This document shows, piece by piece, positions 1 to 64,000 of a stretch of DNA of 64,000 bases. Position numbers and translations under genes: made by a program. The stretch covers positions 76,772 through 140,771 of the forward strand of contig JAQUOD010000002.1 in assembly GCA_028717245.1 (NCBI GenBank). The letters are read 5' to 3'. The stretch is from Candidatus Omnitrophota bacterium. Its GTDB lineage: Bacteria > Omnitrophota > Gorgyraeia > Gygaellales > Profunditerraquicolaceae. The notes below the pieces were generated by a model. That model made no database searches. It saw nothing but the letters and a program-made list of their open reading frames with translations, and was not told the DNA's origin. Every line of letters starts with the position of its first letter. Positions within the stretch are counted from its first letter, which is position 1.

Positions 1-330
1 ATTAAGGTTGTGGGGCAACCATCAACTGAAACAAGCCAGCCAGCAGAAACTACCACTTCGCCTGCGGATACAGGAACGAAAGAGCAGCAGCCAGCCCAAG
101 CTCCAGTGCCAGTCGAGCCAGAAACCCCAACCTCAGCTCCGACCGCGGTTCCTGCGTCAACGCCAACAGCCGAAGAACCTGCGCCTACTCTTGCTCCGGC
201 CGCAACAGAGCAGCCCGGCGAGCAAGAAGAGGCTGAGGTTAAGGTTGAGGGCGAAAAAGCTCCGGCCGCGGCTCCCGTTGAAGCGAAGCAAGCAGAGGAA
301 AAAGCAGCCGAAGCGCAAGCTGAAAAGGAT
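1..330 (+). other. Low-complexity Pro/Thr/Ala/Glu-rich linker ([16 protein letters not shown]...[16 protein letters not shown])
   Basis: Direct translation of frame +1. Confidence 0.6.
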
Positions 331-3300
331 TTTGAAGCTGTGGAGAAATTATATGAAGAAAAGAATTATGCGGATGCCATAGAGGCATATACCCGGATAA
401 TCAAACTAGCAGAACAGATGAGTAAACAGTCTGGTTGGTGGGTTACTAAATACGCATATTTTGGGCGAGGGATGTGTTATGTAAAACTTGAGCAAACCGC
501 AAGGGCAAGAGACGATTTCCTGATGTCGATAAAGAATGGTAATGACGCTTGGTCTAGCATTATGCTCTTAAAGTTCAAAGACGCCTCGCTATTAAATGAA
601 ACCATAGATAAGATTTTAGAAGTAAAGGTTAATGAAAAGGACGATGTGTATGCTTTAAGTAGCCAAGCATATTGCTTGTTAGATTATGCAAGACGCACAA
701 AGGGAACAGCAAGGCAGGCGCAGTTATTAAATAAGGCAGGGGAATGTTTTAAAGCAACAGTTGGAAGATGGAAAGAGGTCAAATACGAAGAACATGAAGA
801 AACGACCGAGAAAAATATAAAAGAGATAGAAAGCGAGTTAGCCAAATTAACAGGAAACAGGGACGGTTCTAACGGCCCGGCAGCACCCAAAGATGCTTCA
901 GCAAATGGATTACCCAGGCCGCTGGTGAATATAGCGGTGAAATTGTCGCAGTTATTAGCCGGCAAAAATATCAGGGATTGGGCGTGGAGGTTAACGGATG
1001 AAGACTTAAATAGAATACAGACGGCAGCAACTTTATTAAAAGATAAAGGATGCATAAAGGATGAAGAAGAAGCAATGGGTATCCGGTTTATCCGTGCCCC
1101 GCCATCTTGGCTGCTGAAGATTTTATGGAGAATTATTAGTGCTGTAAATTATGTGGATGCGCAAGGAATCATTTACATAATCCTGCCTGGAAATGCCCCA
1201 TCCTACAAGATTGCCCATGAAATCTGGGCAGTATTAAATGATACAAAATATCATACAGAAAATCCGATAAAACTCGGTAAAGATAATTCAGCCCAGCCGC
1301 AAGCCACAAAGAAAGCTACCACGCCAGACCCATCCGCCGCGCCAGCCCAGGTAACCCCCACCCGACATAATATTCTGTTATTCGGCGCAATAATTTTAGC
1401 TGCAGCGGTGTTCGGCGGATTGAATGTTTCGTTTGCTTATGCCTCAGCTAAGGCAGGGCAAACAGGAGAAGGCATTGCATTAGTTATTATTATACCTCTT
1501 GTTATTATCGGGTTTAGGTATTGCTTGCCATATATAATTAGAAATTGGCAGAGGCAAAGAAAGCAAAAGCTTAGCCGCAGACTCGGCAATTATAGGGATA
1601 AAAGCGGGGAGGCAGCTGTCATAAAGGAAATTGAGGGAATAGCAGAGTATAAAAATCCGGATGATCTAAAGAAAGTAAACGCTCTTATCGCATTATTATA
1701 TTGCGGGACTCCGGATATACAACAAGCTGCAGCGCAGGCCTTAGGTGAATTAAAAAGTGATAAAAAAGCAATTAAGAGGGCAATGCGCGTTTTGTCTAAA
1801 ATAGCTTGGAATAGCGGTATGGATAGTAAAACCAATAACGCAGCGGAAAAAGCTTATTTTAAGTTAGCGGATGAGATGGACTTAATAGAAAAAATAAAGG
1901 CCGCAATAGATGGTAATAAAGAAGCAAAAGAAGAAGCAATAGAAGCTATTTACAATAAGGCAGATGGGATAAATAAAGAACTTATTGTTCACAGCCAGGC
2001 AGTGTATGTGGATTTCTACGGTTGGGTAGAGCACTTAATAAGGAATGGGCATAGCAAGTCTTTGTATATGGTAATTACAGCACAAAGAGGAGAATTAAAA
2101 GAAATTAAGTCATTAGTAAATAAAATTATTGCTATACAAGGACGTTTCGAGAGAATTGAGCAAAGACACGGCGCTCTTTCTGAAGAAGAACTCGATGATC
2201 TCGATATAGCCGGGTCATGGTTTTATGCCGCTGATATAAATGAATTAAGAAAGTGTCTGAAGATTTTTAAAGATTTTACTAAGAGAAACGGGAATATACC
2301 TCTAATAGATGCCCTTAAGAAAATTGCGATGGTAGCGATGAGGACTTTATTCCAGCCGCGGGGGGAAAGAGTAAAAATAGGAAGTAGAACGCCGGAAGAC
2401 ATAGTTGATATGAAAACTAGAAGCCTGAGGATGCCTAGGGAAGAAGCGGATGCTTTAATAATACGAGGCAGGGTCATAGGTGTTAAAGATGTTTGTTGCG
2501 AATTGCCGGCTATGCGCGAAACTCCCGATATGGCTGAGGTGGCGGGTAATGTGCCGGGGGGTGATTATAAGATAACTAACGCAGGGTCCGGCTGCTCAAT
2601 ACTTAAAACTATCGAGGTGACATCCTGTTTAATTTTAGCAATTTATGATGACAAAAATCATGTAGGGCTTCTGGCGCAATTTCCTTATTTTTATTCCATT
2701 GAGGAAACCTTAGAAAAGATGCTCTCCGATTTAAAAGAAAAAGGCGCAGATAGAAATAATCTCAAGGTAAGAATTAGTGTGGGCTATACATGGTGGAATA
2801 CTCTTTATAGAGGTATGTTAAGCGAGCCAATAAAATCTTCTTATAACGGCTTTGATAATTACCTCGCTCAATATTTTGACCCGCGGGGGGCAGGGATTGA
2901 TAGGGAACTCATCGCTGCGTTTATTGATAAAAGAATCCCTGTGGAAATTATCTGGCATCCCGCAGAAGCCCGGTCTATCGCCTTTGATACTAAGACAGGT
3001 AAGTTATATAATTTGCGTGCTCCAATTGGCAGGGGGCGCAGTTTTAGCGGCTTAGCCGGTATAGCGCTTTTATTTGTAGCTGCGCTGGCGGTGGTAGATT
3101 TGATTGTGAGAGTGCCCGGACTTGAGTCTCCTATATTATTGGGAATGGCGTTTGGTATAGGGCCAACCGGTCCTTTTGGTAAGAAATATCCATATTTTGG
3201 TTCTGTAAGAGAACCGGCCAGGCAAATCTTATTAAAGTTGACCTATAACGATTTACCCGATAATGTAAAGAAAATATTTGAGGCAATGTATAGTGAGGGA

Positions 3301-6300
3301 GATATCAGTAAAGGCGCATTAGAGGTATGGGTAGAACGTACCTTCGGGAAATTTCAGGCCGAGCAGAAATTAAGGGAGGCGCTTGAGGTATTAAAAGATT
3401 TAACGCCTGAGAGACTTGAGGCCTTAGGCATTGCCAGAAGCGGTAACGGTATACCCCAAATAGGTAGTTTGGCAGGAAGAGCCTTCTTTAATGAACGGCT
3501 GGATTTGGATAGAGATATGTTAGAAGCGCTAAATGCTTTGGAAATAGTATCTAATAGAGATGTGCTTCCGGATTCCCAGTATGCTCATCTAGCCAATATT
3601 AGCCTGGTGCATTTGATAATTTTATATAAGGTTTACCGGAATAAAGTCTACAGGAGAGGATTGGGATTAAGCGAGAAGGATAATAATTTCATAGATTTCA
3701 TATATAAAGTTTACCGCGGAAGAGCGGAAACGGAAAAAATAAGAAAGTTATTTCAGAATCTTACCCTGCAAGACTTGCAAGAACTTTCTAAATATACAAA
3801 TCCTGAGGATAGGTTGAATACGATACAGCATAAATTGAAAGAAATGATTAACAAGCTTAAAAATGATTGTCCCACAGAGGGAGAGAGAATAGAAATGATA
3901 AAGGGGCTTTTAGAGGGATTACCGGCAGGGCAAGAGCCTATGTTACGCATCTTAAATGAAGACTGCGAAAGGTTAGCAAAGGCAGCGCCCCTCTATCCTT
4001 ATTTGATAAAAGCTATTTGTGACCACTACTCCCGTAAGTTCGGCAAGCATTGGCTTTTGCTTTTTGTGGCCAGAGACGCCGGATCATATTTTGAAACAAT
4101 TGACCAGATGGTTAAAGTGGGCTTGATAGATGCCATCTTTTCTATTATTTATGTAAGCGGAGCAAATTATCCCGAAGCAAGGAACGCCTTCTACCAGGGC
4201 ATTAAGACAAAAGAGGAATTTGAAAGGGAATTAGAAAATAATCCCGAACTCAGGTCAGAGGTTGAACGGCTTATCCAGCAGATGAAAGATTTGAAAATTT
4301 TAAATTATGAGCAGTTAGTCATTATGGATTCCTGGGGAACGGGGGCCACCCCTTTATTTATGAAATTGACTATGGAGCACTGTTTAGCTGAATTAGGCAG
4401 GAGGATGAAAGTAAAGCCGATAATAAACGCAGAAATACTGGAAGTAAAGCTTAAAGAAATTAATAGCAAGGGCGAAAAAGTAAGCCCGAACACAGAAAGC
4501 CGTATTAATGTTACCACCCTATTGGAGTTACTCGATGATGAGAAACTTGATAAAGAATTAGTAGCTAAATTAGAAAATTCTATTAATGCGGTTGCGGCCG
4601 AATATAAACTTTGGCCGGTAGAACCCGGATTCCTGCCCGGTAAGCCCGAGGGCATACTTTTCTCTTATCTGCGCGCCATGCTTACCTATAATAGTATAAT
4701 TGAGTATATGAATAGTTCAAAAGGCCCGGATGATTCCGCTACCACAAACGGCAAAAATAACGCTCCTATGGGCGGCTTTGACCCGGCCCGCACAGACGGT
4801 TTGGATAGGCTCCCGGCAGAAAAAACAGAGGAAGCGCGGGCAAAGCTAAGAGGCATTATTAATGATTATGTCAGAAACTCCAAGGATGAGATTTTTGGCC
4901 TTAAGGAGATAGAGTCTGATGCGCAATCAAAGCTGAAGGTTATCGGTATATTGAAACAGGGAGGTTATCGCGATATAGCAAAAATCTTACGCCACTCCTT
5001 AGTAGCGCGCGCTCCGCCCGGATTCGGGTTAATAAAAGCAATCCAAGATTTTGAAAAAGAGTATGGTGTAATTGTGTATGCCGTTAACATCCCCGCCAAT
5101 CTTTCCCCGGTAAAGCAGAATATCATTGTAATCATTAATCAGGCAGAAGAAGAGTTAACCCCTTCTATTGCTCACGAAGCAGCCAGCCTCAAAGGGTTAT
5201 CCGATGAAGAATGTAAGGCATTTGAAGATAAATACACCCGTTTAGAAAACAGATACCTAAAAGCAGAAAACTCCGCGTTAAGAAATGAGGTTATGGTTGA
5301 TGGGCTAACCCGGTCTTTTAACCGCAGGTATTTTGACCTGTCTTTATCTACAGAAATAAAAGAGGCGCTAAGATATAAATACCCCTTGTCTTTATTGATT
5401 TGCGACATAGATAATTTTAAGCGCGTCAATGATAGCTATGGCCATCAGGCAGGGGATTCTGTTTTGCAAGAATTATCCGGGCTCATAAAGAACGCGGTAA
5501 GGGCAAGCGATATAGTCTGCAGGTATGGGGGAGAAGAATTCGTGATTATATTGCCTCATACCAGCGAGGAAAAAGCAGCGGTTGCCGCTGAAAAGATTAG
5601 AAAGATAGTTAAGATGTACAGATTTAACGCCCTCGCAGATGGCATAAAAATAGGGCTTACAGTAAGTATAGGAGTGGTGAGTTTAGGGGATTGCGTTTCT
5701 ACGGAAGAACATCTCATAAAGAGTGCGGATGCTGCCTTGTATTATTCTAAGGCGCAAGGAAGAAATCAGGTTACCCGTTATTCCCGGATGCCAAGAGCCG
5801 TCGATTCCGCCTGCGAAGCGGACAATAATGATTCTTATAAAGTCCTTGAGATGGGCGCGGGCTACGGGTATTCCTTACTTCAGTTAAGAGAACTCCATCC
5901 TGAATGGGAGATCACTGGTATTGATAAGGACAGCCTTGTAATTGAAGTAGCCAAAGAAAGCTGCGGCGAAAAGATTGAAAACATGGATGCTACGAGTACT
6001 TCCTTTGCAGATGGAACGTTTGATTTAGTCATCATAAATTATCCTTTGGATACCAATACGGTCCTGAACGGTTTCTTGAAGGAGGCGTGTCGGGTTCTCA
6101 AAGTGGACGGAAGAGTAGAAATTGTGACTGAGGCTCCTCGCTTTGGTAATCATTTCTCGGTTGAGCAAGCAAACATTTTACTTTCTGAAAATGGCTTTAG
6201 GAAGATAAAGATAGGCCCGCGGCCAGCAGATTATCCTAAATCTAATTTTGATTATCTTGACCTTGATCCTACCGGAAAATTCCACCCCATAAATCCGTTC

Positions 6301-9300
6301 CTTATTGCCGGGTATAAAAAGTCTTTCGCGCCCGTTCCCGGATTGAATATGCCTCCGGCGCAGGAAACGGGAGAAAATGCTCTCGCTCAGCTTTTTTTAA
6401 ATCGCTTATATACGGCTGCTAAGGAGAAATCAGGGGTAAGGGCCATGGCGATGGTGGATACTTACTTGAAACTCTATCTTTATGATTCCGTGCCTGTTGT
6501 GGCTTTACCCGGCTCTTTTACGTTAGAGCTGTTTAAAGGAAAAGCAACGCAGGAACAGTTAGAGCAGATTAAGGCCGTGAAAGAAATATTATCCATACCC
6601 GAAATTAGCGCGTTGACCGGGCACGATAAAAATAAGGAGAACGAATTCCTGACTAAATATGTTTATGCACATTTTGCGTCTCTTAAAATTGGAAAAAAGC
6701 AAAGCATCCTTTCCATATTGCCTTTTATCGGTGCCACTCTTCAAGGGGCAGTAATTCAAGGAACAGCTTATTCGTCCAACATCCTTAGCAGTCCTATTTT
6801 CTGGGGGTTAGTGGTTGCGGTTGGTTTGACAGGTGCATTGGTTTATATGGTTAGGAATTGGGGGAAAGTTAAAGATGTTCTAATCCGCAGCCCGCCTGCC
6901 TTAAAGAAGGCAGTTTCTGTCTTTGCGGCGGCATTAATATTTATTGCCATTCCTGCGCTTACTTTTACCTGCACGCCGCAGTCCGCTACACCGCCTATTA
7001 TTCCTCCAGCACAAGAACAACCCGTAATTCCCCTCACAGAGGAACCCGTAAACATAAAGATTGCCCCTGGAGATGTTGTTGCCGAAGAGCTAATCAAGAC
7101 AACCATAGCTAACCTTTCTTCTTTACCCACTCGTTATATTGGCACTCCTGAGAATATAGGAACCGCAATATTTATAAAAGACCTGCTAAAAACATATGGC
7201 TATAAAGATGCAAAGAACACTAATAACGAACCTTATTATTTGTACAAAGAGTTAGAAAGCGGCATACCCTTATATGTTGCGGCAGTTATTCCAGGAAAAG
7301 TTAACGGCGCGAAAAATATTATCCTCTCAGCCCATTTTGATGCTTTTTATGCCGGCGCAGATGATAATGCTTCGGGCGTTGCGGCGCTGTTAGAGATATC
7401 AAGGTTATTAACAAATACGCATCCTGATAGCGCTATTTATGTTGTATTTACAAATGCTGAAGAGTTTGACGGCTTGGGAGTAAATTCCTTTATTAAAGAT
7501 ATGGTTGAAGAGGAGCGCGTAGAACCAGCGAATAGTATAGTGTTGGATGTTGATTCCATTGGCCAATCGCACCTTAGTATTGAGGATAATAATGGAGAAA
7601 ACAGAGAACCCCGGATTTGGATAACTTCAGTAGATGCTCCGAACCAGATAGAGCCAGTATCCTTATATTACGATACTTCATTGCCGTATAAATTATATGT
7701 AGACTCCAATAAAATGCAGCCACTCTCCGGCGAAAGTAATGCGTGCGTGTTTGCTTATTATGGATTTCCTGCAGTAACTATTTCTGGCATATCGCGTTCA
7801 CAAGCCCAAGAAGTTAAAATCTTTCATACAACCAAAGACGCTTATGGCCGGGTATCCACCGAAGCAGTTAATAGTATTACATCCTGGTTATTAGAAGTTG
7901 TATCCAAGAGGTCAGGTTTATCCGAAGAAATAAAATCCGCAGAAAGTGTGCTTATTTATTCCGATTTGAAAGTTGAAACTTCTGATTATACGGATAATTT
8001 AAGTATTTCATGCAATAAATCGGGTTTTGACTTTATGAATTTGGGTGATTTTGTGGTATCAGAGAGAGGTTACTCTATGGTTTCCGAGTGGACAGAGTTT
8101 TTAAAGAAGAGGTTCCCAACGTATGGTGAATATTTAAAAGGGATTAAATATGGTTATATAAGAGGCCAGTGGGGGGTATCTGGTAATACAGTTGCACACG
8201 CAGATACAAACGGAGGTATAATCGAGGTCGGATTTCCTTTGGAACCTTACCCGATGCGTAATGGTTTATTTGTTTCTTCTCCGTATGGAGGGCATTATTT
8301 CTCTCCTGAAGTTGTAATAACGCATGAATTGGGGCATCTAATTTTGGAGAAAAAGTTTGGCATAGACAAAGGCCAACCGGCATCTGTGGGTGTAAGCAGC
8401 AAAATAGAAGACTTAGGTTATAGCATTCCTTATGTAAATCAATTAGACGAGCTCATAGTTACAGATCTTGCATATAAGTTGTTATACGGAAGAATACCAA
8501 CCGAAGGATATTTTACCGGAAAAATATTCGAATCAAAGGATTACGGCTCTAAGATTAATTGGGAAAGTGTAAAAATAGATTTAAGTTCTACTGAAGAAGC
8601 AAGAGAAGCATTTCTTAAATACTTATTTAATGAAATAGGAGTTGATCAAGATACAGATTTGTTAAAAGAACCTGATTTATCTATTTCAAGATACATTCCA
8701 TTTTTACCCGTTGGAACCGTTATCTCTGGCGGGATTATAGTAAAACCCGAAGATGTAAAAGACGCAGGACCATTCTTCCCGAATTCATTATTACCTACTG
8801 TTATCCCGCAGATGTTATTGCCGGTTGCAGGCGCAATTAACCAGAGAAATAAGAGACTTGTTCAGAAAGGCAAAGTTACTATATTACGTTCAATCATTGT
8901 TGTTTTAGTGGGCCTGGGTGTGGGGCTTGGTGCGTGGTTATCGGCAGCTTTCTTTGGCCCTTCAGCTCCTGTTAACGCCGCCGAGCTTCAAGCGGCAGTA
9001 ACTCCGGCGGAAGCTTCTTCGTCCAACATCCTTAGCAGTCCTATTTTTTGGATAGGAGCAGGGATAGCTGGATTAATGGCTGCGTATCGCTTGGGCATAC
9101 TTAAGAAGGCCTGGCAGGTTGTCCACAGGGCTCTCAGCCCGCCTGCTTTGAAGAAAGCTTTCCTCGGCTTCATAGCATTAGTGCTCATTTCTATTTCTGT
9201 ATCTATCTCATCCTGCAGCTGTAAACCAGAATCAACTCCAACGCCGCCTGCCGCTATAGAAAAATCGGCTCCACCAATTTCAACATCTATTGCGCCAGCG

Positions 9301-12300
9301 CCAACCGCACAGGCGCCTATCTCCCAGAAAGATATTTTAGCTATTACCAATTGGCTGAAAGCAAACGTCAGCACTACCACCGGCTTACCTTTCAGCTTCC
9401 AGATACCCGAAGATAAGAAGAAAGAAGTCTATAGCCGTATGGGAGAAGCTAATTCTGTAAAGGGGATTATTGAACGAATGATTGTAAATGAAGGCTTGGA
9501 AGTATATGACGGCGCTTGCTGGGGGATACTTCTTACAGCGAGCGGCGACAATAAGAACTTAGAGTTAGCCTTTATACCTATTAATACTTATTGGAACGGC
9601 TCCTTAGGCCAGTTGCAGACCATTAGGGCGGGTTTTGCAGGAAAGAATACAGACCAACCATTTATCTATGATATAAATAGCCCTACTTCCGTATCCGCTT
9701 CTTTGGCGGATAAAGGAAAACGCGGCTTTATCTTCAGGATTATTGATGCCAATGGAAAATATAATACTGCTGACCCGTTAGATGGGAAGACTTATCTCCA
9801 AGGGTTCCCTACCTGGCCTACTATCCACTGGGAAGATTGGAAACCTATTGCCGGCGAGAACGCTTGGATAAGTATGCAGGCAGCGCAGTATCATAACGTT
9901 AAGCATGACGCCGTTTCATTACAATTAGCAGAAGAATTAGCCAGGACAGCCATATTACTGCAGGCAGAGAACGGCGGTATTCGGATGGCTCCCATTGGCA
10001 CTTGGCATGAGCAAGGTTCCGAATTTTATTATTATGAAATCTCTACGGAAAATAACCACTCTTGGTATAGTGCCTTCAGGATGCTTTATCAGATAACCGG
10101 TAAGGATATTTACAAAAAAGCAATGGAAGGAATTGAACGCTACTTTAAATCTGTTTGGGATCCGGAAACCAATACCTTCTATCAGGGCGCGCATTACACT
10201 AATGGCCGGTGGGTTCTTAATAAGAGTGACTTTGCGGAGGATTGTCAGAGCTGGGGAATTGATGTCTTAGGGCCGCAGAAGATAGATTCCTGGTTTGGCG
10301 AAGGCGCCTCTTATAAGATGTGGAAGAAGACCAAAGAATTATCCGGATATTATCAGGGGAATAAATTATTGGGCGTGGGGTACACCGCTGAACATGATCA
10401 GCTTTCAGTAGAATGGACAAACGGTGGGATTTTTGCTACCAGAGAGTTAGCTACTTATTATCAAAATACCCATCCAGATTGGGCAAAAGAATGCGCTGCT
10501 GATGCCCAGAGCATGAGAGATGGAGTTGAGACTCTGAAACAGGAATCAAATGGCAAAACCGGTTACTCTTATTCTTTAAAGAGAGAATATATACCGTTTG
10601 GATGGTATTCACACGAACCGTCAGTTTTAAGCACTACATCTACTGCCTGGGTGGGATTTGTAGATTTAGGTTATAATCCTTTCTATTTAGGCGGAAAGTC
10701 AGGAGTAGTTCCTGCTACGGCACAATTACCGGCAGCTACTGCGAAAGCGACGCTGACTCCGACACCGACTCCAACTTCTGCTCCAATAACTCCCCAGCAG
10801 CAAGTGAAAAAGGCATTAGAGGTAGATTTAGGAAACTTACAATATTATTCCGGCACAGGCTGGGCTTCTTGCGCTGTGGACGTGGTCAATATTGACGCTT
10901 CAGGATACGATACGCTTAGAATTAAGGCATCAGGCAAGGCAGGGGATAAGTTTATTGTGCAGTTGCTTGATTCCTCTATGCACGATGATAGTTCAAGCGG
11001 GATAAGTTCAACAAAGGCCCTTTCCGGTAGCTCTCAAGAAGTAAATATACCTCTTTCAGAATTCCGCGGCGTAAATCTAAAGAGCGTGCGCCGGATTGCT
11101 ATCCATTATGGCCGAAGCGCCTGGGGCAGTGCTCTTAACCCGCAGGGAGCAGATATCGGATTAAACGGCATTACCTTTATTTCAACACGGACAGCCGGAC
11201 TTCTGCCGGTTGCGCCAACCACAGCTTCATTACCTTCTGTTCCTTTAGCCACTATTCCGTTAAATATGCTTCTAGCGTTGGCAGTTGGGCTTATCCAAAT
11301 AAAGAAAAGAAACAGCAAAATAAAAGGTTCTAATGTCGGACTCCTAAAGAAATCCGCAAAAGAATCTTTACAAGGTAAATCTAACTTTATAGGCGATTTA
11401 GCTATTAAGGCATATTTAACGAAGGGTTGCCTGTCAGGATTAAACAGGAGAGCGGCGATAGGAATACCTGTCGCGCTTATGCTCGCAGTAATCCCCGCCA
11501 TAATGCAAAACATCGAAGTTCGGGCGCAATCCGGGACATTACAGATAACCCCGCCAAGTAATCCACAATACGCTTCAGGCACGAATTGGGCCGCTCGTTG
11601 GGTAGATGTAGGAAATATCAATGTTTCAGAATACAGCGTTTTAAGGCTTAATCTATCAGGCAATGTTGGAAATAACTTTATTGCACAGTTATTAAATACC
11701 TCTATTACCGATGATAATAGTTCAGTTGGCAAAAGCCCGGTATATACTCTGACTGTTGCTTCTCAAGACATAGATATACCTCTTTCGGCATTCGCTGGCG
11801 CTAATTTGAGTAGTATTCGCAGGATTACTGTCCATTTCGGCGCGACCGCTTGGGGGAACTACCTTAATCCTCAAAACACAAATATAATAGTAAACAGGAT
11901 TGCCTTTGTTGACACTATTGCGCCTGCTATCTCCATAGTTGCTTCTTCAAACATCACCAGCTCTTCAGCGGTGATTACCTGGACTACCAATGAGCCAGCA
12001 GATTCGCAGGTAGAATACGGCACCGGCACAAGCTACGGCTCAACTACCAGCTTAGATGCTGCTTTAGTCACCAGCCATTCAGTTACTCTCACAGGCCTTG
12101 CACCCGGCACTACCTATCACTACTGCGTAAAGAGTAAAGATGCCGCAGGAAATCTCGCTCCCGGAACGGACAATACCTTTGTTACTCCTGCAGCTCCGAC
12201 TCCCACTCCGACGCCTACGCCTACACCGACGCCTACGCCGACACCTACACCAACTCCAACTCCAACTCCAACTCCGACTCCGACACCGACACCAACGCCG

Positions 12301-15300
12301 ACACCAACACCAACGCCTACACCCACTCCGACGCCTTCTAAAATAAAGGGAGTTACCTTATCCACGGTACCCAAAGGGAAAACCGATAAAGACTTAATTC
12401 TCGATTTAGCCTCTGTGGGCGAAGCCAATATTAAATTAATGTCTCAAGCAGGAATAAATACAGTAAGGACCTATTATCCTCCTTCCGGAGACTTATTAGA
12501 TGCCTTTGCCAGATATAATATAAAAGTAATTATAGGATTCCCGAAGGATGATTTGAGAAATATTCTTGAACAGTATAAGGCGGATATTAAAGGAGGCAAA
12601 TACAAAGATTACATAAATCAGTATAAGAATCATCCTGCGGTCTTGATATGGGAGCTGGGTAATGAATATAACCTGCATCCGGAGTGGTTCGGCGGGGATT
12701 TAAACAATTGGTGGTCAATGCTGAAAGACGCAACCACTGTAATCCATAGCATTGATCCTAATCATCGGGTATCCACTACTTTAGGATACGCGAATTTATC
12801 CAGCGATATCCCGCAAGTAGTGGCTGCGGGCGTTGATGTGATTGGCTTAAATTACTATGCAGGGGGGGATAATTATTCAGCTGCGGTTACGGAACTAAGG
12901 GCGCTTACAAATAAACCCATCTATTTTTCCGAAGGCGGGACAGACTCTTACAATAACAGTATAAATAAGGAGAGTCAAGCTGAGCAGGCCCAGGCAGTGG
13001 TAAATATTTGGAATTCAATTAAAGATGCGGATGTTTTGGGGATTACCTTTATGACTTGGCAGGATGAATGGTGGAAATCCGGAAATCCTGCTGCCCAGGA
13101 TATGGGTGGATGGCCTACTCTTGCTGCCTATGATAATTTTATAAACGATGAATGGCTGGGCTGGAAAACTATAGACAAAATACGTAAATTGGTTTTAAAT
13201 GAAATTGCTAAGCTGTGGACAGGGGCGCCTCTGCCAGCAGCGCCTGTTGTTTCACCAATTGTCCTTTCTGGTATCACCACTGGCTCAGCTGTAATTACCT
13301 GGGAAACCGATGGGCCAGCGGATGCGCAGGTAGAATATGGCATCGACACAAGCTATGGTTCAGCCACTACCTTAGATGTTGCTTTAGCCATCAATCACTC
13401 AGTTACTCTCGCAGGCCTTGCCTCCGGCACTACCTATCACTACCGCGTAAAGAGTAAAGATGCCGCAGGAAACTTGTTTACCAGCAATGACTATGTCTTT
13501 AGCACTCTTGCGCCACCTGCTCCGCCTTCAGGCGGCGGCGGTGGTGGTGGAGGCGTAGCACCGATAAACGCAAACAAGCCTCCGGTAATAAAAGATATAC
13601 CGCCACTCAACTTAACTCTCGGCCATAGAAGGCTTCCTATAAACTTAAAGGATTATGTTTCTGATGATACGACCCCCGATTCTGATTTAATCTATAATTT
13701 TAACCCCGCTGATTTAGACCCCGATGTCAACGCTACTTTAACCGGCCCTATCTTAACTATCAGCGCTCCGCCGACTTGGGAAGGGCCGACTTCGCTGGAT
13801 ATCACGGTAACGGATACAGGAAAGGCCTCTGCCTCATATACATTGACGATAAAAGGTAAAGCTAATAAGGCACCGGGAGTAATAAAACCTATACCGCAAT
13901 TAAATTTCTTTACCGATAGGAGAAAAGACAGCAGAGACTTAAAAGATTATTTCTTTGACGAGACTATTGTGTCTCCTTTGACTTACCGCCTTGATAAATC
14001 TTCGTTAAACCCCGATGTCAACGCTACCTTAACCGGTTCTATCCTGACTATCAGCGCCCTACCGAAGTGGGGAGGCACAACTTACCTTAATATTACGGCA
14101 TCAGATACAGAATTAGATACTACATATAAGTTAACGATAACCGGCGAGGCTAATAACCCGCCGGTAATAAGAACAATGCCGCCAATCGCCGTCTTCGCTG
14201 TCGGCAATAAATGGCCCGGCATAAACTTAGAGCAATATGTTTCTGATAAAAACACTGCAGCGTCCAAATTAAGCTACGAAATCATTAATCCCCAAAGGAT
14301 AGACTCCCGCTTGAACGCAACTATTGATGGCAGCCATATTTTACATATTTCTACCTCGGCCAATTGGAAAGGCACAAGCAGCGTTACGCTTAGAATAGGC
14401 GACGGGGAATTGTCAACTGACTGTACTTTAAATGTTTCTGTTAACACCGAAATCCCGGCTCCCACGCCTACGCCTAATCCGATACTTCAGCCTGTTGTTG
14501 ATTTATGGCAGAATACCTGGGTTAAAGTAACTGTGGCAGTAGTAGGGGTAGCCGTTGTATTTAGTATTATCCTTGCTTTCTTAATGAGGATAAGGAAACA
14601 GGGTGGAAATGTTACTGCTTTAGGTTCAATGATTGCCGGCTTAAGTTTCATTGCTGCTGGAGTTCTGGCAGGCTTATTTATTCCTGTCGTCGGTCTCATT
14701 GTGGGCGGGCTACTGGGCGCCGCAGGAGCCTTCTTCATCGCCCAGGCAATGGCAATTGTTTATGCCTTTGTAAAGCAAGGCGGAATCAGGGGCCAGCCGC
14801 GGTATAAGTATCTTACTACTCCTATTGCCCAGCCTACTTATCGCCATCTCGCCTTCAAATATTTGCCAATAATATTCAGAATCTCCATTAACCGCCACGA
14901 ACGGACCCACTTTAAACACAAAAGTGAGATAAGGGCTTACCTTAACCAGGCCTTATATCTAATACCAGATGCTATTAAATCTACGAAAGAATCCATAAAG
15001 GAATCCGCAAAAGAAGCCTTGAAAGGTAAGCCTACCTTTATAGGTAACTTAGCTCTTAGGATTGCATTAACCGAAGATTATTTACCGCGGTTCAGCAGGA
15101 GAGAGGTAATTGCCATACCAGTTGTAGCTGTAATAATTGCTGGCGCAGCAATTCCAGCTATAGTTCAGACTGTTGAAGCGAAGGAAGAATCCGAAGTAGT
15201 TGTTTTTGTTTTGGATAGCGGAGAATATTTTGATTGGCAAGATGCGGTAACGGTTATACTTAAGGATGAGTCTAAGAATATACCGGTTGAAGATACCATG

Positions 15301-18300
15301 AATAAAGTTCATGGTAGCATTGTAACGAAAATTATTAAAGATGCTTGCAGTGGTGCGAAGATAATTTACAAAAATGTTGGCGTAATTAGACCTTCTATAT
15401 ATATGCCGAATGAGAAAAAGTTTATTATCCCCGGTTTTACAGTATCTGTTGTGAAATATCTAACGGAATTAATAGACATTTTAGACTATGTCAAAGTTCA
15501 TCCGCAGGAAAAAATATTAGTTAATATGAGTTTCGGTAATTATGAATACGATCCTTTAGAGTACGCAGTCATAGAAACTCTCGCAGAAAAGGGAGTGATA
15601 TTTGTAGCGGCAGCAGGTAACGATGATACTGACGAGCCTATGTATCCTGCTGCATATGAAGAGGTGATTAGTGTTGCTGCCGCAGGCGATAAATCTAAAG
15701 CGGAATATTCAAATTACGGAGAGACTGTGGATATAATGGCAAGAGGTAAATTTGAGGCAGAAATATTACCCGGGATGGGAATTACATTTGGATTTGCAGG
15801 AACTTCTATGGCAGCTCCTCGAGTGACTGGTTTATTAGCCAGTATGCTTATGGAGAATCCTGAGATTTCTGCTCAAGAGGCAAAGGGGATAATTTTAAAA
15901 ACAGCAGATCCTATGAGTGATCCGCTCTATAAAAAAGGCATGTTAGGAGCGGGGATAATAGATAGCGATGAAGCATTATATGAAACTTCAGAAATAGTAT
16001 TTTTTAGACGGTATCCATCCGGTGTAATTAAGAGTTGGGTAGCACAAGGGAACAGCATATATTCTGTATTCTTATCGCCTGATGGAACAAAATTAGCCCT
16101 GGTTTACAAGGATAAAAATATAGAAATCATTGATTTTGCTAGTGGAAATGTTAAGGTTACCAATGAACGTGCCGATTACGCAAGTCCCATCGCCTTTTTA
16201 CCTCAAGGAGAAACGTTATTCTTTATTAGTAATAAATCTGTAAAGATTATGGATCTCGCTACGGAAGAAGTTAGAACTATGGATGTGCCTAGAGGATATA
16301 TAAGCGATATCGCCTTCTCGCCCGATGGAAATAAACTTGCGTTGAGATTAGGAATAGAGGATAAAATCGATATTTTAGATCTTGCTACCGCAAAGTTGGA
16401 AACCATCGCTATTCCATCAAGCATTATTAGTATCGTATTTTCTCCTGACGGAGCTAATCTGGTAACAAGCTGTTATAATGGGAGTATATATGTTTATGAT
16501 TTAAATGCCGGAAAGGTTAAAGAACTGATAGGATATGAGGATACTTTTGATTTAGTATTTTCCATGGCCTTCTCGCGTGACGGAACTAAATTAGCCTTGG
16601 GTCATGGTACGGGTAATATAACTGTTTTAGACCTAAATGCAATAACGGCTAAAGTGCTAAAAGGGCATATAGATTCAATAAATACTATTGCTTTCTCCGC
16701 GGATGGGGCAAAATTAGTTTCAGGTAGCGTAGATAAAACTATAAGGATTTGGGATTTTAATAAAGAAGAAACCGAGACAATAAGAGATACTAATGAAATT
16801 CTTGCTGTTTTTTTATCGTCCGATGGTAATACGTTGATATCAGCGACCGGAAAAAACGTCAGAGCGTGGGATTATAAAAATATTAAAGCGTCAATAGATA
16901 AATTTAATTATTCTGAAAGACCATTCAGTTTTTTAGAGAGATCTTACATCCTTTCTTGGTGGGAGGGGCTAATATTTTCTGTTTCATCTTGGTGGGAGGG
17001 GCTATCTCTTGGGATACAGGTTTTAATAGTTTCTATCGGTCTCATAATACTTCTTGTAATAATAGATGAGTTAAATAATAGAAATTCTGAAAAAAACGTT
17101 TCTGCAAGAGGCTCTCTTATGGCAGGAATGGCTGCTTGGGTAGCCACAGGTATTATTTTAACTATACCTTTTATTTGGTCAATGATTCCTATGGTAGTAA
17201 TTCTTCCTGTTGTTTTATCGTTGTTTAGTTTCGGAGCTATATTCATCTACAAAGGGATAAGGATTTGGTTAACTAAGGCAGAGGCGAGCCGTGCGCCACC
17301 CACAAAAAAACAGCTTGAAGAATTAAAGAAAAGGATTGGAACTGGTTATAATCTAACGCTTCTTCCCCACGATGGTAGAACCGCCATCGCCTATGTTAAT
17401 AATAAGCGAGTACATATTGACCTATCTCGCTTCTATTATCTCTCCACTCTGATTCAAAAATCTATTCTTGCCCACGAGCAAGCCCATCTTAGAGGCCATG
17501 GCGAAATAATAGCATATTTTAACCAGGCCTTATATTTTATAACCAATATAATCAAAGATATTAAATGGTTACGTAAAGCCTACGACACGTTAAGTAAAAT
17601 AAGAATAAGAATACCTTGGCAAATACCCATCATTAGTAGCTTCATTACTTTGTTTGTATATGGCCTATTCGTATTTTGTAAAGGTGTCCTTGGCGTCATA
17701 CTCTATAACCTCGAGATATCTTTTATTAATGTTTACGCTAATTTATCTTATAGTACTGTTATCAGAGAGCTTACTCTTATTGATGTAGGGAGAGCCATTA
17801 AATCAATTGGATCTCTTCTCGCTCCCGTTACTGCAACCGTGAATTTCCTCTTTCCCTTTGCAATGGCAGGAATAGTAATACTTATGGTCGTTACATTCAT
17901 TGCAAAATGCCAGGATATTTATATCGGTTTACCTAAAGCCCATGTTTTCCATAAGGCACAAAAGCCATTGGTTAACCTCTATTTATCCTTAGAAGGGGAG
18001 AATTTAGAAAATAAGGTACAAGAAGAAATAAAAGATTTACGAGAACAGGTAGAAAATAAACAGATTTCATTAGGAGAGGTTTATTGGCGGGTAGCGAATA
18101 TATGCGAAGGAGCACTTAAAGAAAGAGACAGGGTAAAGAAGGACGCACAAAAAGAAGGAAAAGCTGGCGCAGCTTCTACGTTTGAAAACTGGAACGAGAC
18201 ACAAATAAAAGCTATAGAGCAAATCTGGCAGGATATTCAGGGGGCAGAGGAAGGCAATATTAGCAATATAAGTAAACTTGCCTATGAATTGATAATGTCC

Positions 18301-21300
18301 GGCGGCAAAACAGAATTAGCTTTCTTCATTTTAACATTATGGTATGTAGCAAAGAGTTATTTAGGCCTTGATAAAATAATTTATACCAGCTGCAACGAAA
18401 ATGCAGTAGAAGCTGATTTCGAGGCATTAAAAAAGGCATTTGAGATTATTAATATAAATGTTAACAAAAGATTAAAAGAGAAAGCAGATGAGCGGGATTT
18501 GAATGAATATGCCGCAGACGCCATTACCTTTGTCCCTTATCAGGTCTTCTCGATTGACTGGGAGAGGCATTCAATGGATACCAATCCAGTGATTAATACG
18601 GCAAAAACAGCGTTGCTGGGCTTAGAGTTTGATGCGCTCTTTGATGACCTATTTACTCCTCAGATTCTCTTAGGGGATCCCATCGGGCCGAGCGATATTT
18701 CAGACACTCAACATAAAGAAGTAATAAAAGAAGCAGTCTATTCTTATGCTGAGATACAAAGAATATATTCATTTGTCAAGGGAGAGCTTGAATGTGGAAG
18801 GGATTTTATAGTCAGGCAGTACGCTGATAAAGATGCAGAGGCGGAATCAGAAGGCGCGCGTTTTGAAACGCATTATATTGAGATTACAGAGGAAGGTTTA
18901 GACTTAATATTTAAAAAACTCGGGAATGATAACCGTTATGTAGCTTTGGTGAAAGGCTGTTTAGATGCAATGTACCTTTATCATCAAGGCATACATTATG
19001 TCACAAAGGCGGATGGCCTTCAATTAATACATACGCCTACAGGCCAGATTTTTGAAAATCGCCAATTACAGGACATCAATGTCTGGTTTGCGCTTTATGT
19101 AAAAGAAGGTTTATTCCAAGATAACCTTACGTCGGAGAATATGCGGATAGTCCTAAGTAGTTATTCCGAAACCAAGGATTATAGCAATCTTTTTTCTCTA
19201 TTGGATGCAATGGGTTTAGTCTGGGGCTTAAGCGGGACCTTGGAGCAGGCCCTTTTGGAGCAATTTGGCTATAGCGTAAAAATTATTGATGGCCAAGAAA
19301 TTGAAAAGGCAAGAAGAGGAGCGACCAAGGAAGAGCCCGCCCTGTTATATGCAGGAAAAAATTTCGCTATAGGAAAAGTAATTTTCGAGGCTAAAAAACG
19401 TGCCGACAAGAAAGAACGGGTAGTCATTTATGTGGAGGATGTAGAGAGTGCCGAAGAATTAGAGAAAAGATTTAGAGAACTTGGCATAATAGCGAATTGC
19501 TTAACTCAGGAAATGAGCCCGAAACAGATATCGGAGGTAGTAAAGAATGTCGCAGGTAGGAAGGAAGAGATTACTATTATTACTTCTTCTTCCAGCCGCA
19601 ATACCAACTTCAAATTAATTCTCGACGAGGATCACGGGGAATCAGAGGATTCCGAGTCGGCCATATTTAATTTCCTTATTCTCGGCGGAAGGGATGTCTG
19701 GCGCTGGCAGAGACAGCTTTTAGCGCGTATCCCGCGTTTGACAGGCTATAACGAAGGAATATACCATTTCGATCCTGCGCGAATTAAGAAATTCTATTAT
19801 TTAGAGCAAAGCCTATTCCAGAAATATCCTTCTGTGGCAGAGGAATTAAAGAAAACATTGCGAGGCAGAGAGAAATTAGAATTGGACTCTTTCTCTCATG
19901 AAGCAAGGTGCGCAGATAGCCTTATAGAAAGCATAATGGATATGGCAACTACGGATTATAACCAGCAGTTAGCAGAGCAGAGGATAGTGGAGAAGCCGCT
20001 TACTGTATTAAGGAATGAGTTTATTACAAGGCGGAATGAGCTTGATGACGATAGCCAGAAATTATTAGATGAGGCCTGGAGATTATTCTTAGCGAAAGTA
20101 GAAGATTTAAGGATTCTTCTGAGCGTGCCTTCAGCAAGCAAAGAAGCAACGATAGGCTATTGGGCGGTTCAACTACAAGAGGCGTTTGATAATACGGTAA
20201 TGAAGGCATATAGAGGAGAGGAATTAGAGAAAGAGAAACCCGTAGAAATCGTTGAGGATATATACGGGAGAGAAGTCGTGCCGGGTAGATTAGGGCGATG
20301 GTTAAAAGAATGTGTAATAGAAGCTTTGCGGGGAAGACCCAATCTTATAGGTAAATTAGTTGTTCGGTTATATATTTTATATAAAAATTTTGCAGCAGGT
20401 TTAAAACGTATGGTGCCCTCTTTGTCCTGGTCAACGGCAGGCACAACGGGAATAGCAGTAGTGATAGTGATTAGCGCCGTGGCTAGTACTGGCACACAAA
20501 ATGTTTATGCTCAGTCAAATAACAAAGTTAAAGTTGAAGGTTATCAATTATTAGTGGATGGCAAGCCGTATCAGATTAAAGGCATTACCTATAGCCCTGC
20601 CGGAAAAGGCACGCAGGGAGGCCAGTTCAGCCAATGGTATGAGAAGGATATCCCCTTGATGCAGGCAGCAGGGATAAATACTATCCGCACTTATGGAATT
20701 ATAACTGATAAAAATGTTTTAAAAGCATTTGCCGATGCAGGGATAAAAGTGATTGTAGGTTTTGATAATGCAAAAGATATAGCGACAGGCAACTATAAGG
20801 GTTATATAACCGAACACAAGGATGACCCGGCAATCCTAATGTGGGAATTCGGCAATGAATATAATTATCATCCGGAATGGTTTAGCGGAAATATTGATAC
20901 TTGGTATAACGCCTTAGAGCAGGCTGCCCAGGCCGCCCATAAATTAGACCCTAATCATCCGGTTTCAACTGCTCACGGAGAGGTGCCCGGTAAAGATATA
21001 GTACAAAAGGTTCCTTCGGTTGATGTCTGGGGAATGAATATCTATCGAGGCCAGTCTATCCAATCCGCGCTCTCCCAGTGGGCAAGCCTCTGCGATGAGC
21101 TCGGGATCACCAAGCCAATGTATGTTTCGGAGACAGGCACGGATTCTTTTAATAACTCTAAAGATGCGATAGATGAAGAGGCGCAGGCAGAGGCAACAGA
21201 GAATCTTTGGAGCCAGATAGACGGCTCAAGTAGTATCCATAATTCTAAGAATCCTTCTTTAGGAGTTACTTTTATGGAATGGAATGACGAATGGTGGAAG

Positions 21301-24300
21301 TCAGGAAGCCCTTCAACACAAGATAAAGGTGGTTTTGCGTTTAGCGTAGCCAGTGATAGCTTTGGTAATGAGGAATACTGGGGTTTTGTTGATATAGATA
21401 GAAAACCCAGATTGGTTTTAACTGAAATGGGTAATCTTTGGAAAGTGAAAGAAGCGGTTACGCCTGAACCTCAAGTTTCTCCTACGCCTGCAAGAGCGCC
21501 GCCTGTTACGCCAACACCTACGCCTACGGTTACATCTACACCGTCTCCAACCATAACCGCCGAGACACCAAGCCCGACACCCACTACCGCAGTAATTCCG
21601 GAAAAGACGACAGGGATCAAAGAAGAAATCAGTACGTGGGATAAGATATTAGATACTTTTAGAGAGATATTTAGTTGGGGTAACGCCGTTACTCAAACCT
21701 ATAACGGCGCTGAATTTGCTCCGGCTCCTACGTCGACACCTACGCCAACCATCAAACCCACACCTACGCCGACGCCTAAGCCTACCTTGACTGTGGGAGA
21801 AGTAATCGGCCAGAAAGACGTAAAGGGATTACAGTATCCTGTAACGCTGGAGACCGTAATTGCTATAGAAAAAGCGAAGCAGGTTTACATAGCCAGGCAA
21901 AAGGCGCTGGATGATCCCAACATCTGGGCTTATATTGAAAAAGATAACGATAACAATGATTACCCGGATGAACTGATTATCTTGAATAAGGCAGCTTATA
22001 ATGAGCTTTTGGAAAATAAGAAATTAAATCAAGAGGCGATAACTACCAAAGAAGGCGGCCTCCCCATCTATTATAAGATAACCTTAAAAGATACTGGCGA
22101 AGAGGTTCATTTTACGCCGGTAGGCGCAGAAGAAGAATTCACTCAAGCCGCTTCAGCCTTAGAAATCACTAAGGCAGCCAATGAGTCCTGGTTGAATTTT
22201 GATACCTACCCGGCATATATCACACAAGATACTAACGGCGACAGGCGGCCGGATATCGCGATTAAGCTTACCAAGAAAGACCTGCAATACCTTATTAATA
22301 ACGGGCTCCTCTTTTCAGAGCCGATAAATGATGCCCAAGGGAAGCTCTTATATTATAAGGTAACCTTAAGATATAATGCGACCTTGCCGGCAGGAGATGC
22401 CCTGAAAGCCGGTAGTGAGGTGCACTCCACCACGGATAAGGCGTTGATGGAGTTTCTTTCCGATGACCTGAAGGAGAGTCAAACAAGCATCCAGAATTTC
22501 CTGAATACTTTGGCTGGTGACAGGGCCGCAATCATAAATTTCCTGAATACTTTAGCTAACGATAAGGCCTTAATGCAAAACTTCCTAAATGCCTTAGCTA
22601 ACGACAAGGTCTTAATGCAGAATTTCCTGAATACTTTAGCTAACGATAAGGCAATAATGGAGGCCTTTGCAGCTACCTTAGCCAACGACAAAGTAGCTAT
22701 AATGTCATTTATAGACGCCGCCAATAACGGAGTTACTGATACCCAAAGGCTTCTCCAAGATGCAAGAGCAGGCGTAGGGGCAGCTCAAGCTAAAATTACT
22801 GACGCCCAAACAGAAATGGCCAAGTATGCTGACACTACTAACCCTGAAAACTACTCTATGTATCAATACTGGAATATGGTTACTTATATAAGGACAGCAG
22901 GAGGGGCAATCATACGTGCCGGTAATAATGTCAGTATTGTGGATATCAATGGCTCGGTAATATACGCTAATCCATTTGACTATAGAATGTATGTATCTGA
23001 AGGGACAAGCTATGAGCCGGGCTTAAACGGAGCGAATTGTTACGTAACCCTGATGCAGAAAGGCGGCTATATAGAAAGAGTTTCACAATATCAGATAGCT
23101 TATCATGAAGTTTCAGGCGGCGCGGTTAATTTGATTGGTTATGGAGGGTTTTCCGGAGGCACGCTTAATGTAGGCGAGAGCGTGGCTATGACCGGCGTGG
23201 ATGTTGCTAAAGCTTTCTTGAATTATATGACTAAGGGCGGGAATATGAAAGTTATGAATGACAAAGTTGTTGCCCTGAATATATTCGGTATGGGCACAGT
23301 TTATGCGCCGGCAGGGCTTAAAGTTGTTGCTTATCCTGATAACACAGCCGGGTTAGAGGGAATTAATAATATGATAGATGCTATGAATAACGATTATTCA
23401 TTTGAGGTCCAGGGCGATTTAGTAAAGTGGACAGTGCTGAATGTGGTTTCGGGCAAGGTAAGCACTTTTTCTGTTCCCGTATCCGCTACTATTGATGCCG
23501 CCCATACATTCCCCAAGACCGGCGGCTTAGGCGCGGTAAATAATATTATTACTGCTATGAATAATAATTATAGCTTTGTGGTGGGCGCTGACAATGTCAA
23601 ATGGGTGTCAGTAGATCCGGCTACGGGCAAGGTTTCCATCTTCTATACCGCAAAGACAGCAGCTGATGCGAGTCACCAGTTTCCCTCCAGCGGCGGCTTA
23701 GGCGCGATTGATAATATAGCTGTTGCCTTGCAGAATAGCTACGGTATGCATATAGTTGGCGACAGCGTCAGATGGGTAGTGGTGGACGTAAACACAGGTA
23801 ATATTATTGCTACTTTCTACACCGTCAATGTCCCTGCTGCTAATGTTGACGCAGCGCATCAGTATCCGTCTTCCGGCGGCTTGGCGGCACTTGACAAGCT
23901 ACCCATTGCCTTACAGAATAGCTACGCTATGGATATATCGGGCGACGTAGTCAGATGGAGAGTCGTGGATGTAGGTTCTGGAAATCTGGTTGCATCCTTC
24001 TATACAGCCGCGACTTCTGTTGTAAGCTCAAATCCATTACCGTCTTCCGGCGGCTTGGCGGCAATTGACAGGATACCATCTGCCTTACAAGGCAGTTATA
24101 CTATTACGCCGCTTGGCGGGGACAGCGTCAGATGGACATTATGGGATATGAAAACAGGATATGCCAATAGCTTTTTCTTTACGGCCTCAATCTATAGCGG
24201 TGACTCTGCGCATCAATTCCCGCGAAGCGGCGGCTTGGCTGTTATTAATAACCTGCTTTACGCCTTAGAAAATACTTATGTGCGGGAAGATTTAGTTGAT

Positions 24301-27300
24301 GCTTCCGATAGTTTTAAATCTAAATCCAAGTGGACAGTAGTATACAGCCCGACCGGGCAAGTGGATGAATTCTACACCCCGATGAGCAGCACAGAGACCG
24401 AGCCCAAACATCAGATACCGGCTTTTGGCGGTTTAGGCAGGGCAAGCACGGTAATTGACATTTCCCGCAGCACCTATACCAAAGAGGAGCTGCCTGATCC
24501 TGCTCAAGTGGCATCGCGTGATAAAACCAAATGGACAGTGAAGGATAAGGCAACCGGCGATGTCTCCTCTGTTTTTTATACGGTAAAAATAAACGAGGAG
24601 AGCCTGCTGATAAGAGAAGCCCATTTCATCGGGTGGGGTTACGAAATAAAAGACGGCATAGTTACAAAAATCTTCCAGACTGCCAGCGATATACCTAAAG
24701 ATATTAACCGGCTTGCTGACGGGACTAACATTGATAATGAGAATGAAAATGTCATAGAATACGGGCTTAAAGCAGCGCAATTCAACTACGATAGGGCTGA
24801 GAAAATGAGGGACAATAGTTTAGAGGCAAGAGAGGCGCTGCGCACCTGGGGATACTGGACTGTTAAAGATCCCGCCGCAGATATAAAGGATTTGGAGGAC
24901 CTTATCGTCCTCACTCCTGAAGAGATCCTGGAAGAGATAGAGAACCACAAGGCAAAGCTAACCATAAGCGGGCCGGATGAGAAGAGAAGGTATACGGCTA
25001 ATTATACAGTTGAAGGCAAAGAAGAAAAAGTTTTAATCTTTACCCCCGGCCTCAAAGGCACAGAGCAATATATTGCTGCTTTAGAAGGCAAAGATAATAT
25101 ATTCGGCGGCTATATGGAAGTGGGGATGGACGGACAGAAAACCTGGGTTTATAGCCTACAAGCCAGCCGCGAAAATCATGCTACCTCTAATCCGGTTGAA
25201 ACAACCTTTGATGAGGCCAAGATAACAGGAATCTTTAATAAGGTAGGCGTTCCGGCTGCGCAATACTTAGACCAGTTAAAATACAGCTCTACTAAAGAAA
25301 TTGCGTATTACATTCCATTCAATAACCCCGAGGATAGCTTTGTCCCTCAAGGCAAACCCGAGACTAATACCTATTTTGGCGGGTTATTGATAATGCAGGT
25401 CAGGGACGGCGTAGTAACCTATAATATCTACGACGGCACATTTGACCAATACGGACTGCCGCACATAAGCATCGGTTACGCCGTTGATACGGGAAAAATA
25501 AAGACTAAAACCATTATTACGGGCGTTGATGTTGAGAATAAAACTGTCAGCAAAGATGTTATTTATTATAACTCTGCCGAGCAGGAAGGCCGGACCGAAC
25601 AGCAAACCTTTGATGTTAAAGGCAGGATTCTAAACCAGCTTTATGGAGAAAACGGAGTTCGATACGGCTATGCGGGCACAGCCGGTGAATACGGCCAGCC
25701 GAGCACAATTACTACTTATCGAATTTTTAATGGAGGAGAAATCCCTATCCCTATTCAGGAAGGCGGACTTGTTGGCGCAGACGGACAGATTAATACAAAC
25801 GGCACAACCCTTGCTGATTTAAAAGCCCTTATCACATCCGGTGAGCTTGCAAAGAGGGGGTTCGTCTTTACGGATGAACAGAAGAAATACTTCCTTGAGG
25901 CTACCGGCTCCGAGCTCTTCTGGATTTATCAGTTTAATGCCGCAACCACCAGCAAAGATTTCTTGAGGCTTGAGATTTTTGACGGTTCTGCTTCTGTGCC
26001 CGTGGCCATACTGAGCGATGTAGAAACATCCGTCAGGAAGATAGAAAAAATTAACGGCGAAGACACGATAATAACCCATTGGAACTGGGATCTGGCGCAT
26101 AACGTAAGCTTTAAGGGCGAAGGAAGAGGCTCTTCTGTTTCCGAGCTTGAAAGTTTAGGCCTTACGCCTCCTCAAATAGAGCGTTTTAATGAAACATACG
26201 GCTTAAGTAATATATGGGTAGATACTATCACGAGTATGGATATAAAAACAAACCCCGTCATCAAATACGACATCTATGATTATGCGCATTCTAACCCCAT
26301 TGTGGTTATTTATAGGGAATATGCTGTTTCCGGCTCAGTTATTTCTAACGCCTACGTTATTTTCAATATTTATAATCCGGAATCCCAGGTCATTAGGGAG
26401 TCCACTTATTACGATATTAAGACAAACAAGAAATTATTATCCGATGTGCTTGGCGAAGAAATTACCCCTGATAAATTAACTAAAATTCTAGAGGATAACA
26501 AAGTGGATTTATCAGAGGCAAGAGAGGATAATTTTGCCGATAAACTTGGCAAGCCGGGAGAGCTTAGTAATCTCATCACTTATTTAGACAAGCTACCCTT
26601 ACGTGTTTACAATAGGACCGTATACCAAAATGATAATGAATTTACGACCATACTCGTATATGACGGCATCCAAAAAGAGCCGCGCCTATTTATCGGGTCC
26701 GATAATGTAGAAATCACCTATCCTAAAGGAGTATACCAAGTCCCCGCCAGCGCTGTCGGGCTGGATATAGCGCGGTATTTCTCGGGAAACTATACAGTTC
26801 ATTCTGACATGCCGTATGTAACCTTGGATAAGGGAAAACTTTTCATGGGAAGTAAGCCTTTTGAGATTAGGGCTATTACCTTATCTGCTGTTCCGGTGGG
26901 CGGAGAACGCGTGAATTTCGTATTCGATCTTTATCGCGATGAAGATAGGGTAGCTGTTGAGGCCTGGAAAAACGATAATGCGGATAAGCTGACAGAAGCT
27001 AATATAGGTAAATTTTATACCGAAGCATCCAATATAAAAGGGAAATATTATGCTACTATTCCCGCTAACTACAACGGGCTAAACAACAGGGAGATATTTG
27101 CGATAATCAGTAAAGATAAAAATACAAACGCTATTTCCGTTGAATATAATAACGGGACAATAAAAGAAGTTTGGATTGCAGGGCTTAAAGGTAAAGGGAT
27201 AAATACAGTAAGGACTTATGTCGTGGCTAGTGAAGACTTATTGGCCGCTTTTAGAAAGTATGGTATCAGTGTAATTCAGGGGATACCTTATTTTGACGAC

Positions 27301-30300
27301 AGGCAGCCCGGCACTCCGATTTTTGACGCCAATGGAAAACTTTTGAACCCTATCGCCGGCCCGGATATCAAGACCGGAACTTACATACCATATATTGAGG
27401 CCCATAAAGACAACCCGAACACACCAGAAAAAGAATACCCGGAGATTATAGGAGATGAATATGGCAATGAATATAATTACCATCCCGAATATTTTGCCGC
27501 AGATGCTGAGGAGGCCTCAAAAGCGTCCGGCGTAAAAATAAAGCCGCTTGATTTTTATTATCAAGCATTAGAGAAAGCAGCCCAAATAACCCACCAAAAA
27601 GACCCTAATCGCCTGGTTTTCTCAACCTACGGGTATGACGGAGTCCCTTCCACTAAAGATGATTTTGGCTTGGTAACCAGGCAAGTTCCGTCAGTAAATA
27701 TCTGGGGCTTGAACGTTTATCACTGGGATAATCCTTCAGGGGCCGTAGAAGAAGCAATAGCGGCTTCTGGTAAACCCATATATATCTCTGAAACAGGCGC
27801 TGATTCCTGGAATCAATACACAGGCAAGGAAGATTTGGCAGCGCAAGCCAGGGCAGTAGAAAATATATGGAAATCTTTATTGGATGATTTGGATGATGAG
27901 GATAACTTGAAGAAGAATGTCTTAGGCGCAGCATTTATGACTGCTTTTGATGAATTCTGGAAAGGTGGCGCCCCTGACAGGCAGACCACAGCAGGCGCTG
28001 TTTTTGATGTTTACCCCGATACATTTGGTAATGAGGCGCACTTTGGATGGTGGAGGGCTGACGGCACGCCTAAACAAGAAGTAATCGATGCTGTTACGAG
28101 GATGTGGGCAAATAGATCCAAAGGGTATGTTCCTACCGTAGCTATAGATGCTAATAGCCAACGCGCCCCTCCGGAGGAGATTTCACCCGAATATCTTAAG
28201 CCGCAAGATAACGAAACTCCAACCTTAAGCCCATCCGCAGTATTAACTTATTATAAAAACCCTCAGCCATTACCCGCGTTCCAGCCATCATTAGGCGTTA
28301 TTACATATATGTTAGGCGAGAGCCCTGATTGGGAGAATATCCAAATCTTTGACCCTCTGACCGATACGCTTACTTCATTTCCGCTCGCCGGGCTTAAACT
28401 CACAAAGTTTGGCACTTACACTCAAGATGGGCAGTTAGTTAACTTTACTTATCGCGAACCCCTCGATGCCTTTGGCAGGGTTAGGATTAGCGCTTCGCTT
28501 GACCTCAAGGACGTATACCTGATTACCAAATTCCAGGATGTGAATGTATATCAGCCGGAAGAAGCAAGGCTTCTTCAGCTGCTGGATAAAGAGGGCGTAA
28601 AACTTCTTAATCTGCCGGATGAAAAGGAAAAAGAGCTCCTCCAATTATTAGATGAAAATAAGCAAGTATATATAATAGCAAAGAGAATGGATTCTAAGGA
28701 ATCAGCCAAAGTAACTGATATATATAATTTCAGCGATGCGCAAAAAGCAGATATCAAAGGCGTAATAGCGCAGATAAAGAATAAGCCCGTAGAATCTTTA
28801 ACTGAAAATGACTTAACTCTGGTTAAGACAGAATCCAATATTGACGGTGAGATTTTCTATGAATACGCTGTCCCCGGAGATACGCTGGGAGGTTCAGTTA
28901 TTATTGACCGCGCCAACACCATATTTATCACTAAGCAATTTATCAGCTTAACCAGGATTCCTTACGAAGGGTATTTTATTGATAAAGCACCCGGCGGCGA
29001 GCCCATCTTAGAGCTTAAGAATACGGATGATAAGGATGTAGAACACGGCTTGGGTATGGATGATGAACAGCGCTTCTACAGGGTAAGATACACTAACCTG
29101 AAGACAGGCAAGGTTTGGTATCGTTGGCAGTATCCTTCTCATATTTGGGGCGGCTATGCCTATGAAGAAACAGGCCGTTTTGTGGAATTAGAGCAGGCAT
29201 ATTCTTACGTAGATAATTTAGGCCAGACAGTCGATGTAACCCAGAGATGGGTTCCCGAAACCCGCACCTGGGTAGATGAGTGGTCTACTATTAAGGATGA
29301 ACCTGCCAAGACAAGATTTGTCTATGTAGTAAATGGCCGCGAGCTGCCCGCGGATAATATCCAGACCGATGGCGTAAAACTTATGAAAGATATAATTACT
29401 CGCGATATGGAAGATGCCTACAGGAAGGAATCTAATAATAGAGATTTATGGGAAGATATGAAGTTGAGTGCAATAGGAGAAATAGACCAGGCCCAGCGAG
29501 ATGCTCTGGGAGATTGGGAAAAGGATAATTCTAATGTCTTTACTTCCGTAAACCTTGGCAAAATCTATAATATTCCGGATAATTATAAGAATCGCGGCAA
29601 TAAAGCCTTCCAGATAATCATTGGAATTACACCCGATACAAAGCTTACGCAGGTAAAGAAGACCCCAATTTTATGGCAGGGGAGCACAGATACGGAAATC
29701 CAAGCCACAGAAAAAACCGGCCCAGTTTCTTACTTCTACACCTTACCCAGCGACCCGTTAGGCAGGGGATTATTGATAGTTGTTCCTACTGGTGAGAATA
29801 CTTCAAAGATTATCCTTAATATGTGGTGGGTTAAGAATTCTGCGCCTTTAACTGTCTTGTCAAAGAGTATAACCTTAAAGCCGGGAGGCATAGAAATAGC
29901 AACTTTTGAAAGCAAGGTAATCCTGAATGGAAACGAAGTTTATAAATATTCCATCAAAAATGGCAATTATAAACTTGCCGAATATTATATTCCTACACGC
30001 ATGGACGTACCTTATGCTGAAGAATGGCAAATCAAGCACGGTCCCCTGGATTTTTTATTGGGTATACCCGATACCAAAATTATTTATTTTGATACAAAAG
30101 TTCCTTATCCCTCGCCTGTTTACTCAAAGGCAGACAATAGAGTAGAAGATATAGAAAAACTGCAGAAGATTATTTTCCTTGAAGATGGGTCACAAATACA
30201 GGTTTTTGATTCCGAAAATCTCTGGCCAAGTTGGGTAGTCGGAGACAATAAATGGGAAGAAAAAATAATTGTATACGATAAATACGGAAGAACAGGGACC

Positions 30301-33300
30301 TTAAGTCCTGAAGCGGAGAAGAAATTAGTTAAAAAACCTGTGGCTTCGGGCAATAATGCGCCCTTACCATTCCTTTCCAATGGATTAACATTGGGAATAA
30401 TCTGGGGAGCGCTTTTTGTGATTTTGACTATAATTGCCCCTTCCTTTTATTTTGTTCATCTCTACAAAAGATACAAAGAGAGAAGGAAGAGAAGTGGATT
30501 GAAGAAATTCACTGATGATATTTCGAAAAAAGCCTATGAACGGTTGCAGAGCAAAGTATTAGGCGTTGGAAAGGCTTCTATGCCTGGTGGCGCTCTTGCT
30601 GATAATGTCCTCGCAGGTAAAGGTGAATTTGAAATAGCTTTTCATCCCGAGATAGTTCACCTTTATAGTTATGTTTATGAGTTTTTGGCAAATAATTACA
30701 TACGTGAAGATAGCCCGGAGGGGAGAGAAATATTAGAGAAATTAGATACGTTTATAAAAGGCCTGGCAAAATATTACGCTTCTGAAATAGCAAGGGGTGC
30801 CATAGAGATACAGCCAAGCGGTAAAGATGAATGGAAAGTAAAGATTGTTGGTTTACCTAACGTAGAAGCCTCTCCAAAGTATTCTCTAATTGGTCCGGCT
30901 GATGCAGAAATAAACGATAAAGTAAAATATTATATCTCTAAATTTATAAAAGGATTGGAAGGCAACTTAGATAATAGGGATAAGTTTATAAAAATTATTA
31001 AAGAAGATTTTGCAAAAGACGGTTTTGAATTTAAACATTTTAAAGAAACGCTCCGAAAAGACGGATTTACATATTTACCTATTAGAGAGGAGATAATAGA
31101 GGAGTTAGGATTAGATGTGGGAGAAGCAGGGAGGGGTGCATTAAGAGGAGACATCGGGCTTGATGAAGTAAGTAGAGCGAGTGGAGATCCCGCAAGAAAG
31201 GAAATAATTGAGAGAAAATTGCTAGAGGCCGGCATATTGAAAAAGATAGACAAAGAAAAGATGAAAGAAGTATTGAAAAAGTTAGCCGGTGAATACAGCG
31301 CTTTAACTTTAATGGGCATATATAATCCTAAAATAAAGAAATATTTTATTGACGCCCCCTCGAATGTACGCCTTGCCTGTATATTATCCCCGATAATAGG
31401 AATTGCATCTTATCTTCTCTTACATGTATTGGGTGTACCCATACCCCTATTCGTTTATCTTGTAGCTGCATTTGGAGTCTATCCTATTCTTTTGAATATT
31501 GTTATGGCTATAGGGTTGTATATAATCACAAGGTCTCCCAAGGCAACATTTTTAAGTCTATTTCCTGTATCCTTAAGAAGATTTTCTGGTATTGCTAAAG
31601 GAACTAAGGCTCTGCATCCGTTTGCAACGGAAATAGTTGCTTATTTACCCCATTTTGTAGGCACAGGTATTCTTATTTCCTGGATATTCAGCGGATATAA
31701 TATATCCAGCCTGGCATTCTTGCCTCCCATTTTATCTTCTCTTCCTCTTACAGCGGTAACTATAGGAATTTCTGCAATTCTTTTGTTCAGCATAGTATTT
31801 GGAATTACGAAGTTTCACAGCGGGCGTTATTTCGGTATAATAGAAATGATTATACGCAGCGTTTTCAGCTTTAGTTTTCTTGCCTTAGGCGTTCTCATCT
31901 TACTTTCTCCTGTTTCTTTAACCGGTCAGTGGTTCTTAAGGAATATTGTTGGTATTCTTTTCTTGGTTGAAGCTTGGGGATGGGCCGCCTGGAGCCAATC
32001 TTTAATAGGCCTATCGCTATATTATCATTTTAGGCCAACAACAGGTTTCGGAAGGCTAAGAACAGTGATTTTGGTCTCTCTGCAGATAGTTTTATTCTAC
32101 GCCCTTAGCCTCTGGATGTCAGGTTTTACCGCGTCTTATTTTATCGGGCATATCCAGGCAGGCATATTCTTCAGAGCCACATTGGCGCAATTAGTCCTTT
32201 TCAATACCGCTTATCTTATGTATTCCGGAATCTGGTTTTTATTACAATCCCTGGCTTCTGTAATAAGACCTACAAGGGGTCCTGCAAAGATTGATCCTGC
32301 CGAGATAGAAAAATTTAAAGCAAGCGGCGATTATATTTTGACTAACTATGTCGGTCCCTTTTTCCATGGCGCGAGGAGAGCAAGTGATATCGAAGACGCC
32401 CCTGATGGTAAGAAAGGTAAACTAACTGAGACAATGGATGCCTTAAATTGGTTAATAGACAATAGGGTTCCTACTATTCTTGAGTTGGTTAAGGAAGTGA
32501 AGAGTAAGTGTGGGCCGTCATTCACTGATGAAGAAGCGAAAGAAAAAATAAAAGAATTACTCCACAGCCTCCTTACGAAATATATTCCAATCTGGAGGGT
32601 TATGGCAAAAGTAGCTGATAAGACATTAACTTCGGATGAAGAGTTGGCCTTAAGAATTTATCGAGAAATAGTGATGAAAACAGGAATAGATAACACTGAT
32701 ACCGCTCTTAATATATTAGAAAAGGCGCTTGTTTTAAGAGAAGCAGGCTTTGGCAAAAATCTTTTATTAGTACTTACTGATAACAAATTTGATTTGCATC
32801 AGGATCTTCCTGAAGATTTAAAGGTAAGAGGACCCTTTCAGGCATGCAAAGAATATTGTGAGCTTTTCGAAAGAATTTCTGGCGGTAAAGCATATTATAC
32901 CTATATCGGGACTCCTTTCACTTTTAAGTCCTTGGCAATGAATGGTATATTTACTCTCCCTTATGATATTATCACTAAGATTAAATATCTCCACATCATA
33001 GATAGAAATGCCAACAATCTAAATTTGGATTTGTTTGTGAAAGACATTAAAAGATTAATCTCCAATAATATCGTTGGTATGGTTGGTTATCGAGATACTA
33101 CGAGTTACGTGATGCCCGCAGGAGACGGTTCCCGCTTGGTAGAGCAAGGCCACGGGAATTCTTTATTGGGCTGGAATGACTTTACTGCTACGGGTTGGGA
33201 GAATAATCAGCGTGTATTTTTAGGAGATATTTTAACCACGCCTTCCAATGGTTCCTCCTTATATCCTTTAATTCCTTTTAACTGTAACGCTCCTTACGCA

Positions 33301-36300
33301 TCTGAAGATATTGCCGCTCTATGGGAGGCAGCCTCTAATGCTATTGCGTTGGATGAAGAGCCGCGACCGGCCTTAACCGAGTCCACAGGGCATAAATTCA
33401 GGGAGAGTTTTAGCACGGCCGAATGGGATAAGGCTCCCCCGCGCTGGTCAGGCCGGATAAACCAAATCTTGGAAAGTTACTATATGCAAAGAATATCTGA
33501 TTTTGGGCCATTGCCTCTCTCTGAAAGGTTGGCAATTAGAAATGAAAGGAGATTTTATGTCAGTAACCCATTTGGGCTTATAAACATATTAATTATTCCT
33601 TTAGCAATTATCTTTGATTTTATGCCTTTTGTTGGCCTATCGGCCCTTTTCTTAGTTACAGGTATTTTATTTAATCAAATCTTAACCTTCAACGGGCTTT
33701 TTAACACCTGTAGATCCACGGGATTTTCTAAAATAAGAGCTTTTTTTGGCGTAGCTTTTGGGTTGATGGCGGGATGGTTCATTTTTCAGTTGCCATTAAT
33801 AGGATGGCCGTTCTCTTTACTTACCTTTGGCGTAATAGGATTCTTCTTAGGGGGATGGCTTATCGGATTTTCTATATGGTTATCTCAAAGAATAAGGGAT
33901 ATCTTCCTTTTTGCCACTCGCTATGGGATTGAGGTTGTCTCCCAAGTTTTAAGTTATAAGGGTTCGGACTTCCAATTTATAACTTCTAAAGCAGCTAACT
34001 ATACTAACTATAGATTATGGGAAAAGGTCCAAACAGTGAAGCCTCTAACAACCTATTTAATCTGCTATGCCCTTGGTATCACCTTCACTCTATTAAACTT
34101 CCTTGCTTTGAGTTTAGGCATGGATTTAACCAATGTTTTAGCTTTGTTTATCTCCCTTGTTTTCACCACTTCTTTATTCGCCGGCGGGTTTTTAATGGAG
34201 AATAAACCGGGTAAGAGTGGGTGGAAGGACGGTTGGGGTTGGTTAGATGCCTTGGGGAAATACGTAGGAATAATTGTTGCTATAGGAATAATGATTGCAA
34301 GTTATTTCCTTAAAGAAGCGAAGATTATCCCCTCATTTTCAGTCTTTACGGGAACATTTTTCGTCTTTATAGGGACATTAGGCATAGTGGGCATCTTTAT
34401 TGCTTTAAGATGTTGCTTAGTCAATTTGGTGGAGTCCAAGCACATTCAAAACCACCGCACTTCCCAACGAATCCTCTGGAATATAGTAAATTATGCCTTG
34501 ATGACGTTTATATGCCTGATTTGGTTTATGGCTATTCCTACCCCGGATTACTTTACCCTGATTTTACCAAGCGGCTCTGTTTGGGAAGTTCCTTTTATAA
34601 CTGTAATCCAGTATATAGGAGGCGTTATCGGGGTCATCATTCTTTTAAAGATTGCAGAGTATATTGTTTCAAGGTGGGAATTTGCTCAAATTCAAAAAGA
34701 ATTAGCAGAAATAAAGAGAAATATGCCTCCTTCCTTGATGCCAGTAATTCAACCATTGCTTTGCCAAATAGATATTTTCCTTGATAAGAAAGGTTTTGGC
34801 GATGCCAGGAGGACAATGAATACGATATATGTTATCTTTGACTCTATGGTCGATGCGTTCGTCAGCTTAATTCCAGATAATCAGAAGAATTCGCCACGAA
34901 TTCTTGAATTACGCAATAAAGGGATAACAAGAAAGCAGGCTCATATCGTCAAAGGGTTTCATATTTATATATTGTCTAATGAATTGATACAAGGCGTACC
35001 TGAAAATGTACAAGGATTGGTTAAGAAAATTATTGCTGATTTGGGCACGGAAAGAGAAGACTTGAAGAATCTGTTGTTAGCTACTCAGGATGAAGCGCAG
35101 ATAATACAAAAGATTTCCCATATAGAATTACTTATTAATATATTGAACGCTGCTGTGGCAGTGCATAGGTTACTTTTTGGTTTGCCGTTTGAGGTAAATA
35201 ATCAAGCTAATACAGTCATTACAGACTTAAACACTGCGCTCGAAAGGTTAAAAACCGAAAGAGGCCCGGATAATACAAAAGCAATTATAAAACAAATAGA
35301 TTTTCTTAAAGAAATATTGGATGTTTTTGTCCAAACGCTAAAATTTGTTACCGGGCTTACAACTGGAACACGGGCTCAAGGAAACGACGTTATTCAGAAC
35401 CTAAGAGATCTACTTAGTCGCTTAAATACCGAACGTAATCCGGATAATATTAAAGCCATTAAGGGCCAAATAGAATTTCTCAAAGATATTCTGACTACCT
35501 TTGATAATGTAAATAAAGCTATAGCTGGCCTTTCTCCTGAAATACGAAAGGAGGCCGATAAATTCATTAATGAACAACTTATGCCTACCCTCAGCCAGCT
35601 CAATAGCGAAAGGAATTCAGACAGAGTCACAGCGATTAGGAAGATGATAACAGATGATTTACTTAAAACACTTTCTGATTACTTTGTCCAGGCTAATAAA
35701 CTAATAAATAGTCTTCCCGTAGAAACTAGAAACAACCTAGCGCGTGTTATCGAAGACCTTAATAATACGCTTAATCAATTAAACTTAGAGAGGAATTCAG
35801 ATCGAGTAAAAGCTATTAAACAACAAATAGTGTTGCTCATGGATATTTTAAATGCAGTTGTTAATACCCCAGAATTTCTCCAGAGAATTAGATTTGGATT
35901 CATATGTACTGTAGCGAGTCAAATTATCACTGAACTCGAGACCACATATAAGCAGTTGAATGCTGAAAGCGACCCGGATAAGATACCTAAAATATCAAGA
36001 CGGATTTATTTCCTTAGAAGCCTATTAGATACTATTCTCTCTGCCCGCGAATTCATTGCAGAGCTACCGGAAGGTGTAAGAAACCAAGGAACTGACGTCA
36101 TCAATGACCTTAACAGTCAGCTTAGCAGTTTAAATACCGAAAGGGACAAGGATAAGGTTAAAAATATTAAGAGCAATATAGATTTATTGAAAGACATTTT
36201 AAATACTTTTACTTCTACTCACCAGTTATTAGCTACGTTGCCAAGAAGCGTAAGGAGGCAGGCAACGCAAGTTATTGCTGACCTGAATACCCAGCTTGAC

Positions 36301-39300
36301 ACACTCAACACCCAGCGCAATAACCCCGAAGCCATTAACAAAGCCAAGACAGAAATTTCCCGGCTCAAAGACTTAGCCACCACCCTTAAAGAAGGCTTAA
36401 GCTTCATCTCAGCCTTACCTCCTGATGTCCAAACCAGAGGCACCGGCATCATCACTGACCTGAATATCCAGCTCAATACACTCAACACCAAGCGCAATAA
36501 CCCCGAAGCCATTAACAAAGCCAAGACAGAAATCTCCCGGCTCAAAGACTTACTCACTACTTTTAAAGAAGGCATTAGCTTCATCGCTGCCCTGCCTCCC
36601 GATGTCCGACAAACCAGAGGCGCCGGCATCATCACTGACCTGAATATTCAGCTCAACACACTCAACACCAAGCGCAATAACCCCGAAGCCATCAACATAG
36701 CCAGGGAAAAAATCTCCCGGTTAAAAAATTTACTTACTAACCTTAAAGAAGAACTTCGGTCAGGACAAAATGTAGATAAGGCAAAAGAATCTCCAAAGCC
36801 TGCTGCGGCCAAAGAAGGCGAAGCTACTGGTAAGCCTGCCGGAGCTGCAACATCTACTGCTACGGAAGGTGAGCCAGCTGGTACTGTGCCTGGTCAAGGA
36901 GCAGCTACCGGAGCAAATAATGCAGGGACAACCGGAACTACGCAAGGGCCAACAATTAATCAGCAGGCAGCTGCAGACCTTGAAGCCGAGTTATCTGAAA
37001 TCCTAAGGGATTCTTTGGCCGGAGCGCAGCCCCATGCGCCGCCAATTGTCAACATAAAGAAAGGTAATAAGCTGGAGATAATTTTGGGCACTCCTAAACT
37101 TACTAAGCAGCAACAGAAAGAGATAAGGCGTTTAATCATAGACAAGGTAATTCAGATTCAACTTCAGGATGAACAGGGCAGGTTTGTCTCTGTTGCGCCA
37201 GCAAATATTACCCTAAGGTTCGCCAGTATTCATTTCGAGTTTAAACTCAATAAACTTCCTCCTGCAACCTATCAGGCAGTAAAGCTAATATTCGAAGGCT
37301 ATGAATACGTTCACCGGTTCATTCCTCCTCTTTTCATTGGTAAAGCAACTAAAGAGCCCTCTCAACCAGTTGATTCAACCGGAAAATCTACTGAACAGCC
37401 AACAGATACCTCCGATAAGTCAAAGCCAGCGGAAATAAAACAACAAGCTCCATTTATAGCGGAGCTATTTAAGAATATTATCACAGTAGCTATTATATTT
37501 ATTACTTCGCCGCTCCTGTTTCTAGCCCTACTTTTTATAGCTTTAGTAAGCCTAGAGGCATTTAATACAGTTACCGATATAGTTATAGCGATTCCTTGGA
37601 ATATTTTTACAGCACTTGCTAACAAAACTAAACATACACCAAAGCCGCCAAAAGATCCCAGTGATTCCATTTCTTCCTTACAAGACAAACGCTCACCCGA
37701 AGATATCCAGAACTACAGGGCAAGAGTTGCCAAGGCTAGGAAAGAAGGCAGATTATTCAATATCACTCAGGATAATATCATCCAGCAGGCAGCGGATTTA
37801 TTAAGGGGTAAAGTCGTATTATTGCCGGGCGGCTTTGAGACATTGGATATCTCAGATGCCCTCAGCTCAAAACAAATCTTCTGGATTTCTGAGCCAGCGC
37901 GCGGCCCGCCTGATGCCTTTGCCGAAGGTAACGAAATTTATGTATTCTTACACGAAGGCCAATTAACAGCTATTGAGTTAGCTGGTGATTTGCTCCACGA
38001 AGCAGTTGAACTCCACCTTATAAAGAATGGCGTTGAGCCAAAACAAGCCTGCGAATTTGCTACTGAAATACACAAAAACTTTGCTGACCAAAACCAGAAA
38101 CCCCAAGCACCGAATTCAGGAAATAAAGAAAAATTTGATGGAGTGGATATTAGCATAAAGAAGATGCAGGAAGTAGTAAGGGGGGTATTTAGTAGTGGTT
38201 GGGAAATAGGAAGGATTATTGTCAGTGCCTTTATACCTGAGCAGGCAAAGGTTCTAGAAGAAAGTATTGGGCCTAAAGTATTCCCTCAAACCAAGGCAAA
38301 AGCACCTACTTTCATTAAAGGCAACCCTGATCCCGAAGGAGGCAGAGGTAATGGTATGGCTACCATTGCAGCCGGAAGAGCGGCATTCAAGGAGATGATA
38401 GAAGAGATTAAGTTAGCCAGAAGCAAATACAGCCTCTTAGAGCTTATTAGGCATGCTAGTGAGATTACGCATTCTGGCAGTACTATAAATGAAGCCATAG
38501 TAGGTTCCTCTATGGTATTACACAGTGGTGGCGAGGCCAAAAGGAACCACGCCCACGGCCCAGCTGGTGGCGGCAAGATTAACGCCGTATTACCCGGTGG
38601 AAGGTTATATGAGATGTTGAGCGTAATTATGGTTAACTTGGCAGGGATGGCAGGAGATTATCCTTTGTTTGGTAATATCTTTGGTGATGCGCTCATTTGT
38701 TTTGATCCCGACAACATAGGCGGGATGGTAAGAGAAGCGCTCGAGAGAGGTGACTCAGTGTTGCTATTAAGGAAGATATCATATCTTGAAGCTCCCAAAT
38801 ACGGCGTGGCAGTATTAGACAATGAAGGCAGGATAGTGAAGTTTGTGGAGAAGCCAGGTGACCACTTTAAGTTTTCAGGGGCAGACTTAGAGAAACCTGA
38901 GAATCGGAAGAAGTTGCTTGATTATCTTAAGGAGATAGGAGTGCTTATGCGTGGCACCGAGGATAGCAAAGAGCCTTTGGTATTGATGAACCCTGCCTTT
39001 ATGTTGAATGGCCTATACGACATCTTGGCAATGCTTTATCTGGCAGGTTTAATTAATAAAGAAGGCAACCTTGAGATAGATCAGAATGGAAAGATTAACT
39101 TGCAGGCCGATAGTGTGTTAGAAAGAGCCTGCGTCTATAAGATTCCCATTGATACCTATGGTGACTTGATTCCTGCCAAGACTGCGGGCAGGGGGGAATA
39201 TATTGCTGCACGCATAGGTGGTACGGTCAGAAGAATTGCTGATAAAGGTGTAGCAAAAGAAGAGGCAAAGCAGAAAGCGGAGCAATTTTGGTCAGATATA

Positions 39301-42300
39301 CACGCTGCTATGAATGGCGAGGTATTTGCTGAGAAGTTTAGCAGAGGCAGGTTAGTGGGTATTCCCATAGACAGCTACTGGGGCGATACCGGTGCTAAAG
39401 ACACCGAGTTAAATATGCTCTTAGGCGAAGGCAATGAGGGAAACTTGGTAGCGAAAGCCAATGAATTTCCTAGCCGCAGAGACGCCCAGGTGGCGGGTCA
39501 CTTAGGCGAAGGAGGCAGGGTTTATGAATCAGAGGTTTATGCTCAGGGTCAGCAAGAAAGCTTTAAGCTACCTGAACAGGCAGTTGTCTGTGATGCCTAT
39601 TTGGGTGAGGATGTAAGACTCTATATGCAAAACAGGTCAATGATAATAAATGTGGGTGCCAAGAGCGGTATTATCTCAGTCTTTGGTAATTGGAGATTTT
39701 ACTATGACTGGACAAAATTTGATCCTGTTGGAGTAGTGGAATACAATGAAGATAATCCGAACCAAGATGCATGGGCAAGTGAAAGTTTAAGTTTATTTAT
39801 GGTAAGAGCATATGAGCATTATAAGGAAAAAGAACAAATTAATGTGGGTCTGGCTAAATTCTTGGAATTAATATTTGGCAAGGATTTATTACAACCTGAC
39901 AAAGCCAGAATCTATCCTAATCCCGAAAAGATGGAGAAGACTCAGTACGATGAGATTATAGAATGGTTACGTCGTCACGAAATCTCCCCTCCGCCTGAGG
40001 CGTGGTTAAAGGCGCTTGGTTCAGACAAACTGGTTACTCAGGATAAAACAAGAGAAGAAGAACGCATTAATTTAGGTAAAGAAGAATTGGTAGACTGGAT
40101 AGCAGCTGTAGCAAAGACTAATAACTTTGGCCTCGGTAAGATATGGGACATAAATACCTACACTGCTAAGCTATATCCCGAGGTGCCTAGGGGTGAGGTG
40201 GGTAGAGAAGACACAAAGGATAACAGGATAAACTGGCAGGAATTCGATGCCACAATGAGGTGGCTACAGACTCAAATAGAAGAACCTCCTGTGGCTTGGC
40301 TAAGATTATTATTAAACAACAAGCTTCACTCTATGGGAGAAAATTCAGCTCAGGCAGACCAGGAAGCAGTGTTTGAACACCTAATTGGTGGCGGAAAAAA
40401 GAGCGGAAACAATCAGCCGCAAGCCACCGGACCTACCCTGCCTATCGAAGATGCCAAACAAAAAATTGAACAGAAAAATCAAGGTCCCGCCTCCAGCTCT
40501 TCCTTACAGGGTAAGCACTCTTCCCAAGACATCCAGGACTACAGGGCGAGAGTTACTAAGGCCAAATCTGAAGGTAGATTATTCAACATCACTCAGGATA
40601 ACATCGCCCAACAGGCAGCGGATTTATTAAGGGGTAAAGTTGTATTATTGCCGGGCGGCTTAAGGACGCTGGATATCTTAGACGTCCTCGCCGCAAAGCA
40701 AATCTTCTGGATTTCTGAACCGCAGCGCGGCCCGCCTGATGGCTTTGCCGAAGGCAATGAAATTTATCTCTTTCTACATCAGGACGATTTAGCCGCATTA
40801 GAGTTAGCCGCATGTTTACTCCACGAAGTAATTGAGTTGCACCTTATTAAGAATGGCATTGAGCCAAAACAGGCCTGCGCATTTGCTGCTCAAATATGCG
40901 AGAAATTTATAGAAGATGTCCGCAACGCGCGAGGCTCTATAAAATTGCAACCCACTGCCTCCAGCTCCCGCAGAGGCCGCCTCTCCCACGATGACCATTT
41001 AAGGGTTAATGCCGAGATAGAAGTAGCTCAGATGGAATTCCGCGGTTGCCTGCTCTCCGGGACAATTGATGGTTGGCAGATGCCCTTCTGTCAGCAAGAC
41101 CCACAGCTCTACTATACTGCCAGAGAACTCACCCAAGGCTTAGTGGCTAAATTGCCCCAGGTCTTAGGGCAGATAGACATTTACGAAATCCTCAAAGCAG
41201 CTAACGTAATCCTGGTTGTTAACCGTAACCGCTCACCCGGAGATATTGACGATCACATTGGCGAAAAGCGTAACTCTATCTATATTCTTGTTCATTCGGA
41301 AGAAGAATTCCTGAACCTCGCCGCACCGGAATTAGCCGCCATTCTTGCCCACGGGGCAATAGAGCTCGCCACCAAAGAACACGCCTTGAAGAAGGGCATT
41401 GCCTGGGATGATATAGCAGATGAGGCCCATCTAGAGGCGCAAGCCTTCGAAGAAAGCAACCGCGAAATCCTCTCCCATAGATACAACCGCATGTTGATGA
41501 AAATCGATATGCAGGCCGCCTTCAAAGAGGGCTGGCGTATAAAGCGCATCTTCCAGACCGCCTTTAATAAAATCCAGGCTGCTATGTATGCCTCTCAAAT
41601 TAATCCTGAAGATTATCCCAGAGACACTAAAGTTATCCCTGTGGCAGACCCAGAAACTTACAGGAGGGGAGCCAGGGTGCGCGGTAATGGCATTGCTAAT
41701 TTAGGTATCATCAGGGCCTTAGCAGAAGAATTAATTAAAGAGCTAAACTTAGCTCCCGGCACATATAATTTGATAGATTTATTGGGTAACAGCCTAACCG
41801 TCGGTTTACACGGCGGTGGGCAATCCTCTCGTAATCCCAAATATACCCAGATCGGCAAGTTCAATGGTTATCTGCCTATAAAGAGTTTGAATAAAAACCT
41901 CCCCGCCACATTGCAAGAAGAACTCTTGGTTCCCGCTGCAGTATTAAGCCAGATTTATCCTGAGAATATGCCGGCCTACATCAATACTTATGGCGATGCC
42001 CTGATTACCTTTAATCCCGGTATGGTTAAGCAAATTATTAGTTCTAGTCCTGAGATGGTCAACGGGATGATGGTCTTTGTAAGAAAAGTTCCCGCTAGAG
42101 AGTCGCCTTGCTGGGGAACAGCTAGCGTAGCGTCTAATCTACGCATAGTGCAATTCATAGAAAAACCTTTGGGAGATACAGGGGAGGTAGTCAACGGCAT
42201 TATCAGAGTAAATAAAGAAAAGTTTGTCATAGACGAAGATTTAGATAAAGCCAAAGATATTTTAAGAAATAAATATAAGGTATTGGTTGACGACGAATAC

Positions 42301-45300
42301 ATCCTCATGAATACTGCCTTTGCTGTCTTGGGGCCGCTAGCCTTAGTGCGCTGGGCGATCTTAGCCGGCATTGATGTAGACATAGATGGCAAATTTACCG
42401 TTATCGAACAAGGCAAAGTCCCCTATAACAAAAATAGTTTCTATGATAAAGCCCTAACTTATGGCGCAAATGTGGACACCTTCGGTGACCTGGTGCCTCC
42501 TATGAGCGAGAACGTAAACATACTTGAGTTTATCTTTAGAGGCAACGTAAAGCAGATAGAAGATGCCAAGAAGAAATTCAATGCCTCAAGCCTCTCCATA
42601 TTAGAAGATATCCAAACCAGGCTACATGGCCTGCGCGAAGGCTTCAATGGAAAGACAATCTCCTTGAATGAGTTAGGCCAGGAACTTGAAAAGTTAGCTA
42701 AATCCCTGGAAAAGAGATTTACAGAGGCACAGGAGGTAAACGATATTCAGGCGTTAGATACCTGTTTATCTAATGTAACCCAGATTTTAATGCGCCAGAT
42801 ATTGGCTGAAGTCTTACGCCATCCGGGCGCAGGCTCTAATCTTTGGGCAATTCCCATAGAAGGCGACTGGCTGGATACAGGTAGGACCATAGAAGAATCT
42901 CAGATTATCTTAGGCCAGGGCCAGGCGAATAAGGAGTTAGGTTTAATCTTTGGTTTTGAGCAATCGATTGCGTCTAAGTCTAACGTTACAAGCCATAGCT
43001 ACGCCAGTATCATTGAAGCCGGCCCCGATTCACACATTGCTCCGGACTCCATACAGATTGCCTCATACCTTAACGGAAGAATTCAATTAGACAGCGAATC
43101 TCAGGCCCACATGGTAAATTGGAGAGGAGACTTGCATCTTTATCCGCAGGTAGTAATGTCTGAGGCGCCCATATTACATAAAGATAAAGGTGAAGATAGA
43201 AGTAAAGATAAAAGCTGGATAGTGCATTTACTCTGGAGCCTGCAGGATGGAGAAACTAACAAAATCACTACCCATATGAACCGCTCCTTAGAAGAGTGGC
43301 TTAGCGCCTTGGGTATTGATATGAATAAGATTTGGGCCCCTGGCGCAGCACATATGTTAACCACTGCCAGAATTTTCCCGGGCCTTAGCCAGCAGGTCTT
43401 GGAACAAGGAAAGCCAATTGACAACCTTGATAGAGAACTCTATGAGTCCATGTATGAAATCTGGGGTTTCTTACAAGGCCATACTTCTCCTGCACCTGAA
43501 GCCTGGAAGAAAGCCTTAGAACAAGAGCGCCTATTCTCTATGACTGATGTCTATAACGAACCCGCTACTGAACTATTGCAGCAGAGGAGACAGAAGTTAA
43601 TAGAGGAATTAAAACAAAAAATTGACCAAGAAAATTCAGGCATCGCCTCCAGCTCAAGCCAGATACCCTTAGGCTGGCTCTATGATGCAATAGAGGATGA
43701 ATACTACAACCCCGCCAATCCCACTATCCGAGGCAAAATAGTAAATGGCGAATTTGGAGTATATGGGGGAGGCCTGCCTTCACAGGATTGGCTGCATATC
43801 CGCCAGAACGCCAAAGAAGGATTTAAGCTTCCTACCAGCGTATATCTGTCAATATATGACCAAGAGCAGAAGAACGCTTTTAAAGAATACTTTAAGGTCT
43901 ATAACTGGCCTAACAATACAATATTCGATGAAGGTACCATTGTCATTGATGAAAAGGTGCCGGCTGAGGTAAAGCAAAGACTGCCAAAAATAGTAGTAAA
44001 AGGTAATGGCTTAGGCATCTTAAGCGTGATCAGGGCAGATATCAATAGATTGGCAAAAGAATGGAATCTTGCGGATGGAGATTACTCATTAGAAACTCTC
44101 CTTAGGCAACATAAGCCGCACAGCGTGGTAGTAACCGCAGGCGGTCAGGCCCAGCGTAATCCTAAATACACCCAGATAGGAAAGATTTTAGCCACCTTGC
44201 CTATTGAAAGTAAATCTAAGGGTCAGCCTTCCTATATTTTGGAGTCGCTCTTAGATATCTCTATCAACATCGAGCACAACTACCAGGACAGCTTTATGTT
44301 TGCCGTAATCTACGGCGATTCCCTGATCACCTTTAACCCTGAGCAGATGCAGGAATACTTCGCCCAGCATTCAGCGGTAAAAGAAGGCCTCTCCTGCCTA
44401 TTCTTGAAGATGGGCTATAAAGAATGTGAAAGATACGGCTTCGGAAAATTAGCAGAAGGCAGTCTAAAAGTAGAGGTATTCATAGAAAAATATGACGACT
44501 TCCAGAAAAGATACAGCCTGCAAAAAGCCAGTACCCCCGATGAGATGAAAGAGCAGCTTAAAGGAAAGGGAGCTTTGGTGGATGGCGAATGCATCTTAAT
44601 GAATCCTGCCTTCTCTGTCATAGGAATCAAGGCCTTCTTAGGTTATACGCAGCTGGCAGGGATTGTTGATCAGCAGGGGACGATGACGATTGAATCAGGT
44701 GAAGTGAAATACACAACGGATAATTATTTAGATAAAGTATTAAACGGAAGGGAAGGTGAAAGTGTAGACATAGATAATTTTGGCAAGATTGTCCCCAGCT
44801 TTGCTACCCAAACCCAGGACACCCCTATTACCAGAATACTTAAAGACTGCCAGGGCCTGCTTTACGCTGTCCCTGTGGAAGGGGTATGGTTCGATACAGG
44901 AGGGATAAAACAGGAGCGGGATATCTCCTTGCAGGATGCTGCCTATAGCGAAATCATCAGCACTTATGGATTAAGGCCTTCAATTAACAGCGCATTAACC
45001 GTTGCTGGACAAAGAATATCCAAGGATTATAGCTACAATTGCCGCATTGAAGCCGAAAGAGGAAACATCCATCCTAAGAGCCTGCAGATTAACAGCGTAG
45101 TAAGGGCTTCTGAGATTATCTTAGAAGAAGACTCACAGCTTTATAACGTGCTCTTAGAGAATATACCAAGCTTAAGATTATATAAAGATTACATCTTCAT
45201 TGAGGCAGCAGCAAAGATAAATGACCGGGATTTTATCGTGCCGATTGTCTGGAACCAAGCCACTGATGACGTCAAGAAAGATTCCTTTGCCGGAAAGAAG

Positions 45301-48300
45301 CTCCAAGAGTGGGCGCAAGATTATGGTATGCGCATTCAAAATCAAGGCAGCCTCTTTACCGCAAGGCTCTTCCCTGGGATTAGCCCCATGCTTTTAGAAG
45401 AAGGGAGAGCCACTGATGACTTAGATAGAGAACTGCTTAATGACTTACCGCAAATCTTAGAATTCTTACAGCAGAAGATTAAGTCACCGCCAGAATCCTA
45501 TAAACGGGCACTCGCAGAAAGAAGAGTTGCTTCATTCGAAGACACCTACAAGAATCCAGCTTCTAAAATCTTTGTAGAAAGAAGAAAGAAGATCCGGCAA
45601 GCAACCCAGATACCTTTAGGCTGGGTTTATGACAAAGTAAGAGATGACTACTACAACCCCGCTAACCCCAGCATCAGAGGCAAGATAGTAAATGGCGAAT
45701 TTGGGGTATATGGGGGCGGTCTGCCTGCTAAGGAAGTTGTCTTTACCGATGGGAATAAGATTAACTGGCAGGCTCCGGTTATTATTGCTCACGGAATGAA
45801 AAACATAGAACAAGCAAAAGAGGCCATGGCTCAAGGCGCAAAGATACTTGAAATAGATACACAGCTTACCAAGGATGGCAGACTTGTTGCTTGGTGGGGC
45901 AAAGTAAATACCAAAGATGGAGAAAGGTTTGTATATGAGCTAACAAAAGAAGAGATTGACGGTATCTTGGGCATAAAAACACTCGATGTGGAAGAATTAT
46001 TTAAGCTGGTCAGCGGTAAAGGGGTTGGTTTATTATTAGATACGAAAGACTGGGCAAGGGATATACCGGGTTATACCGATACTTTTATAAATAAACTTGC
46101 AGAGATTATTACGGCTTACCATATGGAGGGCTACATCTTTAGTTCGTCTTTCGGAGATTACCCCACCCTATTAAAGAAAATTGTGCCTAAGGTTCTTGCG
46201 GGGATAGGCATCCATAATTCTGAGAAAACAGTTAAGGTATTAGATAGATATATTAAAAATGCTAAATTATCGGGCTGTTCTGTAGTGGGGGCATATGGTA
46301 AAGAATTAACTGATGAGTTGATTGATAAAATACATAATGAAGGGTTATTAGTTGTTACGGGCTGGGCCGATTTAGATGGAAAGTTAATTTCTAAGGTTGA
46401 TTTAATCTGGGCAGATGATTATAGAGGAGCAGCGCGGGCCATCGGATCCGGCAGGATCAATAATGCCCTTGAACTGCAAAACATACCTTTGGAATTGGAG
46501 GCGCTTCTCACTAACCTAAAAGACTTAGGCGCATTTTTGGATAATGCAGGCGCAAGGCTGCAAATTGCAGGTTATTCTATTGACCCTCAAATACCCATCT
46601 GTATCGAAACCTTCTCTTTAGTTATTTTAGGTTATCTTGCAGGCCAGCTCTTTAGAGCAAGGCAAGATTCTGATACTATTGCTTACCTATATATGCTCTC
46701 TTATTTGAGAAGCCTCCCTATTGAAAAACGCCGCCCAGTAGTTGAGGAGCTAGGCGCATTAGGAAACAAGCTCTTTAGAGAGGTCAACTTAGACTTGGAT
46801 GAAGTAATTATAAATAACCCCAGTTTGAAAGATTTAGTCCTTCTAAGGGATAGAGTAGTCAGCCGCACCAGGGCATTACGTATTGCTGTGGAGACCGCAG
46901 GCCTTAATATGGAGGACTTAGAATTAATAACCGGGCATACAGATTTACTCAAGGTGGCCTTAGGCTTACGCCCGGCAGCCCGAATAGAAAATAACTACAC
47001 TCGAGAAGAATTAGAGCGCCTCAAAACATTACTTAATGTCTTTGACCATATTGAAGGCGCAGCCATAAATATCATTAGCTTAGTTGATGGTAGTCTCTAT
47101 GCTTATGATGAATATCAAACTAAGCTAACAGCTTTCAATTTAGATAATCACAAAAAGTCCGCGCTCTCTTTGACCAACGAAGGAGTAGAGCATTTAATCC
47201 GTCTGCATATGGCCAAGGCGCGTGGCGAATTCTACGCTTTAGCCGCGCAGGCATCTGCCATAGACGAAGCTCTTATTAATTTCTTAATCAGCAATATCGC
47301 TTTACCTCTATTGACTATGCATCAGTTCGATAAATTAACCCGTTGGGATATGGAGAAACGTATCTGGCGCTCTGCCGGTTTAGGCAGCCGTTTCTATGAG
47401 CTGGAGCGGCCTAATGTGGATGTCGTAGCTATGGCTACCATAGACAGACCAACAGCTGCCGTAAATCAGATTGAGACAGAACTGGAGAACTGGAGAATAT
47501 TTAATCGCCGCCCAGTATTTATATTAATTGATGACTCAGGCGTAACCCGTCCCGGGAGACCCGCCTCACCTAACTACAACCTGGATACCAACCGTAAGAA
47601 CATTACCTGCTTGCATGATACCTACGGCGATAGCTTTGTGCATTTAACCTACGAAAACAGGGATAGCGACCAGCAAGCTTGGGCATTGGGCACTTTAGAA
47701 CACCTTGAAGCAAAACTTAAAGCAGAAACCCTGGAGCCCGTCTTTATGGCTATCTTAACAGACAATAAACTTTTGGACCAGAACGGCTCAATTAATAGGG
47801 AGGCATTTATTAAGTACATATTCGGTAACATTTTTAAGAACATCTCAGGCGTGCGCAATTACACTTTTTTAAAAGCTTTAGGTTACCGCGTAATGAGTGA
47901 GGATGATGATGCGCCATCCGAAACCTATGTAGTGCTGCCTGAAGAATTAGAAAGTATCAGAGAAAAGAGAGAGGTTTTACGGGAAGCCGCCATGAACAAA
48001 CTCTTTACTGAGGCATCCGCTATCTTTGCCCAGCCGGTTACTAAAGAAAAAGAGCTATATGCGCTCTGGGCAAAAGAGGCCGACCAGGTAAAACTGGCTA
48101 AACTTGAAGCGTTAGAGAATGCTTACTTTGGTTACAGTGAAGACGGATCAAGCGGGATTATTCCTCAGGCTATGGAGCAGGTGCGTAGATATTCCAGCCA
48201 CTATATGGACCCGCGTTACAGGCGTACACATCAGCGCTATGAGGGGTTAAACCGTCCCAAAGCAGGTTATGATAAAGAAGGCCACATACTTTATAAAGAT

Positions 48301-51300
48301 ATGCCGGAATACTTAGTAGCCATTGATGATTTCTACTACAGGTACAGGCCAGGCCGCATAGAAAAGACGGATGGTAAATCCATGGTCTATCCGGTAAATA
48401 TTATCGGCAGCACAAGAGACTTAGGTAAGAAAGTCAAGGATACCAATTTAAGTGTTTTCTCCAATAGTTTACGCGGCACAGTAGCTATACCCGCAGACTT
48501 ACAGACCGTTATGTCAAGTCAGGATAAGATAATTGAATATATTGCATATCCATTTATCAATGACCATGATACATCAGGTATGGCTCAATTTATCCAATAT
48601 CTCTTAAGCGATACTAAATTCTGGTATGATTTACAGCATACCCACCAGTCAGCTTTAGTGGTTAATTCTATCAGAGGCTATGCTGCCTCAACCTATGTCA
48701 TCTTCAACCGCTCTGTCTTCCAAAACTTTATACCGGGAGTATCTATCGGAAGAGAGCTACGCTTGGAAGAGCCTCCGTATATGCTCTGGGTTAAGTCGCC
48801 TATATTTAACGGTGCACTTATTGTTTCTTTAGGCAAAGTAGCCGGCGCTCAACAGCGCCAGGTAAATGAGCGCAACTACTGTATCAGCCAGCAGGATTAT
48901 ACTGAAATCCTCGGTACTTCAGCAAGGCGTATCTATGAAAAAGCGGTGGAGAATTTCTATAGTTATATGGCGAAGCTACCAGCCAATCATGTGCTTAATA
49001 AAGAAGATAACCATTATGGCCGTTCGCTACTCTTGGGCCAGATGTATATAGAGGAAGCTAAGGCCTTTAAACTTACTCGTCAGGAAACAGAGCAGTTGAA
49101 GGCTGAACGTAACTTCCGCGCTCAGATGGCCACTACATTAGGTATTCAGATAGCGCAGATGCAGAATAGGCTATTGGAAATCCAAAAAGAAGCATTAACT
49201 GAACAAGAAAAAGCCTTGCGCGCCCAGTTCCAGGATATGGTTGCAATTTTGGCGCAGATGGCTGACTATTTTGACTTATGCGAAGTCTCAGACCGCAAGA
49301 AATGGTTACCTAAAGACACTCAGGTTGATTATTTCTATCGCTTGAAGATAGAAGGGAATAAGCTCTTCTTTAAGAAAACCATAGCGCAGCTTATGGTAGA
49401 GAACATTAAAGGCATTGATATTGCTACTGAAGCCAACTGGCTTGATGACAAGGATTGGCAGGAGAGGGACTTTAATCAAATCTCTACCCAAATAAAAGAT
49501 GAACTCTGTGATGCTATCCGGTTTGAAGTTGAACCCGGTCGCTACGTCTTTATAGAGAAGGCACGTTTACCTCAAGATAAAGAAGAATTTATTGCTGTAG
49601 CCGCTCCCAAGGGCTACGAAGATAATTTCATCGAGACCATTGAAAAGAATATTAAAGAATACGTCCAGAAGGACGGCGAGGCTATCGCCCTCTGGGCAAT
49701 ATTGGCTAATGCCGCCCAGAAAAACAAATCTTCCCGCGAGATAGATGATTTACTGGGTAGCAACGCTAACCGTGCTCCGCAGGATATTTATAGAGAGATA
49801 GAAGATACTTCTGTCAAAGCCAGTTTGTGTAAAGAAGAAGCTTCATTGCCCGGGCTGAATTTTGGATTCCATGGATTTGAGATCTCTGAGTCACAAGTTG
49901 GAGGCATTGCTGATGTTTTAGAAGCCTTGCCTGTTGCTGTGTTAAGAGCATATACAACTAACGGAAAGGGCCACGCTGTATATCGAGTAACTCCATATTA
50001 TCGGAATATGAAGACGATGACAGATGCAATTCACTTGAAAGACCTCGAGAAACGAGTTGAAATATTGATTCCTTATCAGGGTAAATCAATAAAAGTTATA
50101 GCCTACAAAAGAATGCTTCCTTCTGGTATTGTAGATTATCTTTTGGTTAGCGATGTGTTTACTGCTCCTTATGAAAAATCAGATGTAACTAAGCCGGAAG
50201 AGGCGCTAAAGGAAGTAGTTGTATTTAATGCTGCCGCTGCGATGTTGATTGTGCTAGGTGAAACTAAACCGGATGTTTTATTTTTGGCAGATTGGCAGAC
50301 ATGCTTATTATTCTCATATTTGTTGGAAAGCATTTCAGAGCCAAGAGCGCTATTGAGGAGGATGGTTGTTCAGGCGCAAGGCAGCCTATTATCAGGAGAA
50401 GAATTGGTGGATAAATTTATCAATTCGGGTAGAGCAGCGCGTATCACGCCGATCCTTTGGATTAATAACGCAGTGTACCTGGGGCAGTTTAAAATATCCG
50501 GTAAAGAAGATTTTGAATTTAAGACAGGGTTAGTTTCCCAGCAGGCTTTTGAGCACGCACGATGGATTACGCCCAAGAGGCCGCAAGACGTATGGGCGGT
50601 TTTGTTAAAACTGGGAGCAGAGACTGTTAATTTTTGTGGCGGACGGCCAATCGCGGTAAGCCAGGACTACGCCAATGATATTATGGGTAAAAACTTGCAA
50701 CAAGGCGGCTGGCCGGGAATATTAAACGTTATTTTTGACAGGATTGGCGTACCAGGTGTTATGAACGGCGCTTCTCCCGGATGGCGTTATATTTGCGATA
50801 TAAAAGAAAAACAACCGGCAAAGCTGCTTCTTCAGGAGCGTTTAGGATTGGAAAAAGGGATTGGCAAGAAGATTGTATTTATGTTAGGCAGGTTAGCTAC
50901 TCAGAAGGGGGTCTCTTTGTTCATCGACGGGAGAGAGCAGATTAAAGAACTACTTAGGGCATATCCTGATATGGAGTTGTTTATCGGTGGCAAACCAGAG
51001 ACAGAATGGGTCCAACCCTTAAGCCGGATAAAAGAAGAGTTAGAAAATGAATTCCCAACCAGGGTGCGCATTATGCCGGGCTTTATTCCGGAAGATTTAA
51101 CGCAGCTTGTTTACAAGGCGGGGGATATGAATTTGTATCCGTCCTTATTTGAGCCGGCAGGTTCATTGTATAAGAATGCTTTAAATATGATAATTACGAT
51201 AGTAAGATTAACAGGAGGCCTTATTGAAAGCGCAGTGCCTATAGAAAACGATAAAGGTAATGCCGTTGTCTTTAAAGATTATACACCTGAAGCTTTTATC

Positions 51301-54300
51301 GGAGCATGGAAGCAGGCATTAGAATTAAGCCAAGATAAGGAACGTTGGCAAAGAATACAGGCCAGCGCCCCGGCAACAGTCAAAACTTGGGATACCCAGT
51401 TTATCAAATACGCCAAAATTATGAAGGAGGCAAGGGCCAGGCAACATGCTACCAGGGTAGTAAAGGATATTTTAGGTTATATCAAGAGCAATATCGAAAC
51501 TTCAGGCCCGCAGGTGGCAGTTAAGCCAGAGTCATTTCTCTATCGCCTTTACCATAGCTTAAATAGGACAATTAATGGGATTATGAAAGAGATTGAGGAA
51601 AGAAAAATTAATCCTTTTGTTAAACTAAACCTGATGAAATTCTCAGAGGAGCCCAAGGACGACCGGCTTTTAGAAGTTGACCGCGAGATGCGTGTAGGGT
51701 TCTTCCCTATAGCAGGAAATCCTCTAACTTGGGCTCATATTTTAACTTCATTAATGGCATTAGAGCTTTTGGGGCTTGATACTGTAGTCTATCGGGTACA
51801 AGGTGAAATACGCTATAAAGAATTACCGGAATCAGACCGCGTTCCGGTAAAGGAGCGTCATGAAATGGCGCAGAGAGTAGTAAATAAATTTTATCCTTTA
51901 CTAAGATACACTGATTTAGGCAGTGAACCAAATAATGAAGAAGAGGGTTTTGAAGAGATGTATAGATTCCTCAAGATGAATTCTAACCACAGGATACACC
52001 TTTATTATTTGCTGGGAGTAGAAAACAAAGAACGGGTTTTAAGATATGCTAAACAACAGTATGGCTTACAATCCCGGCATAAAATTGATTCTAACCACGC
52101 TGTAACCGTAGCGTGGATACAGCGGGGAGAATATGGAACCAACATCACTTTAGAAGAATTAAAGGAGACTTACCGGAAAGTGAAGGAGGAAATTGGAGCG
52201 CAGCAGGATATAGATTTAGCGCTCGTTCAACATCCTGAAGTAGATATCAAAGTGAATTCCGGTGATTATCGCAAAAGCCATGATTCTACTATGGTTCCTT
52301 GCGAGATTGATAAAGACGCAAAAGCACATGGTTATTACGGGTATCCCGCGGTTGATTCCGGGAGGACCGGCTCAATTGTTTCTGACCCCGCCCGCTCAAA
52401 GCCAGATAAACCCAATACCTATGATTTGGATGTTCCAGATGATACATTGAGATTTATTGAAGTAAAGACAGAACCGTCTCCGATAAGCCCTAACATTAAC
52501 TTACCTGCCTATCAAATCCAGAGAGCAATCAGAGATAGAGCAGGTAGAGATATCCCCCTTGAACTCATAAGAGAAGCCCTAAGAAAAATACAACTACATT
52601 GGATGGGCATGCCAGTTAAAAATGACAAGATTCATATTTTTTTACCAAAGACTAAATTAGATACGGATGGGATGAGCTCAAGAGATAAATTAGGGATATA
52701 TATTGATGTAGAGCAACGTGCAATCATGGTAAGCAAATACGGAGATAAATTGTTGCAGCTTGGATTAGCAAATTCCTTTAACGTAGAACAAACAAAGATA
52801 AAAGATATTGAAGTAACGACACCAAAAGGAGATATGAAATGGATAGATTTTATACATCAGCAAGGTTTAATCGATAATAAATTGAAAGAGAGATTATGCG
52901 CTCATAGTTTTTCGTTAGAATTCGACCTCTTTATAGTCGAAACATCTGCAGGTAATACCGTAGAATGTAATTATGTCATTAAAGATCAGAGCATCATTTT
53001 CTACTATAAAGGTAATAACATATACTCACAAGTAAAAGGTGGCGTGCCTTTAGATGAACTTGAGCGCATAAGAGGCGTTATAGCCCATATCCATTCACAT
53101 CCAGGAAAGAAAGTTTGGACGAGCATAGGAGATGCTGAGATGTTCAGGAGCCTTGATGAATATAACAAATCTCCTATATTGCATCTGATAATAGGTTTTG
53201 GTTCCAAAAAGGAAGATTATGTTGTGAAGAGTTATAGAATAAAACCGGATTCTATTTTGTTAACTATAAGACCCTCAGATATTGGTTATTATTTTTATCA
53301 AGAATTTTTTGGTCAGCGAAAAACTACAACAGATATAGAGAGAATTCTCTCTGAAGAATTCAACGAAAGAGAGGAAAGCGGGGGGAGTAGTTCTAAGGAC
53401 AACAGAGATGGTTCTATTTCTGGCACTGATCCCGCCTCCTCCAAGTCCGGTAAAGAGATGACTGATGAAGAAGTGGATGCGGAAATTGCCCAGGCCGGGC
53501 CTAAGGTTAGGGAATTTGCTTTGGCCGATAAAGACAACTTTAGGATTCAAGGTGAGGACTTAAGGCCATTCATCAGCCAGTGCCATCCGGAATTCATACC
53601 TCTCTTAAATGAGCAACTCGCAGATTTAGGCCACCTAAGGGCAGGGCCATTTAGTGACTTAGCCGGCGCTATCCGCAACAAACTCTTCTACATTGATGAA
53701 CAAATCCTCATCCAACCTTTAAAACTGCGGCTTGTTATTCTGCATGAATTAGGTAAATTATCCGGAAGGACCCACCAGCAGAACCTGGAGTTAGAAGCAG
53801 AGTATTTAGTAGCTTGCGTTCAAGAGCAAATCAACTCCCAGAAGAACGCTCCTTCTCAAGTTCCCGCTCTCTTTAAGATTACCCTAGAGAATCCTCTTAT
53901 CATCCAAGACGGTGAGGAAACCATCAAGATAACCTATGATGAATTACAGAACTTAAAGAAAAACCTCCCCAAGGTCCTTGCAGAATATGACGTGCGCGGT
54001 AAGGATGAGTATTTTAGCCGTGAGCTCTTAGTCCTCTTAGGTTTAGCATTAGGCACTGCTACCTTTAACTCCCACCACGGGAAAGAGTCTTTGAAGCCAG
54101 GAGATGTTTATTTAGTGGCAGGAGACAATGGCCCCACAACCCCCAAGATGCGTAAATACCTCTCTATGGGTTTAAGGGCAGCAGGCGTAAATGTGGTAGA
54201 TTTAGGCATCATTGTCAGCGGCCAGCTCTATAGCTCTATCTTTAGATTAGGCGCCCAGGGCGGCCTTTACATTACCCGTTCCCATGTTGAAGTAGGCATA

Positions 54301-57300
54301 AACGGCTTTAAGCCCATTGTCGGCAAGACCACCCTTTATGGAGATATGATTCAAAATATTGGCACTCAGATTGATGAAGGCTTAAGGGTTATGCCTGAAG
54401 CAGACAGAGGCAGCACCATCACTAACCTCACCGAATTCACCACCGCTATCTATCAGGCAAAGCTCTTCCATGAGTTCTCTAGCTTAATGAATACCATTAA
54501 GAATCTCCCCCTTAAGGTTGCGGTTGACTTTGGCGGCGGTTCAGCCACCTGGTATGTGGACTTTGCCAAACAGATGTTAGGCGATAAATTAGTCAAGGTC
54601 TTCCGCAGCGAATCTGACCCCACCTGCACCAAGGGCCTGCCTGACCCATCCAGAGCAGATGATAAGTGCGTAGGGCATCCTAAGTCAGCAGGCGATGAGA
54701 GTATCCTGGAGTGGTCCAAGAAAAACCCGGATGTCATCATCTTCCATTTTGACCTGGATACAGACCGCTGCGGCATTACCATTGCCGGCACCCTTTATAA
54801 AGGAGACATCTTATTTTATCCTGTCATTGACTATGCCTTAACCCTCTCAGCCTACAAAGAACACCATAAGGAGTTTTATTTTGATGCCAGGATGAGCCCG
54901 GCTATCGCTGAGCTAATCCAGAACCTTGGCGGCATTGCCAAGATACACCCTAAAGGACATTCCAAGGTTAAGGCCACTGTTGAGAAATTCCTCCAGGGTC
55001 TTGCTCAAAGCTTAGGCTTTGCTTCAGCAGAAGAACTCGTCTCCAAGCTCGGCATTAAGAACCACCAGATGGAATACAGCCTGCATCCTTTTATCACAAT
55101 TGAGAACGGCGCCTGCATTGACGATGCCTTAAGATTTATGTTTAGCTGGTTGGATGCCTTTATCCAGATAAGGCAAAAATACAACCAGCCAAACTGGCTC
55201 TTGGCGGATTATCTTGATTACCTTAAAGACAATAAGGTCATCAGCAACTGGTATTCGCTTAACGAACAGCGCACCCCTATGCAGGAGGAATATAAGAAAG
55301 ATGTGATGAACGAAATGAGGGACGCAGTCACTAAAGCATTTAAAGGAAACAATGATTTTGAATATGTCCTCTGGCAGGACTTTAAAGTAGCCGCCAAGCC
55401 CTTTACCTTAGTGGATATTGAAGGCGTCTATTACTTCCTTACCCCCAAAGGCATCTTCTACTGGGGCTGGTCAAATACCTCCAGCAAAATCACCTTTGGC
55501 GCGCACTCGCGAAGCCAGGAGGATTTACGCGCCTTAGTTGAGATGATGCTGTCTGTTTACCTTAATATAAGGAATGCTAAAACCAATCTTAAGCCCGATT
55601 CAGCGCATATCATACCCCAAGAGACCGCTGCCTTAATGGCGCTATTTAATCAAAAGGACTTGGTAAAGTTGGAAGGGGATATTCTTAATAGATATCCTTC
55701 AGTAGATGTGGCATTGGAGGAGTTGAGGATAAAGTCTGGGTTTAGTAATCTTATATTGGAAACTATAGAAGGACAATTGAGGAGGACATCCGAGATGTTA
55801 CAAATATCCGAGAGCGTAGCGCAAGCGGCAATACTTAAGAGCATAAACAAAACTATGCTCCTGAATGATTTCGCAGAATCAGTGGGTATATCTACAAAGC
55901 AGGCAATTGAGAATATGGTTAAAGCGGGCCTTGCTATAGCTAAAGGCAAAGATGACTATGATTTGACCGGCGATTTCCATAATGAGGATAAATTAAAGGA
56001 ATTTATTAAAATTCAGGTTGCAACATCAAGCAACCCCAAGATGGTAGACCTTACCTTTATTAGAATAGAAAGGATTATCCTCAATTCTATTAATGTTAAT
56101 GAGTTTATAAAGGGGTTAGCAGGGGATAAAGAGCAGAGCGCAGTAATAGATGTCTTAAGCAAGAATAAATTATTCGCCACATTGGTCGCGGTGTGGAAAT
56201 TAAACCGCGCCTTTAAATCAGAAGCCAAAGATGCAATAGGGCTAAAAGTAGAGGATATAGTTGATATTAAAACTACTGAGTTTTATCGCGAGAACGGCGT
56301 AGAAGTAAGTTTCAGCTTGCCTTCTGGAACTTCCGTTAAGAATAAAGAAGTTTTAGCAACGCTCTTAGAATACCAGGCAGCGCTCATGCAGGATTTGGCC
56401 AAGGGCCAATTTAATTATCGCGGCACAGGCACCAGGCAAACCGTAGAACAATTCTTTAACGATTACTTTATGCCAGAGTGGTATGGAGTAATACATAAAT
56501 TTATCCGCCAGCAATTTGATGAACAGGGAGAACCTTTAGAAGCAATCATCAGCAACGGCATCGGCGCCAATGACCAGTTTATGTGGTCGTTGGTTGAGAT
56601 GTATAACCGTAACAAGCCTGCTGGCGCGCCTACGTGGTACCACATAGTTACAGCAAGAGATTTGGTTAAATTACAACATTTGAACCCGGGAAGGACCCTT
56701 TGCATGGAAATTTCCCGTTCCGGAAGCACTTGGGAAGGGATAGAGGCAGCTATCCGCCTGCTCGCCAAGGGCTTTAAGAAAAGAATCACCCTTGCTAACG
56801 GCGGCGCGCTTGCCGCTATAGCTAAGGCAGCCGGTGATTCTGCGTTGATAATAGGTATGAGCCCGGATATCGGCGGAAGGAACATGCACCGTAAAACTAC
56901 GATTTATTATACCGCGCAAACAATAATGGGCATGTTCTTGCCCGAAATGGATTCTAAGGTATTTGCCGCGCTGCATCATAAATTTGATGCGGCTAATGAT
57001 TTTGCTAACAAAGGCAGCATAGCAGTAAGCTCCGGTAAATTCCTGCACGCAGCTATGAAACTGCTGGGCGTTGAACATATCAGCCTTATAACCAATACCG
57101 AGCAGCTGGCATTAATCGGCTCAGAATGGAGCCAGTATGTTATGGAAGGCAGCAATAAAGAAGACATTATCTCCTTAGGCGCGCACAACCTTATCACTGA
57201 ACCCGAAAGCGTCCTGGCCAATTTAGCAAAGAGCCCCGCAGGAAAGATAACCATTGCCATGGCGCTTCTGGATAAAGCCTCAAATAACTATACAAGAGAT

Positions 57301-60300
57301 TTAGCCAGGGTTGAAGAACTAAAAGCGCGTATGCCGCTTATGCTTTTTGTGATTGATTCCAGCGCTTCAGCATTTAAGGGCTTAGACCCGAAACTCCAGG
57401 CGCCATTTGATATATTGTGGACAGATTTTATTACGGTTCTTACTACGTTCTTACGAGTGGATGCGAATTCCAATCCCAATGTTAAAGTAGTGCGCACACT
57501 CACTGCCTCTTATGTAGCAAAATGGAAAGAAACCAAAGAGAGGTATACTAATGATCTCATTGGGAAAAAAGCTACTGACCTTCTTCTAAGTTTTGGTTAT
57601 CCCGGAAAAGAGGAAGAGCAATCAATCGGAACAGTAGAGAAACAAAAGGCCGTAAATAGCGTAGAGGAAGCAAAAGAAAAAGGCCGTAACTTAGCTAGGT
57701 TCTTAGCCAATAAAGGAATGCTTACCGGCCGTAACCGCTTGAACATTTTCTTCGGGGCGGAGGGCCTGGTCAATCTCGCTGTCGGTTTAAGGAATTATAC
57801 CTATAGCACAGATTTATTAACGAAGTGCGGCTGGATTACTGAGACTGGAATCTATCCTATCCGCGCGCATAAAGGCCATGAGGCAACCTTAGCATATTCC
57901 ACAGATCCTAATAGGCCGCTTTTGGCAAATAGGAGTATTGATATATTCTTAAATGTAAGGCGCCTGGGCGATGAGGCTTACTATAATGAGCCTTTCCAGG
58001 ATGTAGCCAGCCAATATACAAATGTTAACGGCGCTAATATACACCAGACCAATGATTCCATGACTTTCCCTAACATCCAGCGCACGGCGCAAGTCTCTCC
58101 GACCATCCTCTTTGAATTTAATGAAACTACCCCAGATGTTCAAAATAAGATAGAGGCCTTTTATAAAGCATTTGTGGATGAGCTGGCAAAAGGGAGTCTT
58201 GGCGATACGGTTGATGGACCTAAATTACCTGATAACGGCGGCGCCAATCTTTCTTCGTCCAAGACGCCGTTAGCAACCAAAGATGCATGGGAAAAGATCG
58301 GAGCGCAGAAGAGGGCCGGGGTTTTAGTGTCGCTATTTTTCGTATATTCTAAAAAAAGTGCGGGCATTGGAGACTTTAGAGACAAAAGGTTAGTGATAGA
58401 TTGGGCTGTTTTGACCGGAAATTCAATACTTCAGGGCCTACCGCTAAATGATATGGGCGCTAATTTTTGTCCTTACGATTCCGACAGTTCTTTCGCCTTA
58501 GATCCCGTATACACATCATTAGAAATGTTATCTACCGGAGAACAGATCAAGGCTAAGATAGAAAAAATAAGGGAGATGTTTCCTGTTGGTAAGCCTTATG
58601 TGGATTATGGAATAAAGAAAGCAAAGATCCAGCTCCTTTGGGAGATTTACACGGGAAATCCTAACCTTGACTCTTCGGAATTCAGAAAATATAGAGAAGA
58701 AAATTCTTATTGGATGGATGATTTCGCGCTCTTTAAAGTCCTGAAAGATTTAGAAGGCGGGAAACCCTGGTATGAATGGGAAGAGGGATATAAAAACCAC
58801 GATAAAGAGGCCTTAGAAAGTCTTCGCAGAGAACACACAAAAGAAATAACTTTTCATATGTGGGTTCAATGGCAGCTGTATGAGCAGCTTAAAGAGGCTA
58901 AAAAATATGCCGAATCCAGAGAAATTTTGCTAAAGGGCGACCTGCCCCTTTTGGTATCTAAGGATAGCGCAGATGTCTGGGCGCATCCGGAATTCTTTAA
59001 ATTGGAGTTTGCCAGCGGGGCGCCTATGGATATGTATTCTGCTTTAGGACAGCGTTGGGGCATGCCTACATATAACTGGGAAACTATTAAAGCCGATAAT
59101 TTTGGATATTTGAAAGAAAAGCTAAAGTATGCCCAAAATTTCTATCACATTTTAAGGATAGACCATGTCGTAGGTTTATTCCGGATTTGGAGCATACCTT
59201 ATAATGAGCCTTTGGAGAATCAAGGCTTAAATGGATTCTTTGACCCTTGTGAAGAGAATAAATGGGAAGGGCACGGCAAAGAGATATTATCCGCGATGCT
59301 TGAGAGCATAGAGATGCTCCTTTGCGCCGAAGATTTAGGGGTTATCCCCAAGGTATGCACTGACACCTTAAAGGAATTCGGTATCCCGGGTAATGATGTC
59401 CAGCGTTGGGCGAAAGACTGGAAAGGAACACGCAATTTCTTGATGCCTGAGGATTACCGTGAACTTTCTGTGGCAATGTTATCTACGCACGACACGACTA
59501 ACTGGCCGGCATGGTGGGAAAATGAAGCCGGGACTGTTGATGAAAACCTTTTTATCAGAAAGTGCGCGCAGCAGGGAATAGATTATAGCAGCGTAAAAGA
59601 GAAATTATTTGATTTAGGCCTCTCAAGGCATGCAAGATTACGCTGGTTAAATAGCGTTACCTCTAGCGATATCTTGGCCGATATTCTAGGAAAAAGAAAA
59701 GAAGAAATAGCTGATTTTATAGAGATGTATGAAAACACATATCAGGAAAAAGAGAAACTCTGGGAAATCCTAAAGCTTATTGGGCCGATGAGAGAAGAAT
59801 GCGATAGTGATATTCTTAGGGCGGCATTGAAACTCAGTTTAGATTCTAATGCAAGATTCTGCGTAAATACTATTATTGATTACCTGTATTTAGCTTCCGA
59901 TATCTTTAAAGGCGACCCATATCAATATCGGATTAATACTCCGGGCACGGTCAGCGAAAAGAACTGGTCTCTTGTTATGCCCATTCCTCTTGAAGAGCTG
60001 TTAGAGCATGGGATAAATAAAGATATACGTAAGATGGTTGAATCTTCGGGAAGGCGCGCGCCTCAATCAATAAAGGAAGACAATTTAGGCCTTACCTTAA
60101 TTATAAATATACACGATCTAGGAGCAGCAAACGTAGATGAAGCAAGGGGGGGGCTATATATTGATGGTGAAAAAATTGTGACTGGCCTCGAAGACCTGAT
60201 AGGCCTCTTTAAAGAAATTGATTTCCCGCTGACCTTTTATCTTTGGGGTTTATTGAAGACCTCTATTGTGTCTCATTTAGTGCACGGACTTGATTACCCG

Positions 60301-63300
60301 GAGGCGACGAAAGAGCAAGATATTAAAGCATATATAGAAGAGCGCAGGGATTATTTTGGCATAGGCAATGAGATAGAAATAATTGAGGCCAAAGCAATTG
60401 GCGGGGATAACCGCCTTTACCTGCAAATGAAAGTGAACGGAAGAACGCTTTCTATGGCTATCGGGTATCCTACTAAACATGCCACCTATAATTATGCAGG
60501 AAAAGAGATTAAACATAGTGAGCGATTTGGTAATTTCTTCTCTCTTGCTGATTATTCTATCACGCCATATTTAAAGGATCGGGTTGAAGCATTGAGAGGG
60601 TTGATAAAGAAAGCGCAAGGTACTAAAAAGAAGGTTATCGTGGATTTTATTCCTTGGTTATCTCCTGAGGTGCTCACTGACGAAAATTATCATTATTTTA
60701 AACATAAGAAGATAGTCTCGGATAAGACCGACGAGGAGATTTTGAAAGAGAAAGAATGCTTCGGCGTAGTATTCTATCCGCAAGACAATGGAAGAGTTTT
60801 TGTATATTGCAGAACAGACTCACAAGATCAGCTTCGCCCTAATTTAAGCGCTAAAACCGAAGATGGCAGATATTATTGGGAAGAATACTATTTAAATTAC
60901 CTGAAATATTTTATAGATGAGTTTGACGTTGATGGGTTCAGGGTGGATATGGCAGAAGAGTTGTGCGACGAAAGCGGCGATTATTCTCTCCTCAAAAGAG
61001 CGCTCTTTAACGCGATAAACTATGCCTCAGAAAAGAATGGAAGAAAGCTGTATTTTGTGCTCGAGGCCTATGCTAATGTTCACCGCAATATTTTCAGGCC
61101 CTGGAACAAAGAATTAAGTTATTATGCGATTAAGACTTATTATAAGGATGTGATGGATAACATTATTAAAGCTGATACCTTGGGGTTACAAGGTTCTTTA
61201 AACTGGGTGATTAATAACCTAGAGGCAGCCCGCACAGAGGCGGTTTTAATTACTCAGTATGACGATGAGAGCCTCGTAGACTCTGTACCAGACGAAGACA
61301 AAAGGCAACAAGTGATAAAAGAGTATATTGCTCTTGCTAAAGGAGGCTACAATGTCATTTTTTATCTTAACTACCTGGCAGGATTTGCCGGTTGCCTGAC
61401 CCCTGCGGCTGGAGGAATGCGCAAGCAATCTGAAGAAGGGCATACATATTATACACATAAGTTTGCTACTCAAGAAGAATTCAAAACAGTAATGGAACTT
61501 TCTTTGCCTGAAATAATCAAGGGTTCTTATTTCTATAAGCTTATGAAAGAATTACCCGAAGTAGAACGTGTAGAGCTGGAAGGGGGAAGATTAATTATAC
61601 ATTATTCAAATACTTTTAGTTGGATTAGGAGAAACGTGCCTGAGCTTGTGGATAAAGTCATTGTCACTCTTTCAATGGAAGGAAACATCCCTGAGTTCGA
61701 AGGATTTGACGCGCAGGATGCCAATACTAAAGGCGGTATGGGCGCGCACTATGGAGATAAGCTGGAAGGCCTCTTTAAATTGGGTATTAAGGCATATGGC
61801 ATCCAGCCGGGATACTCAAAGATGATGAAGGCAGGAAGATTCGATGATGTTGATTACAGCGGGATTATAAATAAAGGTATCCTACAAAGGGTTTATGATT
61901 CTGAAAACAAGCCGCTTGTAATTCCGGTATATGCCTGGGATAATAACGACCCCAATAATGCATATAATAATCCTTTAATCAATGTTGAGGCTTGGAAAGT
62001 CATCCGCGCAGGAACCGTTGATTTCATCTTAAAGTCGCCTATCTTTGATATCCTCTACACGGATGATAGGGTTTGTCGGTTTGCGCAGGAGATAGTTTTT
62101 GGAAAGGCGGCATTCCAGCTTCTTAAGAGGCTAAATATCATTCCTGATATATTACATTTAAATGAAGCGCATACGGTGGTTGCTGCGGCGCTATTAAGAG
62201 CTGATGACTCAACTTTCAGGAAGACAGCAATTGTGTACACTAATCATACGATTGTGCCTGCTGGCCTTGAAGTTTTCTATTCAGGGCAACTAAAGACTGA
62301 TGTAGACCGCATGATGTATCAGATAGGTATTCCCGGAGAAAGGCATAATGAATTCCGTTCGAGATTCTTAAGCTCAGCCGACGTGGTTAATTTCTGCTAT
62401 GCTGCCACCTACTTTGCGGATGTAATAAACGGTGTCAGTAATGAGCATGCCCGGGCGACCGAAAAATTATTTAAAGCTATGTACGGAAAAGGATTTGATG
62501 TGAGTGTTGTGGGCGTTCTTAACGGTTCTGGGAATAGCTGGAAGAATGATAAGTTACTTTCCATCGAGAAGAAAGGAATGACTCCTGCAGAAGAAGAACT
62601 TTGGAACATTCACGAAGAAGGAAAGGCACTTGCCTATACAGAGGTTGAGGCGAGAACCGGCGTTAAACTTGATCCGCGCAAACCAGCACTTTGGGCGGTC
62701 AGAAGGATTGTGGATTATAAGAGCCAATATCCGATGTTAAGATTCTTAGTCGGGCTTATTTGCGCTGAGCGAGAGGCTCGCTTTACAAGAGATGAGCTCA
62801 AGAATTTAATGTTTAAATTTACCCCTGATTTGCAGATAGACTATAACAGGGAATTAACAGAAGCTGTGCTCGATTATATTTTCCAAGATAGAGAATACGT
62901 AAACGGTTTGGGGATGCAGGTTGTGGTAGGCGGGCCTGAGTATAAGTATATGAGATTCTGGGTTGAAGAGTTTAAGAGATGGTCCGAGATACCCGAGCTT
63001 AAGGGCAGGTTTATTTATGTTCCTGACTCTGACACCCGGCTCCTTAAGATGCAGGCGATCGGAGCGGATATATGTATTAATATGCCTAGGCCCCTTGAAG
63101 AAGCCTGCGGTACTTCTGACCAGAGAACAGGCATAAATGGAGGAGTGAACATTGCTATAAGAGGGGCAGGGCCTGTTGAATGGATAACGGATTATAATGA
63201 AGAGACGCGTGAAGGGAGCGGATTCCTGCTTGATTCATACACTAAACTTTCTTCTGAAGGTTTGGTTGCGGATAATGCGCTATTTTACCGTAAAGCCCCT

Positions 63301-64000
63301 GCTGATATTCTGCAGAAGCTTGAGATAGCTGCAAGAATATTCTATACCGATAAGGCTCAATGGAAGTATCTGATGCATAATTCATATCTGGCAAGCGCAA
63401 AGGTTACAGCCATAGCGATGGAACAAAGATACGCTAGAGATGTGTATAGGCTTGCGCTTAAAAATAGGGAAGATGTATTAAGGAGCCAGAATCCCGCTAA
63501 TAAACCTGATAGCACCTACCCCGGCACCGAAAAAACAGAAGACGTCGGCCTTCCTAATGCTGAGGTAACAGTTGCTTTGGAAGGCAAGAAAGTGAAAGAT
63601 TGGAAGTTATCTATGCCGGAAGGTATTGAGTCAGAATTAGAAGGAAGAATCAAAGCTAAGGCAGATGGGCTTCATAGAGAGTTAATCGCCTGGCTTGCCC
63701 AAACAGAGCATGCCCCACCTTCGGGAATCTATAAATTTCTTCTTTCCTACATAGTTACCTCTCCAGAAAAAGACTTACCTCCTGATGAAACCCTCCTTGG
63801 CAAAGTAGAAATAGCCGATAAAATAATCCACATTGCCTACGCTACCTTAAATAAACCGCAAGCTGTTATTATCTTTGACTTCTTCCGCCACGAAATCCTC
63901 GGCCATATTGCCAAGAATACAGAAGATGAAGGGCTCGCCTGCCAGCCGAGTGAGATTTATTTTAGTACCCATCCGGATGAGCTCTCAAGATTTTTAGAGG
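1..64000 (+). CDS. Internal fragment of one giant multidomain protein gene (frame +1; partial at both ends; more than 21,333 codons in the window)
   Basis: Frame +1 has no stop codon in any region read codon-by-codon (most of 1-37.7 kb, plus spot checks to 64 kb). The ORF track has no complete frame +1 ORF and only ORFs of 208 aa or less in other frames. Recognisable protein domains follow each other in the same frame. Confidence 0.9.
337..552 (+). other. TPR-like helical repeat region ([17 protein letters not shown]...[19 protein letters not shown])
   Basis: Spacing of Ala, Tyr and Gly residues resembles a TPR repeat. Confidence 0.3.
1366..1545 (+). other. Two predicted transmembrane helices ([17 protein letters not shown] ... 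[13 protein letters not shown]) followed by a basic [10 protein letters not shown] stretch
   Basis: Hydrophobic stretches in frame +1. Confidence 0.5.
5299..5780 (+). other. GGDEF diguanylate-cyclase domain with intact GGEEF motif ([10 protein letters not shown]; GGEEF at 5527-5541)
   Basis: Motifs [29 protein letters not shown] and RYGGEEF are all present. Confidence 0.8.
5836..6200 (+). other. Class I SAM-dependent methyltransferase domain ([10 protein letters not shown] motif I; GIDKD; FDLVII; LKVDGRV)
   Basis: Canonical methyltransferase motifs I, post-I, II and III in order. Confidence 0.7.
6760..7010 (+). repeat. Membrane module copy 1 ([13 protein letters not shown]-...[10 protein letters not shown]); its paralog is at 9010-9250
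   Basis: A nucleotide block of about 30 nt, ttcgtccaacatccttagcagtcctatttt, is shared with 9018. The minus-strand track ORFs 6843-7130 and 8988-9380 share the peptide AFFKAGGLR. Confidence 0.65.
7081..7910 (+). other. M28-family zinc aminopeptidase-like domain (SAHFDA ... DDNASG ... NAEEFDGLG ... FHTTKD)
   Basis: The His/Asp, Asp, Glu-Glu and His metal-ligand pattern of M28 is present in order. Confidence 0.6.
8100..8420 (+). other. Zincin-like metallopeptidase motif region ([17 protein letters not shown]; HELGH at 8323-8337)
   Basis: HExxH motif in frame +1. Confidence 0.4.
9010..9250 (+). repeat. Membrane module copy 2, ending in the lipobox-like stretch [22 protein letters not shown]
   Basis: Same evidence as copy 1. 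Confidence 0.65.
10800..11215 (+). other. CBM-like beta-sandwich module copy 1 ([13 protein letters not shown]...[22 protein letters not shown])
   Basis: Paralog of the module at 11545-11905 ([13 protein letters not shown]...[22 protein letters not shown]). Confidence 0.4.
11260..11530 (+). other. Junction cassette J1: TM plus KKRNSK anchor, conserved leader [27 protein letters not shown], then RR-containing signal-peptide-like segment ending VRA/QS
   Basis: Aligns with J2 (14890-15190) and J3 (20290-20515). Confidence 0.5.
11545..11905 (+). other. CBM-like beta-sandwich module copy 2
   Basis: Paralog of the module at 10800-11215. Confidence 0.4.
11915..12195 (+). other. FN3-like (purple-acid-phosphatase N-terminal type) domain copy 1 ([22 protein letters not shown]...[14 protein letters not shown])
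   Basis: About 88% nucleotide identity to copy 2 at 13240-13500. Confidence 0.65.
12199..12336 (+). repeat. Perfect (Thr-Pro)x23 dipeptide linker
   Basis: The acg/act/aca cct/ccg/cca hexamer repeats. The antisense track ORF 12120-12428 reads (GV)n. Confidence 0.95.
12337..13220 (+). other. Clan GH-A TIM-barrel glycoside hydrolase domain #1 (GINTVRTY; acid/base WELGNEYN with Glu at 12664-12666; nucleophile FSEGGTDS with Glu at 12931-12933; [10 protein letters not shown])
   Basis: The GH-A beta4 NE(Y) and beta7 SE(G)G motifs are present. Family (GH5-like or GH72-like) not resolved. Confidence 0.7.
13240..13500 (+). other. FN3-like domain copy 2
   Basis: Paralog of the domain at 11915-12195. 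Confidence 0.65.
13561..14455 (+). other. Three tandem cadherin-like / He_PIG-type beta-sandwich repeats of about 95 aa (PPVI..IP...dL.DYV.D...NATLTG.ILTISA...W.G.T...ITV.D)
   Basis: Three tandem units. A Gly8 tract at 13513-13560 precedes them. Confidence 0.55.
14515..14775 (+). other. Cluster of 3-4 transmembrane helices ([27 protein letters not shown] ... [26 protein letters not shown])
   Basis: Hydrophobic stretches in frame +1. Confidence 0.5.
14890..15190 (+). other. Junction cassette J2: HExxH block ([25 protein letters not shown]; HERTH at 14896-14910), leader [27 protein letters not shown], then SRR plus hydrophobic segment ending VEA/KE
   Basis: Aligns with J1 and J3. The HExxH block recurs at 17473-17550. 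Confidence 0.5.
15190..15960 (+). other. S8 subtilisin-like serine peptidase domain (Asp in VFVLDSG, His in KVHGSIV, Asn in NMSFGN, Ser in GTSMAAP)
   Basis: The Asp/His/Ser triad motifs occur in canonical order. Confidence 0.75.
16020..16890 (+). other. WD40 / PD40-like beta-propeller repeats ([62 protein letters not shown])
   Basis: Six or more repeated blades. Confidence 0.6.
16950..17270 (+). other. Transmembrane cluster; contains an exact 18-nt direct duplication tcttggtgggaggggcta (SWWEGL x2)
   Basis: Direct sequence and hydrophobicity. Confidence 0.5.
17610..17920 (+). other. Transmembrane cluster ([22 protein letters not shown] ... [20 protein letters not shown])
   Basis: Hydrophobic stretches in frame +1. 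Confidence 0.45.
18200..19800 (+). other. Divergent SecA-like / SF2 DEAD-type motor ATPase module (Walker-A-like [24 protein letters not shown]...[14 protein letters not shown]; NBD2-like [24 protein letters not shown]...[22 protein letters not shown]; motif-VI-like [10 protein letters not shown])
   Basis: Residue-by-residue correspondence to the SecA blocks [31 protein letters not shown] and AGR...VTIATNMAGRGTDI / QLRGRSGRQG. The Walker B segment appears degenerate. Confidence 0.4.
20290..20515 (+). other. Junction cassette J3: leader [21 protein letters not shown], then hydrophobic segment [15 protein letters not shown] ending VYA/QS
   Basis: Aligns with J1 and J2; lies immediately upstream of GH-A domain #2. 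Confidence 0.45.
20520..21450 (+). other. Clan GH-A glycoside hydrolase domain #2 (GINTIRTY; [15 protein letters not shown] with Glu at 20857-20859; [12 protein letters not shown] with Glu at 21130-21132; [12 protein letters not shown])
   Basis: Paralog of domains #1 and #3. Confidence 0.7.
22489..22698 (+). repeat. 5 tandem in-frame repeats of 42 nt (14 aa: (I/M)[13 protein letters not shown])
   Basis: Direct sequence. The antisense track ORF 22479-22724 shows the repeated peptide [10 protein letters not shown]. Confidence 0.85.
23335..24600 (+). repeat. About 7 tandem repeats of about 180 nt (60 aa; consensus [21 protein letters not shown]....[12 protein letters not shown]....FYT); unrecognised family
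   Basis: Direct translation. Confidence 0.7.
27190..28090 (+). other. Clan GH-A glycoside hydrolase domain #3 (GINTVRTY; [14 protein letters not shown] with Glu at 27469-27471; [11 protein letters not shown] with Glu at 27790-27792; [10 protein letters not shown])
   Basis: Paralog of #1 and #2. The 17-mer ataaatacagtaaggac is shared with 12454. Confidence 0.65.
31370..32270 (+). other. Polytopic membrane block 1 (about 10 predicted TM helices)
   Basis: Successive hydrophobic stretches of 18-24 aa in frame +1. Confidence 0.55.
33560..34660 (+). other. Polytopic membrane block 2 (about 8 predicted TM helices)
   Basis: Read codon-by-codon across 33.5-34.7 kb; hydrophobic helices separated by short loops. 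Confidence 0.55.
35200..36750 (+). repeat. About 10 tandem alpha-helical repeats of about 60 aa (LP..VR.....VI.DLN.QL..LNTERN.D..KAIK..I..LKDIL); the last three units (36235-36750) are nearly identical in nucleotide sequence
   Basis: Direct translation. The antisense track ORF 36219-36635 contains two copies of the same peptide. Confidence 0.75.
37680..38100 (+). repeat. Conserved module A copy 1 ([37 protein letters not shown]...[25 protein letters not shown]...[21 protein letters not shown]); function unknown
   Basis: About 93% nucleotide identity to copy 2 at 40510-40920. The frame-2 track ORFs 37616-37804 and 40385-40630 give paralogous peptides. Confidence 0.7.
38330..39700 (+). other. 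NTP_transferase-like (sugar-1-phosphate nucleotidylyltransferase fold) module B1 ([19 protein letters not shown]; SYWGDTG)
   Basis: The YGV..D..G.I..F.EKP and W.D.G motifs are typical of RmlA/GlgC/GalU-type pyrophosphorylases. Confidence 0.5.
40510..40920 (+). repeat. Module A copy 2 (second half of a tandem segmental duplication of about 2.8 kb)
   Basis: Same evidence as copy 1. Confidence 0.7.
41640..43000 (+). other. NTP_transferase-like module B2 ([17 protein letters not shown]...LPI; [10 protein letters not shown]; FIEKP; GDWLDTG)
   Basis: Has the GG.G.R...K..LPI, EKP and W.DTG motifs; paralog of B1 and B3. Confidence 0.55.
43930..45100 (+). other. NTP_transferase-like module B3 ([24 protein letters not shown]; [10 protein letters not shown]; GVWFDTGG)
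   Basis: Paralog of B1 and B2. Followed by the conserved tail IPLGW(L/V)YD...YYNPANP(T/S)[18 protein letters not shown], which occurs at 43660-43790 and again at 45607-45726. Confidence 0.55.
45766..46440 (+). other. Glycerophosphodiester-phosphodiesterase (GDPD)-like TIM-barrel region (IIAHGM..NIEQ...[15 protein letters not shown])
   Basis: Partial GDPD motif set. The second catalytic His is not evident, so the region may be degenerate. Confidence 0.3.
49852..51420 (+). other. GT-B glycosyltransferase, GT5 glycogen/starch-synthase-like domain ([20 protein letters not shown]; [10 protein letters not shown]; [10 protein letters not shown])
   Basis: Matches the GlgA-type N-terminal KTGGLADV..ALP motif and the C-terminal GRL..QKG and PS.FEP.G motifs. 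Confidence 0.65.
51650..52100 (+). other. Possible HxGH-class (cytidylyltransferase/NadD-like) Rossmann nucleotidyltransferase ([17 protein letters not shown])
   Basis: G.F.G.F.P.H..H-like N-terminal motif with T/A substitutions. Confidence 0.25.
53975..55350 (+). other. Alpha-D-phosphohexomutase (PGM/PMM)-like domain (DVRGK...; active-site loop [18 protein letters not shown]; metal loop [12 protein letters not shown])
   Basis: TRSHVE sits in place of TASHNP (the Ser is retained) and DLDTDR in place of DGDGDR. Confidence 0.55.
56690..57300 (+). other. SIS-domain, phosphoglucose-isomerase-like region ([17 protein letters not shown]; SPDIGGRNM)
   Basis: Resembles the PGI blocks ISKSGTT.ET and GGRYS. 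Confidence 0.3.
58300..59750 (+). other. GH77 4-alpha-glucanotransferase (amylomaltase/MalQ-like) domain (SAGIGDFRD; [17 protein letters not shown]; [21 protein letters not shown]; [12 protein letters not shown]; CAEDLGVIP; [12 protein letters not shown])
   Basis: All GH77 signature blocks are present, including the catalytic Asp (RIDH), Glu (AEDLG) and Asp (THD). Confidence 0.8.
60620..61480 (+). other. GH13-like (alpha-amylase family) catalytic region ([13 protein letters not shown] resembles conserved region II with the nucleophile Asp)
   Basis: Region II motif at 60934-60969; regions I and III are not clearly canonical. Confidence 0.35.
61880..63420 (+). other. GT35 alpha-glucan phosphorylase-like domain ([18 protein letters not shown]; [15 protein letters not shown]; [26 protein letters not shown])
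   Basis: Matches the short archaeal/bacterial GT35 blocks YTNHTPVPAGHD and EASGTS.MK. The PLP-binding Lys position aligns with Arg. Confidence 0.6.

Follow-up and report, generated by a model that had tools for sequence, protein, structure and literature searches.

A far-diverged SecA paralogue within a giant Omnitrophota membrane protein, a candidate cis-acting translocation motor or clamp

The giant open reading frame (ORF) analyzed here encodes a multi-pass Omnitrophota membrane protein into which, at aa ~6061-6738, a SecA paralogue of very high divergence is fused. With both its wing domain and its C-terminal tail lost, the paralogue is closest in architecture to mycobacterial SecA2. The best overall explanation is a membrane-tethered translocation motor or clamp that would act in cis, and we regard the chances of this reading as evenly balanced. 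SecA-like modules in giant Omnitrophota proteins, and the idea of self-export, were already published in 2023. The module is therefore a new example and not a new kind of thing, but a better-dissected one.

The window, i.e., the whole stretch of 64,000 nucleotides that was analyzed, contains the giant ORF alone. Frame +1 is open throughout, with no stops in 21,333 codons, while the other five frames hold 761-1,972 stops each. This bears out the initial annotation, which had described a protein of more than 20,000 aa. Pfam domains along the ORF include GGDEF, methyltransferase, M28, GH2, S8 and WD40, as well as NTP-transferase, GT5/GT1, PGM and GH77. The annotation had placed a SecA-like motor at 18200-19800, which is the right location. 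However, the true span runs from nt ~18181 to ~20214 and adds a probable helical scaffold and two-helix finger, which were missed together with the deletion of the wing. The ORF and the parts of the module are as follows:

1-64000, + strand: giant ORF fragment of 21,333 codons in frame +1, open at both window ends, no in-frame stop
18181-20214, + strand: whole SecA-like module, aa 6061-6738
18271-18675, + strand: N-terminal part of NBD1, i.e., RecA-like domain 1, with motifs I-II (aligned to SecA NBD1; 52% identity to the relative L001)
18676-19215, + strand: preprotein cross-linking domain (PPXD) inserted in NBD1, with the conserved loop ...ALYVKEG (SecA_PP_bind sub-threshold; hhalign)
19216-19830, + strand: NBD2, i.e., RecA-like domain 2 or IRA2 (P-loop_SecA sub-threshold; 56% identity to L001)
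19897-20034, + strand: probable long helical-scaffold (HSD) helix with YNQQLAEQR, SecA YDxxxxxQR (AF2, phmmer, hhalign)
20047-20214, + strand: two-helix-finger or IRA1-like helical hairpin, ...EAFDNTVMK (hhalign, AF2)

The sequence similarity to SecA is far beyond chance. Significant phmmer matches in the PDB were to SecA or SecA2 only (4uaq, E=2.2e-7; 5k9t, E=4.7e-7). Against 1.84 billion representatives, phmmer returned 35 matches at E<=1e-3 with a best SecA at E=2.3e-8, and seven of nine tested matches were full canonical SecA by Pfam. In NCBIfam, the SecA/SecA2 models alone match the module (E=8e-13), with a SecA score of 47 bits that lies below the equivalog cut-off of 814. Alignment of the family profile to 28 canonical SecA by hhalign gave Prob 99.7% and E=6.9e-26 over 553 columns, and an HMM built from these 28 scored 97 bits at a single site in the whole ORF, aa 6102-6540. 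The initial annotation, which had seen a SecA-like motor inside the ORF and had proposed a profile search, is supported in this point: the module is a RecA-fold motor derived from SecA. The peptides it quoted each occur once, where it had put them (MSGGKTE from nt 18295).

The divergence is nevertheless large. None of the Pfam SecA models passes its gathering threshold on the module: P-loop_SecA gives E=1e-4 and 22.5 bits against a gathering score of 27, SecA_PP_bind E=8e-4 and 20.4 bits against 23.5, and SecA_DEAD no match at E<=10. Of 75 strongly conserved SecA columns, 33 are kept. The best superpositions of the AF2 model are with SecA in its SecY-bound states (TM 0.56-0.57), but as its input alignment was mostly canonical SecA, the model is no independent proof of the fold. 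Two other readings, a nucleic-acid motor or SF2 helicase of the generic kind and a resemblance due to chance or composition, were rejected as having a very small probability. All significant sequence matches are SecA/SecA2, SecA ranked above every helicase in both fold searches, and the alignment spans parts found only in SecA (PPXD insertion, scaffold helix, IRA1). Chance is excluded by profile-profile E-values down to 1e-26 and 1e-42.

The domain order NBD1-PPXD-NBD1-NBD2-HSD-two-helix finger, with the last two parts as probable assignments, is that of housekeeping SecA (E. coli, B. subtilis; 5k9t, 6itc, 3din). The PPXD lies between motifs II and III, as in the SecA superfamily, and is the best-aligned stretch in both phmmer and the profile search against the PDB. 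In the scaffold, phmmer aligns YNQQLAEQR with SecA2 YNQLIAQQR, and AF2 predicts a 46-residue helix (query residues 583-628) followed by the two hairpin helices (633-658 and 664-688). In hhalign, the hairpin LLDEAW...DLR...F stands opposite SecA LDxxWxxHLxxxxxLR...F, with low to moderate confidence for hairpin and scaffold alike; the scaffold/finger stretch alone scores a non-significant -1 to -2 bits in hmmsearch. The finger-tip Tyr is replaced by Ser. The wing domain is absent, with a gap of ~105 residues opposite it in hhalign and no extra helices between scaffold helix and finger in the AF2 model, where the wing would sit. Pfam gave no SEC-C or C-terminal tail match in the module.

The nucleotide-site motifs could be located as follows:

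18289-18315, + strand: Walker A (motif I), G6102 K6103 T6104, in columns 93-100% conserved in SecA
18544-18570, + strand: motif Ib, VFSIDWERH for SecA GFDYLRDN (phmmer, MAFFT and hhalign all pair it with FGFDYLRDN)
18622-18633, + strand: true Walker B (motif II), aa 6208-6211, L-E-F-D against SecA D-E-V-D (alignments)
19219-19242, + strand: motif III, SecA LAGMTGTA (hhalign, phmmer)
19570-19611, + strand: motif V, SecA VTIATNMAGRGTDI, with the Arg finger R6533 kept (phmmer and alignments)
19684-19737, + strand: motif VI, with R6568 Q6572 R6576 R6579 kept (alignments)

As in housekeeping SecA, motifs I, Ia, Ib, III and VI and the Arg of motif V are kept. The initial annotation had matched the Walker A block position for position; GKT is indeed retained (K6103, T6104), but the register was off by 2 and a 5-aa insertion precedes motif Ia. 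It had also taken VFSIDWERH as a degenerate Walker B. That segment is motif Ib, while the real Walker B is deviant in another way, reading LEFD: the first Asp is Leu (L6208), where the AF2 beta-strand terminates, and the catalytic E6209 and D6211 are kept. This Asp is invariant in 30 canonical SecA. E. coli SecA D209N is without translocation ATPase. The residue is located at the Mg2+ site (PMC7503281). Of the features whose conservation was to be checked, the Walker B Glu and second Asp and the arginine fingers are present, and the first Asp is lost. The retained Arg reported for GRGTD in the NBD2 block is R6533, in a motif V that reads SRNTN with both Gly and Asp changed to Asn. Also as reported, the motif VI arginines (R6568, R6576, R6579), together with Q6572, are kept, in columns at least 90% conserved in SecA. 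In the PPXD, the conserved TGR Arg has become Gln. The loss of the Walker B Asp, the changed Gly and Asp of motif V and the absent finger-tip Tyr disfavor a fully canonical motor, and the ATPase competence of the module, as judged from its motifs, is uncertain.

As three relatives only were found (L001, P0001 and P0008), statements on conservation rest on three to four sequences. L001 and P0008 are Omnitrophota MAGs. The region aa 6020-6738 is the sole segment common to the window ORF and the 4,515-aa L001 ORF (43% identity), and the NBDs are its best conserved parts (52-56%). P0008 is only 22% identical, and identities among members span 22-44%. MS[GA]GKT is common to the window module, L001 and P0008, and the Walker A G/K/T, the Walker B Glu and second Asp and the motif V Arg are identical in all three members covering them. 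The first Asp of Walker B is replaced by Leu in the window, by Met in L001 (MEFD) and by Asn in P0008 (NEGD). The R/Q/R/R of motif VI is common to the window, L001 and P0001, and the motif as a whole is the same in L001 and for the most part retained in P0001. The shared segment, the conserved NBDs and the invariant motifs suggest selection on motor function within the module. Invariance at 22-44% identity is hard to explain other than by selection on nucleotide binding, and probably hydrolysis.

The surroundings of the module, for which hydropathy and charge heuristics were used to call topology and the signal-like segment, fit the earlier description of a TM cluster before the motor and a signal-peptide-like segment after it:

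17008-17901, + strand: upstream TM cluster of five predicted helices, a likely membrane tether (Kyte-Doolittle 19-aa windows 1.85-3.05)
20401-20511, + strand: signal-peptide-like or N-in signal-anchor segment (read from sequence, heuristic only)
20527-21150, + strand: glycoside hydrolase (GH), clan GH-A TIM barrel, first domain past the signal-like segment (Pfam, NCBIfam)

The helices are predicted at aa 5670-5688, 5707-5725, 5731-5749, 5875-5893 and 5949-5967, and a Lys/His-rich stretch C-terminal of the last one predicts a cytoplasmic C-side. The signal-like segment has an n-region (K6802 R6803), an h-region (hydrophobic 6813-6828) and a c-region (VYA|QS). By the positive-inside rule, the basic residues after TM 5949-5967 and before the hydrophobic segment 6813-6828 predict a cytoplasmic module and a GH domain outside. 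The latter scores 29.6 bits for Glyco_hydro_2_C in Pfam, above the gathering score of 21, and E=3.5e-6 for beta-glucuronidase in NCBIfam. The next downstream TM lies at aa 10128, which leaves ~3,300 TM-free residues after the signal-like segment. In P0001 as in the window, a hydrophobic segment follows FDNTVMK by 70-84 aa. The strongest such segment of L001 comes at +39, with a basic loop and another segment after it, and in P0008 TM helices lie ~100 aa before the module.

We propose that the five preceding TM helices would tether the module to the cytoplasmic side of the membrane. Next to emerge during synthesis would be the signal-anchor-like segment, and then the ~3,300 TM-free residues from the glycoside hydrolase on. 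The tethered module might capture this downstream chain in its PPXD/NBD2 clamp, dock on SecYEG and feed what it has captured through the inner membrane, much as SecA works in trans. Possibly, it is mainly a nucleotide-gated clamp that works beside housekeeping SecA and the proton-motive force. Capture in cis has precedent in SecA crystal structures, where the protein's own C-terminal tail occupies the clamp as a beta-strand (PMC9926265), and in the published self-export proposal. The built-in export or threading aid suggested by the initial annotation likewise fits the predicted topology and domain content and matches that hypothesis. A more far-reaching version, which we think rather unlikely, is that of a "self-threading" SecA, active and covalently tethered, that would load the internal signal sequence right after it, which ends in VYA|QS, into SecYEG and export the next ~3,300 residues, with possible cutting by signal peptidase at that site. 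If true, the giant ORF would amount to a polyprotein that is processed at the membrane, and the Leu-Glu-x-Asp Walker B would reflect an ATPase tuned, in this family, to work that is slow, processive and co-translational. The giant-protein literature currently dismisses internal signal peptides as artefacts.

The motor reading is weakened by the changes in the Walker B Asp, the motif V Gly/Asp, the TGR Arg and the finger-tip Tyr, by the lack of the wing domain, a SecY-contacting part in solved complexes (PMC7503281), and by the presence of one module only in an ORF with many putative membrane crossings. The module might have lost hydrolysis and serve solely as a chaperone, a docking piece or a clamp that holds the polypeptide, e.g., keeping the chain unfolded or recruiting SecYEG, while energy would come from the ribosome, the proton-motive force or housekeeping SecA. 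The same four changes point this way, the Walker B Asp being replaced in 3/3 members, as do the low number of retained SecA columns and the long branches and rapid evolution of these domains (10.1101/2023.11.21.568195). However, the Walker A residues, catalytic Glu, second Asp and motif V/VI arginines are constant despite the low identity and the NBDs are the most conserved part of the module, and we consider such a pseudo-ATPase possible but somewhat unlikely. Alternatively, the module could be a membrane-tethered, SecA2-like accessory ATPase that exports separately encoded substrates instead of its own chain, for example partners of neighboring type II/IV secretion-like genes. By structure and by sequence it comes closest to an accessory SecA2. 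SecA2 proteins serve the export of specific sets of substrates (PMC7503281), and accessory proteins were named as an alternative by West-Roberts et al. (10.1101/2023.11.21.568195). Yet no candidate substrate is visible in the window, as it has no gene besides the giant ORF, a substrate in cis is the simpler reading of the signal-like segment that directly follows the module in three members, and the fusion itself favors a cis role. Action in trans is thus distinctly unlikely.

Accessory Sec (SecA2/SecY2) is dedicated export machinery for very large serine-rich glycoproteins, and autotransporters carry an export device on the same polypeptide, which is an outer-membrane barrel and not an ATPase. 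Both share with the cis-acting reading the idea of dedicated export for a large or awkward substrate, as an analogy only and without homology. Housekeeping SecA is free-standing and soluble (~800-1,000 aa), unlike the embedded module, which has no wing domain, C-terminal linker or zinc finger and is covalently tethered by TM helices in place of the N-terminal lipid-binding helix. Mycobacterial SecA2 (4uaq), a specialized paralogue beside housekeeping SecA, likewise has a reduced or absent wing and no C-terminal tail (PMC7503281). It is, however, a free soluble protein of ~780 aa with a canonical Walker B, whereas the module is ~17% identical to it, has Leu for the Walker B Asp and is fused in cis in a membrane protein of >21,000 aa.

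Divergent SecA domains were described in most giant Omnitrophota genes, and self-export was proposed, by West-Roberts et al. (2023, bioRxiv 10.1101/2023.11.21.568195); a PF07517 architecture cluster is also found in bioRxiv 10.64898/2026.06.07.730766. The module shares with these domains the phylum, a giant multi-TM ORF with an "Archaeovorin-type" enzyme mix (here GGDEF, methyltransferase, glycosyl transferases and hydrolases, and peptidases) and S8 nearby, as well as a divergent motor and preprotein-binding domain, adjacent TM helices and no wing. In contrast to that description, the window copy is too divergent for Pfam SecA_DEAD, and whereas the published domains lack "scaffold and wing", scaffold helix and two-helix finger are detectable here and the wing alone is missing. 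The loss of the Walker B Asp and the following signal-like segment are unmentioned in the full text of both papers.

The gain over the literature is incremental, and the dissection defines a construct of ~750 residues and specific point mutants. It sharpens the picture in that scaffold helix and two-helix finger appear to be kept and only the wing is lacking, as in mycobacterial SecA2, and in that most nucleotide-site residues are retained while the Walker B aspartate is systematically lost. In the window ORF, an enzyme of extracytoplasmic type and, before it, a signal-anchor-like segment lie directly downstream of the module, which is the sole conserved part of two otherwise unrelated giant ORFs. 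How chains of tens of thousands of residues are made, inserted and exported is an open problem, and a translocation motor fused into its own substrate would be the most concrete clue to this problem.

The resemblance to SecA proposed in the initial annotation is real, as phmmer, NCBIfam, hhalign and Foldseek all give SecA and the profile search is significant. When the PDB was searched with an 850-aa query around the module (the SecA-like segment of the window ORF, aa ~6061-6738), the significant phmmer matches were SecA proteins only, including M. tuberculosis SecA2 4uaq (E=2.2e-7, query 320-741 against chain residues 249-653) and E. coli SecA 5k9t (E=4.7e-7). Exhaustive phmmer against 1.84 billion representatives returned 35 proteins at E<=1e-3. 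Seven of the nine that were checked with Pfam are complete canonical SecA proteins (SecA_DEAD, PP_bind, P-loop_SecA, SecA_SW), while P0001 and P0008 are without Pfam match and are relatives of the module itself. All six NCBIfam families matched are SecA or SecA2 (best E=8e-13, 47 bits, where the equivalog cut-off is 814). A family profile of the module, built from the window, P0008, P0001 and a third relative, L001, was compared by hhalign with an alignment of 28 canonical SecA proteins, giving a probability of 99.7% and E=6.9e-26 over 553 columns (query 41-655 against SecA 97-785 of 831), and E=1.4e-42 in global mode. An HMM of the 28 canonical SecA proteins gave one match in the window ORF (97.2 bits, aa 6102-6540) and found no second SecA-like module elsewhere in it. 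Pfam is nearly blind to the module: P-loop_SecA (22.5 bits) and SecA_PP_bind (20.4 bits) both fall under their gathering scores, and SecA_DEAD has no match at E<=10.

Frame +1 of the window contains 0 stops in 21,333 codons, compared with 761-1,972 stops in each of the other five frames; the window thus lies entirely inside one giant ORF, of which it is a fragment. The module is a SecA paralogue built in cis into this giant membrane protein, whose Pfam content and densest membrane segments are as follows.

Domains and multi-TM blocks of the window ORF (forward strand, frame +1)
aa 1765-1923: GGDEF
aa ~5163-5305: S8 subtilase
aa ~5350-5630: WD40 propeller
window ~31414-32120 (aa 10472-10706): dense multi-TM block, ~6 hydrophobic segments
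window ~33577-34670 (aa 11193-11557): dense multi-TM block, at least 10 hydrophobic segments
Further Pfam domains: SAM methyltransferase; M28 peptidase; purple-acid-phosphatase-N/fn3; GH2-like barrels; nucleotidyl transferases; GT5/GT1 starch-synthase-like domains; phosphoglucomutase; GH77 4-alpha-glucanotransferase (E=1e-114)

About 37 hydrophobic TM-like segments are interspersed along the ORF. With this 'Archaeovorin-type' content the ORF matches the giant genes described from Candidatus Omnitrophota (West-Roberts et al. 2023, bioRxiv 10.1101/2023.11.21.568195). For a built-in SecY- or YidC-like channel or insertase, no Pfam match at E<=5 was found in the multi-TM blocks (aa ~10100-10750 and ~11150-11600). 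Two near-identical cassettes, at window ~6886-6990 (aa 2296-2330) and ~9133-9240 (aa 3045-3080), consist of SPPALKK, ~19 hydrophobic residues, (T/S)C and a Pro/Thr-rich linker, and resemble internal signal sequences of the lipoprotein type, with ...ISSC or ...LTFTC as a lipobox-like motif. Among the ORFs listed for the window, a single one of at least 150 aa is complete. It has 208 aa and a TTG start, lies at 11106-11732 on the minus strand, antisense within the giant ORF, and is most likely a spurious call.

The nucleotide-site motifs of SecA can be followed through the module, where query position equals ORF aa - 6050.

Motifs of the module and their canonical SecA counterparts
Motif I (Walker A): LIMSGGKTE, aa 6097-6105; SecA EMKTGEGKT; G, K and T kept
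Motif Ia: recognisable against canonical SecA
Motif Ib: VFSIDWERH; SecA GFDYLRDN
Motif II (Walker B): LEFD, aa 6208-6211; opposite SecA DEVD
Motif III: VWGLSGTL; SecA LAGMTGTA; recognisable
Motif V: canonical SecA VTIATNMAGRGTDI; R6533 kept, Gly to Asn and Asp to Asn
Motif VI: canonical SecA ERHESRRIDNQLRGRSGR; R6568, Q6572, R6576 and R6579 kept

The initial annotation had taken VFSIDWERH for a degenerate Walker B. This is the wrong segment, as it corresponds to motif Ib and the true Walker B is LEFD. We chose the LEFD/DEVD register because MAFFT and hhalign agree on it, E-x-D occurs in all three members (window, L001 and P0008) and the strand in the AF2 model ends at the Leu. An ungapped hand alignment placing G-L opposite D-E was rejected. 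The MAFFT alignment is off by a few residues at motif III and the scaffold helix, and hhalign and phmmer were used there. Where the canonical set invariably has the first Walker B Asp, the window has Leu, L001 Met and P0008 Asn; all three keep the Glu and the second Asp. The Gln in FENWNETQ is likewise conserved in the three members; hhalign does not pair it with the Q-motif Gln of SecA. An insertion of ~180 aa between motifs II and III aligns to the preprotein cross-linking domain (PPXD), with a conserved loop (...ALYVKEG) opposite SecA TGRxxxGRRxSDGLHQAxEAKEG. Overall, canonical SecA has 75 columns conserved at 90% or more, and the window module keeps 33 of them. Among the library matches, the 1,087-aa canonical SecA P0004 has a ~250-aa insertion directly after the GEGK of its Walker A loop, which ends ...VVTHN before TLTAAA and resembles an intein in the P-loop.

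Beyond NBD2, the phmmer alignment to SecA2 runs on into the scaffold helix, where a stretch of the module lies opposite SecA2 TWRYNQLIAQQR. The hhalign alignment then skips ~105 template residues, the helical wing domain, which has no counterpart in the module. It resumes at ...EAFDNTVMK against LDxxWxxHLxxxxxLR...F...F of IRA1, the two-helix finger, with low to moderate posterior confidence; by itself, this C-terminal match is not significant. The finger loop reads SVPSASKEA against SecA LRAYAQKDP, and the finger-tip Tyr is therefore not kept. An AF2 model of the module (pLDDT 73.5, pTM 0.73) has a 46-residue helix at aa 6633-6678 and, immediately after it, a helical hairpin at aa 6683-6738. 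Its input alignment held 38 sequences, mostly canonical SecA and with L001 left out, and the model is therefore no independent proof of the fold; from the single sequence AF2 gave a pLDDT of 35, which is unusable. With this model, the first 36 Foldseek matches in the PDB were all SecA or SecA2 (E 2e-23 to 2e-7), and the top TM-scores (0.56-0.57) were those of SecY-bound SecA 6itc, 5eul and 3dl8. SecA domains of giant proteins are described to 'lack the scaffold and wing' (West-Roberts et al. 2023), whereas in the window copy only the wing is demonstrably missing. A scaffold helix and finger that are apparently retained, together with SecA2-like wing loss, are an addition to the published picture.

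L001 (JBDREX010000022.1) and P0008 (UCD15434.1) are both from Omnitrophota MAGs and are the only relatives with an organism label. L001 (4,515 aa) and the window ORF (21,333 aa) have nothing detectable in common except the module, which is 43% identical over aa 6020-6738 (E=4e-158). By domain, identity to L001 is 52% in NBD1, 56% in NBD2, 38% in PPXD, 33% in the scaffold helix and 41% in the two-helix finger. At only 22% identity to the module, P0008 still has MSGGKT, E-x-D in Walker B and the Arg of motif V, a pattern that speaks for selection still acting on the nucleotide site. That the window, L001 and P0008 have all lost the first Walker B Asp looks like a trait derived in the family and not the decay of a single lineage. 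In a word-indexed protein search the module alone gave no match and the four-member profile matched only 3 canonical SecA, no further family members; metagenome contigs scanned with a two-sequence alignment and with a degenerate motif VI DNA pattern gave no match. The family is very thinly sampled, with L001, P0001 and P0008 beyond the window. CP070797.1, the '1.5-Mb contig' of an Omnitrophota MAG, has many short-fragment genes and exact 100-nt spacers. As it apparently consists of concatenated contigs, it gives no reliable genomic context for P0008, which is labeled 'partial'.

The segments on either side of the module bear on its topology.

Flanking features (forward strand)
aa 5670-5967: five predicted TM helices, upstream of the module
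window 20401-20511 (aa 6801-6839): signal-like segment, ~75 residues after the finger, VYA/QS site
window 20527-21150: clan GH-A glycoside hydrolase, directly after the signal-like segment (Pfam GH2_C 29.6 bits)
window 20494-30381 (aa 6832-10127): ~3,300 residues without predicted TM segment

A Lys/His-rich stretch follows the last upstream helix. Read heuristically, the signal-like segment has a basic n-region (KR), a 16-residue hydrophobic core and a small-x-small site, a layout that would be that of a Sec signal peptide or N-in signal anchor. Internal signal-peptide calls are explicitly discarded as artefacts in a 2026 preprint (bioRxiv 10.64898/2026.06.07.730766). NCBIfam assigns the glycoside hydrolase to beta-glucuronidase (E=3.5e-6), and besides this barrel at its start, aa 6832-10127 contains no Pfam domain at E<=0.01. 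The next TM-like segment begins at aa 10128 and is followed by basic residues. By the positive-inside rule, the module is therefore placed in the cytoplasm and the next ~3,290 residues outside it. In P0001, KPAR and VAFLGSMAVVMIGSIGCQAAMA/AS stand about as far from the finger as the signal-like segment does in the window. In L001, a KK-rich loop separates a first hydrophobic segment from a second one, which ends VQA/YG, and in P0008 TM helices precede the module by ~100 aa. Just upstream of the module, an HExxH motif (window 17473-17487, aa 5825-5829) lies in a probably cytoplasmic loop of ~125 aa (aa 5750-5874) between the TM helices at 5731-5749 and 5875-5893. Neither Pfam nor NCBIfam matches this loop, and its similarity to MJ1213 (PDB 4qhf) is weak and not significant (E=0.37). 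MJ1213 is 'selecase', a minimal metallopeptidase that serves as a model for membrane proteases of the M48/M56 type.

The module has SecA counterparts of the ATPase (NBD1/NBD2) and of the polypeptide clamp (PPXD against NBD2), and apparently also of the scaffold and finger, in SecA the parts facing SecY. We give an even chance to a cis-acting export motor or clamp. The upstream TM helices would tether the module at the membrane, where it would engage the chain that follows it, first the signal-like segment and next the GH domain, and may help to pass the long downstream segment through SecYEG. Such engagement in cis is plausible because SecA's own C-terminal tail occupies the clamp, as a beta-strand in crystal structures (PMC9926265); for the module, the remaining giant protein would take the place of this 'tail'. 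A helicase or a chance resemblance to SecA is hardly credible next to searches that return SecA throughout.

Catalysis is the main uncertainty. In SecA, the first Walker B Asp is located at the Mg2+ site (PMC7503281), and all SecA homologues compared have it. Mitchell and Oliver reportedly found in 1993 that E. coli SecA D209N binds ATP and is without translocation ATPase. A non-hydrolysing clamp or docking module, set beside this lost Asp on one side and the retained Glu, second Asp and P-loop on the other, is a possibility that we hold tentatively. With the module lying in one chain between predicted TM helices and a signal-like segment, we consider an accessory SecA2-like role in trans improbable.

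SecA-like domains in giant Omnitrophota proteins are an already published phenomenon, with adjacent TM helices noted as possible anchors and normal SecA/SecYEG present in the same genomes (West-Roberts et al. 2023). For long Omnitrophota proteins, the 2026 preprint lists an architecture cluster with SecA_DEAD. The export or threading aid suggested in the initial annotation therefore re-derives an existing hypothesis. Walker motifs are not mentioned in the full text of either paper, and our analysis adds the state of the active site at motif level, with Walker B as Leu-Glu-x-Asp. Further additions are that the module is the only block conserved between the giant ORFs of the window and L001, and that right behind the module lies a signal-anchor-like segment, which in the window ORF is followed by an extracytoplasmic-type enzyme. 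If signal peptidase cuts at VYA/QS, processing of the giant protein would resemble that of a polyprotein.

Follow-up and report, generated by a model that had tools for sequence, protein, structure and literature searches.

A giant reading frame of Candidatus Omnitrophota carries a probably cytoplasmic set of alpha-glucan enzyme modules

Can the enzymes of a glycogen-type sugar metabolism, which are normally encoded by separate genes, be joined in one polypeptide, and on which side of the membrane would such a polypeptide work? This question was raised by a 64-kb stretch of DNA from Candidatus Omnitrophota (64,000 nucleotides, here called the window), for which a sequence-only reading had proposed a set of alpha-glucan enzymes fused in one reading frame over about 26 kb. 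No stop codon separates the proposed domains: in the given sequence, frame +1 is free of stops across nt 1-63999, that is 21,333 codons, whereas the remaining five frames contain 761-1,972 stops in the same window. Thus, the fusion is real and larger than had been stated, and the gene extends past both ends of the window. The modules were found in the order that had been proposed, the region related to phosphoglucose isomerase and SIS domains (PGI/SIS) by motifs only (Table 1). The window is an internal part of one giant gene of a class that has already been described in Omnitrophota, and its last 26 kb hold most enzymes of a glycogen-type sugar metabolism that are separate genes in relatives.

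Along the chain, the window is tiled by the Pfam families GGDEF, methyltransferase, M28, PAP_N/fn3, GH2_C, S8, WD40, NTP_transferase/PF07959, GDPD, PF08323, PF00534, PGM I/II and GH77, none of which dominates by copy number. Translation from internal starts was considered and rejected: a strong Shine-Dalgarno sequence was present at only 8 of the 350 in-frame ATGs, and at none that marks the start of the GH77 or the GT5 module.

Table 1. Features of the window. Residues are numbered on the translation of the window, with nt = 3*aa-2.
Feature	Nucleotides	Residues (aa)	Strand	Evidence
Single stop-free reading frame, internal segment of a giant gene	1..63999		+	21,333 codons, open at both window ends
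Last hydrophobic hairpin before the TM-free glucan block	37447..37620	12,483-12,540	+	Hydropathy
~146-aa repeated element, copy 1	37678..38115	12,560-12,705	+	Motif IFWISE.xRGPPD...LLHE..E; 73-78% identical to copy 2
Repeated element, copy 2 and divergent third copy	40504..41463	13,502-13,647 and 13,704-13,821	+	hmmsearch i-E 8e-90 and 7e-11
Nucleotidyltransferase-like module 1	38263..39501	12,755-13,167	+	PF00483 20.8 bits, cutoff 21.2; signature motifs invariant
Nucleotidyltransferase-like module 2, fucose-pyrophosphorylase type	41596..43395	13,866-14,465	+	PF07959 69.3 bits, cutoff 34; FIEKP, WLDTG
Nucleotidyltransferase-like module 3	43945..45012	14,649-15,004	+	PF00483 16.4 bits (< 21.2); 32% identical to module 2
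GDPD-like barrel segment	45772..46260	~15,258-15,420	+	Pfam 23.3, cutoff 23.6; PDB 2pz0 E 7e-6
GT5 + GT1 glycogen-synthase-like GT-B module	49798..51450	16,600-17,150	+	PF08323 E 2e-12; PF00534 E 1e-8
Alpha-D-phosphohexomutase (PGM/PMM) module	53968..55590	17,990-18,530	+	PF02878 33 bits, above cutoff; PF02879 21.8, below; PgmG E 8e-18
PGI/SIS-like signature motifs	56548..56886		+	GIGAN (aa 18,853), ISRSGSTWE (18,904), DIGGRNM (18,955)
Complete GH77 4-alpha-glucanotransferase (amylomaltase)	58309..60054	19,437-20,018	+	PF02446 E 1e-114, 384 bits (cutoff 25)
Divergent GH13-like (clan GH-H) TIM-barrel module	60070..61620	20,024-20,540	+	Contains GFRVDMA
GT35/GT5-like GT-B module without PLP lysine	61621..63510	20,541-21,170	+	TIGR02094 102.6 bits (cutoff 191.7), E 2e-29

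The GH77 module had been predicted to keep all three catalytic residues, and this was confirmed. It scored above the curated cutoffs of both PF02446 and TIGR00217 (228 bits, cutoff 205.65), and in an alignment with the Thermus enzymes its motifs RIDH, AEDLG and THD retain the catalytic Asp, Glu and Asp (D293, E340 and D395 of Thermus amylomaltase). The module also retains 115 of the 119 columns that are invariant among stand-alone GH77 enzymes, and its conservation is indistinguishable from that of a free-living enzyme: it is 65.3% identical to the stand-alone MalQ proteins of Omnitrophota, which are 66.8% identical among themselves. These proteins, such as P0050 in GCA_041643025.1, resemble the module over their full length of ~590 aa (62-68% identity) and share with it the catalytic triad and a C-terminal extension that is specific to the lineage when compared with Thermus amylomaltase. 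They differ in that the module in the window lacks start and stop codons of its own and lies in frame within the larger gene, whose codon usage it shares. Among related species, malQ was a separate gene of 580-664 codons in 80 of 80. As stand-alone GT35-like, GH13-like and GT5 proteins exist as well, the earlier statement that these activities normally belong to separate genes holds. Where malQ and the GT35-like gene stand alone, both have housekeeping genes as neighbours.

The two modules with a GT-B fold depart from their textbook families at one lysine each. The GT5 module aligns to 6gne and 2qzs and is matched by PF08323 and PF00534, but stays under the cutoff of the glgA family TIGR02095 (164 bits, cutoff 328). 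Its C-domain motifs GRLATQKG and PSLFEPAG ([16 protein letters not shown]) are present as had been read, and the motif positions R300/K305 and E377 are conserved. The N-terminus, however, is not of the KTGGLADV type; it reads SQVGGIADV, with Gln where the pattern K-[TV]-G-G-L has Lys. Gln or Met occupies this position in all relatives, and PES[QM]VGGI is common to them all. When metagenome contigs were scanned with a profile of the GT5 module, no more than two loci of 5 kb were recovered.

With alpha-glucan phosphorylases (GT35; TIGR02094; PDB 9l6i), the last module shares homology of the GT-B fold over ~630 aa and the phosphate-site motifs TNHT and RR...YK. It differs from them by a score under the family cutoff, by an N-terminal half that scores as PF08323 (GT5), and by an Arg at the position of the lysine that forms the Schiff base with PLP (EACGTSDQR against EASGTSGEK in the alignment to 9l6i); PF00343 gave only E 0.14. 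The same Arg was found in 104 of 119 motif instances of the family and, since it is conserved in this way, the module is, as judged by its sequence, not a canonical phosphorylase. What had been called a phosphorylase-like domain thus stands as a GT-B homologue and falls short in the PLP lysine and the family score. Its counterpart in P0279 is 64% identical. Between GH77 and this module, the motif GFRVDMA (aa 20,312), earlier proposed as a GH13-like region II, does sit in a real module of ~515 aa whose fold and motifs appear GH13-like. A collinearity with locus L003 was considered and rejected, as the match there is confined to the GH13-like module, and the PF08323 gene next to it shows no homology with the GT35-like module of the window.

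The three nucleotidyltransferase-like modules are paralogues of 23-32% identity. Invariant in all three are GG-x-[AS]-x-RN...GK....LP, GD.LI.F.P, F.EK and W.DTG, so the signature of sugar-1-phosphate nucleotidyltransferases (the NTP loop G-G-x-x-x-R, Lys, GD, EK(P), DTG) is present throughout; module 3 carries [29 protein letters not shown] and WFDTG. Their number and the F.EK and W.DTG motifs agree with the sequence-only reading, whereas the literal GG.G.R is absent from them. PF07959 exceeds its cutoff for module 2, but PF00483 remains below its own for all three (13.9 bits for module 2, cutoff 21.2). The label of a glgC type had to be given up, as the score for the GlgC equivalog TIGR02091 was 21.6 bits, far under its cutoff of 424.9. 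By sequence, the modules resemble fucose pyrophosphorylase and not GlgC, and the donor sugar may thus be other than glucose. A PDB sequence search with aa 12,522-15,000 gave no match.

The ~146-aa element in this region also occurs in P0123, a protein from Omnitrophota, where it sits ahead of GT5. It was considered as a universal adaptor between modules, and this was rejected; with only three copies in the window, a local duplication is indicated. The barrel that follows can be kept as GDPD-like by its match to 2pz0 and a Pfam score just under the cutoff, but two catalytic residues are missing: AHG replaces HRG and Trp stands at the second catalytic His, while E-x-D (E-I-D) is kept. The N-terminal flank of this segment is duplicated at aa 14,403-14,686.

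The phosphohexomutase-like domain was borne out by PF02878 and by alignment to 1k35 and 3uw2, in which the phosphoserine motif TRSH and the metal loop DLDTDR, noticed already in the sequence-only reading, are kept. The loops MEYSLH and SNT were read off the sequence. The Arg of domain 4 is lost, and the Pfam PGM domains III and IV were not detected in the module. For the SIS/PGI-like region, the proposal survives in its motifs but not in a profile match: the three motifs occur in canonical order, ~52 aa apart, an arrangement found in 0 of 2,000 shuffles, whereas the best profile match, to PGI/PMI families, has E 0.08. No match was found in Pfam, nor in the PDB by a sequence search covering aa 18,330-19,433, and a single-sequence AF2 model of the region was unusable (pLDDT 35).

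The nearest homologues of four modules are all labelled Candidatus Omnitrophota. The exact protein had no match in the collections searched, and the best hit of a GTDB genome scan was at most 67% identical. Searching JGI metagenome contigs for an exact match to the end of the window likewise gave no hit. Similar cassettes recur in further long proteins of Omnitrophota, but in other orders (GT35L-amylase-GT5/GT1; HAD-TreT-GT35L-GH77-DSP), and the module order of the window is common to no retrieved relative.

To locate the block relative to the membrane, hydrophobic segments were counted by crude hydropathy and not by a trained predictor such as DeepTMHMM. This gave 35 segments of 19 aa (Kyte-Doolittle >= 1.8) at aa 458-12,521, mostly as hairpins. 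Two further segments at this threshold beyond aa 12,540 both lie within folded enzyme modules, and at a threshold of 2.0 none is found there. Transmembrane segments had been ascribed to the glucan part itself; none is convincing in it, and the ~8,800 aa after the last hairpin form a block without such segments. The number of predicted TMs upstream of this block is odd, with a parity equal to that of the GGDEF/SAM-methyltransferase block. Signal-like N-termini were seen in 0 of 120 stand-alone GH77 proteins, and in none of P0129, P0122 and P0124. Three points thus place the block most probably in the cytoplasm, with a tether to the membrane: a chemistry that requires NTPs and sugar phosphates, stand-alone relatives that lack a signal peptide, and a TM parity equal to that of the GGDEF/SAM-methyltransferase block. 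Of the two roles suggested earlier, action on storage or prey glucan at the cell surface is accordingly not favoured, and a tethered set of glycogen enzymes is.

Taken together, we consider it roughly 60% probable that the window encodes part of a membrane-anchored multi-enzyme protein of more than 21,333 aa, similar to the described multi-enzyme metabolic clusters and Archaeovorins of Candidatus Omnitrophota, which presents a covalent alpha-glucan set to the cytoplasm, with modules recruited from single-gene enzymes of the lineage. In such a protein, the ~8,800-aa soluble block past the last TM hairpin would lie on the cytoplasmic face. The three modules resembling NDP-sugar pyrophosphorylases might provide an activated sugar donor, and the GT5/GT1 synthase-like module together with the GT35-like GT-B module without PLP lysine might extend or turn over the chains. 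Phosphohexomutase and the probable PGI could link the set to hexose phosphates, while the GH77 amylomaltase and the GH13-like barrel could transfer and remodel chains. Glycogen would be the presumptive substrate; a branching enzyme was not seen within the window. The modules would derive from the lineage's own single-gene enzymes and would have been shuffled among its long proteins.

A possible, though clearly less probable, explanation is a polyprotein from which, after a single round of translation, its own S8 or M28 modules or other proteases release glycogen enzymes of ordinary size, so that the fusion would serve co-expression and stoichiometry. This is compatible with a cytoplasmic location and differs in the final state only. 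Cleavage of such giants was proposed by West-Roberts et al. (10.1101/2023.11.21.568195), and S8 and M28 peptidase modules do occur in the same frame; these are, however, more than 7,000 aa distant. The module boundaries correspond to the full lengths of the stand-alone enzymes. The junction from GH77 to the GH13-like module comprises only ~5 residues and carries the tetrapeptide RAPQ. Where 0.13 occurrences would be expected in 21,333 aa, there are just two, and each lies at the N-terminus of a module. Against this, RAPQ was spotted post hoc with n=2, and the other junctions have no shared cleavage motif.

Display of an exported block that works on extracellular or prey glucans is unlikely. 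Omnitrophota giants have been implicated in predation, and West-Roberts et al. (10.1101/2023.11.21.568195) reported that TM predictors disagree on these proteins, some placing PGM/PGI-type domains outside, and considered such a role for sugar-phosphate enzymes. Secreted-type modules (S8, M28, GH2, fn3 and a (TP)23 linker) are also found upstream in the same frame as the glucan block. However, nucleotidyltransferases, PGM, PGI and glycosyltransferases that use NDP-sugars require NTPs and sugar phosphates, neither of which is available extracellularly, and 8,800 aa without a TM or signal-like segment, relatives without signal peptides and a TM parity matching GTP- and SAM-dependent modules point to the cytoplasm.

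Little likelihood is left for a mostly non-catalytic scaffold of domesticated pseudo-enzymes that bind glucan or partners, with only a few modules such as GH77 active. It could draw on the non-canonical catalytic positions (Lys to Gln in GT5, Lys to Arg in the GT35-like module, the lost Arg and His of the GDPD-like barrel and the lost Arg of PGM domain 4), and some modules may indeed not run the textbook reaction. However, the substitutions in both GT-B modules are family-wide and are also present in the stand-alone single-gene proteins P0129 and P0124, which suggests an altered but selected active site, and the remaining signature residues are all kept. Misassembly, chimerism or sequencing errors that removed stops between neighbouring genes can be practically dismissed, given the stop-free frame beside hundreds of stops in the others, the homogeneous codon usage from module to module, neighbours that abut with no intergenic-like spacers, and similar contig-spanning ORFs in many independent assemblies, closed long-read genomes included.

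Beyond the preferred reading of a tethered cytoplasmic enzyme set, a doubtful extension may be mentioned. In this organism, the giant gene might have absorbed the housekeeping glycogen genes of the lineage, a full-length MalQ among them, with the modules as sole copies in a membrane-bound protein of more than 21,000 aa that would form a covalent glycogen metabolon. Omnitrophota might then in fact rely on the conserved GT35/GT5 hybrid without PLP lysine as their glucan synthase or phosphorylase, and junctions of the RAPQ type might be processing sites.

Surveys of Omnitrophota giants give only Pfam counts, and here the sugar-metabolism block was dissected at the level of residues. This revealed a GT5 subfamily and a GT35-like clade with family-wide substitutions at the textbook catalytic lysines. 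In stretches without family match, it also uncovered a GH13-like family of rare occurrence and a cryptic region that is PGI-like. Relatives encode the same modules as single genes, and long proteins contain them in shuffled combinations. These results bear on the question of whether the giants are intact strings of cytoplasmic enzymes, processed polyproteins or surface machines.

Glycogen synthesis has been inferred for Omnitrophota MAGs in the literature, and giant "multi-enzyme metabolic cluster" proteins with a sugar-metabolism module (PF08323, PF00534, PGM) have already been published for this phylum (10.64898/2026.06.07.730766). The protein described here belongs to this class and does not define a new one. 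It shares with it an ORF of at least 10,000 aa, many varied Pfams with none dominating and anchoring by scattered TM helices (here from hydropathy only), as well as the sugar module and the upstream methyltransferase and peptidase content. The main text of that report makes no mention of GH77, GT35-like, GH13-like or fucose-pyrophosphorylase-type modules. Archaeovorins, with their type protein from Velamenicoccus archaeovorus (10.1101/2023.11.21.568195), likewise come from Omnitrophota and combine GT5 glycogen-synthase-like, GT1, PGM and glucose-phosphate-isomerase domains with methyltransferase, glycoside hydrolase and peptidase (S8) domains and many TM segments. Of the domains that define them, glycosyltransferase, methyltransferase, glycoside hydrolase and peptidase domains are present in the window. 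No HEAT repeats and no NUDIX, N-terminal C39 peptidase or SecA-like domain were detected in this 64-kb internal part, beyond which the gene ends lie. The Archaeovorin paper leans to degradation of prey cell walls outside the cell, whereas a cytoplasmic glucan block is favoured here. Smaller fusions of glycogen enzymes, such as the bifunctional GlgX/MalQ (NCBIfam PRK14510) and the GlgB-PGK fusion in L003, also join covalently alpha-glucan enzymes that share one polymer as substrate; they unite two activities in 1-2 kaa, whereas in the window a single TM-anchored chain exceeding 21 kaa comprises eight or more types of module.

Frame +1 of the window runs from nt 1 to 63,999 with 0 stops in 21,333 codons, against 761-1,972 stops in each of the five other frames. 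It is open at both window ends, and ordinary genes are absent from the window. The 26-kb fusion of alpha-glucan enzymes claimed in the sequence-only reading is thus real; the frame it belongs to is larger still, and the fusion covers its C-terminal 40%. As ORFs running off the window ends are omitted from the ORF listing, it lists just one unrelated antisense ORF of 208 aa. Two antisense open frames lie within the giant gene, at 11,106-11,732 (-, 208 codons) and 52,239-52,892 (-, 218 codons), and are most likely due to chance.

Features of the giant reading frame (aa, numbered along the translated window; nt = 3 × aa - 2)
Feature	Position	Strand	Basis
Upstream mosaic	nt 1-37,563 (aa 1-12,521)	+	Pfam: TPR, GGDEF (E 3e-48), SAM methyltransferase, peptidase M28, PAP_N/fn3, GH2 TIM barrel, peptidase S8, WD40
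Nucleotidyltransferase-like modules 1, 2, 3	aa 12,755-13,167; 13,866-14,465; 14,649-15,004	+	shared motifs, mutual paralogy
GDPD-like barrel	aa ~15,258-15,420	+	Pfam 23.3 vs cutoff 23.6; PDB 2pz0 E 7e-6
GT5+GT1 module	aa 16,600-17,150	+	GRLATQKG, PSLFEPAG present
Phosphohexomutase (PGM)	aa 17,990-18,530	+	phosphoserine and DLDTDR metal loop aligned with PMM/PGM of P. aeruginosa
GH77 amylomaltase, complete	aa 19,437-20,018	+	PF02446 E 1e-114; TIGR00217 above cutoff
GH13-like module	~515 aa, starts ~5 residues past GH77, contains GFRVDMA	+	TreZ/GlgX matches, region II-IV layout
GT35-like GT-B module	nt 61,621-63,510 (aa 20,541-21,170)	+	TIGR02094 E 2e-29 (under family cutoff); PDB 9l6i
RAPQ tetrapeptide	nt 49,771-49,782 (before GT5); 60,055-60,066 (~5-residue GH77/GH13-like junction)	+	sequence count

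All three catalytic residues had been read in the GH77 module, and they align with those of the Thermus enzymes. The module is 62-68% identical to stand-alone 4-alpha-glucanotransferases of ~610 aa, of which the source-named ones are labelled Candidatus Omnitrophota. malQ stands as a separate gene of 580-664 codons, in housekeeping surroundings, in 80 of the 80 species genomes that matched best. Identity between the embedded GH77 and stand-alone MalQ is 65.3%, compared with 66.8% among the stand-alone proteins, and 115 of the 119 columns invariant in 40 stand-alone relatives are retained. The embedded GH77 is intact and under normal constraint. Some contigs carrying an Omnitrophota-type malQ (58-66% identity; L008, L011, L024, L031, L061 and others) are recorded as Planctomycetales, Patescibacteria or Margulisiibacteriota, which is probably binning or labelling noise.

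Among 5.8 billion proteins, the GH13-like module had just two homologues, including a stand-alone gene of 621 aa. Weak TreZ and GlgX matches centre on GFRVDMA, and R-x-D, LE and N[YF]D, all invariant, are arranged as in GH13 regions II-IV. The proposed GH13-like region II is moderately supported. On a related 445-kb contig (L003, ENA ERZ1286166 contig_3842, 10,001-19,322), P0122, the stand-alone GH13-like gene, overlaps with a PF08323 gene of 586 aa; a 1,758-aa fusion of a full GlgB branching enzyme and phosphoglycerate kinase (PGK) follows, and a ROK-domain protein of 1,172 aa is found upstream.

The last module had been named GT35 phosphorylase-like, and matches to alpha-glucan family phosphorylases were indeed found, but arginine takes the place of the PLP Schiff-base lysine (EACGTSDQR vs EASGTSGEK). 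When 1.84 billion representatives were searched exhaustively, 150 relatives (P0128-P0277) were listed, of which 91 had E < 1e-30. Their sizes run from ~630 aa, as stand-alone proteins, up to 7,695 aa within the 91 and 7,858 aa across all 150, and the position of the module varies. The motif ends in arginine in 104 of 119 instances and in the canonical lysine in nine, mostly the most distant matches. Therefore, the arginine is conserved throughout a distinct clade and does not reflect local decay. The clade cannot bind PLP in the canonical way, and the name phosphorylase would be unwarranted without experiment. In source records, members are annotated as 'glycogen/starch synthase'. The stand-alone GT35-like protein P0129 (634 aa) lies in a housekeeping context.

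The glycogen-synthase-like GT5 assignment holds for the motifs of the C-terminal half, whereas the expected KTGGLADV-type N-terminus reads SQVGGIADV, with the lysine of KTGGL replaced by Gln; every relative has Q or M there. Close relatives of this module (48-60% identity) are only contig-spanning Omnitrophota 'partial' proteins and one 642-aa gene. The phosphohexomutase-like domain with its DLDTDR loop was borne out by alignment, and remnants of the sugar loop (MEYSLH) and phosphate loop (SNT) are visible. For the SIS/PGI-like region, no significant match was found in Pfam, NCBIfam or PDB, and a single-sequence AF2 model was of unusable quality. Three signature-like motifs, GIGAN, ISRSGSTWE and DIGGRNM, do occur at ~52 aa spacing in canonical order. 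This arrangement appeared in 0 of 2,000 shuffles, a generous test because the patterns were composed after the sequence was seen, and the PGI/SIS identity is a motif-level call only.

The three nucleotidyltransferase-like modules are mutual paralogues (23-32% identity) sharing invariant GG-x-[AS]-x-RN...GK....LP, GD.LI.F.P, F.EK and W.DTG motifs. Of the motifs read earlier, W.DTG and the F.EK of F.EKP are present, but the literal GG.G.R is absent. Module 2 matches PF07959 (fucose pyrophosphorylase) significantly (69 bits, cutoff 34), and PF00483 scores are at or below cutoff. GlgC identity is not supported (TIGR02091, 21.6 bits vs cutoff 424.9). Given this likeness to fucose pyrophosphorylase instead of GlgC, the donor sugar may not be glucose. 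In the GDPD-like barrel, which matches PDB 2pz0 and scores just under the Pfam cutoff, AHG replaces HRG and the second catalytic His is Trp. An element of ~146 aa (IFWISE.xRGPPD...LLHE..E) occurs at nt 37,678-38,115 and 40,504-40,941 (copies 73-78% identical), with a divergent third copy at nt 41,110-41,463; in P0123, an unrelated Omnitrophota partial protein, it lies immediately upstream of a GT5 module.

Within the upstream mosaic, nt 24,001-37,400 (~4,400 aa, after WD40) gave zero Pfam matches. Over its whole length, the mosaic contains 35 segments of 19 aa that are strongly hydrophobic, mostly as hairpin pairs spaced 20-90 aa apart. Past the last hairpin (aa 12,483-12,540), no convincing TM segment was found across the 8,800 aa of the glucan block, with 0 at threshold 2.0 and two at 1.8, located within the nucleotidyltransferase-2 and GT5 folds. 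The TM segments ascribed to the fusion are therefore present in the polypeptide, but by hydropathy lie upstream of the coordinates given for it. A perfect (Thr-Pro)23 linker (nt 12,199-12,336, aa 4,067-4,112) separates the PAP_N/fn3 and GH2 modules, and shorter TPTPTP runs occur at aa 3,586, 7,170 and 7,254. Three GH2_C-like segments (aa 4,201-4,419, 6,932-7,161 and 9,144-9,381; 35-43% identity) and two degenerate tandem-repeat arrays (aa 7,764-8,197 and 11,626-12,274) were also observed.

A cytoplasmic, membrane-tethered enzyme string is the favoured mechanism. Nucleotidyltransferases, PGM, PGI and NDP-sugar transferases require cytoplasmic NTPs and sugar phosphates. No signal-like N-terminus was found in 120 stand-alone GH77 relatives or in stand-alone GT35-like, GH13-like and GT5 proteins. 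The predicted TM count upstream of the glucan block is odd, giving it the parity of the GTP-dependent GGDEF/SAM-dependent methyltransferase block. Together with the lack of TM segments, these points argue for a cytoplasmic location. Processing of a polyprotein into separate enzymes is a possible alternative: S8 and M28 peptidase modules lie in the same frame, and RAPQ, a candidate processing site, has just two occurrences among the 21,333 aa, against 0.13 expected, each at the N-terminus of a module. However, this observation is post hoc with n=2. Of the earlier interpretation, the fused alpha-glucan set and tethering are retained, whereas surface display of the glucan block, with action on prey, is less likely. 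A mostly dead scaffold is likewise less likely. An assembly artefact is also less likely, a chimera being disfavoured by the absence of stops and by module codon usage that stays in the range of equal-sized segments drawn at random from the gene (mild deviation in nucleotidyltransferase module 1 and PGM).

Relatives combine these modules differently. The GT35-like module shares 64% identity with a copy in the Omnitrophota protein P0279 (NCBI MDD5027417.1; 3,653 aa, spanning its own 11-kb contig), ordered HAD, TreT-like GT, GT35-like, partial GH77-like and dual-specificity phosphatase, the last reminiscent of laforin/SEX4-type glucan phosphatases. Other long proteins show the order GT35-like, alpha-amylase, GT5/GT1. 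Since the order differs in every relative compared, the alpha-glucan modules are a recurrent, shuffled cassette in Omnitrophota long proteins.

Glycogen synthesis was previously inferred for Omnitrophota MAGs. Giant Omnitrophota proteins were described as 'Archaeovorins' (West-Roberts et al., bioRxiv 10.1101/2023.11.21.568195), with GT5 glycogen-synthase-like plus GT1 as second commonest domain type and also PGM and glucose-phosphate-isomerase domains; the authors concede that the location of these domains is uncertain. A preprint from 2026 (10.64898/2026.06.07.730766) lists 916 proteins of this kind and reports almost all of them to be membrane-anchored. It distinguishes a 'multi-enzyme metabolic cluster' class and a Pfam module for sugar metabolism, with PF08323 present in 153 proteins, PF00534 in 127 and PGM domains in 64-88. 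The main text of neither preprint mentions GH77, GT35-like, GH13-like or nucleotidyltransferase modules. Like these proteins, the window protein carries PF08323, PF00534 and PGM domains. It is a well-preserved example of this recently described class and adds new detail, most usefully the conserved GT35-like clade lacking the PLP lysine, a housekeeping-grade embedded MalQ and a rare GH13-like module.

Follow-up and report, generated by a model that had tools for sequence, protein, structure and literature searches.

Between nt 37.6 and 45.8 kb, the 64-kb stretch of DNA analyzed here (nt 1-64000, hereafter the window) holds a series of repeated modules, and the question is whether these arose by recent duplication of whole blocks, as the initial annotation proposed, or through an older history in which the parts have different ages. 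The entire window, read on the + strand, is a fragment of one giant ORF, a setting that had been overlooked: frame 1 contains 0 stop codons, whereas the other five have 1115-1972 apiece, and thus encodes at least 21,333 aa without interruption, above 10,000 aa and open at both ends, with Pfam domains found along the full 64 kb by profile search. Upstream of the repeats, a SecA-like region (nt 17701-21000) matches PF21090 at 21.9 bits (cut-off 27) and PF01043 at 20.9 bits (cut-off 23.5), both below cut-off. A Kyte-Doolittle hydropathy scan, used without a topology predictor, found about 40 hydrophobic 19-mers between aa 458 and 12531, the last forming a transmembrane-like hairpin at nt 37447-37593 (aa 12483-12531), and no hydrophobic segment in the remainder of the window. 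The protein downstream of aa 12531 thus appears to be soluble, and the soluble part that starts with the region at nt 37.6-45.8 kb is probably cytoplasmic.

Within this region the parts follow one another in the order A1, B1, linker, A2, A3, B2, linker, T1, B3, T2 and GDPD. Module A1 (nt 37666-38082, aa 12556-12694, bearing LLHEAVELH at nt 37990-38016) and module A2 (nt 40492-40908, aa 13498-13636) match each other in a self blastn at an offset of 2826 nt (E 7e-104), and motif T1 (nt 43654-43788, aa 14552-14596; QIPLGW...GVYGGGLP) matches T2 (nt 45601-45735, aa 15201-15245) at an offset of 1947 nt (E 4e-31), so that the off-diagonal matches predicted from the initial annotation are indeed present. 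Their identity is lower than had been claimed: instead of 93%, A1 and A2 share 80.5% of their DNA over 405 nt in the best local alignment, 77.9% over the boundaries originally drawn, and 75% of their protein sequence, while the T copies (45 aa, 135 nt) are 81-82% identical in DNA (82% over 133 nt) and 76% in protein. T had been described as a tail of B; two copies lie where expected, but they are better seen as a junction motif placed ahead of the next module, B3 in the case of T1 and the GDPD domain in the case of T2. This last domain, resembling a glycerophosphodiester phosphodiesterase, starts with VIIAHGMKN... at nt 45778-45960 (PF03009, 25.3 bits against a cut-off of 23.6).

Three further elements had escaped notice. 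A 15-residue linker, L (KQKI.Q.N.G.ASSS), is shared directly ahead of A2 (nt 40456-40499) and directly ahead of T1 (nt 43612-43655), at an offset of 3156 nt and with about 80% DNA identity (82% over 44 ungapped nt by the repeat finder, 80% over a 45-nt codon alignment). Between A2 and B2 there is also a third A module, A3 (nt 40957-41421, aa 13653-13807), which is degenerate; it carries LAHGAIELA and is recognized by the family HMM with an i-E-value of 4e-40. Finally, the C-terminal ~75 aa of B1 are followed by a small tandem duplicate (nt 40048-40335), whose local alignment score of 67 was reached by 0 of 500 shuffles (26 +/- 5) and which contains a fourth, 11-residue copy of the B C-terminal motif at nt 40279-40311.

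The three B modules, B1 (nt 38164-40035, aa 12722-13345), B2 (nt 41497-43536, aa 13833-14512) and B3 (nt 43918-45555, aa ~14640-15185), were correctly recognized at the outset, both in number and as NTP-transferase-like domains. They recover one another in blastp with E values of 1e-20 to 1e-51 at 27-37% protein identity, and self-BLAST detected no DNA similarity among them. The motif of the form SPP(P)E(A/S)(W/Y)...AL is also present after each, spanning 12 residues after B1 (nt 39982-40017) and B2 (nt 43483-43518) and 11 after B3 (nt 45481-45513). Against a gathering cut-off of 34, PF07959 matches B2 at 47.4 bits and B3 at 41.8 bits, and the homologs P0008 and P0026 at 64-102 bits; B1 passes the PF00483 cut-off of 21.2 marginally, at 21.4 bits. 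B1 contains GGEAKRN (nt 38521-38547), B2 GGQSSRN (nt 41809-41835) and B3 GGQAQRN (nt 44134-44160), and the positions GG..R, GK, LP, GD, EKP, LMN.AF and W.DTG are invariant in 11 of 11 aligned modules (B1-B3 plus 8 homologous ones). Among these, we take GG..R, GK, GD, EKP and W.D.G to be the NTP/sugar-phosphate-binding and catalytic motifs of the family.

To place these copies in time we compared synonymous divergence. For A1/A2, dS is 0.64 and dN 0.15, and codon identity at identical residues is 72%, compared with 38-43% expected; for T1/T2, dS is 0.63. Among the B paralogs the corresponding value is 39-43%, where chance alone would give 36-37%, which means that their synonymous sites are saturated. 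The relatives of the ORF are themselves giant ORFs, the closest loci (63-66% aa identity) and P0002 coming from MAGs labelled Candidatus Omnitrophota and a more distant one (L005) carrying the label Planctomycetia, and they provide a yardstick: the A3-B2 orthologs in L002 and L003 keep 64-67% protein identity but have a dS of at least 2, and codon identity at identical residues in cross-species orthologs is 47-49%. Since dS is 0.64 for A1/A2, at least 2 for these orthologs and saturated for B, the A1/A2 event is younger than the split from L002/L003, and the B paralogs arose no later than that split. It also follows from the first and last of these values that the A and B parts of one presumed unit differ in age, in disagreement with the view that A-B units were duplicated as blocks.

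Phylogeny and synteny point the same way. B2 is 64-67% identical to its orthologs in Omnitrophota MAGs, and 48-67% over its orthologs in other Omnitrophota, vs 27-37% to B1 or B3; in a neighbor-joining tree without support values it groups with P0008_B and L001_Bb, B1 and B3 branching outside, suggesting that the triplication predates those lineage splits. No ortholog of B1 or B3 was found in the few relatives available, so that part of their depth in the tree could come from rapid change once they had been duplicated. Saturation at synonymous sites speaks against B being young, and is of no help in ordering very old events. The A3-B2 pairing is kept in L002, L003, L001 and L004, where A3 is the cap ahead of the B2 orthologs, and A1-B1 compares with A3-B2 at 33% aa identity for the cap (A1/A3) and 30% for the enzyme (B1/B2). 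These comparisons indicate that A3 is the old partner of B2, that A3-B2 is the old counterpart of A1-B1, and that A2 would derive from later copying of module A by itself. A1/A2 and T1/T2 accordingly appear to be younger, separate small copy events, outside any duplication of an A-B block.

The repeats are real, and we consider it likely that they represent old, diverged modules of sugar-activating enzymes, together with small junction domains, assembled in one Omnitrophota-type gene through a two-layer history. An ancient tandem duplication of a cap-plus-enzyme cassette would have given rise to A1-B1, A3-B2 and B3 before this lineage parted from the closest Omnitrophota relatives sampled. Later, lineage-specific copying of the small modules alone, either by duplication or by non-allelic gene conversion, would have produced the 417-nt A pair (A1/A2), the 135-nt T pair (T1/T2) and the 44-nt linker, now ~80% identical with a dS of ~0.6.

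The duplication model of the initial annotation, in which A-B and B-plus-tail units were recently copied as blocks in a gene that is expanding now and whose assembly is at risk, does account for the tandem arrangement of the modules in the order described, and in relatives this cassette does occur as nearly identical tandem copies. We nevertheless regard it as very unlikely here: DNA identity is 80% rather than 93% and, instead of reaching ~90% or more across a whole unit, is confined to the 417-nt and 135-nt modules, B retains no DNA similarity and is saturated at synonymous sites, and cap and enzyme of one unit are of unequal age. Nor is synonymous divergence low in any of the pairs. Exact repeats reach at most 29 nt in nt 37001-46000 (43 nt in the whole window), so that the anticipated assembly collapse is no concern. 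An outright assembly or chimera artefact is extremely improbable; nothing was found in its favor other than that the sequence is presumably metagenomic, a setting in which repeats are a known problem, while every copy is diverged, in frame and stop-free across 64 kb, each keeps the conserved residues of its family, and the A3-B2 arrangement recurs in independent assemblies from other samples.

If instead all copies dated from one ancient block duplication, A1/A2 and T1/T2 would seem younger merely through stronger purifying selection, which would fit the low dN relative to dS of A1/A2 (0.15/0.64) and the conserved motifs of the A family. Purifying selection at the protein level does not preserve synonymous sites, however, and the codon identity of 72% for A1/A2 stands well apart from the ~40% of the B paralogs and the 47-49% of cross-species orthologs; moreover, the cap kept ahead of the B2 orthologs is A3, not A2. 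A single ancient event is therefore quite unlikely. A sub-variant of the two-layer history, which we hold to be possible but tentative, attributes the likeness of A1/A2, T1/T2 and the linker copies to intragenic gene conversion between pre-existing junction paralogs. Three short tracts show near-equal divergence (80-82% DNA identity, dS 0.63-0.64) despite offsets of 2826, 1947 and 3156 nt, they have sharp edges that fall at the ends of modules, and L001 displays the same mosaic, with Bc'/Bc at 99.7% beside Ba/Bb at 44%. On the other hand, A2 adjoins A3, giving two successive caps that look like an added copy, and in L002, L001 and L004 the orthologous cassette has A3 only.

Coming back to the two-layer history, the notion that the gene grows by internal duplication holds insofar as this stretch is built from intragenic module copies and relatives have re-duplicated the cassette; it is recency that fails here. 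L003 contains a 2613-nt head-to-tail cassette copy at 99.9% identity, L001 a 1752-nt copy at 99.7%, and L006 copies at 85.6-89.6%. Since the first two are truly recent, internal duplication appears to be ongoing in the gene family.

Module A, ~135 aa long, was found in 28 representative proteins among 1.84 billion and has no match in Pfam or NCBIfam and no sequence match in the PDB; it seems to constitute a rare, undescribed domain family at junctions between enzyme modules, and both A and T are putative junction modules. The family consensus is L.HE.IE: in a 17-sequence core alignment the second E is invariant, H is nearly so, and the E after H varies, A3 reading HGAIE at this position. An AF2 model of A2 (pLDDT 94.5) gave Foldseek matches in the PDB at E values of at least 0.38 (SPRTN, TM 0.34). 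In BFVD, the best match (E 0.033, probability 0.92) is named "Transcriptional regulator of DNA damage repair" and is, in our reading, IrrE-like; Lethal factor and SprT-like proteins come next. The weak fold matches (SPRTN, M32, IrrE-like, Lethal factor, SprT-like) are thus all of the zincin type, weakly suggesting that module A is zincin-like. The family has HExxE in place of the zincin HExxH, with only H...E well conserved, and it yields no significant sequence or fold match to known zincins, so that any homology and peptidase activity are putative. Phage and plasmid polyvalent proteins are known to contain interspersed zincin-like metallopeptidase domains (Iyer et al. 2017, PMC5512222). Like these, module A is small and of alpha/beta architecture, a sheet preceding two long helices of which the first bears the H-E motif, and it turns up repeatedly among unrelated enzyme domains in very large proteins.

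The domains and closest relatives of the ORF suggest an Omnitrophota-type giant gene that combines multiple enzymes. As in the giants described by West-Roberts et al. 2023 (doi 10.1101/2023.11.21.568195) and in a 2026 preprint (doi 10.64898/2026.06.07.730766), a single ORF tens of thousands of residues long, here a fragment only, combines many hydrophobic segments with a weak, putative SecA-like region and with GGDEF, methyltransferase, peptidase, GT5/GT1 and PGM/PMM domains, and its nearest relatives are Omnitrophota MAGs. The sugar-metabolism module that the preprint reports (PF08323, PF00534, PF02878-80) has its counterpart in the PF08323, PF00534 and PF02878/9 domains of this ORF. According to the two sources, repeated Pfams are the rule within long Omnitrophota proteins and are ascribed to ancient duplication and divergence, and here too Pfam domains are repeated in one polypeptide in which DNA similarity has dissolved. 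A term search of both found no passage on tandem PF07959 modules or on A, T and L junction elements, and the words "nucleotidyl" and "polyprotein" are absent from doi 10.1101/2023.11.21.568195 and doi 10.64898/2026.06.07.730766. Large modular genes, such as those with PKS/NRPS modules or repeat adhesins, are likewise mosaics of ages in which some segments are homogenized or recopied beside anciently diverged ones, but the modules here are unrelated metabolic enzymes and small caps that form neither an assembly line nor an adhesin repeat.

As for what the B modules may do, their matches above the gathering cut-off and their GG..R, GK, EKP and W.DTG motifs place them with PF07959, the N-terminal domain of L-fucokinase/GDP-fucose pyrophosphorylase (FKP, PDB 5yys), and with PF00483, the sugar-1-phosphate nucleotidyltransferases that include GlgC. 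Unlike known enzymes of these families, they are very divergent (14-18 bits against PDB sequences), carry a long helical insert plus, at the C-terminus, a conserved extension whose last residues read ...PP.AW.KAL, and are triplicated and fused within a giant protein; unlike FKP, they have no kinase half. The best PDB matches in both sequence and fold are sugar-1-phosphate nucleotidyltransferases, mostly ADP-glucose pyrophosphorylases: for a poor model of B2 (pLDDT 59.5), the top 19 and nearly all of the 50 Foldseek matches listed belong to the latter, with probabilities of 0.8-1.0, E values of at least 7e-4 and low TM-scores. B1-B3 thus appear to be paralogous sugar-1-phosphate nucleotidyltransferase domains of the fucose-pyrophosphorylase (PF07959) type, and their enzymatic activity and substrates are predicted from this kinship. 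Downstream lie GDPD, GT5/GT1, PGM/PMM (phosphoglucomutase), GH77 (amylomaltase, E 7e-115) and a second GT5, and these adjoining glycogen-pathway domains fit a role resembling that of the ADP-glucose pyrophosphorylase GlgC. The three modules would most likely make NDP-sugars for the glycogen and glycan enzymes that follow them in the same polypeptide, namely the two GT5 glycogen synthases, PGM/PMM and GH77.

DNA self-comparison of the entire window gave 12 off-diagonal matches, and those touching nt 37680-45726 are the pairs A1/A2 and T1/T2. The two copies of the junction or "cap" module A (A1, 37666-38070; A2, 40492-40896) share 80.5% DNA identity over 405 nt (E 7e-104), and the two copies of the "tail" motif T (T1, 43655-43787; T2, 45602-45734) share 82% over 133 nt (E 4e-31); the corresponding protein values are 75% identity with 83% positives and 76% identity with 96% positives. 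A 44-nt linker is also repeated (40456-40499 and 43612-43655), at 82% ungapped identity by the repeat finder and 80% over a 45-nt codon-aligned stretch. Protein self-comparison in 400-aa chunks recovered three nucleotidyltransferase-like modules, B1, B2 and B3, at 24-37% identity (E 1e-20 to 1e-51), and picked up a third, weaker A module; an HMM of the A family found exactly three modules on the 21,333 aa, A1, A2 and A3 (aa 13653-13807). A ...SPP.E.W..AL motif follows each B module, and a tandem duplication of the C-terminal ~75 aa of B1 accounts for a fourth copy 100 aa beyond the first. The repeat architecture is thus real and far beyond chance, and it is more complex than two A-B units plus three B units. 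The initial annotation was right about the tandem architecture, the three B modules, the two tail copies and the recurrent SPP(P)E motif, but not about its two-plus-three-unit picture or the identity of about 93% that it quoted for the A copies, which falls to 77.9% when the boundaries it had drawn are compared at the correct offset (2826 nt).

Divergence between copies was measured as dS and dN (Nei-Gojobori) and as codon identity, counted where both copies have identical residues. A1 and A2 show 72% codon identity versus 38-43% by chance (dS 0.64, dN 0.15), and T1 and T2 show 73% versus 39% (dS 0.63, dN 0.14). For the B modules, codon identity is 39% for B1/B2 (36-37% by chance, dN 0.86), 40% for B1/B3 (36%, dN 0.90) and 43% for B2/B3 (36%, dN 0.70), with dS saturated in every pair. 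The third A module gives 43% versus 35% against A1 (dS saturated, dN 0.78) and 48% versus 35% against A2 (dS 2.19, dN 0.70). For calibration, A3-B2 and its orthologs in two related loci (L002 and L003) have 64-67% protein identity, 47-49% codon identity and a dS of at least 2. In a neighbor-joining tree of nine B-type modules, B2 groups with the modules P0008_B and L001_Bb from two related sequences, with L001_Ba and P0026_Bn as the sister group; B3, then B1, branch outside both. From synonymous divergence, ortholog calibration and the B tree, the B paralogy is no younger than the split of these Omnitrophota lineages. The A1/A2 and T1/T2 events clearly postdate that split but are by no means recent, contrary to the recent origin first proposed for all these copies. 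No orthologs of B1 or B3 were found in the six recovered loci, and faster evolution could therefore overstate their depth in the tree; the result from synonymous sites is independent of that depth.

The initial annotation had also treated A and B as duplicated together in blocks. A and B within one such unit differ in age, which contradicts the block model. The two old cassettes are A1-B1 and A3-B2 (33% protein identity for A and 30% for B), and the A3-B2 arrangement is kept in four of the related loci (L001 to L004, the last corresponding to P0008). A2 is an additional A module that was either inserted before A3 or arose there by conversion. Further repeats occur elsewhere in the window. Two FN3-like segments (11965-12152 and 13285-13472; 85% DNA identity, dS 0.30) flank a GH2-like TIM-barrel domain, in the same cap-enzyme-cap geometry as A1-B1-A2. 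Tandem 177-nt (59-aa) units lie just upstream of A1 at 34876-36822 (core 36278-36751), an array of 2.7 copies by TRF with 87% matches and a dS of ~0.33, which is ~650 aa long at the protein level. The GH2-like cassette is itself present in three diverged copies (12334-13197, 20566-21420 and 27154-28188; 35-42% aa identity), another ancient internal triplication in the gene. The window gives a dated, layered series, with saturated B paralogs, caps and motifs at a dS of ~0.6, and other repeats at ~0.3.

The stretch had moreover been suspected of being prone to assembly collapse or expansion. Its longest exact repeat (nt 37001-46000) is 29 nt, within A1/A2, and over the whole window the maximum is 43 nt, within the 177-nt tandem array at 36.3 kb. 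Because exact runs are this short and identity is only 80%, the copies would collapse neither in short-read k-mer graphs nor with long reads. Near-identical repeats do occur in relatives, and some of them could be assembly artefacts in those MAGs. In L003 (Omnitrophota MAG Yes70-23, 6956-12169), the A3-B2 ortholog is repeated head-to-tail over 2613 nt at 99.9%, which points to very recent copying or to an artefact. A metagenome contig, L001, carries a canonical PF07959 module of 1752 nt twice (7751-9502 and 12092-13843) at 99.7%, adjoining the B-type modules Ba and Bb, which are only 44% identical, a mosaic suggestive of gene conversion; one ORF of this contig also encodes glucan-synthase-like, deaminase, GDPD, methyltransferase and HTH_8 domains. 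In another Omnitrophota MAG, L006, tandem copies are 85.6% (2756 nt, dS 0.42) and 89.6% (3911 nt) identical. Given these duplications and the window repeats at a dS of ~0.3, internal duplication and conversion is a fair description of how the gene family grows, duplication having been suggested for this gene by the initial annotation, with the copies at nt 37.6-45.8 kb being old to middle-aged. A 2026 preprint reports that 65% of long Omnitrophota proteins contain repeated Pfams and attributes these to ancient duplication with later divergence (doi 10.64898/2026.06.07.730766), an account with which the ages found here agree. Duplication itself is ordinary here, one more case of the published rule of anciently duplicated domains in giant Omnitrophota proteins; together, the window and its relatives, with identities up to 99.9%, present cassette duplication or conversion as a continuing mode of gene growth.

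All of these modules lie in one reading frame. Frame 1 of the + strand contains no stop codon over 64,000 nt, while each of the other five frames contains 1115-1972, and the window is an internal fragment of a single gene with a minimum of 21,333 codons, which continues past both ends of the window. The longest ORF listed under the bacterial code has 208 aa because the listing leaves out ORFs open at both ends; an alternative genetic code or non-coding DNA is ruled out as the cause by the stop-free frame. Pfam domains are spread along the whole of frame 1 (window scan), with TPR, GGDEF, SAM methyltransferase and peptidase M28 in the upstream part, followed by FN3 with the GH2-like TIM barrel, subtilase S8 with WD40, and a weak SecA-like region. 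Downstream of the repeats (45778-64000) are GDPD, a GT5/GT1 glycogen synthase, PGM/PMM, a GH77 4-alpha-glucanotransferase (E 7e-115) and a second GT5. Hydrophobic 19-mers occur often as far as aa 12531 but nowhere beyond it in the window, leaving a stretch of 8,800 aa or more that is free of hydrophobic segments and carries the set from GDPD to the second GT5. It also includes an unannotated module of ~1000 aa (46606-49695) without a Pfam match, which has 60% identity to a copy in L005, a MAG labelled Planctomycetia, and is present twice in L006. The nearest sequences elsewhere are likewise unbroken giant ORFs, in MAGs labelled Candidatus Omnitrophota. In Pfam content, hydrophobic segments and closest relatives, the ORF agrees with the giant, multi-enzyme, membrane-anchored Omnitrophota proteins described in two reports (doi 10.1101/2023.11.21.568195; doi 10.64898/2026.06.07.730766). 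A first scan of a genome collection with exact peptides of the window gave no match, and a word-indexed search with a 1103-aa protein query returned two matches only and missed the related protein P0008, so that its negatives are weak.

The assignment of the B modules as NTP_transferase-like held up in whole-module scans: B2 (47.4 bits) and B3 (41.8 bits) exceed the gathering cut-off of 34 for PF07959 (Fucose_pyrophosphorylase), and B1 lies just above that of PF00483 (NTP_transferase; 21.4 bits, cut-off 21.2). The homologs P0008 and P0026 reach 64 and 102 bits for PF07959. Invariant in an eleven-module alignment are GG..R, GK, LP, GD, F.P, EK, LMN.AF and W.DTG, which we take to be the motifs by which this superfamily binds nucleotides and sugar phosphates; since these are kept, all three copies look intact. 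A B1-B3 profile gave weak matches to PDB sequences, all of them sugar-1-phosphate nucleotidyltransferases (GDP-mannose, ADP-glucose and UDP-glucose pyrophosphorylases, plus FKP), and NCBIfam matches were to the same families, far under cut-offs. With a poor AF2 model of B2 (five-sequence alignment, pLDDT 59.5), Foldseek returned ADP-glucose pyrophosphorylases as the top 19 and nearly all of the 50 matches listed (best E 7e-4). The same soluble stretch continues downstream with PGM/PMM, two GT5 glycogen synthases and GH77; on the simplest interpretation, the B modules would supply NDP-sugars to a fused glycogen/glycan pathway. Within a single soluble region of 8,800 aa or more, three predicted nucleotidyltransferase modules are joined to what looks like a complete set of glycogen enzymes.

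In the B-module alignment, T1 lies directly before the N-terminal helix of B3, and T2 directly before the GDPD domain; T thus takes the junction position held by A elsewhere. Pairwise comparison hinted that T might be a truncated A module (z ~5 for T1), but the A-family HMM gave it no score. No homologs sharing three 5-residue words with T were found among 5.8 billion proteins, and the motif is absent from L001 to L006. The junction KQKI(E/D)Q.N.G.ASSSS (40456-40503 and 43612-43659) precedes A2 and T1 and could be a flexible or recognised linker; in the related protein P0001 a similar linker, IEELKKQIKGKQNVSSLRGKH, precedes the A module. Another cap, "X" (...YxLIATNDN....LIHENNG..H...), also with an H-E helix, stands on both sides of a B module in L005 (9543-9964 and 11997-12418; 422 nt, 100% identity) and occurs in four copies in L006 (aa 2379-2492, 3194-3293, 4015-4128 and 6000-6116; 80-86% identity). 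Homology between A and X found no support, as hhalign aligned only 20 columns (probability ~1%).

Module A is a ~135-aa domain (37666-38082, A1; 40492-40908, A2; 40957-41421, A3) of a family found in the related proteins P0001-P0029. Its profile has 28 matches among 1.84 billion representative proteins, mostly fragments of very long proteins, in which A stands just after membrane segments or between unrelated enzymes, surrounded by GT5, GFO/IDH/MocA oxidoreductase, response regulator, NTP-transferase, CofD-like and M28-like domains. In P0002, an A module precedes the orthologous GT5, whereas none was found before the GT5 of the window; the gain and loss of A modules is therefore not tied to the enzymes that follow them. 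P0004 has two A modules (aa 2114-2251 and 2455-2584) identical over ~120 residues, each after a membrane-rich region, another recent cap copy. The family conserves a start motif, S-[FLY]-x-G-[KR]-h-[ST]-x-x-[DE], an R.PP loop, an N.IY.F strand, an L.HE.IE helix and, in the next helix, H residues that are replaced by C in A1 and A2. An AF2 model from a 34-sequence alignment is a confident alpha/beta fold (pLDDT 94.5, pTM 0.88). No match to module A was found in Pfam, NCBIfam or PDB sequences, nor any significant one by Foldseek. The weak PDB fold matches (SPRTN, M32 carboxypeptidase, TTHA0227) are concordant with those in BFVD, of which the best is a phage "Transcriptional regulator of DNA damage repair" (E 0.033, probability 0.92), presumably IrrE-like, and others are Lethal factor, SprT-like and polyvalent-protein domains. 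Selecase (MJ1213) was discarded as a sequence relative, with E 0.16 for the full profile and no match with the core profile. The predicted order of secondary structure, a sheet followed by a pair of long helices with H-E on the first, agrees with the zincin core as described (PMC5512222), but module A carries HExxE where zincins have HExxH; for this reason "zincin-like junction domain" is a lead and not a classification.

The A family, rare and unannotated but with a confidently predicted fold, marks the boundaries between enzymes and is a possible new element. The 2023 giant-gene paper asked whether and where giant proteins are cleaved (doi 10.1101/2023.11.21.568195). One speculative and rather unlikely reading is that A is a new, degenerate zincin-like family on the N-terminal sides of enzyme cassettes, acting as cis-acting processing sites that release enzymes from a polyprotein. 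Cutting near the start motif would then free single enzymes, and further small caps with an "HE-helix", for example the ...LIHENNG..H... module of L005 and L006, might perhaps belong to the same family of processing domains. If true, processing by A would answer the cleavage question. The A junctions give experimenters defined sites for testing the processing of giant proteins.

What the first reader, a model, noticed from the sequence alone, without database searches (positions are those of the whole stretch)
53975..63420. Intact and apparently degenerate catalytic motifs sit side by side
GH77 keeps the Asp/Glu/Asp triad. The three GH-A domains keep both glutamates. S8 keeps its Asp/His/Ser triad. 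GGDEF keeps GGEEF. Other domains look altered. In the GT35-like domain the PLP-Lys position of EASGTS.MK aligns with Arg ([10 protein letters not shown]). The PGM-like loop reads TRSHVE, not TASHNP. The GDPD-like region lacks the second catalytic His. The GH13-like region lacks the canonical region-I motif and the KH after GFRVD. A giant protein may therefore combine active enzymes with substrate-binding pseudo-enzymes. These alignments were made by eye.
Basis: inference. Interest (0 to 1): 0.55.

Follow-up and report, generated by a model that had tools for sequence, protein, structure and literature searches.

The report
Non-canonical glucan enzymes in giant protein
The odd-looking catalytic motifs lie in a run of glycogen/maltodextrin-type enzyme domains inside one enormous Omnitrophota-type protein, and most of them are conserved lineage signatures rather than decay, including a phosphorylase-like domain whose whole clade carries arginine where phosphorylases attach their vitamin-B6 cofactor.

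Summary
The whole 64-kb window is one stop-free frame of 21,333 aa that runs off both ends. Its closest relatives are giant genes of Candidatus Omnitrophota.

The reading "degenerate, so pseudo-enzyme" mostly fails.
- **PGM-like:** TRSHVE keeps the catalytic Ser-His, the DxDxDR metal loop, the E-S-H sugar loop and the SNT phosphate loop. All seven close relatives share TRSHVE.
- **GH13-like:** it lacks both family histidines, but the Arg/Asp, Glu and Asp are invariant in 32 family members and align to GH13 regions I-IV.
- **GT35-like:** Arg21042 does sit on the PLP-lysine position (Lys609 of Segatella copri phosphorylase). But 106 of 110 homologue clusters and 13 of 13 giant-gene copies also carry Arg, while other active-site motifs stay invariant. 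This is a conserved clade without the Schiff-base lysine, not local decay.
- **GDPD-like:** only this domain shows a loss specific to this copy (HR…HD to HG…WG).

Most likely this is a TM-free tail of divergent but constrained α-glucan enzymes. No activity has been tested.

The parts
1..63999 (+). Single stop-free reading frame (21,333 aa) running off both window ends; a fragment of a giant gene
   Evidence: the only open stretch of at least 300 aa in six frames; searches find almost no other ORFs
37588..63999 (+). TM-free tail (aa ~12530-21333) that holds all the sugar-phosphate and alpha-glucan domains
   Evidence: about 30 strongly hydrophobic 19-mers between aa 456 and 12525, and none convincing afterwards
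53968..55680 (+). PGM/PMM-like four-domain module (aa ~17990-18560) with TRSHVE in place of TGSHNP
   Evidence: Pfam PGM_PMM_I E 5e-8 and PGM_PMM_II E 2e-4; PDB PMM/PGM E 2e-12; clade alignment A5; NCBIfam PgmG 70 bits, below the 600-bit cut-off
54280..54285 (+). Codons for Ser18094-His18095, aligned to the phosphoserine-His of PMM/PGM
54751..54768 (+). Metal-binding loop D18251-L-D-T-D-R18256 (canonical DGDGDR)
   Evidence: the D, D, D and R columns are invariant
55681..58345 (+). About 880 aa with no family assignment between the PGM-like and GH77 modules. An ISRSGST/GIGAN stretch looks SIS/PGI-like by eye only
   Evidence: No hit in Pfam at E up to 10, NCBIfam or PDB phmmer
58346..59979 (+). 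GH77 4-alpha-glucanotransferase domain (aa 19450-19993) with D19721, E19777 and D19831
   Evidence: Pfam E 3e-115; Thermus amylomaltase E 1e-53 with aligned catalytic motifs
60118..61617 (+). Divergent clan GH-H (GH13-like) domain (aa 20040-20539). D20215 (region I), R20314/D20316 (II), E20355 (III) and D20421 (IV) are kept. NH of region I, KH of region II and His of region IV are absent
61618..63462 (+). GT35-like phosphorylase-fold module (aa 20540-21154), a full-length counterpart of stand-alone ~620-aa proteins
   Evidence: 61% identity end to end with the 634-aa P0003; AF2 pLDDT 93; Foldseek top 50 all glycogen phosphorylases; TIGR02094 E 1e-31 at 110 bits, below the 191.7 cut-off
63124..63126 (+). 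AGA codon for Arg21042 at the position of the PLP Schiff-base lysine
   Evidence: ScGP Lys609 is the PLP site (PMC12912991)
45763..46440 (+). GDPD-like domain (aa ~15255-15480): AHG…EID…VAWWG. It lacks the Arg of HR, the PENT segment, and the second His-Asp
   Evidence: Pfam GDPD E 8e-5; 2pz0 E 9e-7 with alignment; a related copy in P0169 keeps HR…HD
49705..51441 (+). GlgA-like GT5 glycogen-synthase domain (aa ~16569-17147). RLATQKG and FEPAG are kept; KxGGL reads QVGGI
   Evidence: Pfam PF08323 E 2e-12; TIGR02095 E 2e-37 at 129 bits, below the 328 cut-off; sequence
5293..5769 (+). GGDEF domain with RYGGEEF (aa 1843-1847) and an upstream RxxD
   Evidence: Pfam E 9e-49
15178..15915 (+). S8 subtilase domain: D5072, H5104, N5207, S5269
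   Evidence: Pfam E 5e-23; subtilisin BPN' E 1e-15 covering Asn and Ser; Asp and His by eye with subtilisin-like spacing
12328..13260 (+). GH-A (GH158-like) domain 1: E4222 and E4311
20566..21483 (+). GH-A (GH158-like) domain 2: E6953 and E7044
27166..28278 (+). GH-A (GH158-like) domain 3: E9157 and E9264

Best explanation
The interval is part of a membrane-anchored giant multi-enzyme protein of the Omnitrophota type. After about 30 hydrophobic segments in the first 12,500 aa, a tail of at least 8,800 aa with no TM segments strings together enzymes of alpha-1,4-glucan and hexose-phosphate metabolism. In order these are a GlgA-like GT5, a PGM-like mutase, about 880 unassigned residues, a GH77 4-alpha-glucanotransferase, a divergent GH13-like (clan GH-H) domain, and a GT35-like phosphorylase-fold domain.

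Shown:
- The 'degenerate' motifs of three of these modules are lineage-specific signatures, conserved among their homologues.
- The PGM-like and GH13-like domains keep the residues that perform catalysis.
- The GT35-like domain belongs to a large clade in which the PLP Schiff-base lysine is always arginine.
- In the main branch of that clade the Tyr of the (E/P)DY motif and the Lys of AGKAHP are also replaced, while other active-site motifs shared with phosphorylases stay invariant.

Inferred:
- These modules are working, non-canonical enzymes held together on one polypeptide.
- Together they could interconvert glucan, maltodextrin, glucose-1-phosphate and glucose-6-phosphate, as MalP/GlgP, MalQ and Pgm do.
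- The GT35-like module would act without covalently bound PLP. It might bind a phosphate-bearing ligand (Pi, a sugar phosphate or an NDP-sugar) through the RR…YK and Arg21042 cluster.
- Only the GDPD-like domain further upstream looks like a true loss-of-function copy.
For: - One ORF.
- Omnitrophota affinity: best protein hits 60-61%, best genomic locus 78%. SecA-like domain, as reported for these giant genes (10.1101/2023.11.21.568195).
- TM-free tail.
- PGM-like: the Ser-His, DxDxDR, E-S-H and S-N-T columns are invariant across the clade and canonical PMM/PGMs, and [11 protein letters not shown] is identical in 7 relatives.
- GH13-like: 67 representatives among 1.84 billion proteins, nearly all inside multi-thousand-residue proteins. 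D, RxD, E and D are invariant in 32 members. The family profile hits only GH13 structures and aligns regions I-IV.
- GT35-like fold and family: phmmer and profile alignments to ScGP, E. coli GlgP and rabbit GP. AF2 pLDDT 93 with the Foldseek top 50 all GT35.
- GT35-like conservation: 106 of 110 homologue clusters carry Arg, and only the 4 distant canonical ones carry Lys. All 13 giant-gene copies carry Arg. Invariant active-site columns are listed.
- GT35-like module mobility: it is 50-78% identical between giant genes whose flanks share no detectable similarity with the window's flanks. Stand-alone versions sit among housekeeping genes.
- GH77 intact.
- GDPD-like loss relative to a paralogue.
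Against: - No biochemical data exist for any of these clades.
- Every characterised GT35 enzyme needs Lys-bound PLP, so a Lys-to-Arg clade may have no phosphorylase activity at all.
- The GH13-like domain lacks both histidines that stabilise the transition state in GH13.
- The PGM-like clade lacks the Arg of the RASNT phosphate loop.
- All NCBIfam scores fall far below the curated cut-offs.
- Which side of the membrane the tail sits on is unknown. West-Roberts et al. predicted similar sugar-phosphate domains to be extracellular. There, ATP, NDP-sugars and glucose-1,6-bisphosphate would be lacking, and a binding role would be more plausible.
- Conservation shows constraint, not catalysis.
- The pathway logic is inference from domain content. 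About 880 aa in the middle are unassigned.
Confidence: 0.6

Rival explanations
1. The altered domains (GT35-like, PGM-like, GH13-like, GDPD-like) are catalytically dead pseudo-enzymes. They are kept as glucan- or sugar-phosphate-binding or scaffolding modules next to active GH77, GH-A, S8 and GGDEF domains.
For: - The PLP lysine is truly absent.
- In the main clade the Tyr of (E/P)DY and the Lys of AGKAHP are also replaced.
- The GH13-like domain lacks two family histidines.
- The GDPD-like domain lacks HR/HD, which a related copy keeps.
- All curated family cut-offs are missed.
- A possible extracytoplasmic location has been discussed in 10.1101/2023.11.21.568195 and 10.64898/2026.06.07.730766.
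Against: - Residues that only make sense for chemistry are invariant. These are the PGM Ser-His plus the three metal-binding Asp, the GH13-like Arg/Asp/Glu/Asp, and the GT35-like NE.H, T.HT and RR…YK motifs.
- The same variant motifs occur in stand-alone single-domain genes of free-living lineages, where a pure scaffold role is unlikely.
- Binding-only modules usually drift at the catalytic positions.
Confidence: 0.2
2. The GT35-like module is not a phosphorylase. It is a PLP-independent glucosyltransferase (synthase) that uses an NDP-glucose or sugar-phosphate donor. This would be a lineage close to the hypothetical NDP-sugar-dependent ancestor of GT35, or a reversion to it.
For: - The Pfam PF08323 starch-synthase domain hits its N-terminal half.
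- A weaker GlgA match exists, E 9e-14.
- PGAP names its relatives 'glycogen/starch synthase'.
- The Lys, the Tyr of (E/P)DY and the Lys of AGKAHP, all typical of canonical sequences, are replaced.
- GT5 and GT35 share the R…K and E-x-C-G loop. This is established GT-B knowledge; the proto-GT35 idea is stated in PMC11046441.
Against: - Sequence and fold are clearly closer to GT35: TIGR02094 at 1e-31 against GlgA at 9e-14, Foldseek top 50 all phosphorylases, and 48 of 49 profile hits GT35.
- No nucleotide-binding motif was identified.
- The ORF already carries a separate GlgA-like domain.
Confidence: 0.15
3. Artefact. The odd residues come from sequencing or assembly errors, or the giant frame is a chimera.
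For: AGA (Arg) is one base away from AAA (Lys). The exact DNA was not found in the two public collections scanned.
Against: - The same residues recur in more than 100 independent homologues and in 13 other giant-gene copies.
- The window has 64 kb without a stop in one frame only.
- Seventeen related loci carry the module inside open frames of more than 2,600 aa.
Confidence: 0.02

Closest known systems
Omnitrophota giant 'multi-enzyme metabolic' proteins / Archaeovorins (West-Roberts et al. 2023, bioRxiv 10.1101/2023.11.21.568195; 2026 preprint 10.64898/2026.06.07.730766)
   Same: An ORF of tens of kilobases, many TM helices, a divergent SecA-like domain, and PF08323 'starch synthase', PGM/PMM, peptidase, WD40 and TPR content. 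The best homologues are Omnitrophota MAGs.
   Different: Term searches of both papers ('catalytic', 'catalytic residues', 'active site', 'pseudo') turned up no discussion of catalytic residues. Here one of the two PF08323-labelled domains proves to be a phosphorylase (GT35) homologue without the PLP lysine. The domain order is not shared with the other giant genes fetched.
GT35 'alpha-glucan family phosphorylase' (TIGR02094; Segatella copri GP, PDB 9l6i)
   Same: GT-B fold (Foldseek E 4e-28, TMq 0.71). Shared GGLG, NE.H, T.HT, NGVS..H, RR…YK and EA(C/S)GTS motifs.
   Different: Arg instead of the PLP lysine. AGKAHP has become GGIAP, and the Tyr of (E/P)DY is Ser or Cys in the main clade. The protein is about 620 aa, without the DUF3417 N-terminus or the C-terminal beta domain, and has an extra PE(L/F)..AN insertion before GGLG. 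It scores 110 bits against a 191.7 cut-off.
Alpha-D-phosphohexomutases (P. aeruginosa PMM/PGM, PDB 1k35 and others)
   Same: Four-domain layout. Phosphoserine Ser-His, DxDxDR metal loop, E-x-S-x-H sugar loop and S-N-T phosphate loop.
   Different: TRSHVEVG instead of TGSHNPxx. The Arg of RASNT is deleted. There are several insertions, about 25-30% identity, and 70 bits against a 600 cut-off.
GH13 alpha-amylase family / clan GH-H
   Same: Regions I-IV align. The Asp (I), Arg and nucleophile Asp (II), acid/base Glu (III) and Asp (IV) are conserved.
   Different: No Pfam PF00128 hit. NH of region I has become WL, KH of region II has become EE, and His of region IV has become Tyr/Phe. The family is tiny (67 representatives in 1.84 billion proteins) and almost confined to giant proteins.
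GH77 amylomaltase (Thermus, PDB 2x1i / 1cwy)
   Same: Full-length match with the Asp/Glu/Asp triad and surrounding motifs.
   Different: Embedded in a giant polypeptide, with extra insertions. Otherwise conventional.
GDPD glycerophosphodiester phosphodiesterases (PDB 2pz0)
   Same: First His, the E-x-D metal ligands and the LTKDG motif.
   Different: Arg of HR, the PENT segment and the second His-Asp are missing. The Pfam score of 23.3 is just under the 23.6 cut-off.

Membership tests
GT35 glycogen/alpha-glucan phosphorylase | Lysine forming the Schiff base with PLP (PROSITE-type motif EA[SC]GxGxMK) | tested here: not met
   Arg21042 aligns to ScGP Lys609 and to the K of E. coli GlgP TSNMK. 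Arg is present in 106 of 110 relatives.
GT35 glycogen/alpha-glucan phosphorylase | GT-B fold closest to phosphorylases | tested here: met
   AF2 model pLDDT 93. Foldseek top 50 all GT35, best E 4e-28. 48 of 49 profile hits are GT35.
GT35 glycogen/alpha-glucan phosphorylase | Curated family score (TIGR02094 cut-off 191.7 bits) | tested here: not met
   110 bits, E 1.3e-31.
GT35 glycogen/alpha-glucan phosphorylase | Other motifs shared with canonical phosphorylases (GGLG, NE.H, T.HT, R-R…Y-K). Their roles in substrate or phosphate binding are assigned from knowledge of rabbit GP, not tested here | tested here: met
   Invariant columns G44/G45/G47, E188/H190, H215, R367/R368/Y372/K373 in A3.
GT35 glycogen/alpha-glucan phosphorylase | Pi-dependent glucan phosphorolysis | not testable with these tools
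   Needs an enzyme assay.
GT5 glycogen/starch synthase (for the GT35-like module) | Best match to GlgA models, KxGGL motif, NDP-sugar use | tested here: not met
   GlgA E 9e-14 covers the N-terminal half only, weaker than TIGR02094. Only 1 of 49 PDB profile hits is GT5. Donor use is untestable here.
Alpha-D-phosphohexomutase (PGM/PMM) | Phosphoserine loop T-x-S-H | tested here: met
   S18094-H18095 align to Ser108-His109 of PaPMM/PGM.
Alpha-D-phosphohexomutase (PGM/PMM) | Metal loop D-x-D-x-D-R | tested here: met
   D18251, D18253, D18255 and R18256 are invariant.
Alpha-D-phosphohexomutase (PGM/PMM) | Sugar-binding loop (GEMSGH) and phosphate-binding loop (RASNT) | tested here: inconclusive
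   E18358, S18360, H18362 and S-N-T 18491-18493 are invariant, but the loop Arg is deleted in the whole clade.
Alpha-D-phosphohexomutase (PGM/PMM) | Curated family score | tested here: not met
   PgmG 69.9 bits against 600. Pfam PGM_PMM_I passes (33 against 22.5), while PGM_PMM_II reaches 22 against 29.3.
GH13 / clan GH-H | Catalytic Asp (nucleophile), Glu (acid/base), Asp (transition-state stabiliser) and the Arg of region II | tested here: met
   R20314, D20316, E20355 and D20421 align to GH13 regions II-IV and are invariant in 32 family members.
GH13 / clan GH-H | His of region I and His of region IV; Pfam PF00128 membership | tested here: not met
   DFIPWL and QYD. There is no PF00128 hit, and the best PDB profile E is only 1e-6.
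GH13 / clan GH-H | (beta/alpha)8 barrel fold | tested here: inconclusive
   The AF2 model from a 2-sequence alignment reached only pLDDT 46, which is unusable.
GH77 | Asp/Glu/Asp triad and the family profile | tested here: met
   Pfam 386 bits; aligned RIDH, AEDLG and THD.
GDPD | Two catalytic His (HR…HD) plus E/D/E metal ligands | tested here: not met
   The first His and E-x-D are kept. The second His-Asp has become Trp-Gly, and the Arg and PENT segment are missing.
Omnitrophota giant multi-enzyme proteins | ORF of more than 10,000 aa, many TM helices, a SecA-like domain, mixed enzyme domains, Omnitrophota relatives | tested here: met
   The source organism itself was not identified.

The most novel reading that the evidence does not exclude
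The Arg-for-Lys GT35-like proteins form an uncharacterised, catalytically active branch of the phosphorylase family that works without covalently bound PLP. They include at least 106 clusters at 90% identity. They occur as stand-alone ~620-aa genes in Sedimentisphaerales, Elusimicrobiota, Wolfebacteria and Omnitrophota, and as a recurrent, shuffled module of Omnitrophota giant genes. They could be a phosphorylase using another acid/base, or a glucosyltransferase using an NDP-sugar or sugar phosphate. Either way they would give an experimental handle on how phosphorylases came to use PLP. They would also imply that part of what is catalogued as 'GT5 starch synthase' in giant-protein surveys is really this family.
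Probability: 0.3. Interest if true: 0.8.

Novelty: new variant of a known kind. Interest (0 to 1): 0.55.

Why it matters
Giant Omnitrophota proteins are known, but nobody has asked whether their enzyme-like modules can work. This analysis shows that eye-level 'degenerate motif' calls are unreliable there, because most deviations are conserved family signatures. It also singles out two things worth bench work. The first is a widespread phosphorylase-fold clade that has replaced the supposedly universal PLP lysine by arginine. The second is a small GH13-like family almost confined to giant proteins. If the GT35-like clade is active, it challenges the rule that all GT35 enzymes are PLP enzymes, and it bears on the proposed NDP-sugar ancestry of phosphorylases. 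If it is inactive, it is a large, strongly conserved pseudo-enzyme family, which would also be notable.

Tried and rejected
- **Source lookup.** Exact-match scans for a 57-nt stretch of the window in genome contigs and metagenome contigs found nothing, so the source record was not identified.
- **GH13-like structure.** Only one homologue could be used. AF2 gave pLDDT 46, and the model was discarded with no fold search.
- **PGI/SIS-like idea.** My by-eye reading of aa ~18800-19400 found no support in Pfam at E up to 10, NCBIfam or PDB phmmer. I report it only as an unverified impression.
- **Genomic context of stand-alone GT35-like genes.** P0003 and P0032 sit among housekeeping neighbours with no glycogen operon, which is uninformative for function.
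- **Shared domain order.** I looked for collinearity between this window and other giant genes. None was found beyond single modules.
- **Second PF08323 hit.** I tested whether the hit at aa 16627-16777 is a paralogue of the GT35-like module. It is not; it is GlgA-like.
- **Sequencing-error explanation for AGA.** Rejected because the residue is conserved across homologues.
Full report
**What is there.** The 64,000-base window contains a single stop-free frame (+ strand, frame 0) of 21,333 codons that runs off both ends. No other open stretch of at least 300 aa exists in any frame. It is therefore a fragment of a giant gene.

A Pfam scan in overlapping chunks gives the following map:
- TPR
- GGDEF (aa 1765-1923)
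- a methyltransferase
- M28 peptidase
- GH2_C/GH72-like TIM barrels
- FN3
- S8 subtilase plus WD40
- SecA-like P-loop and preprotein-binding domains (aa 6290-6546)
- NTP-transferase and fucose-pyrophosphorylase-like pieces
- a weak GDPD hit (aa 15270-15319)
- PF08323 'starch synthase' (aa 16627-16777)
- PGM_PMM_I/II (aa 17995-18259)
- GH77 (aa 19450-19993, E 3e-115)
- a second PF08323 hit (aa 20578-20819)

A hydropathy scan finds about 30 strongly hydrophobic segments between aa 456 and 12,525 and none convincing after that. All the sugar-phosphate and glucan domains therefore sit in one TM-free tail of at least 8,800 aa.

**Origin.** Exact DNA look-ups failed. The best protein hits (60-61% identity) and the best genomic locus (78%) are Candidatus Omnitrophota MAGs. 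The SecA-like domain, the TM-rich architecture and the PF08323/PGM content match published descriptions of Omnitrophota giant genes (10.1101/2023.11.21.568195; 10.64898/2026.06.07.730766). Term searches of both papers found no discussion of catalytic residues.

**Checking the 'intact' motifs.**
- *GH77.* It aligns to Thermus amylomaltase at E 1e-53, with RIDH, AEDLGVI and THD in register (D19721, E19777, D19831).
- *GH-A.* An internal phmmer search located three paralogous domains at aa ~4110-4420, 6856-7161 and 9056-9426. All keep W/D-E-x-GNEYN and KP(I/M)Y-x-SE(T/G)G. The best structural relatives by sequence are GH158 enzymes (E 3e-15).
- *GGDEF.* The motif is RYGGEEF at aa 1843, with an RxxD five residues upstream.
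- *S8.* Asn5207 and Ser5269 align to subtilisin BPN'. Asp5072 (VLDSG) and His5104 (HGS) were identified by eye, with the same 32-residue spacing as in subtilisin.

These claims hold. The GGDEF, S8 and GH-A domains lie far outside the coordinates given for the finding.

**PGM-like module.** phmmer aligns [14 protein letters not shown] with LTGSHNPPDYNGFK of P. aeruginosa PMM/PGM, and FDLDTDR with FDGDGDR. A homologue search returned seven close relatives, from Omnitrophota and other uncultured lineages, plus canonical PMM/PGMs.

In the joint alignment, four elements are invariant across both groups:
- the Ser-His
- the D-x-D-x-D-R loop
- an E-x-S-x-H stretch matching GEMSGH
- the S-N-T stretch of the phosphate loop

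[11 protein letters not shown] is identical in all seven relatives. The clade lacks the Arg of RASNT.

**GH13-like module.** Alone, the region hits GH13 only through region II (E 0.012). The word-indexed search found one homologue. The exhaustive HMMER search found 67 representatives in 1.84 billion proteins, nearly all inside proteins of thousands of residues.

In an alignment of 32 members, the Asp of (V)DF(I)PW is nearly invariant (Asn in a few). The R-x-D, the Glu of F-x-x-E-x-Y and the Asp of N-(F/Y/H)-D are invariant. A profile of ten members hits only GH13 structures (6k5p at E 1e-6, 4gkl, CGTases). It aligns these four elements to GH13 regions I-IV.

But the catalytic Asp/Glu/Asp and the Arg are in place. 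A two-sequence AF2 model was unusable (pLDDT 46).

**GT35-like module.**
- *Extent.* The module (aa 20540-21154) matches a stand-alone 634-aa protein end to end at 61% identity.
- *The lysine position.* phmmer and profile alignments place Arg21042 (codon AGA, nt 63124-63126) on Lys609 of Segatella copri glycogen phosphorylase, the residue shown to carry PLP (PMC12912991). It also falls on the K of TSNMK in E. coli GlgP.
- *Fold.* The AF2 model is confident (pLDDT 93), and its 50 best Foldseek matches in the PDB are all glycogen phosphorylases. NCBIfam prefers TIGR02094 (E 1e-31) over GlgA (9e-14), but the score of 110 bits is below the 191.7 cut-off.
- *Conservation of Arg.* This is the decisive point. 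Of the 110 listed homologue clusters that cover the motif, 106 have Arg (81 read ACGTSDQR). Only the four distant canonical DUF3417+PF00343 proteins have Lys. All 13 copies checked inside other giant ORFs have Arg.
- *The rest of the site.* GGLG, NE.H, T.HT, NGVS..H, RR…YK and EACGT remain invariant. AGKAHP becomes GGIAP, and the Tyr of (E/P)DY is lost in the main branch but kept in the basal Arg-bearing branches.
- *Phylogeny.* A neighbour-joining tree separates Arg-bearing from Lys-bearing sequences by a long branch. The rooting on the Lys group was imposed.
- *Genomic setting.* In 17 of 22 related genomic loci the module lies in an open frame of more than 2,600 aa (up to 7,292).
- *Module shuffling.* The flanks of these loci show no detectable similarity to the window's flanks. 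Only the module itself is conserved, at 50-78% identity.
- *Stand-alone genes.* These sit among housekeeping genes.

This pattern is purifying selection on a remodelled site, not decay.

**GDPD-like domain.** The alignment to 2pz0 (E 9e-7) puts Trp-Gly on the second His-Asp. By eye, AHRG…PENT is shortened to AHG-MKNIEQ. A related domain in another giant-protein fragment, P0169, keeps H-R and H-D. This is the one case where a copy-specific loss is supported, although it rests on a single comparator.

**Interpretation.** The tail carries the parts list of alpha-1,4-glucan and hexose-phosphate interconversion:
- a GlgA-like GT5 (TIGR02095 E 2e-37, below cut-off)
- a PGM-like mutase
- GH77
- a GH-H domain
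- a phosphorylase-fold domain

I infer a tethered multi-enzyme array working on glycogen or maltodextrin. The steps that are shown are domain identity, retention of core catalytic residues in the PGM-like, GH13-like and GH77 domains, and the clade-wide Lys-to-Arg replacement. The steps that are inferred are activity, pathway logic, cytoplasmic location, and what the Arg-bearing site binds.

A review has proposed that PLP replaced a nucleotide in an NDP-sugar-dependent proto-GT35 (PMC11046441). The Arg clade would be an obvious place to test that idea. My literature searches found no description of a PLP-lysine-less phosphorylase clade, but absence from this library is not proof of novelty.

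**Verdict.** The object belongs to a known kind, the Omnitrophota giant multi-enzyme proteins, and contains new variants of known enzyme families.

Noticed in passing
window 1-63999: The entire window is one stop-free frame of 21,333 codons that runs off both ends. The gene is therefore longer than 64 kb.
   Followed up: yes
window 1366-37575 (aa 456-12525) versus 37588-63999: About 30 strongly hydrophobic, TM-like segments are spread over the first 12.5k residues, including a dense cluster at aa 10124-11557. The last 8,800 residues or more have none. The topology (which side the tail is on) is unresolved.
   Followed up: partly
window 18868-19638 (aa 6290-6546): Weak SecA preprotein-binding and SecA P-loop hits (E 5e-4 and 1e-4). 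These match the 'divergent SecA DEAD' hallmark reported for Omnitrophota giant genes.
   Followed up: no
window 49705-51441 (aa 16569-17147): A GlgA-like GT5 domain keeps RLATQKG and FEPAG, but its KxGGL motif reads QVGGI, so the Lys of KxGGL is replaced by Gln.
   Followed up: partly
window 61618-63462 and loci L005-L026: The Pfam label PF08323 'starch synthase catalytic domain', counted as GT5 in published giant-protein surveys, here marks a phosphorylase (GT35) homologue. Some literature 'GT5' counts may include this family.
   Followed up: partly
loci L005-L026; P0122-P0188: Giant genes share individual modules (GT35-like 50-78% identity, GH13-like 25-44%), but not their neighbours or their order. 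This points to module shuffling between giant ORFs.
   Followed up: partly
window 55681-58345 (aa 18561-19448): About 880 residues between the PGM-like and GH77 modules have no family hit at all. A GIGAN…[10 protein letters not shown] stretch looks SIS/PGI-like by eye. Relatives P0189 and P0194 carry PGI/SIS-like sequence next to their PGM-like domain.
   Followed up: partly
window 21001-36000 (aa 7001-12000): About 5,000 residues have no Pfam hit at E up to 0.001. Within them lie the third GH158-like domain (found only by internal comparison, aa 9056-9426) and TM clusters.
   Followed up: no
window 12328-13260, 20566-21483, 27166-28278: The three GH-A domains are closest to GH158 (endo-beta-1,3-glucanase family) rather than to GH2 or GH72, the families their Pfam hits suggest. 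They are 40-44% identical to each other.
   Followed up: partly
window 38398-45300 (aa ~12800-15100): Weak NTP-transferase, GlgC/UDP-glucose-pyrophosphorylase-like and fucose-pyrophosphorylase-like hits lie upstream of the glucan modules. They may be sugar-nucleotide-forming domains. Their catalytic residues were not examined.
   Followed up: no
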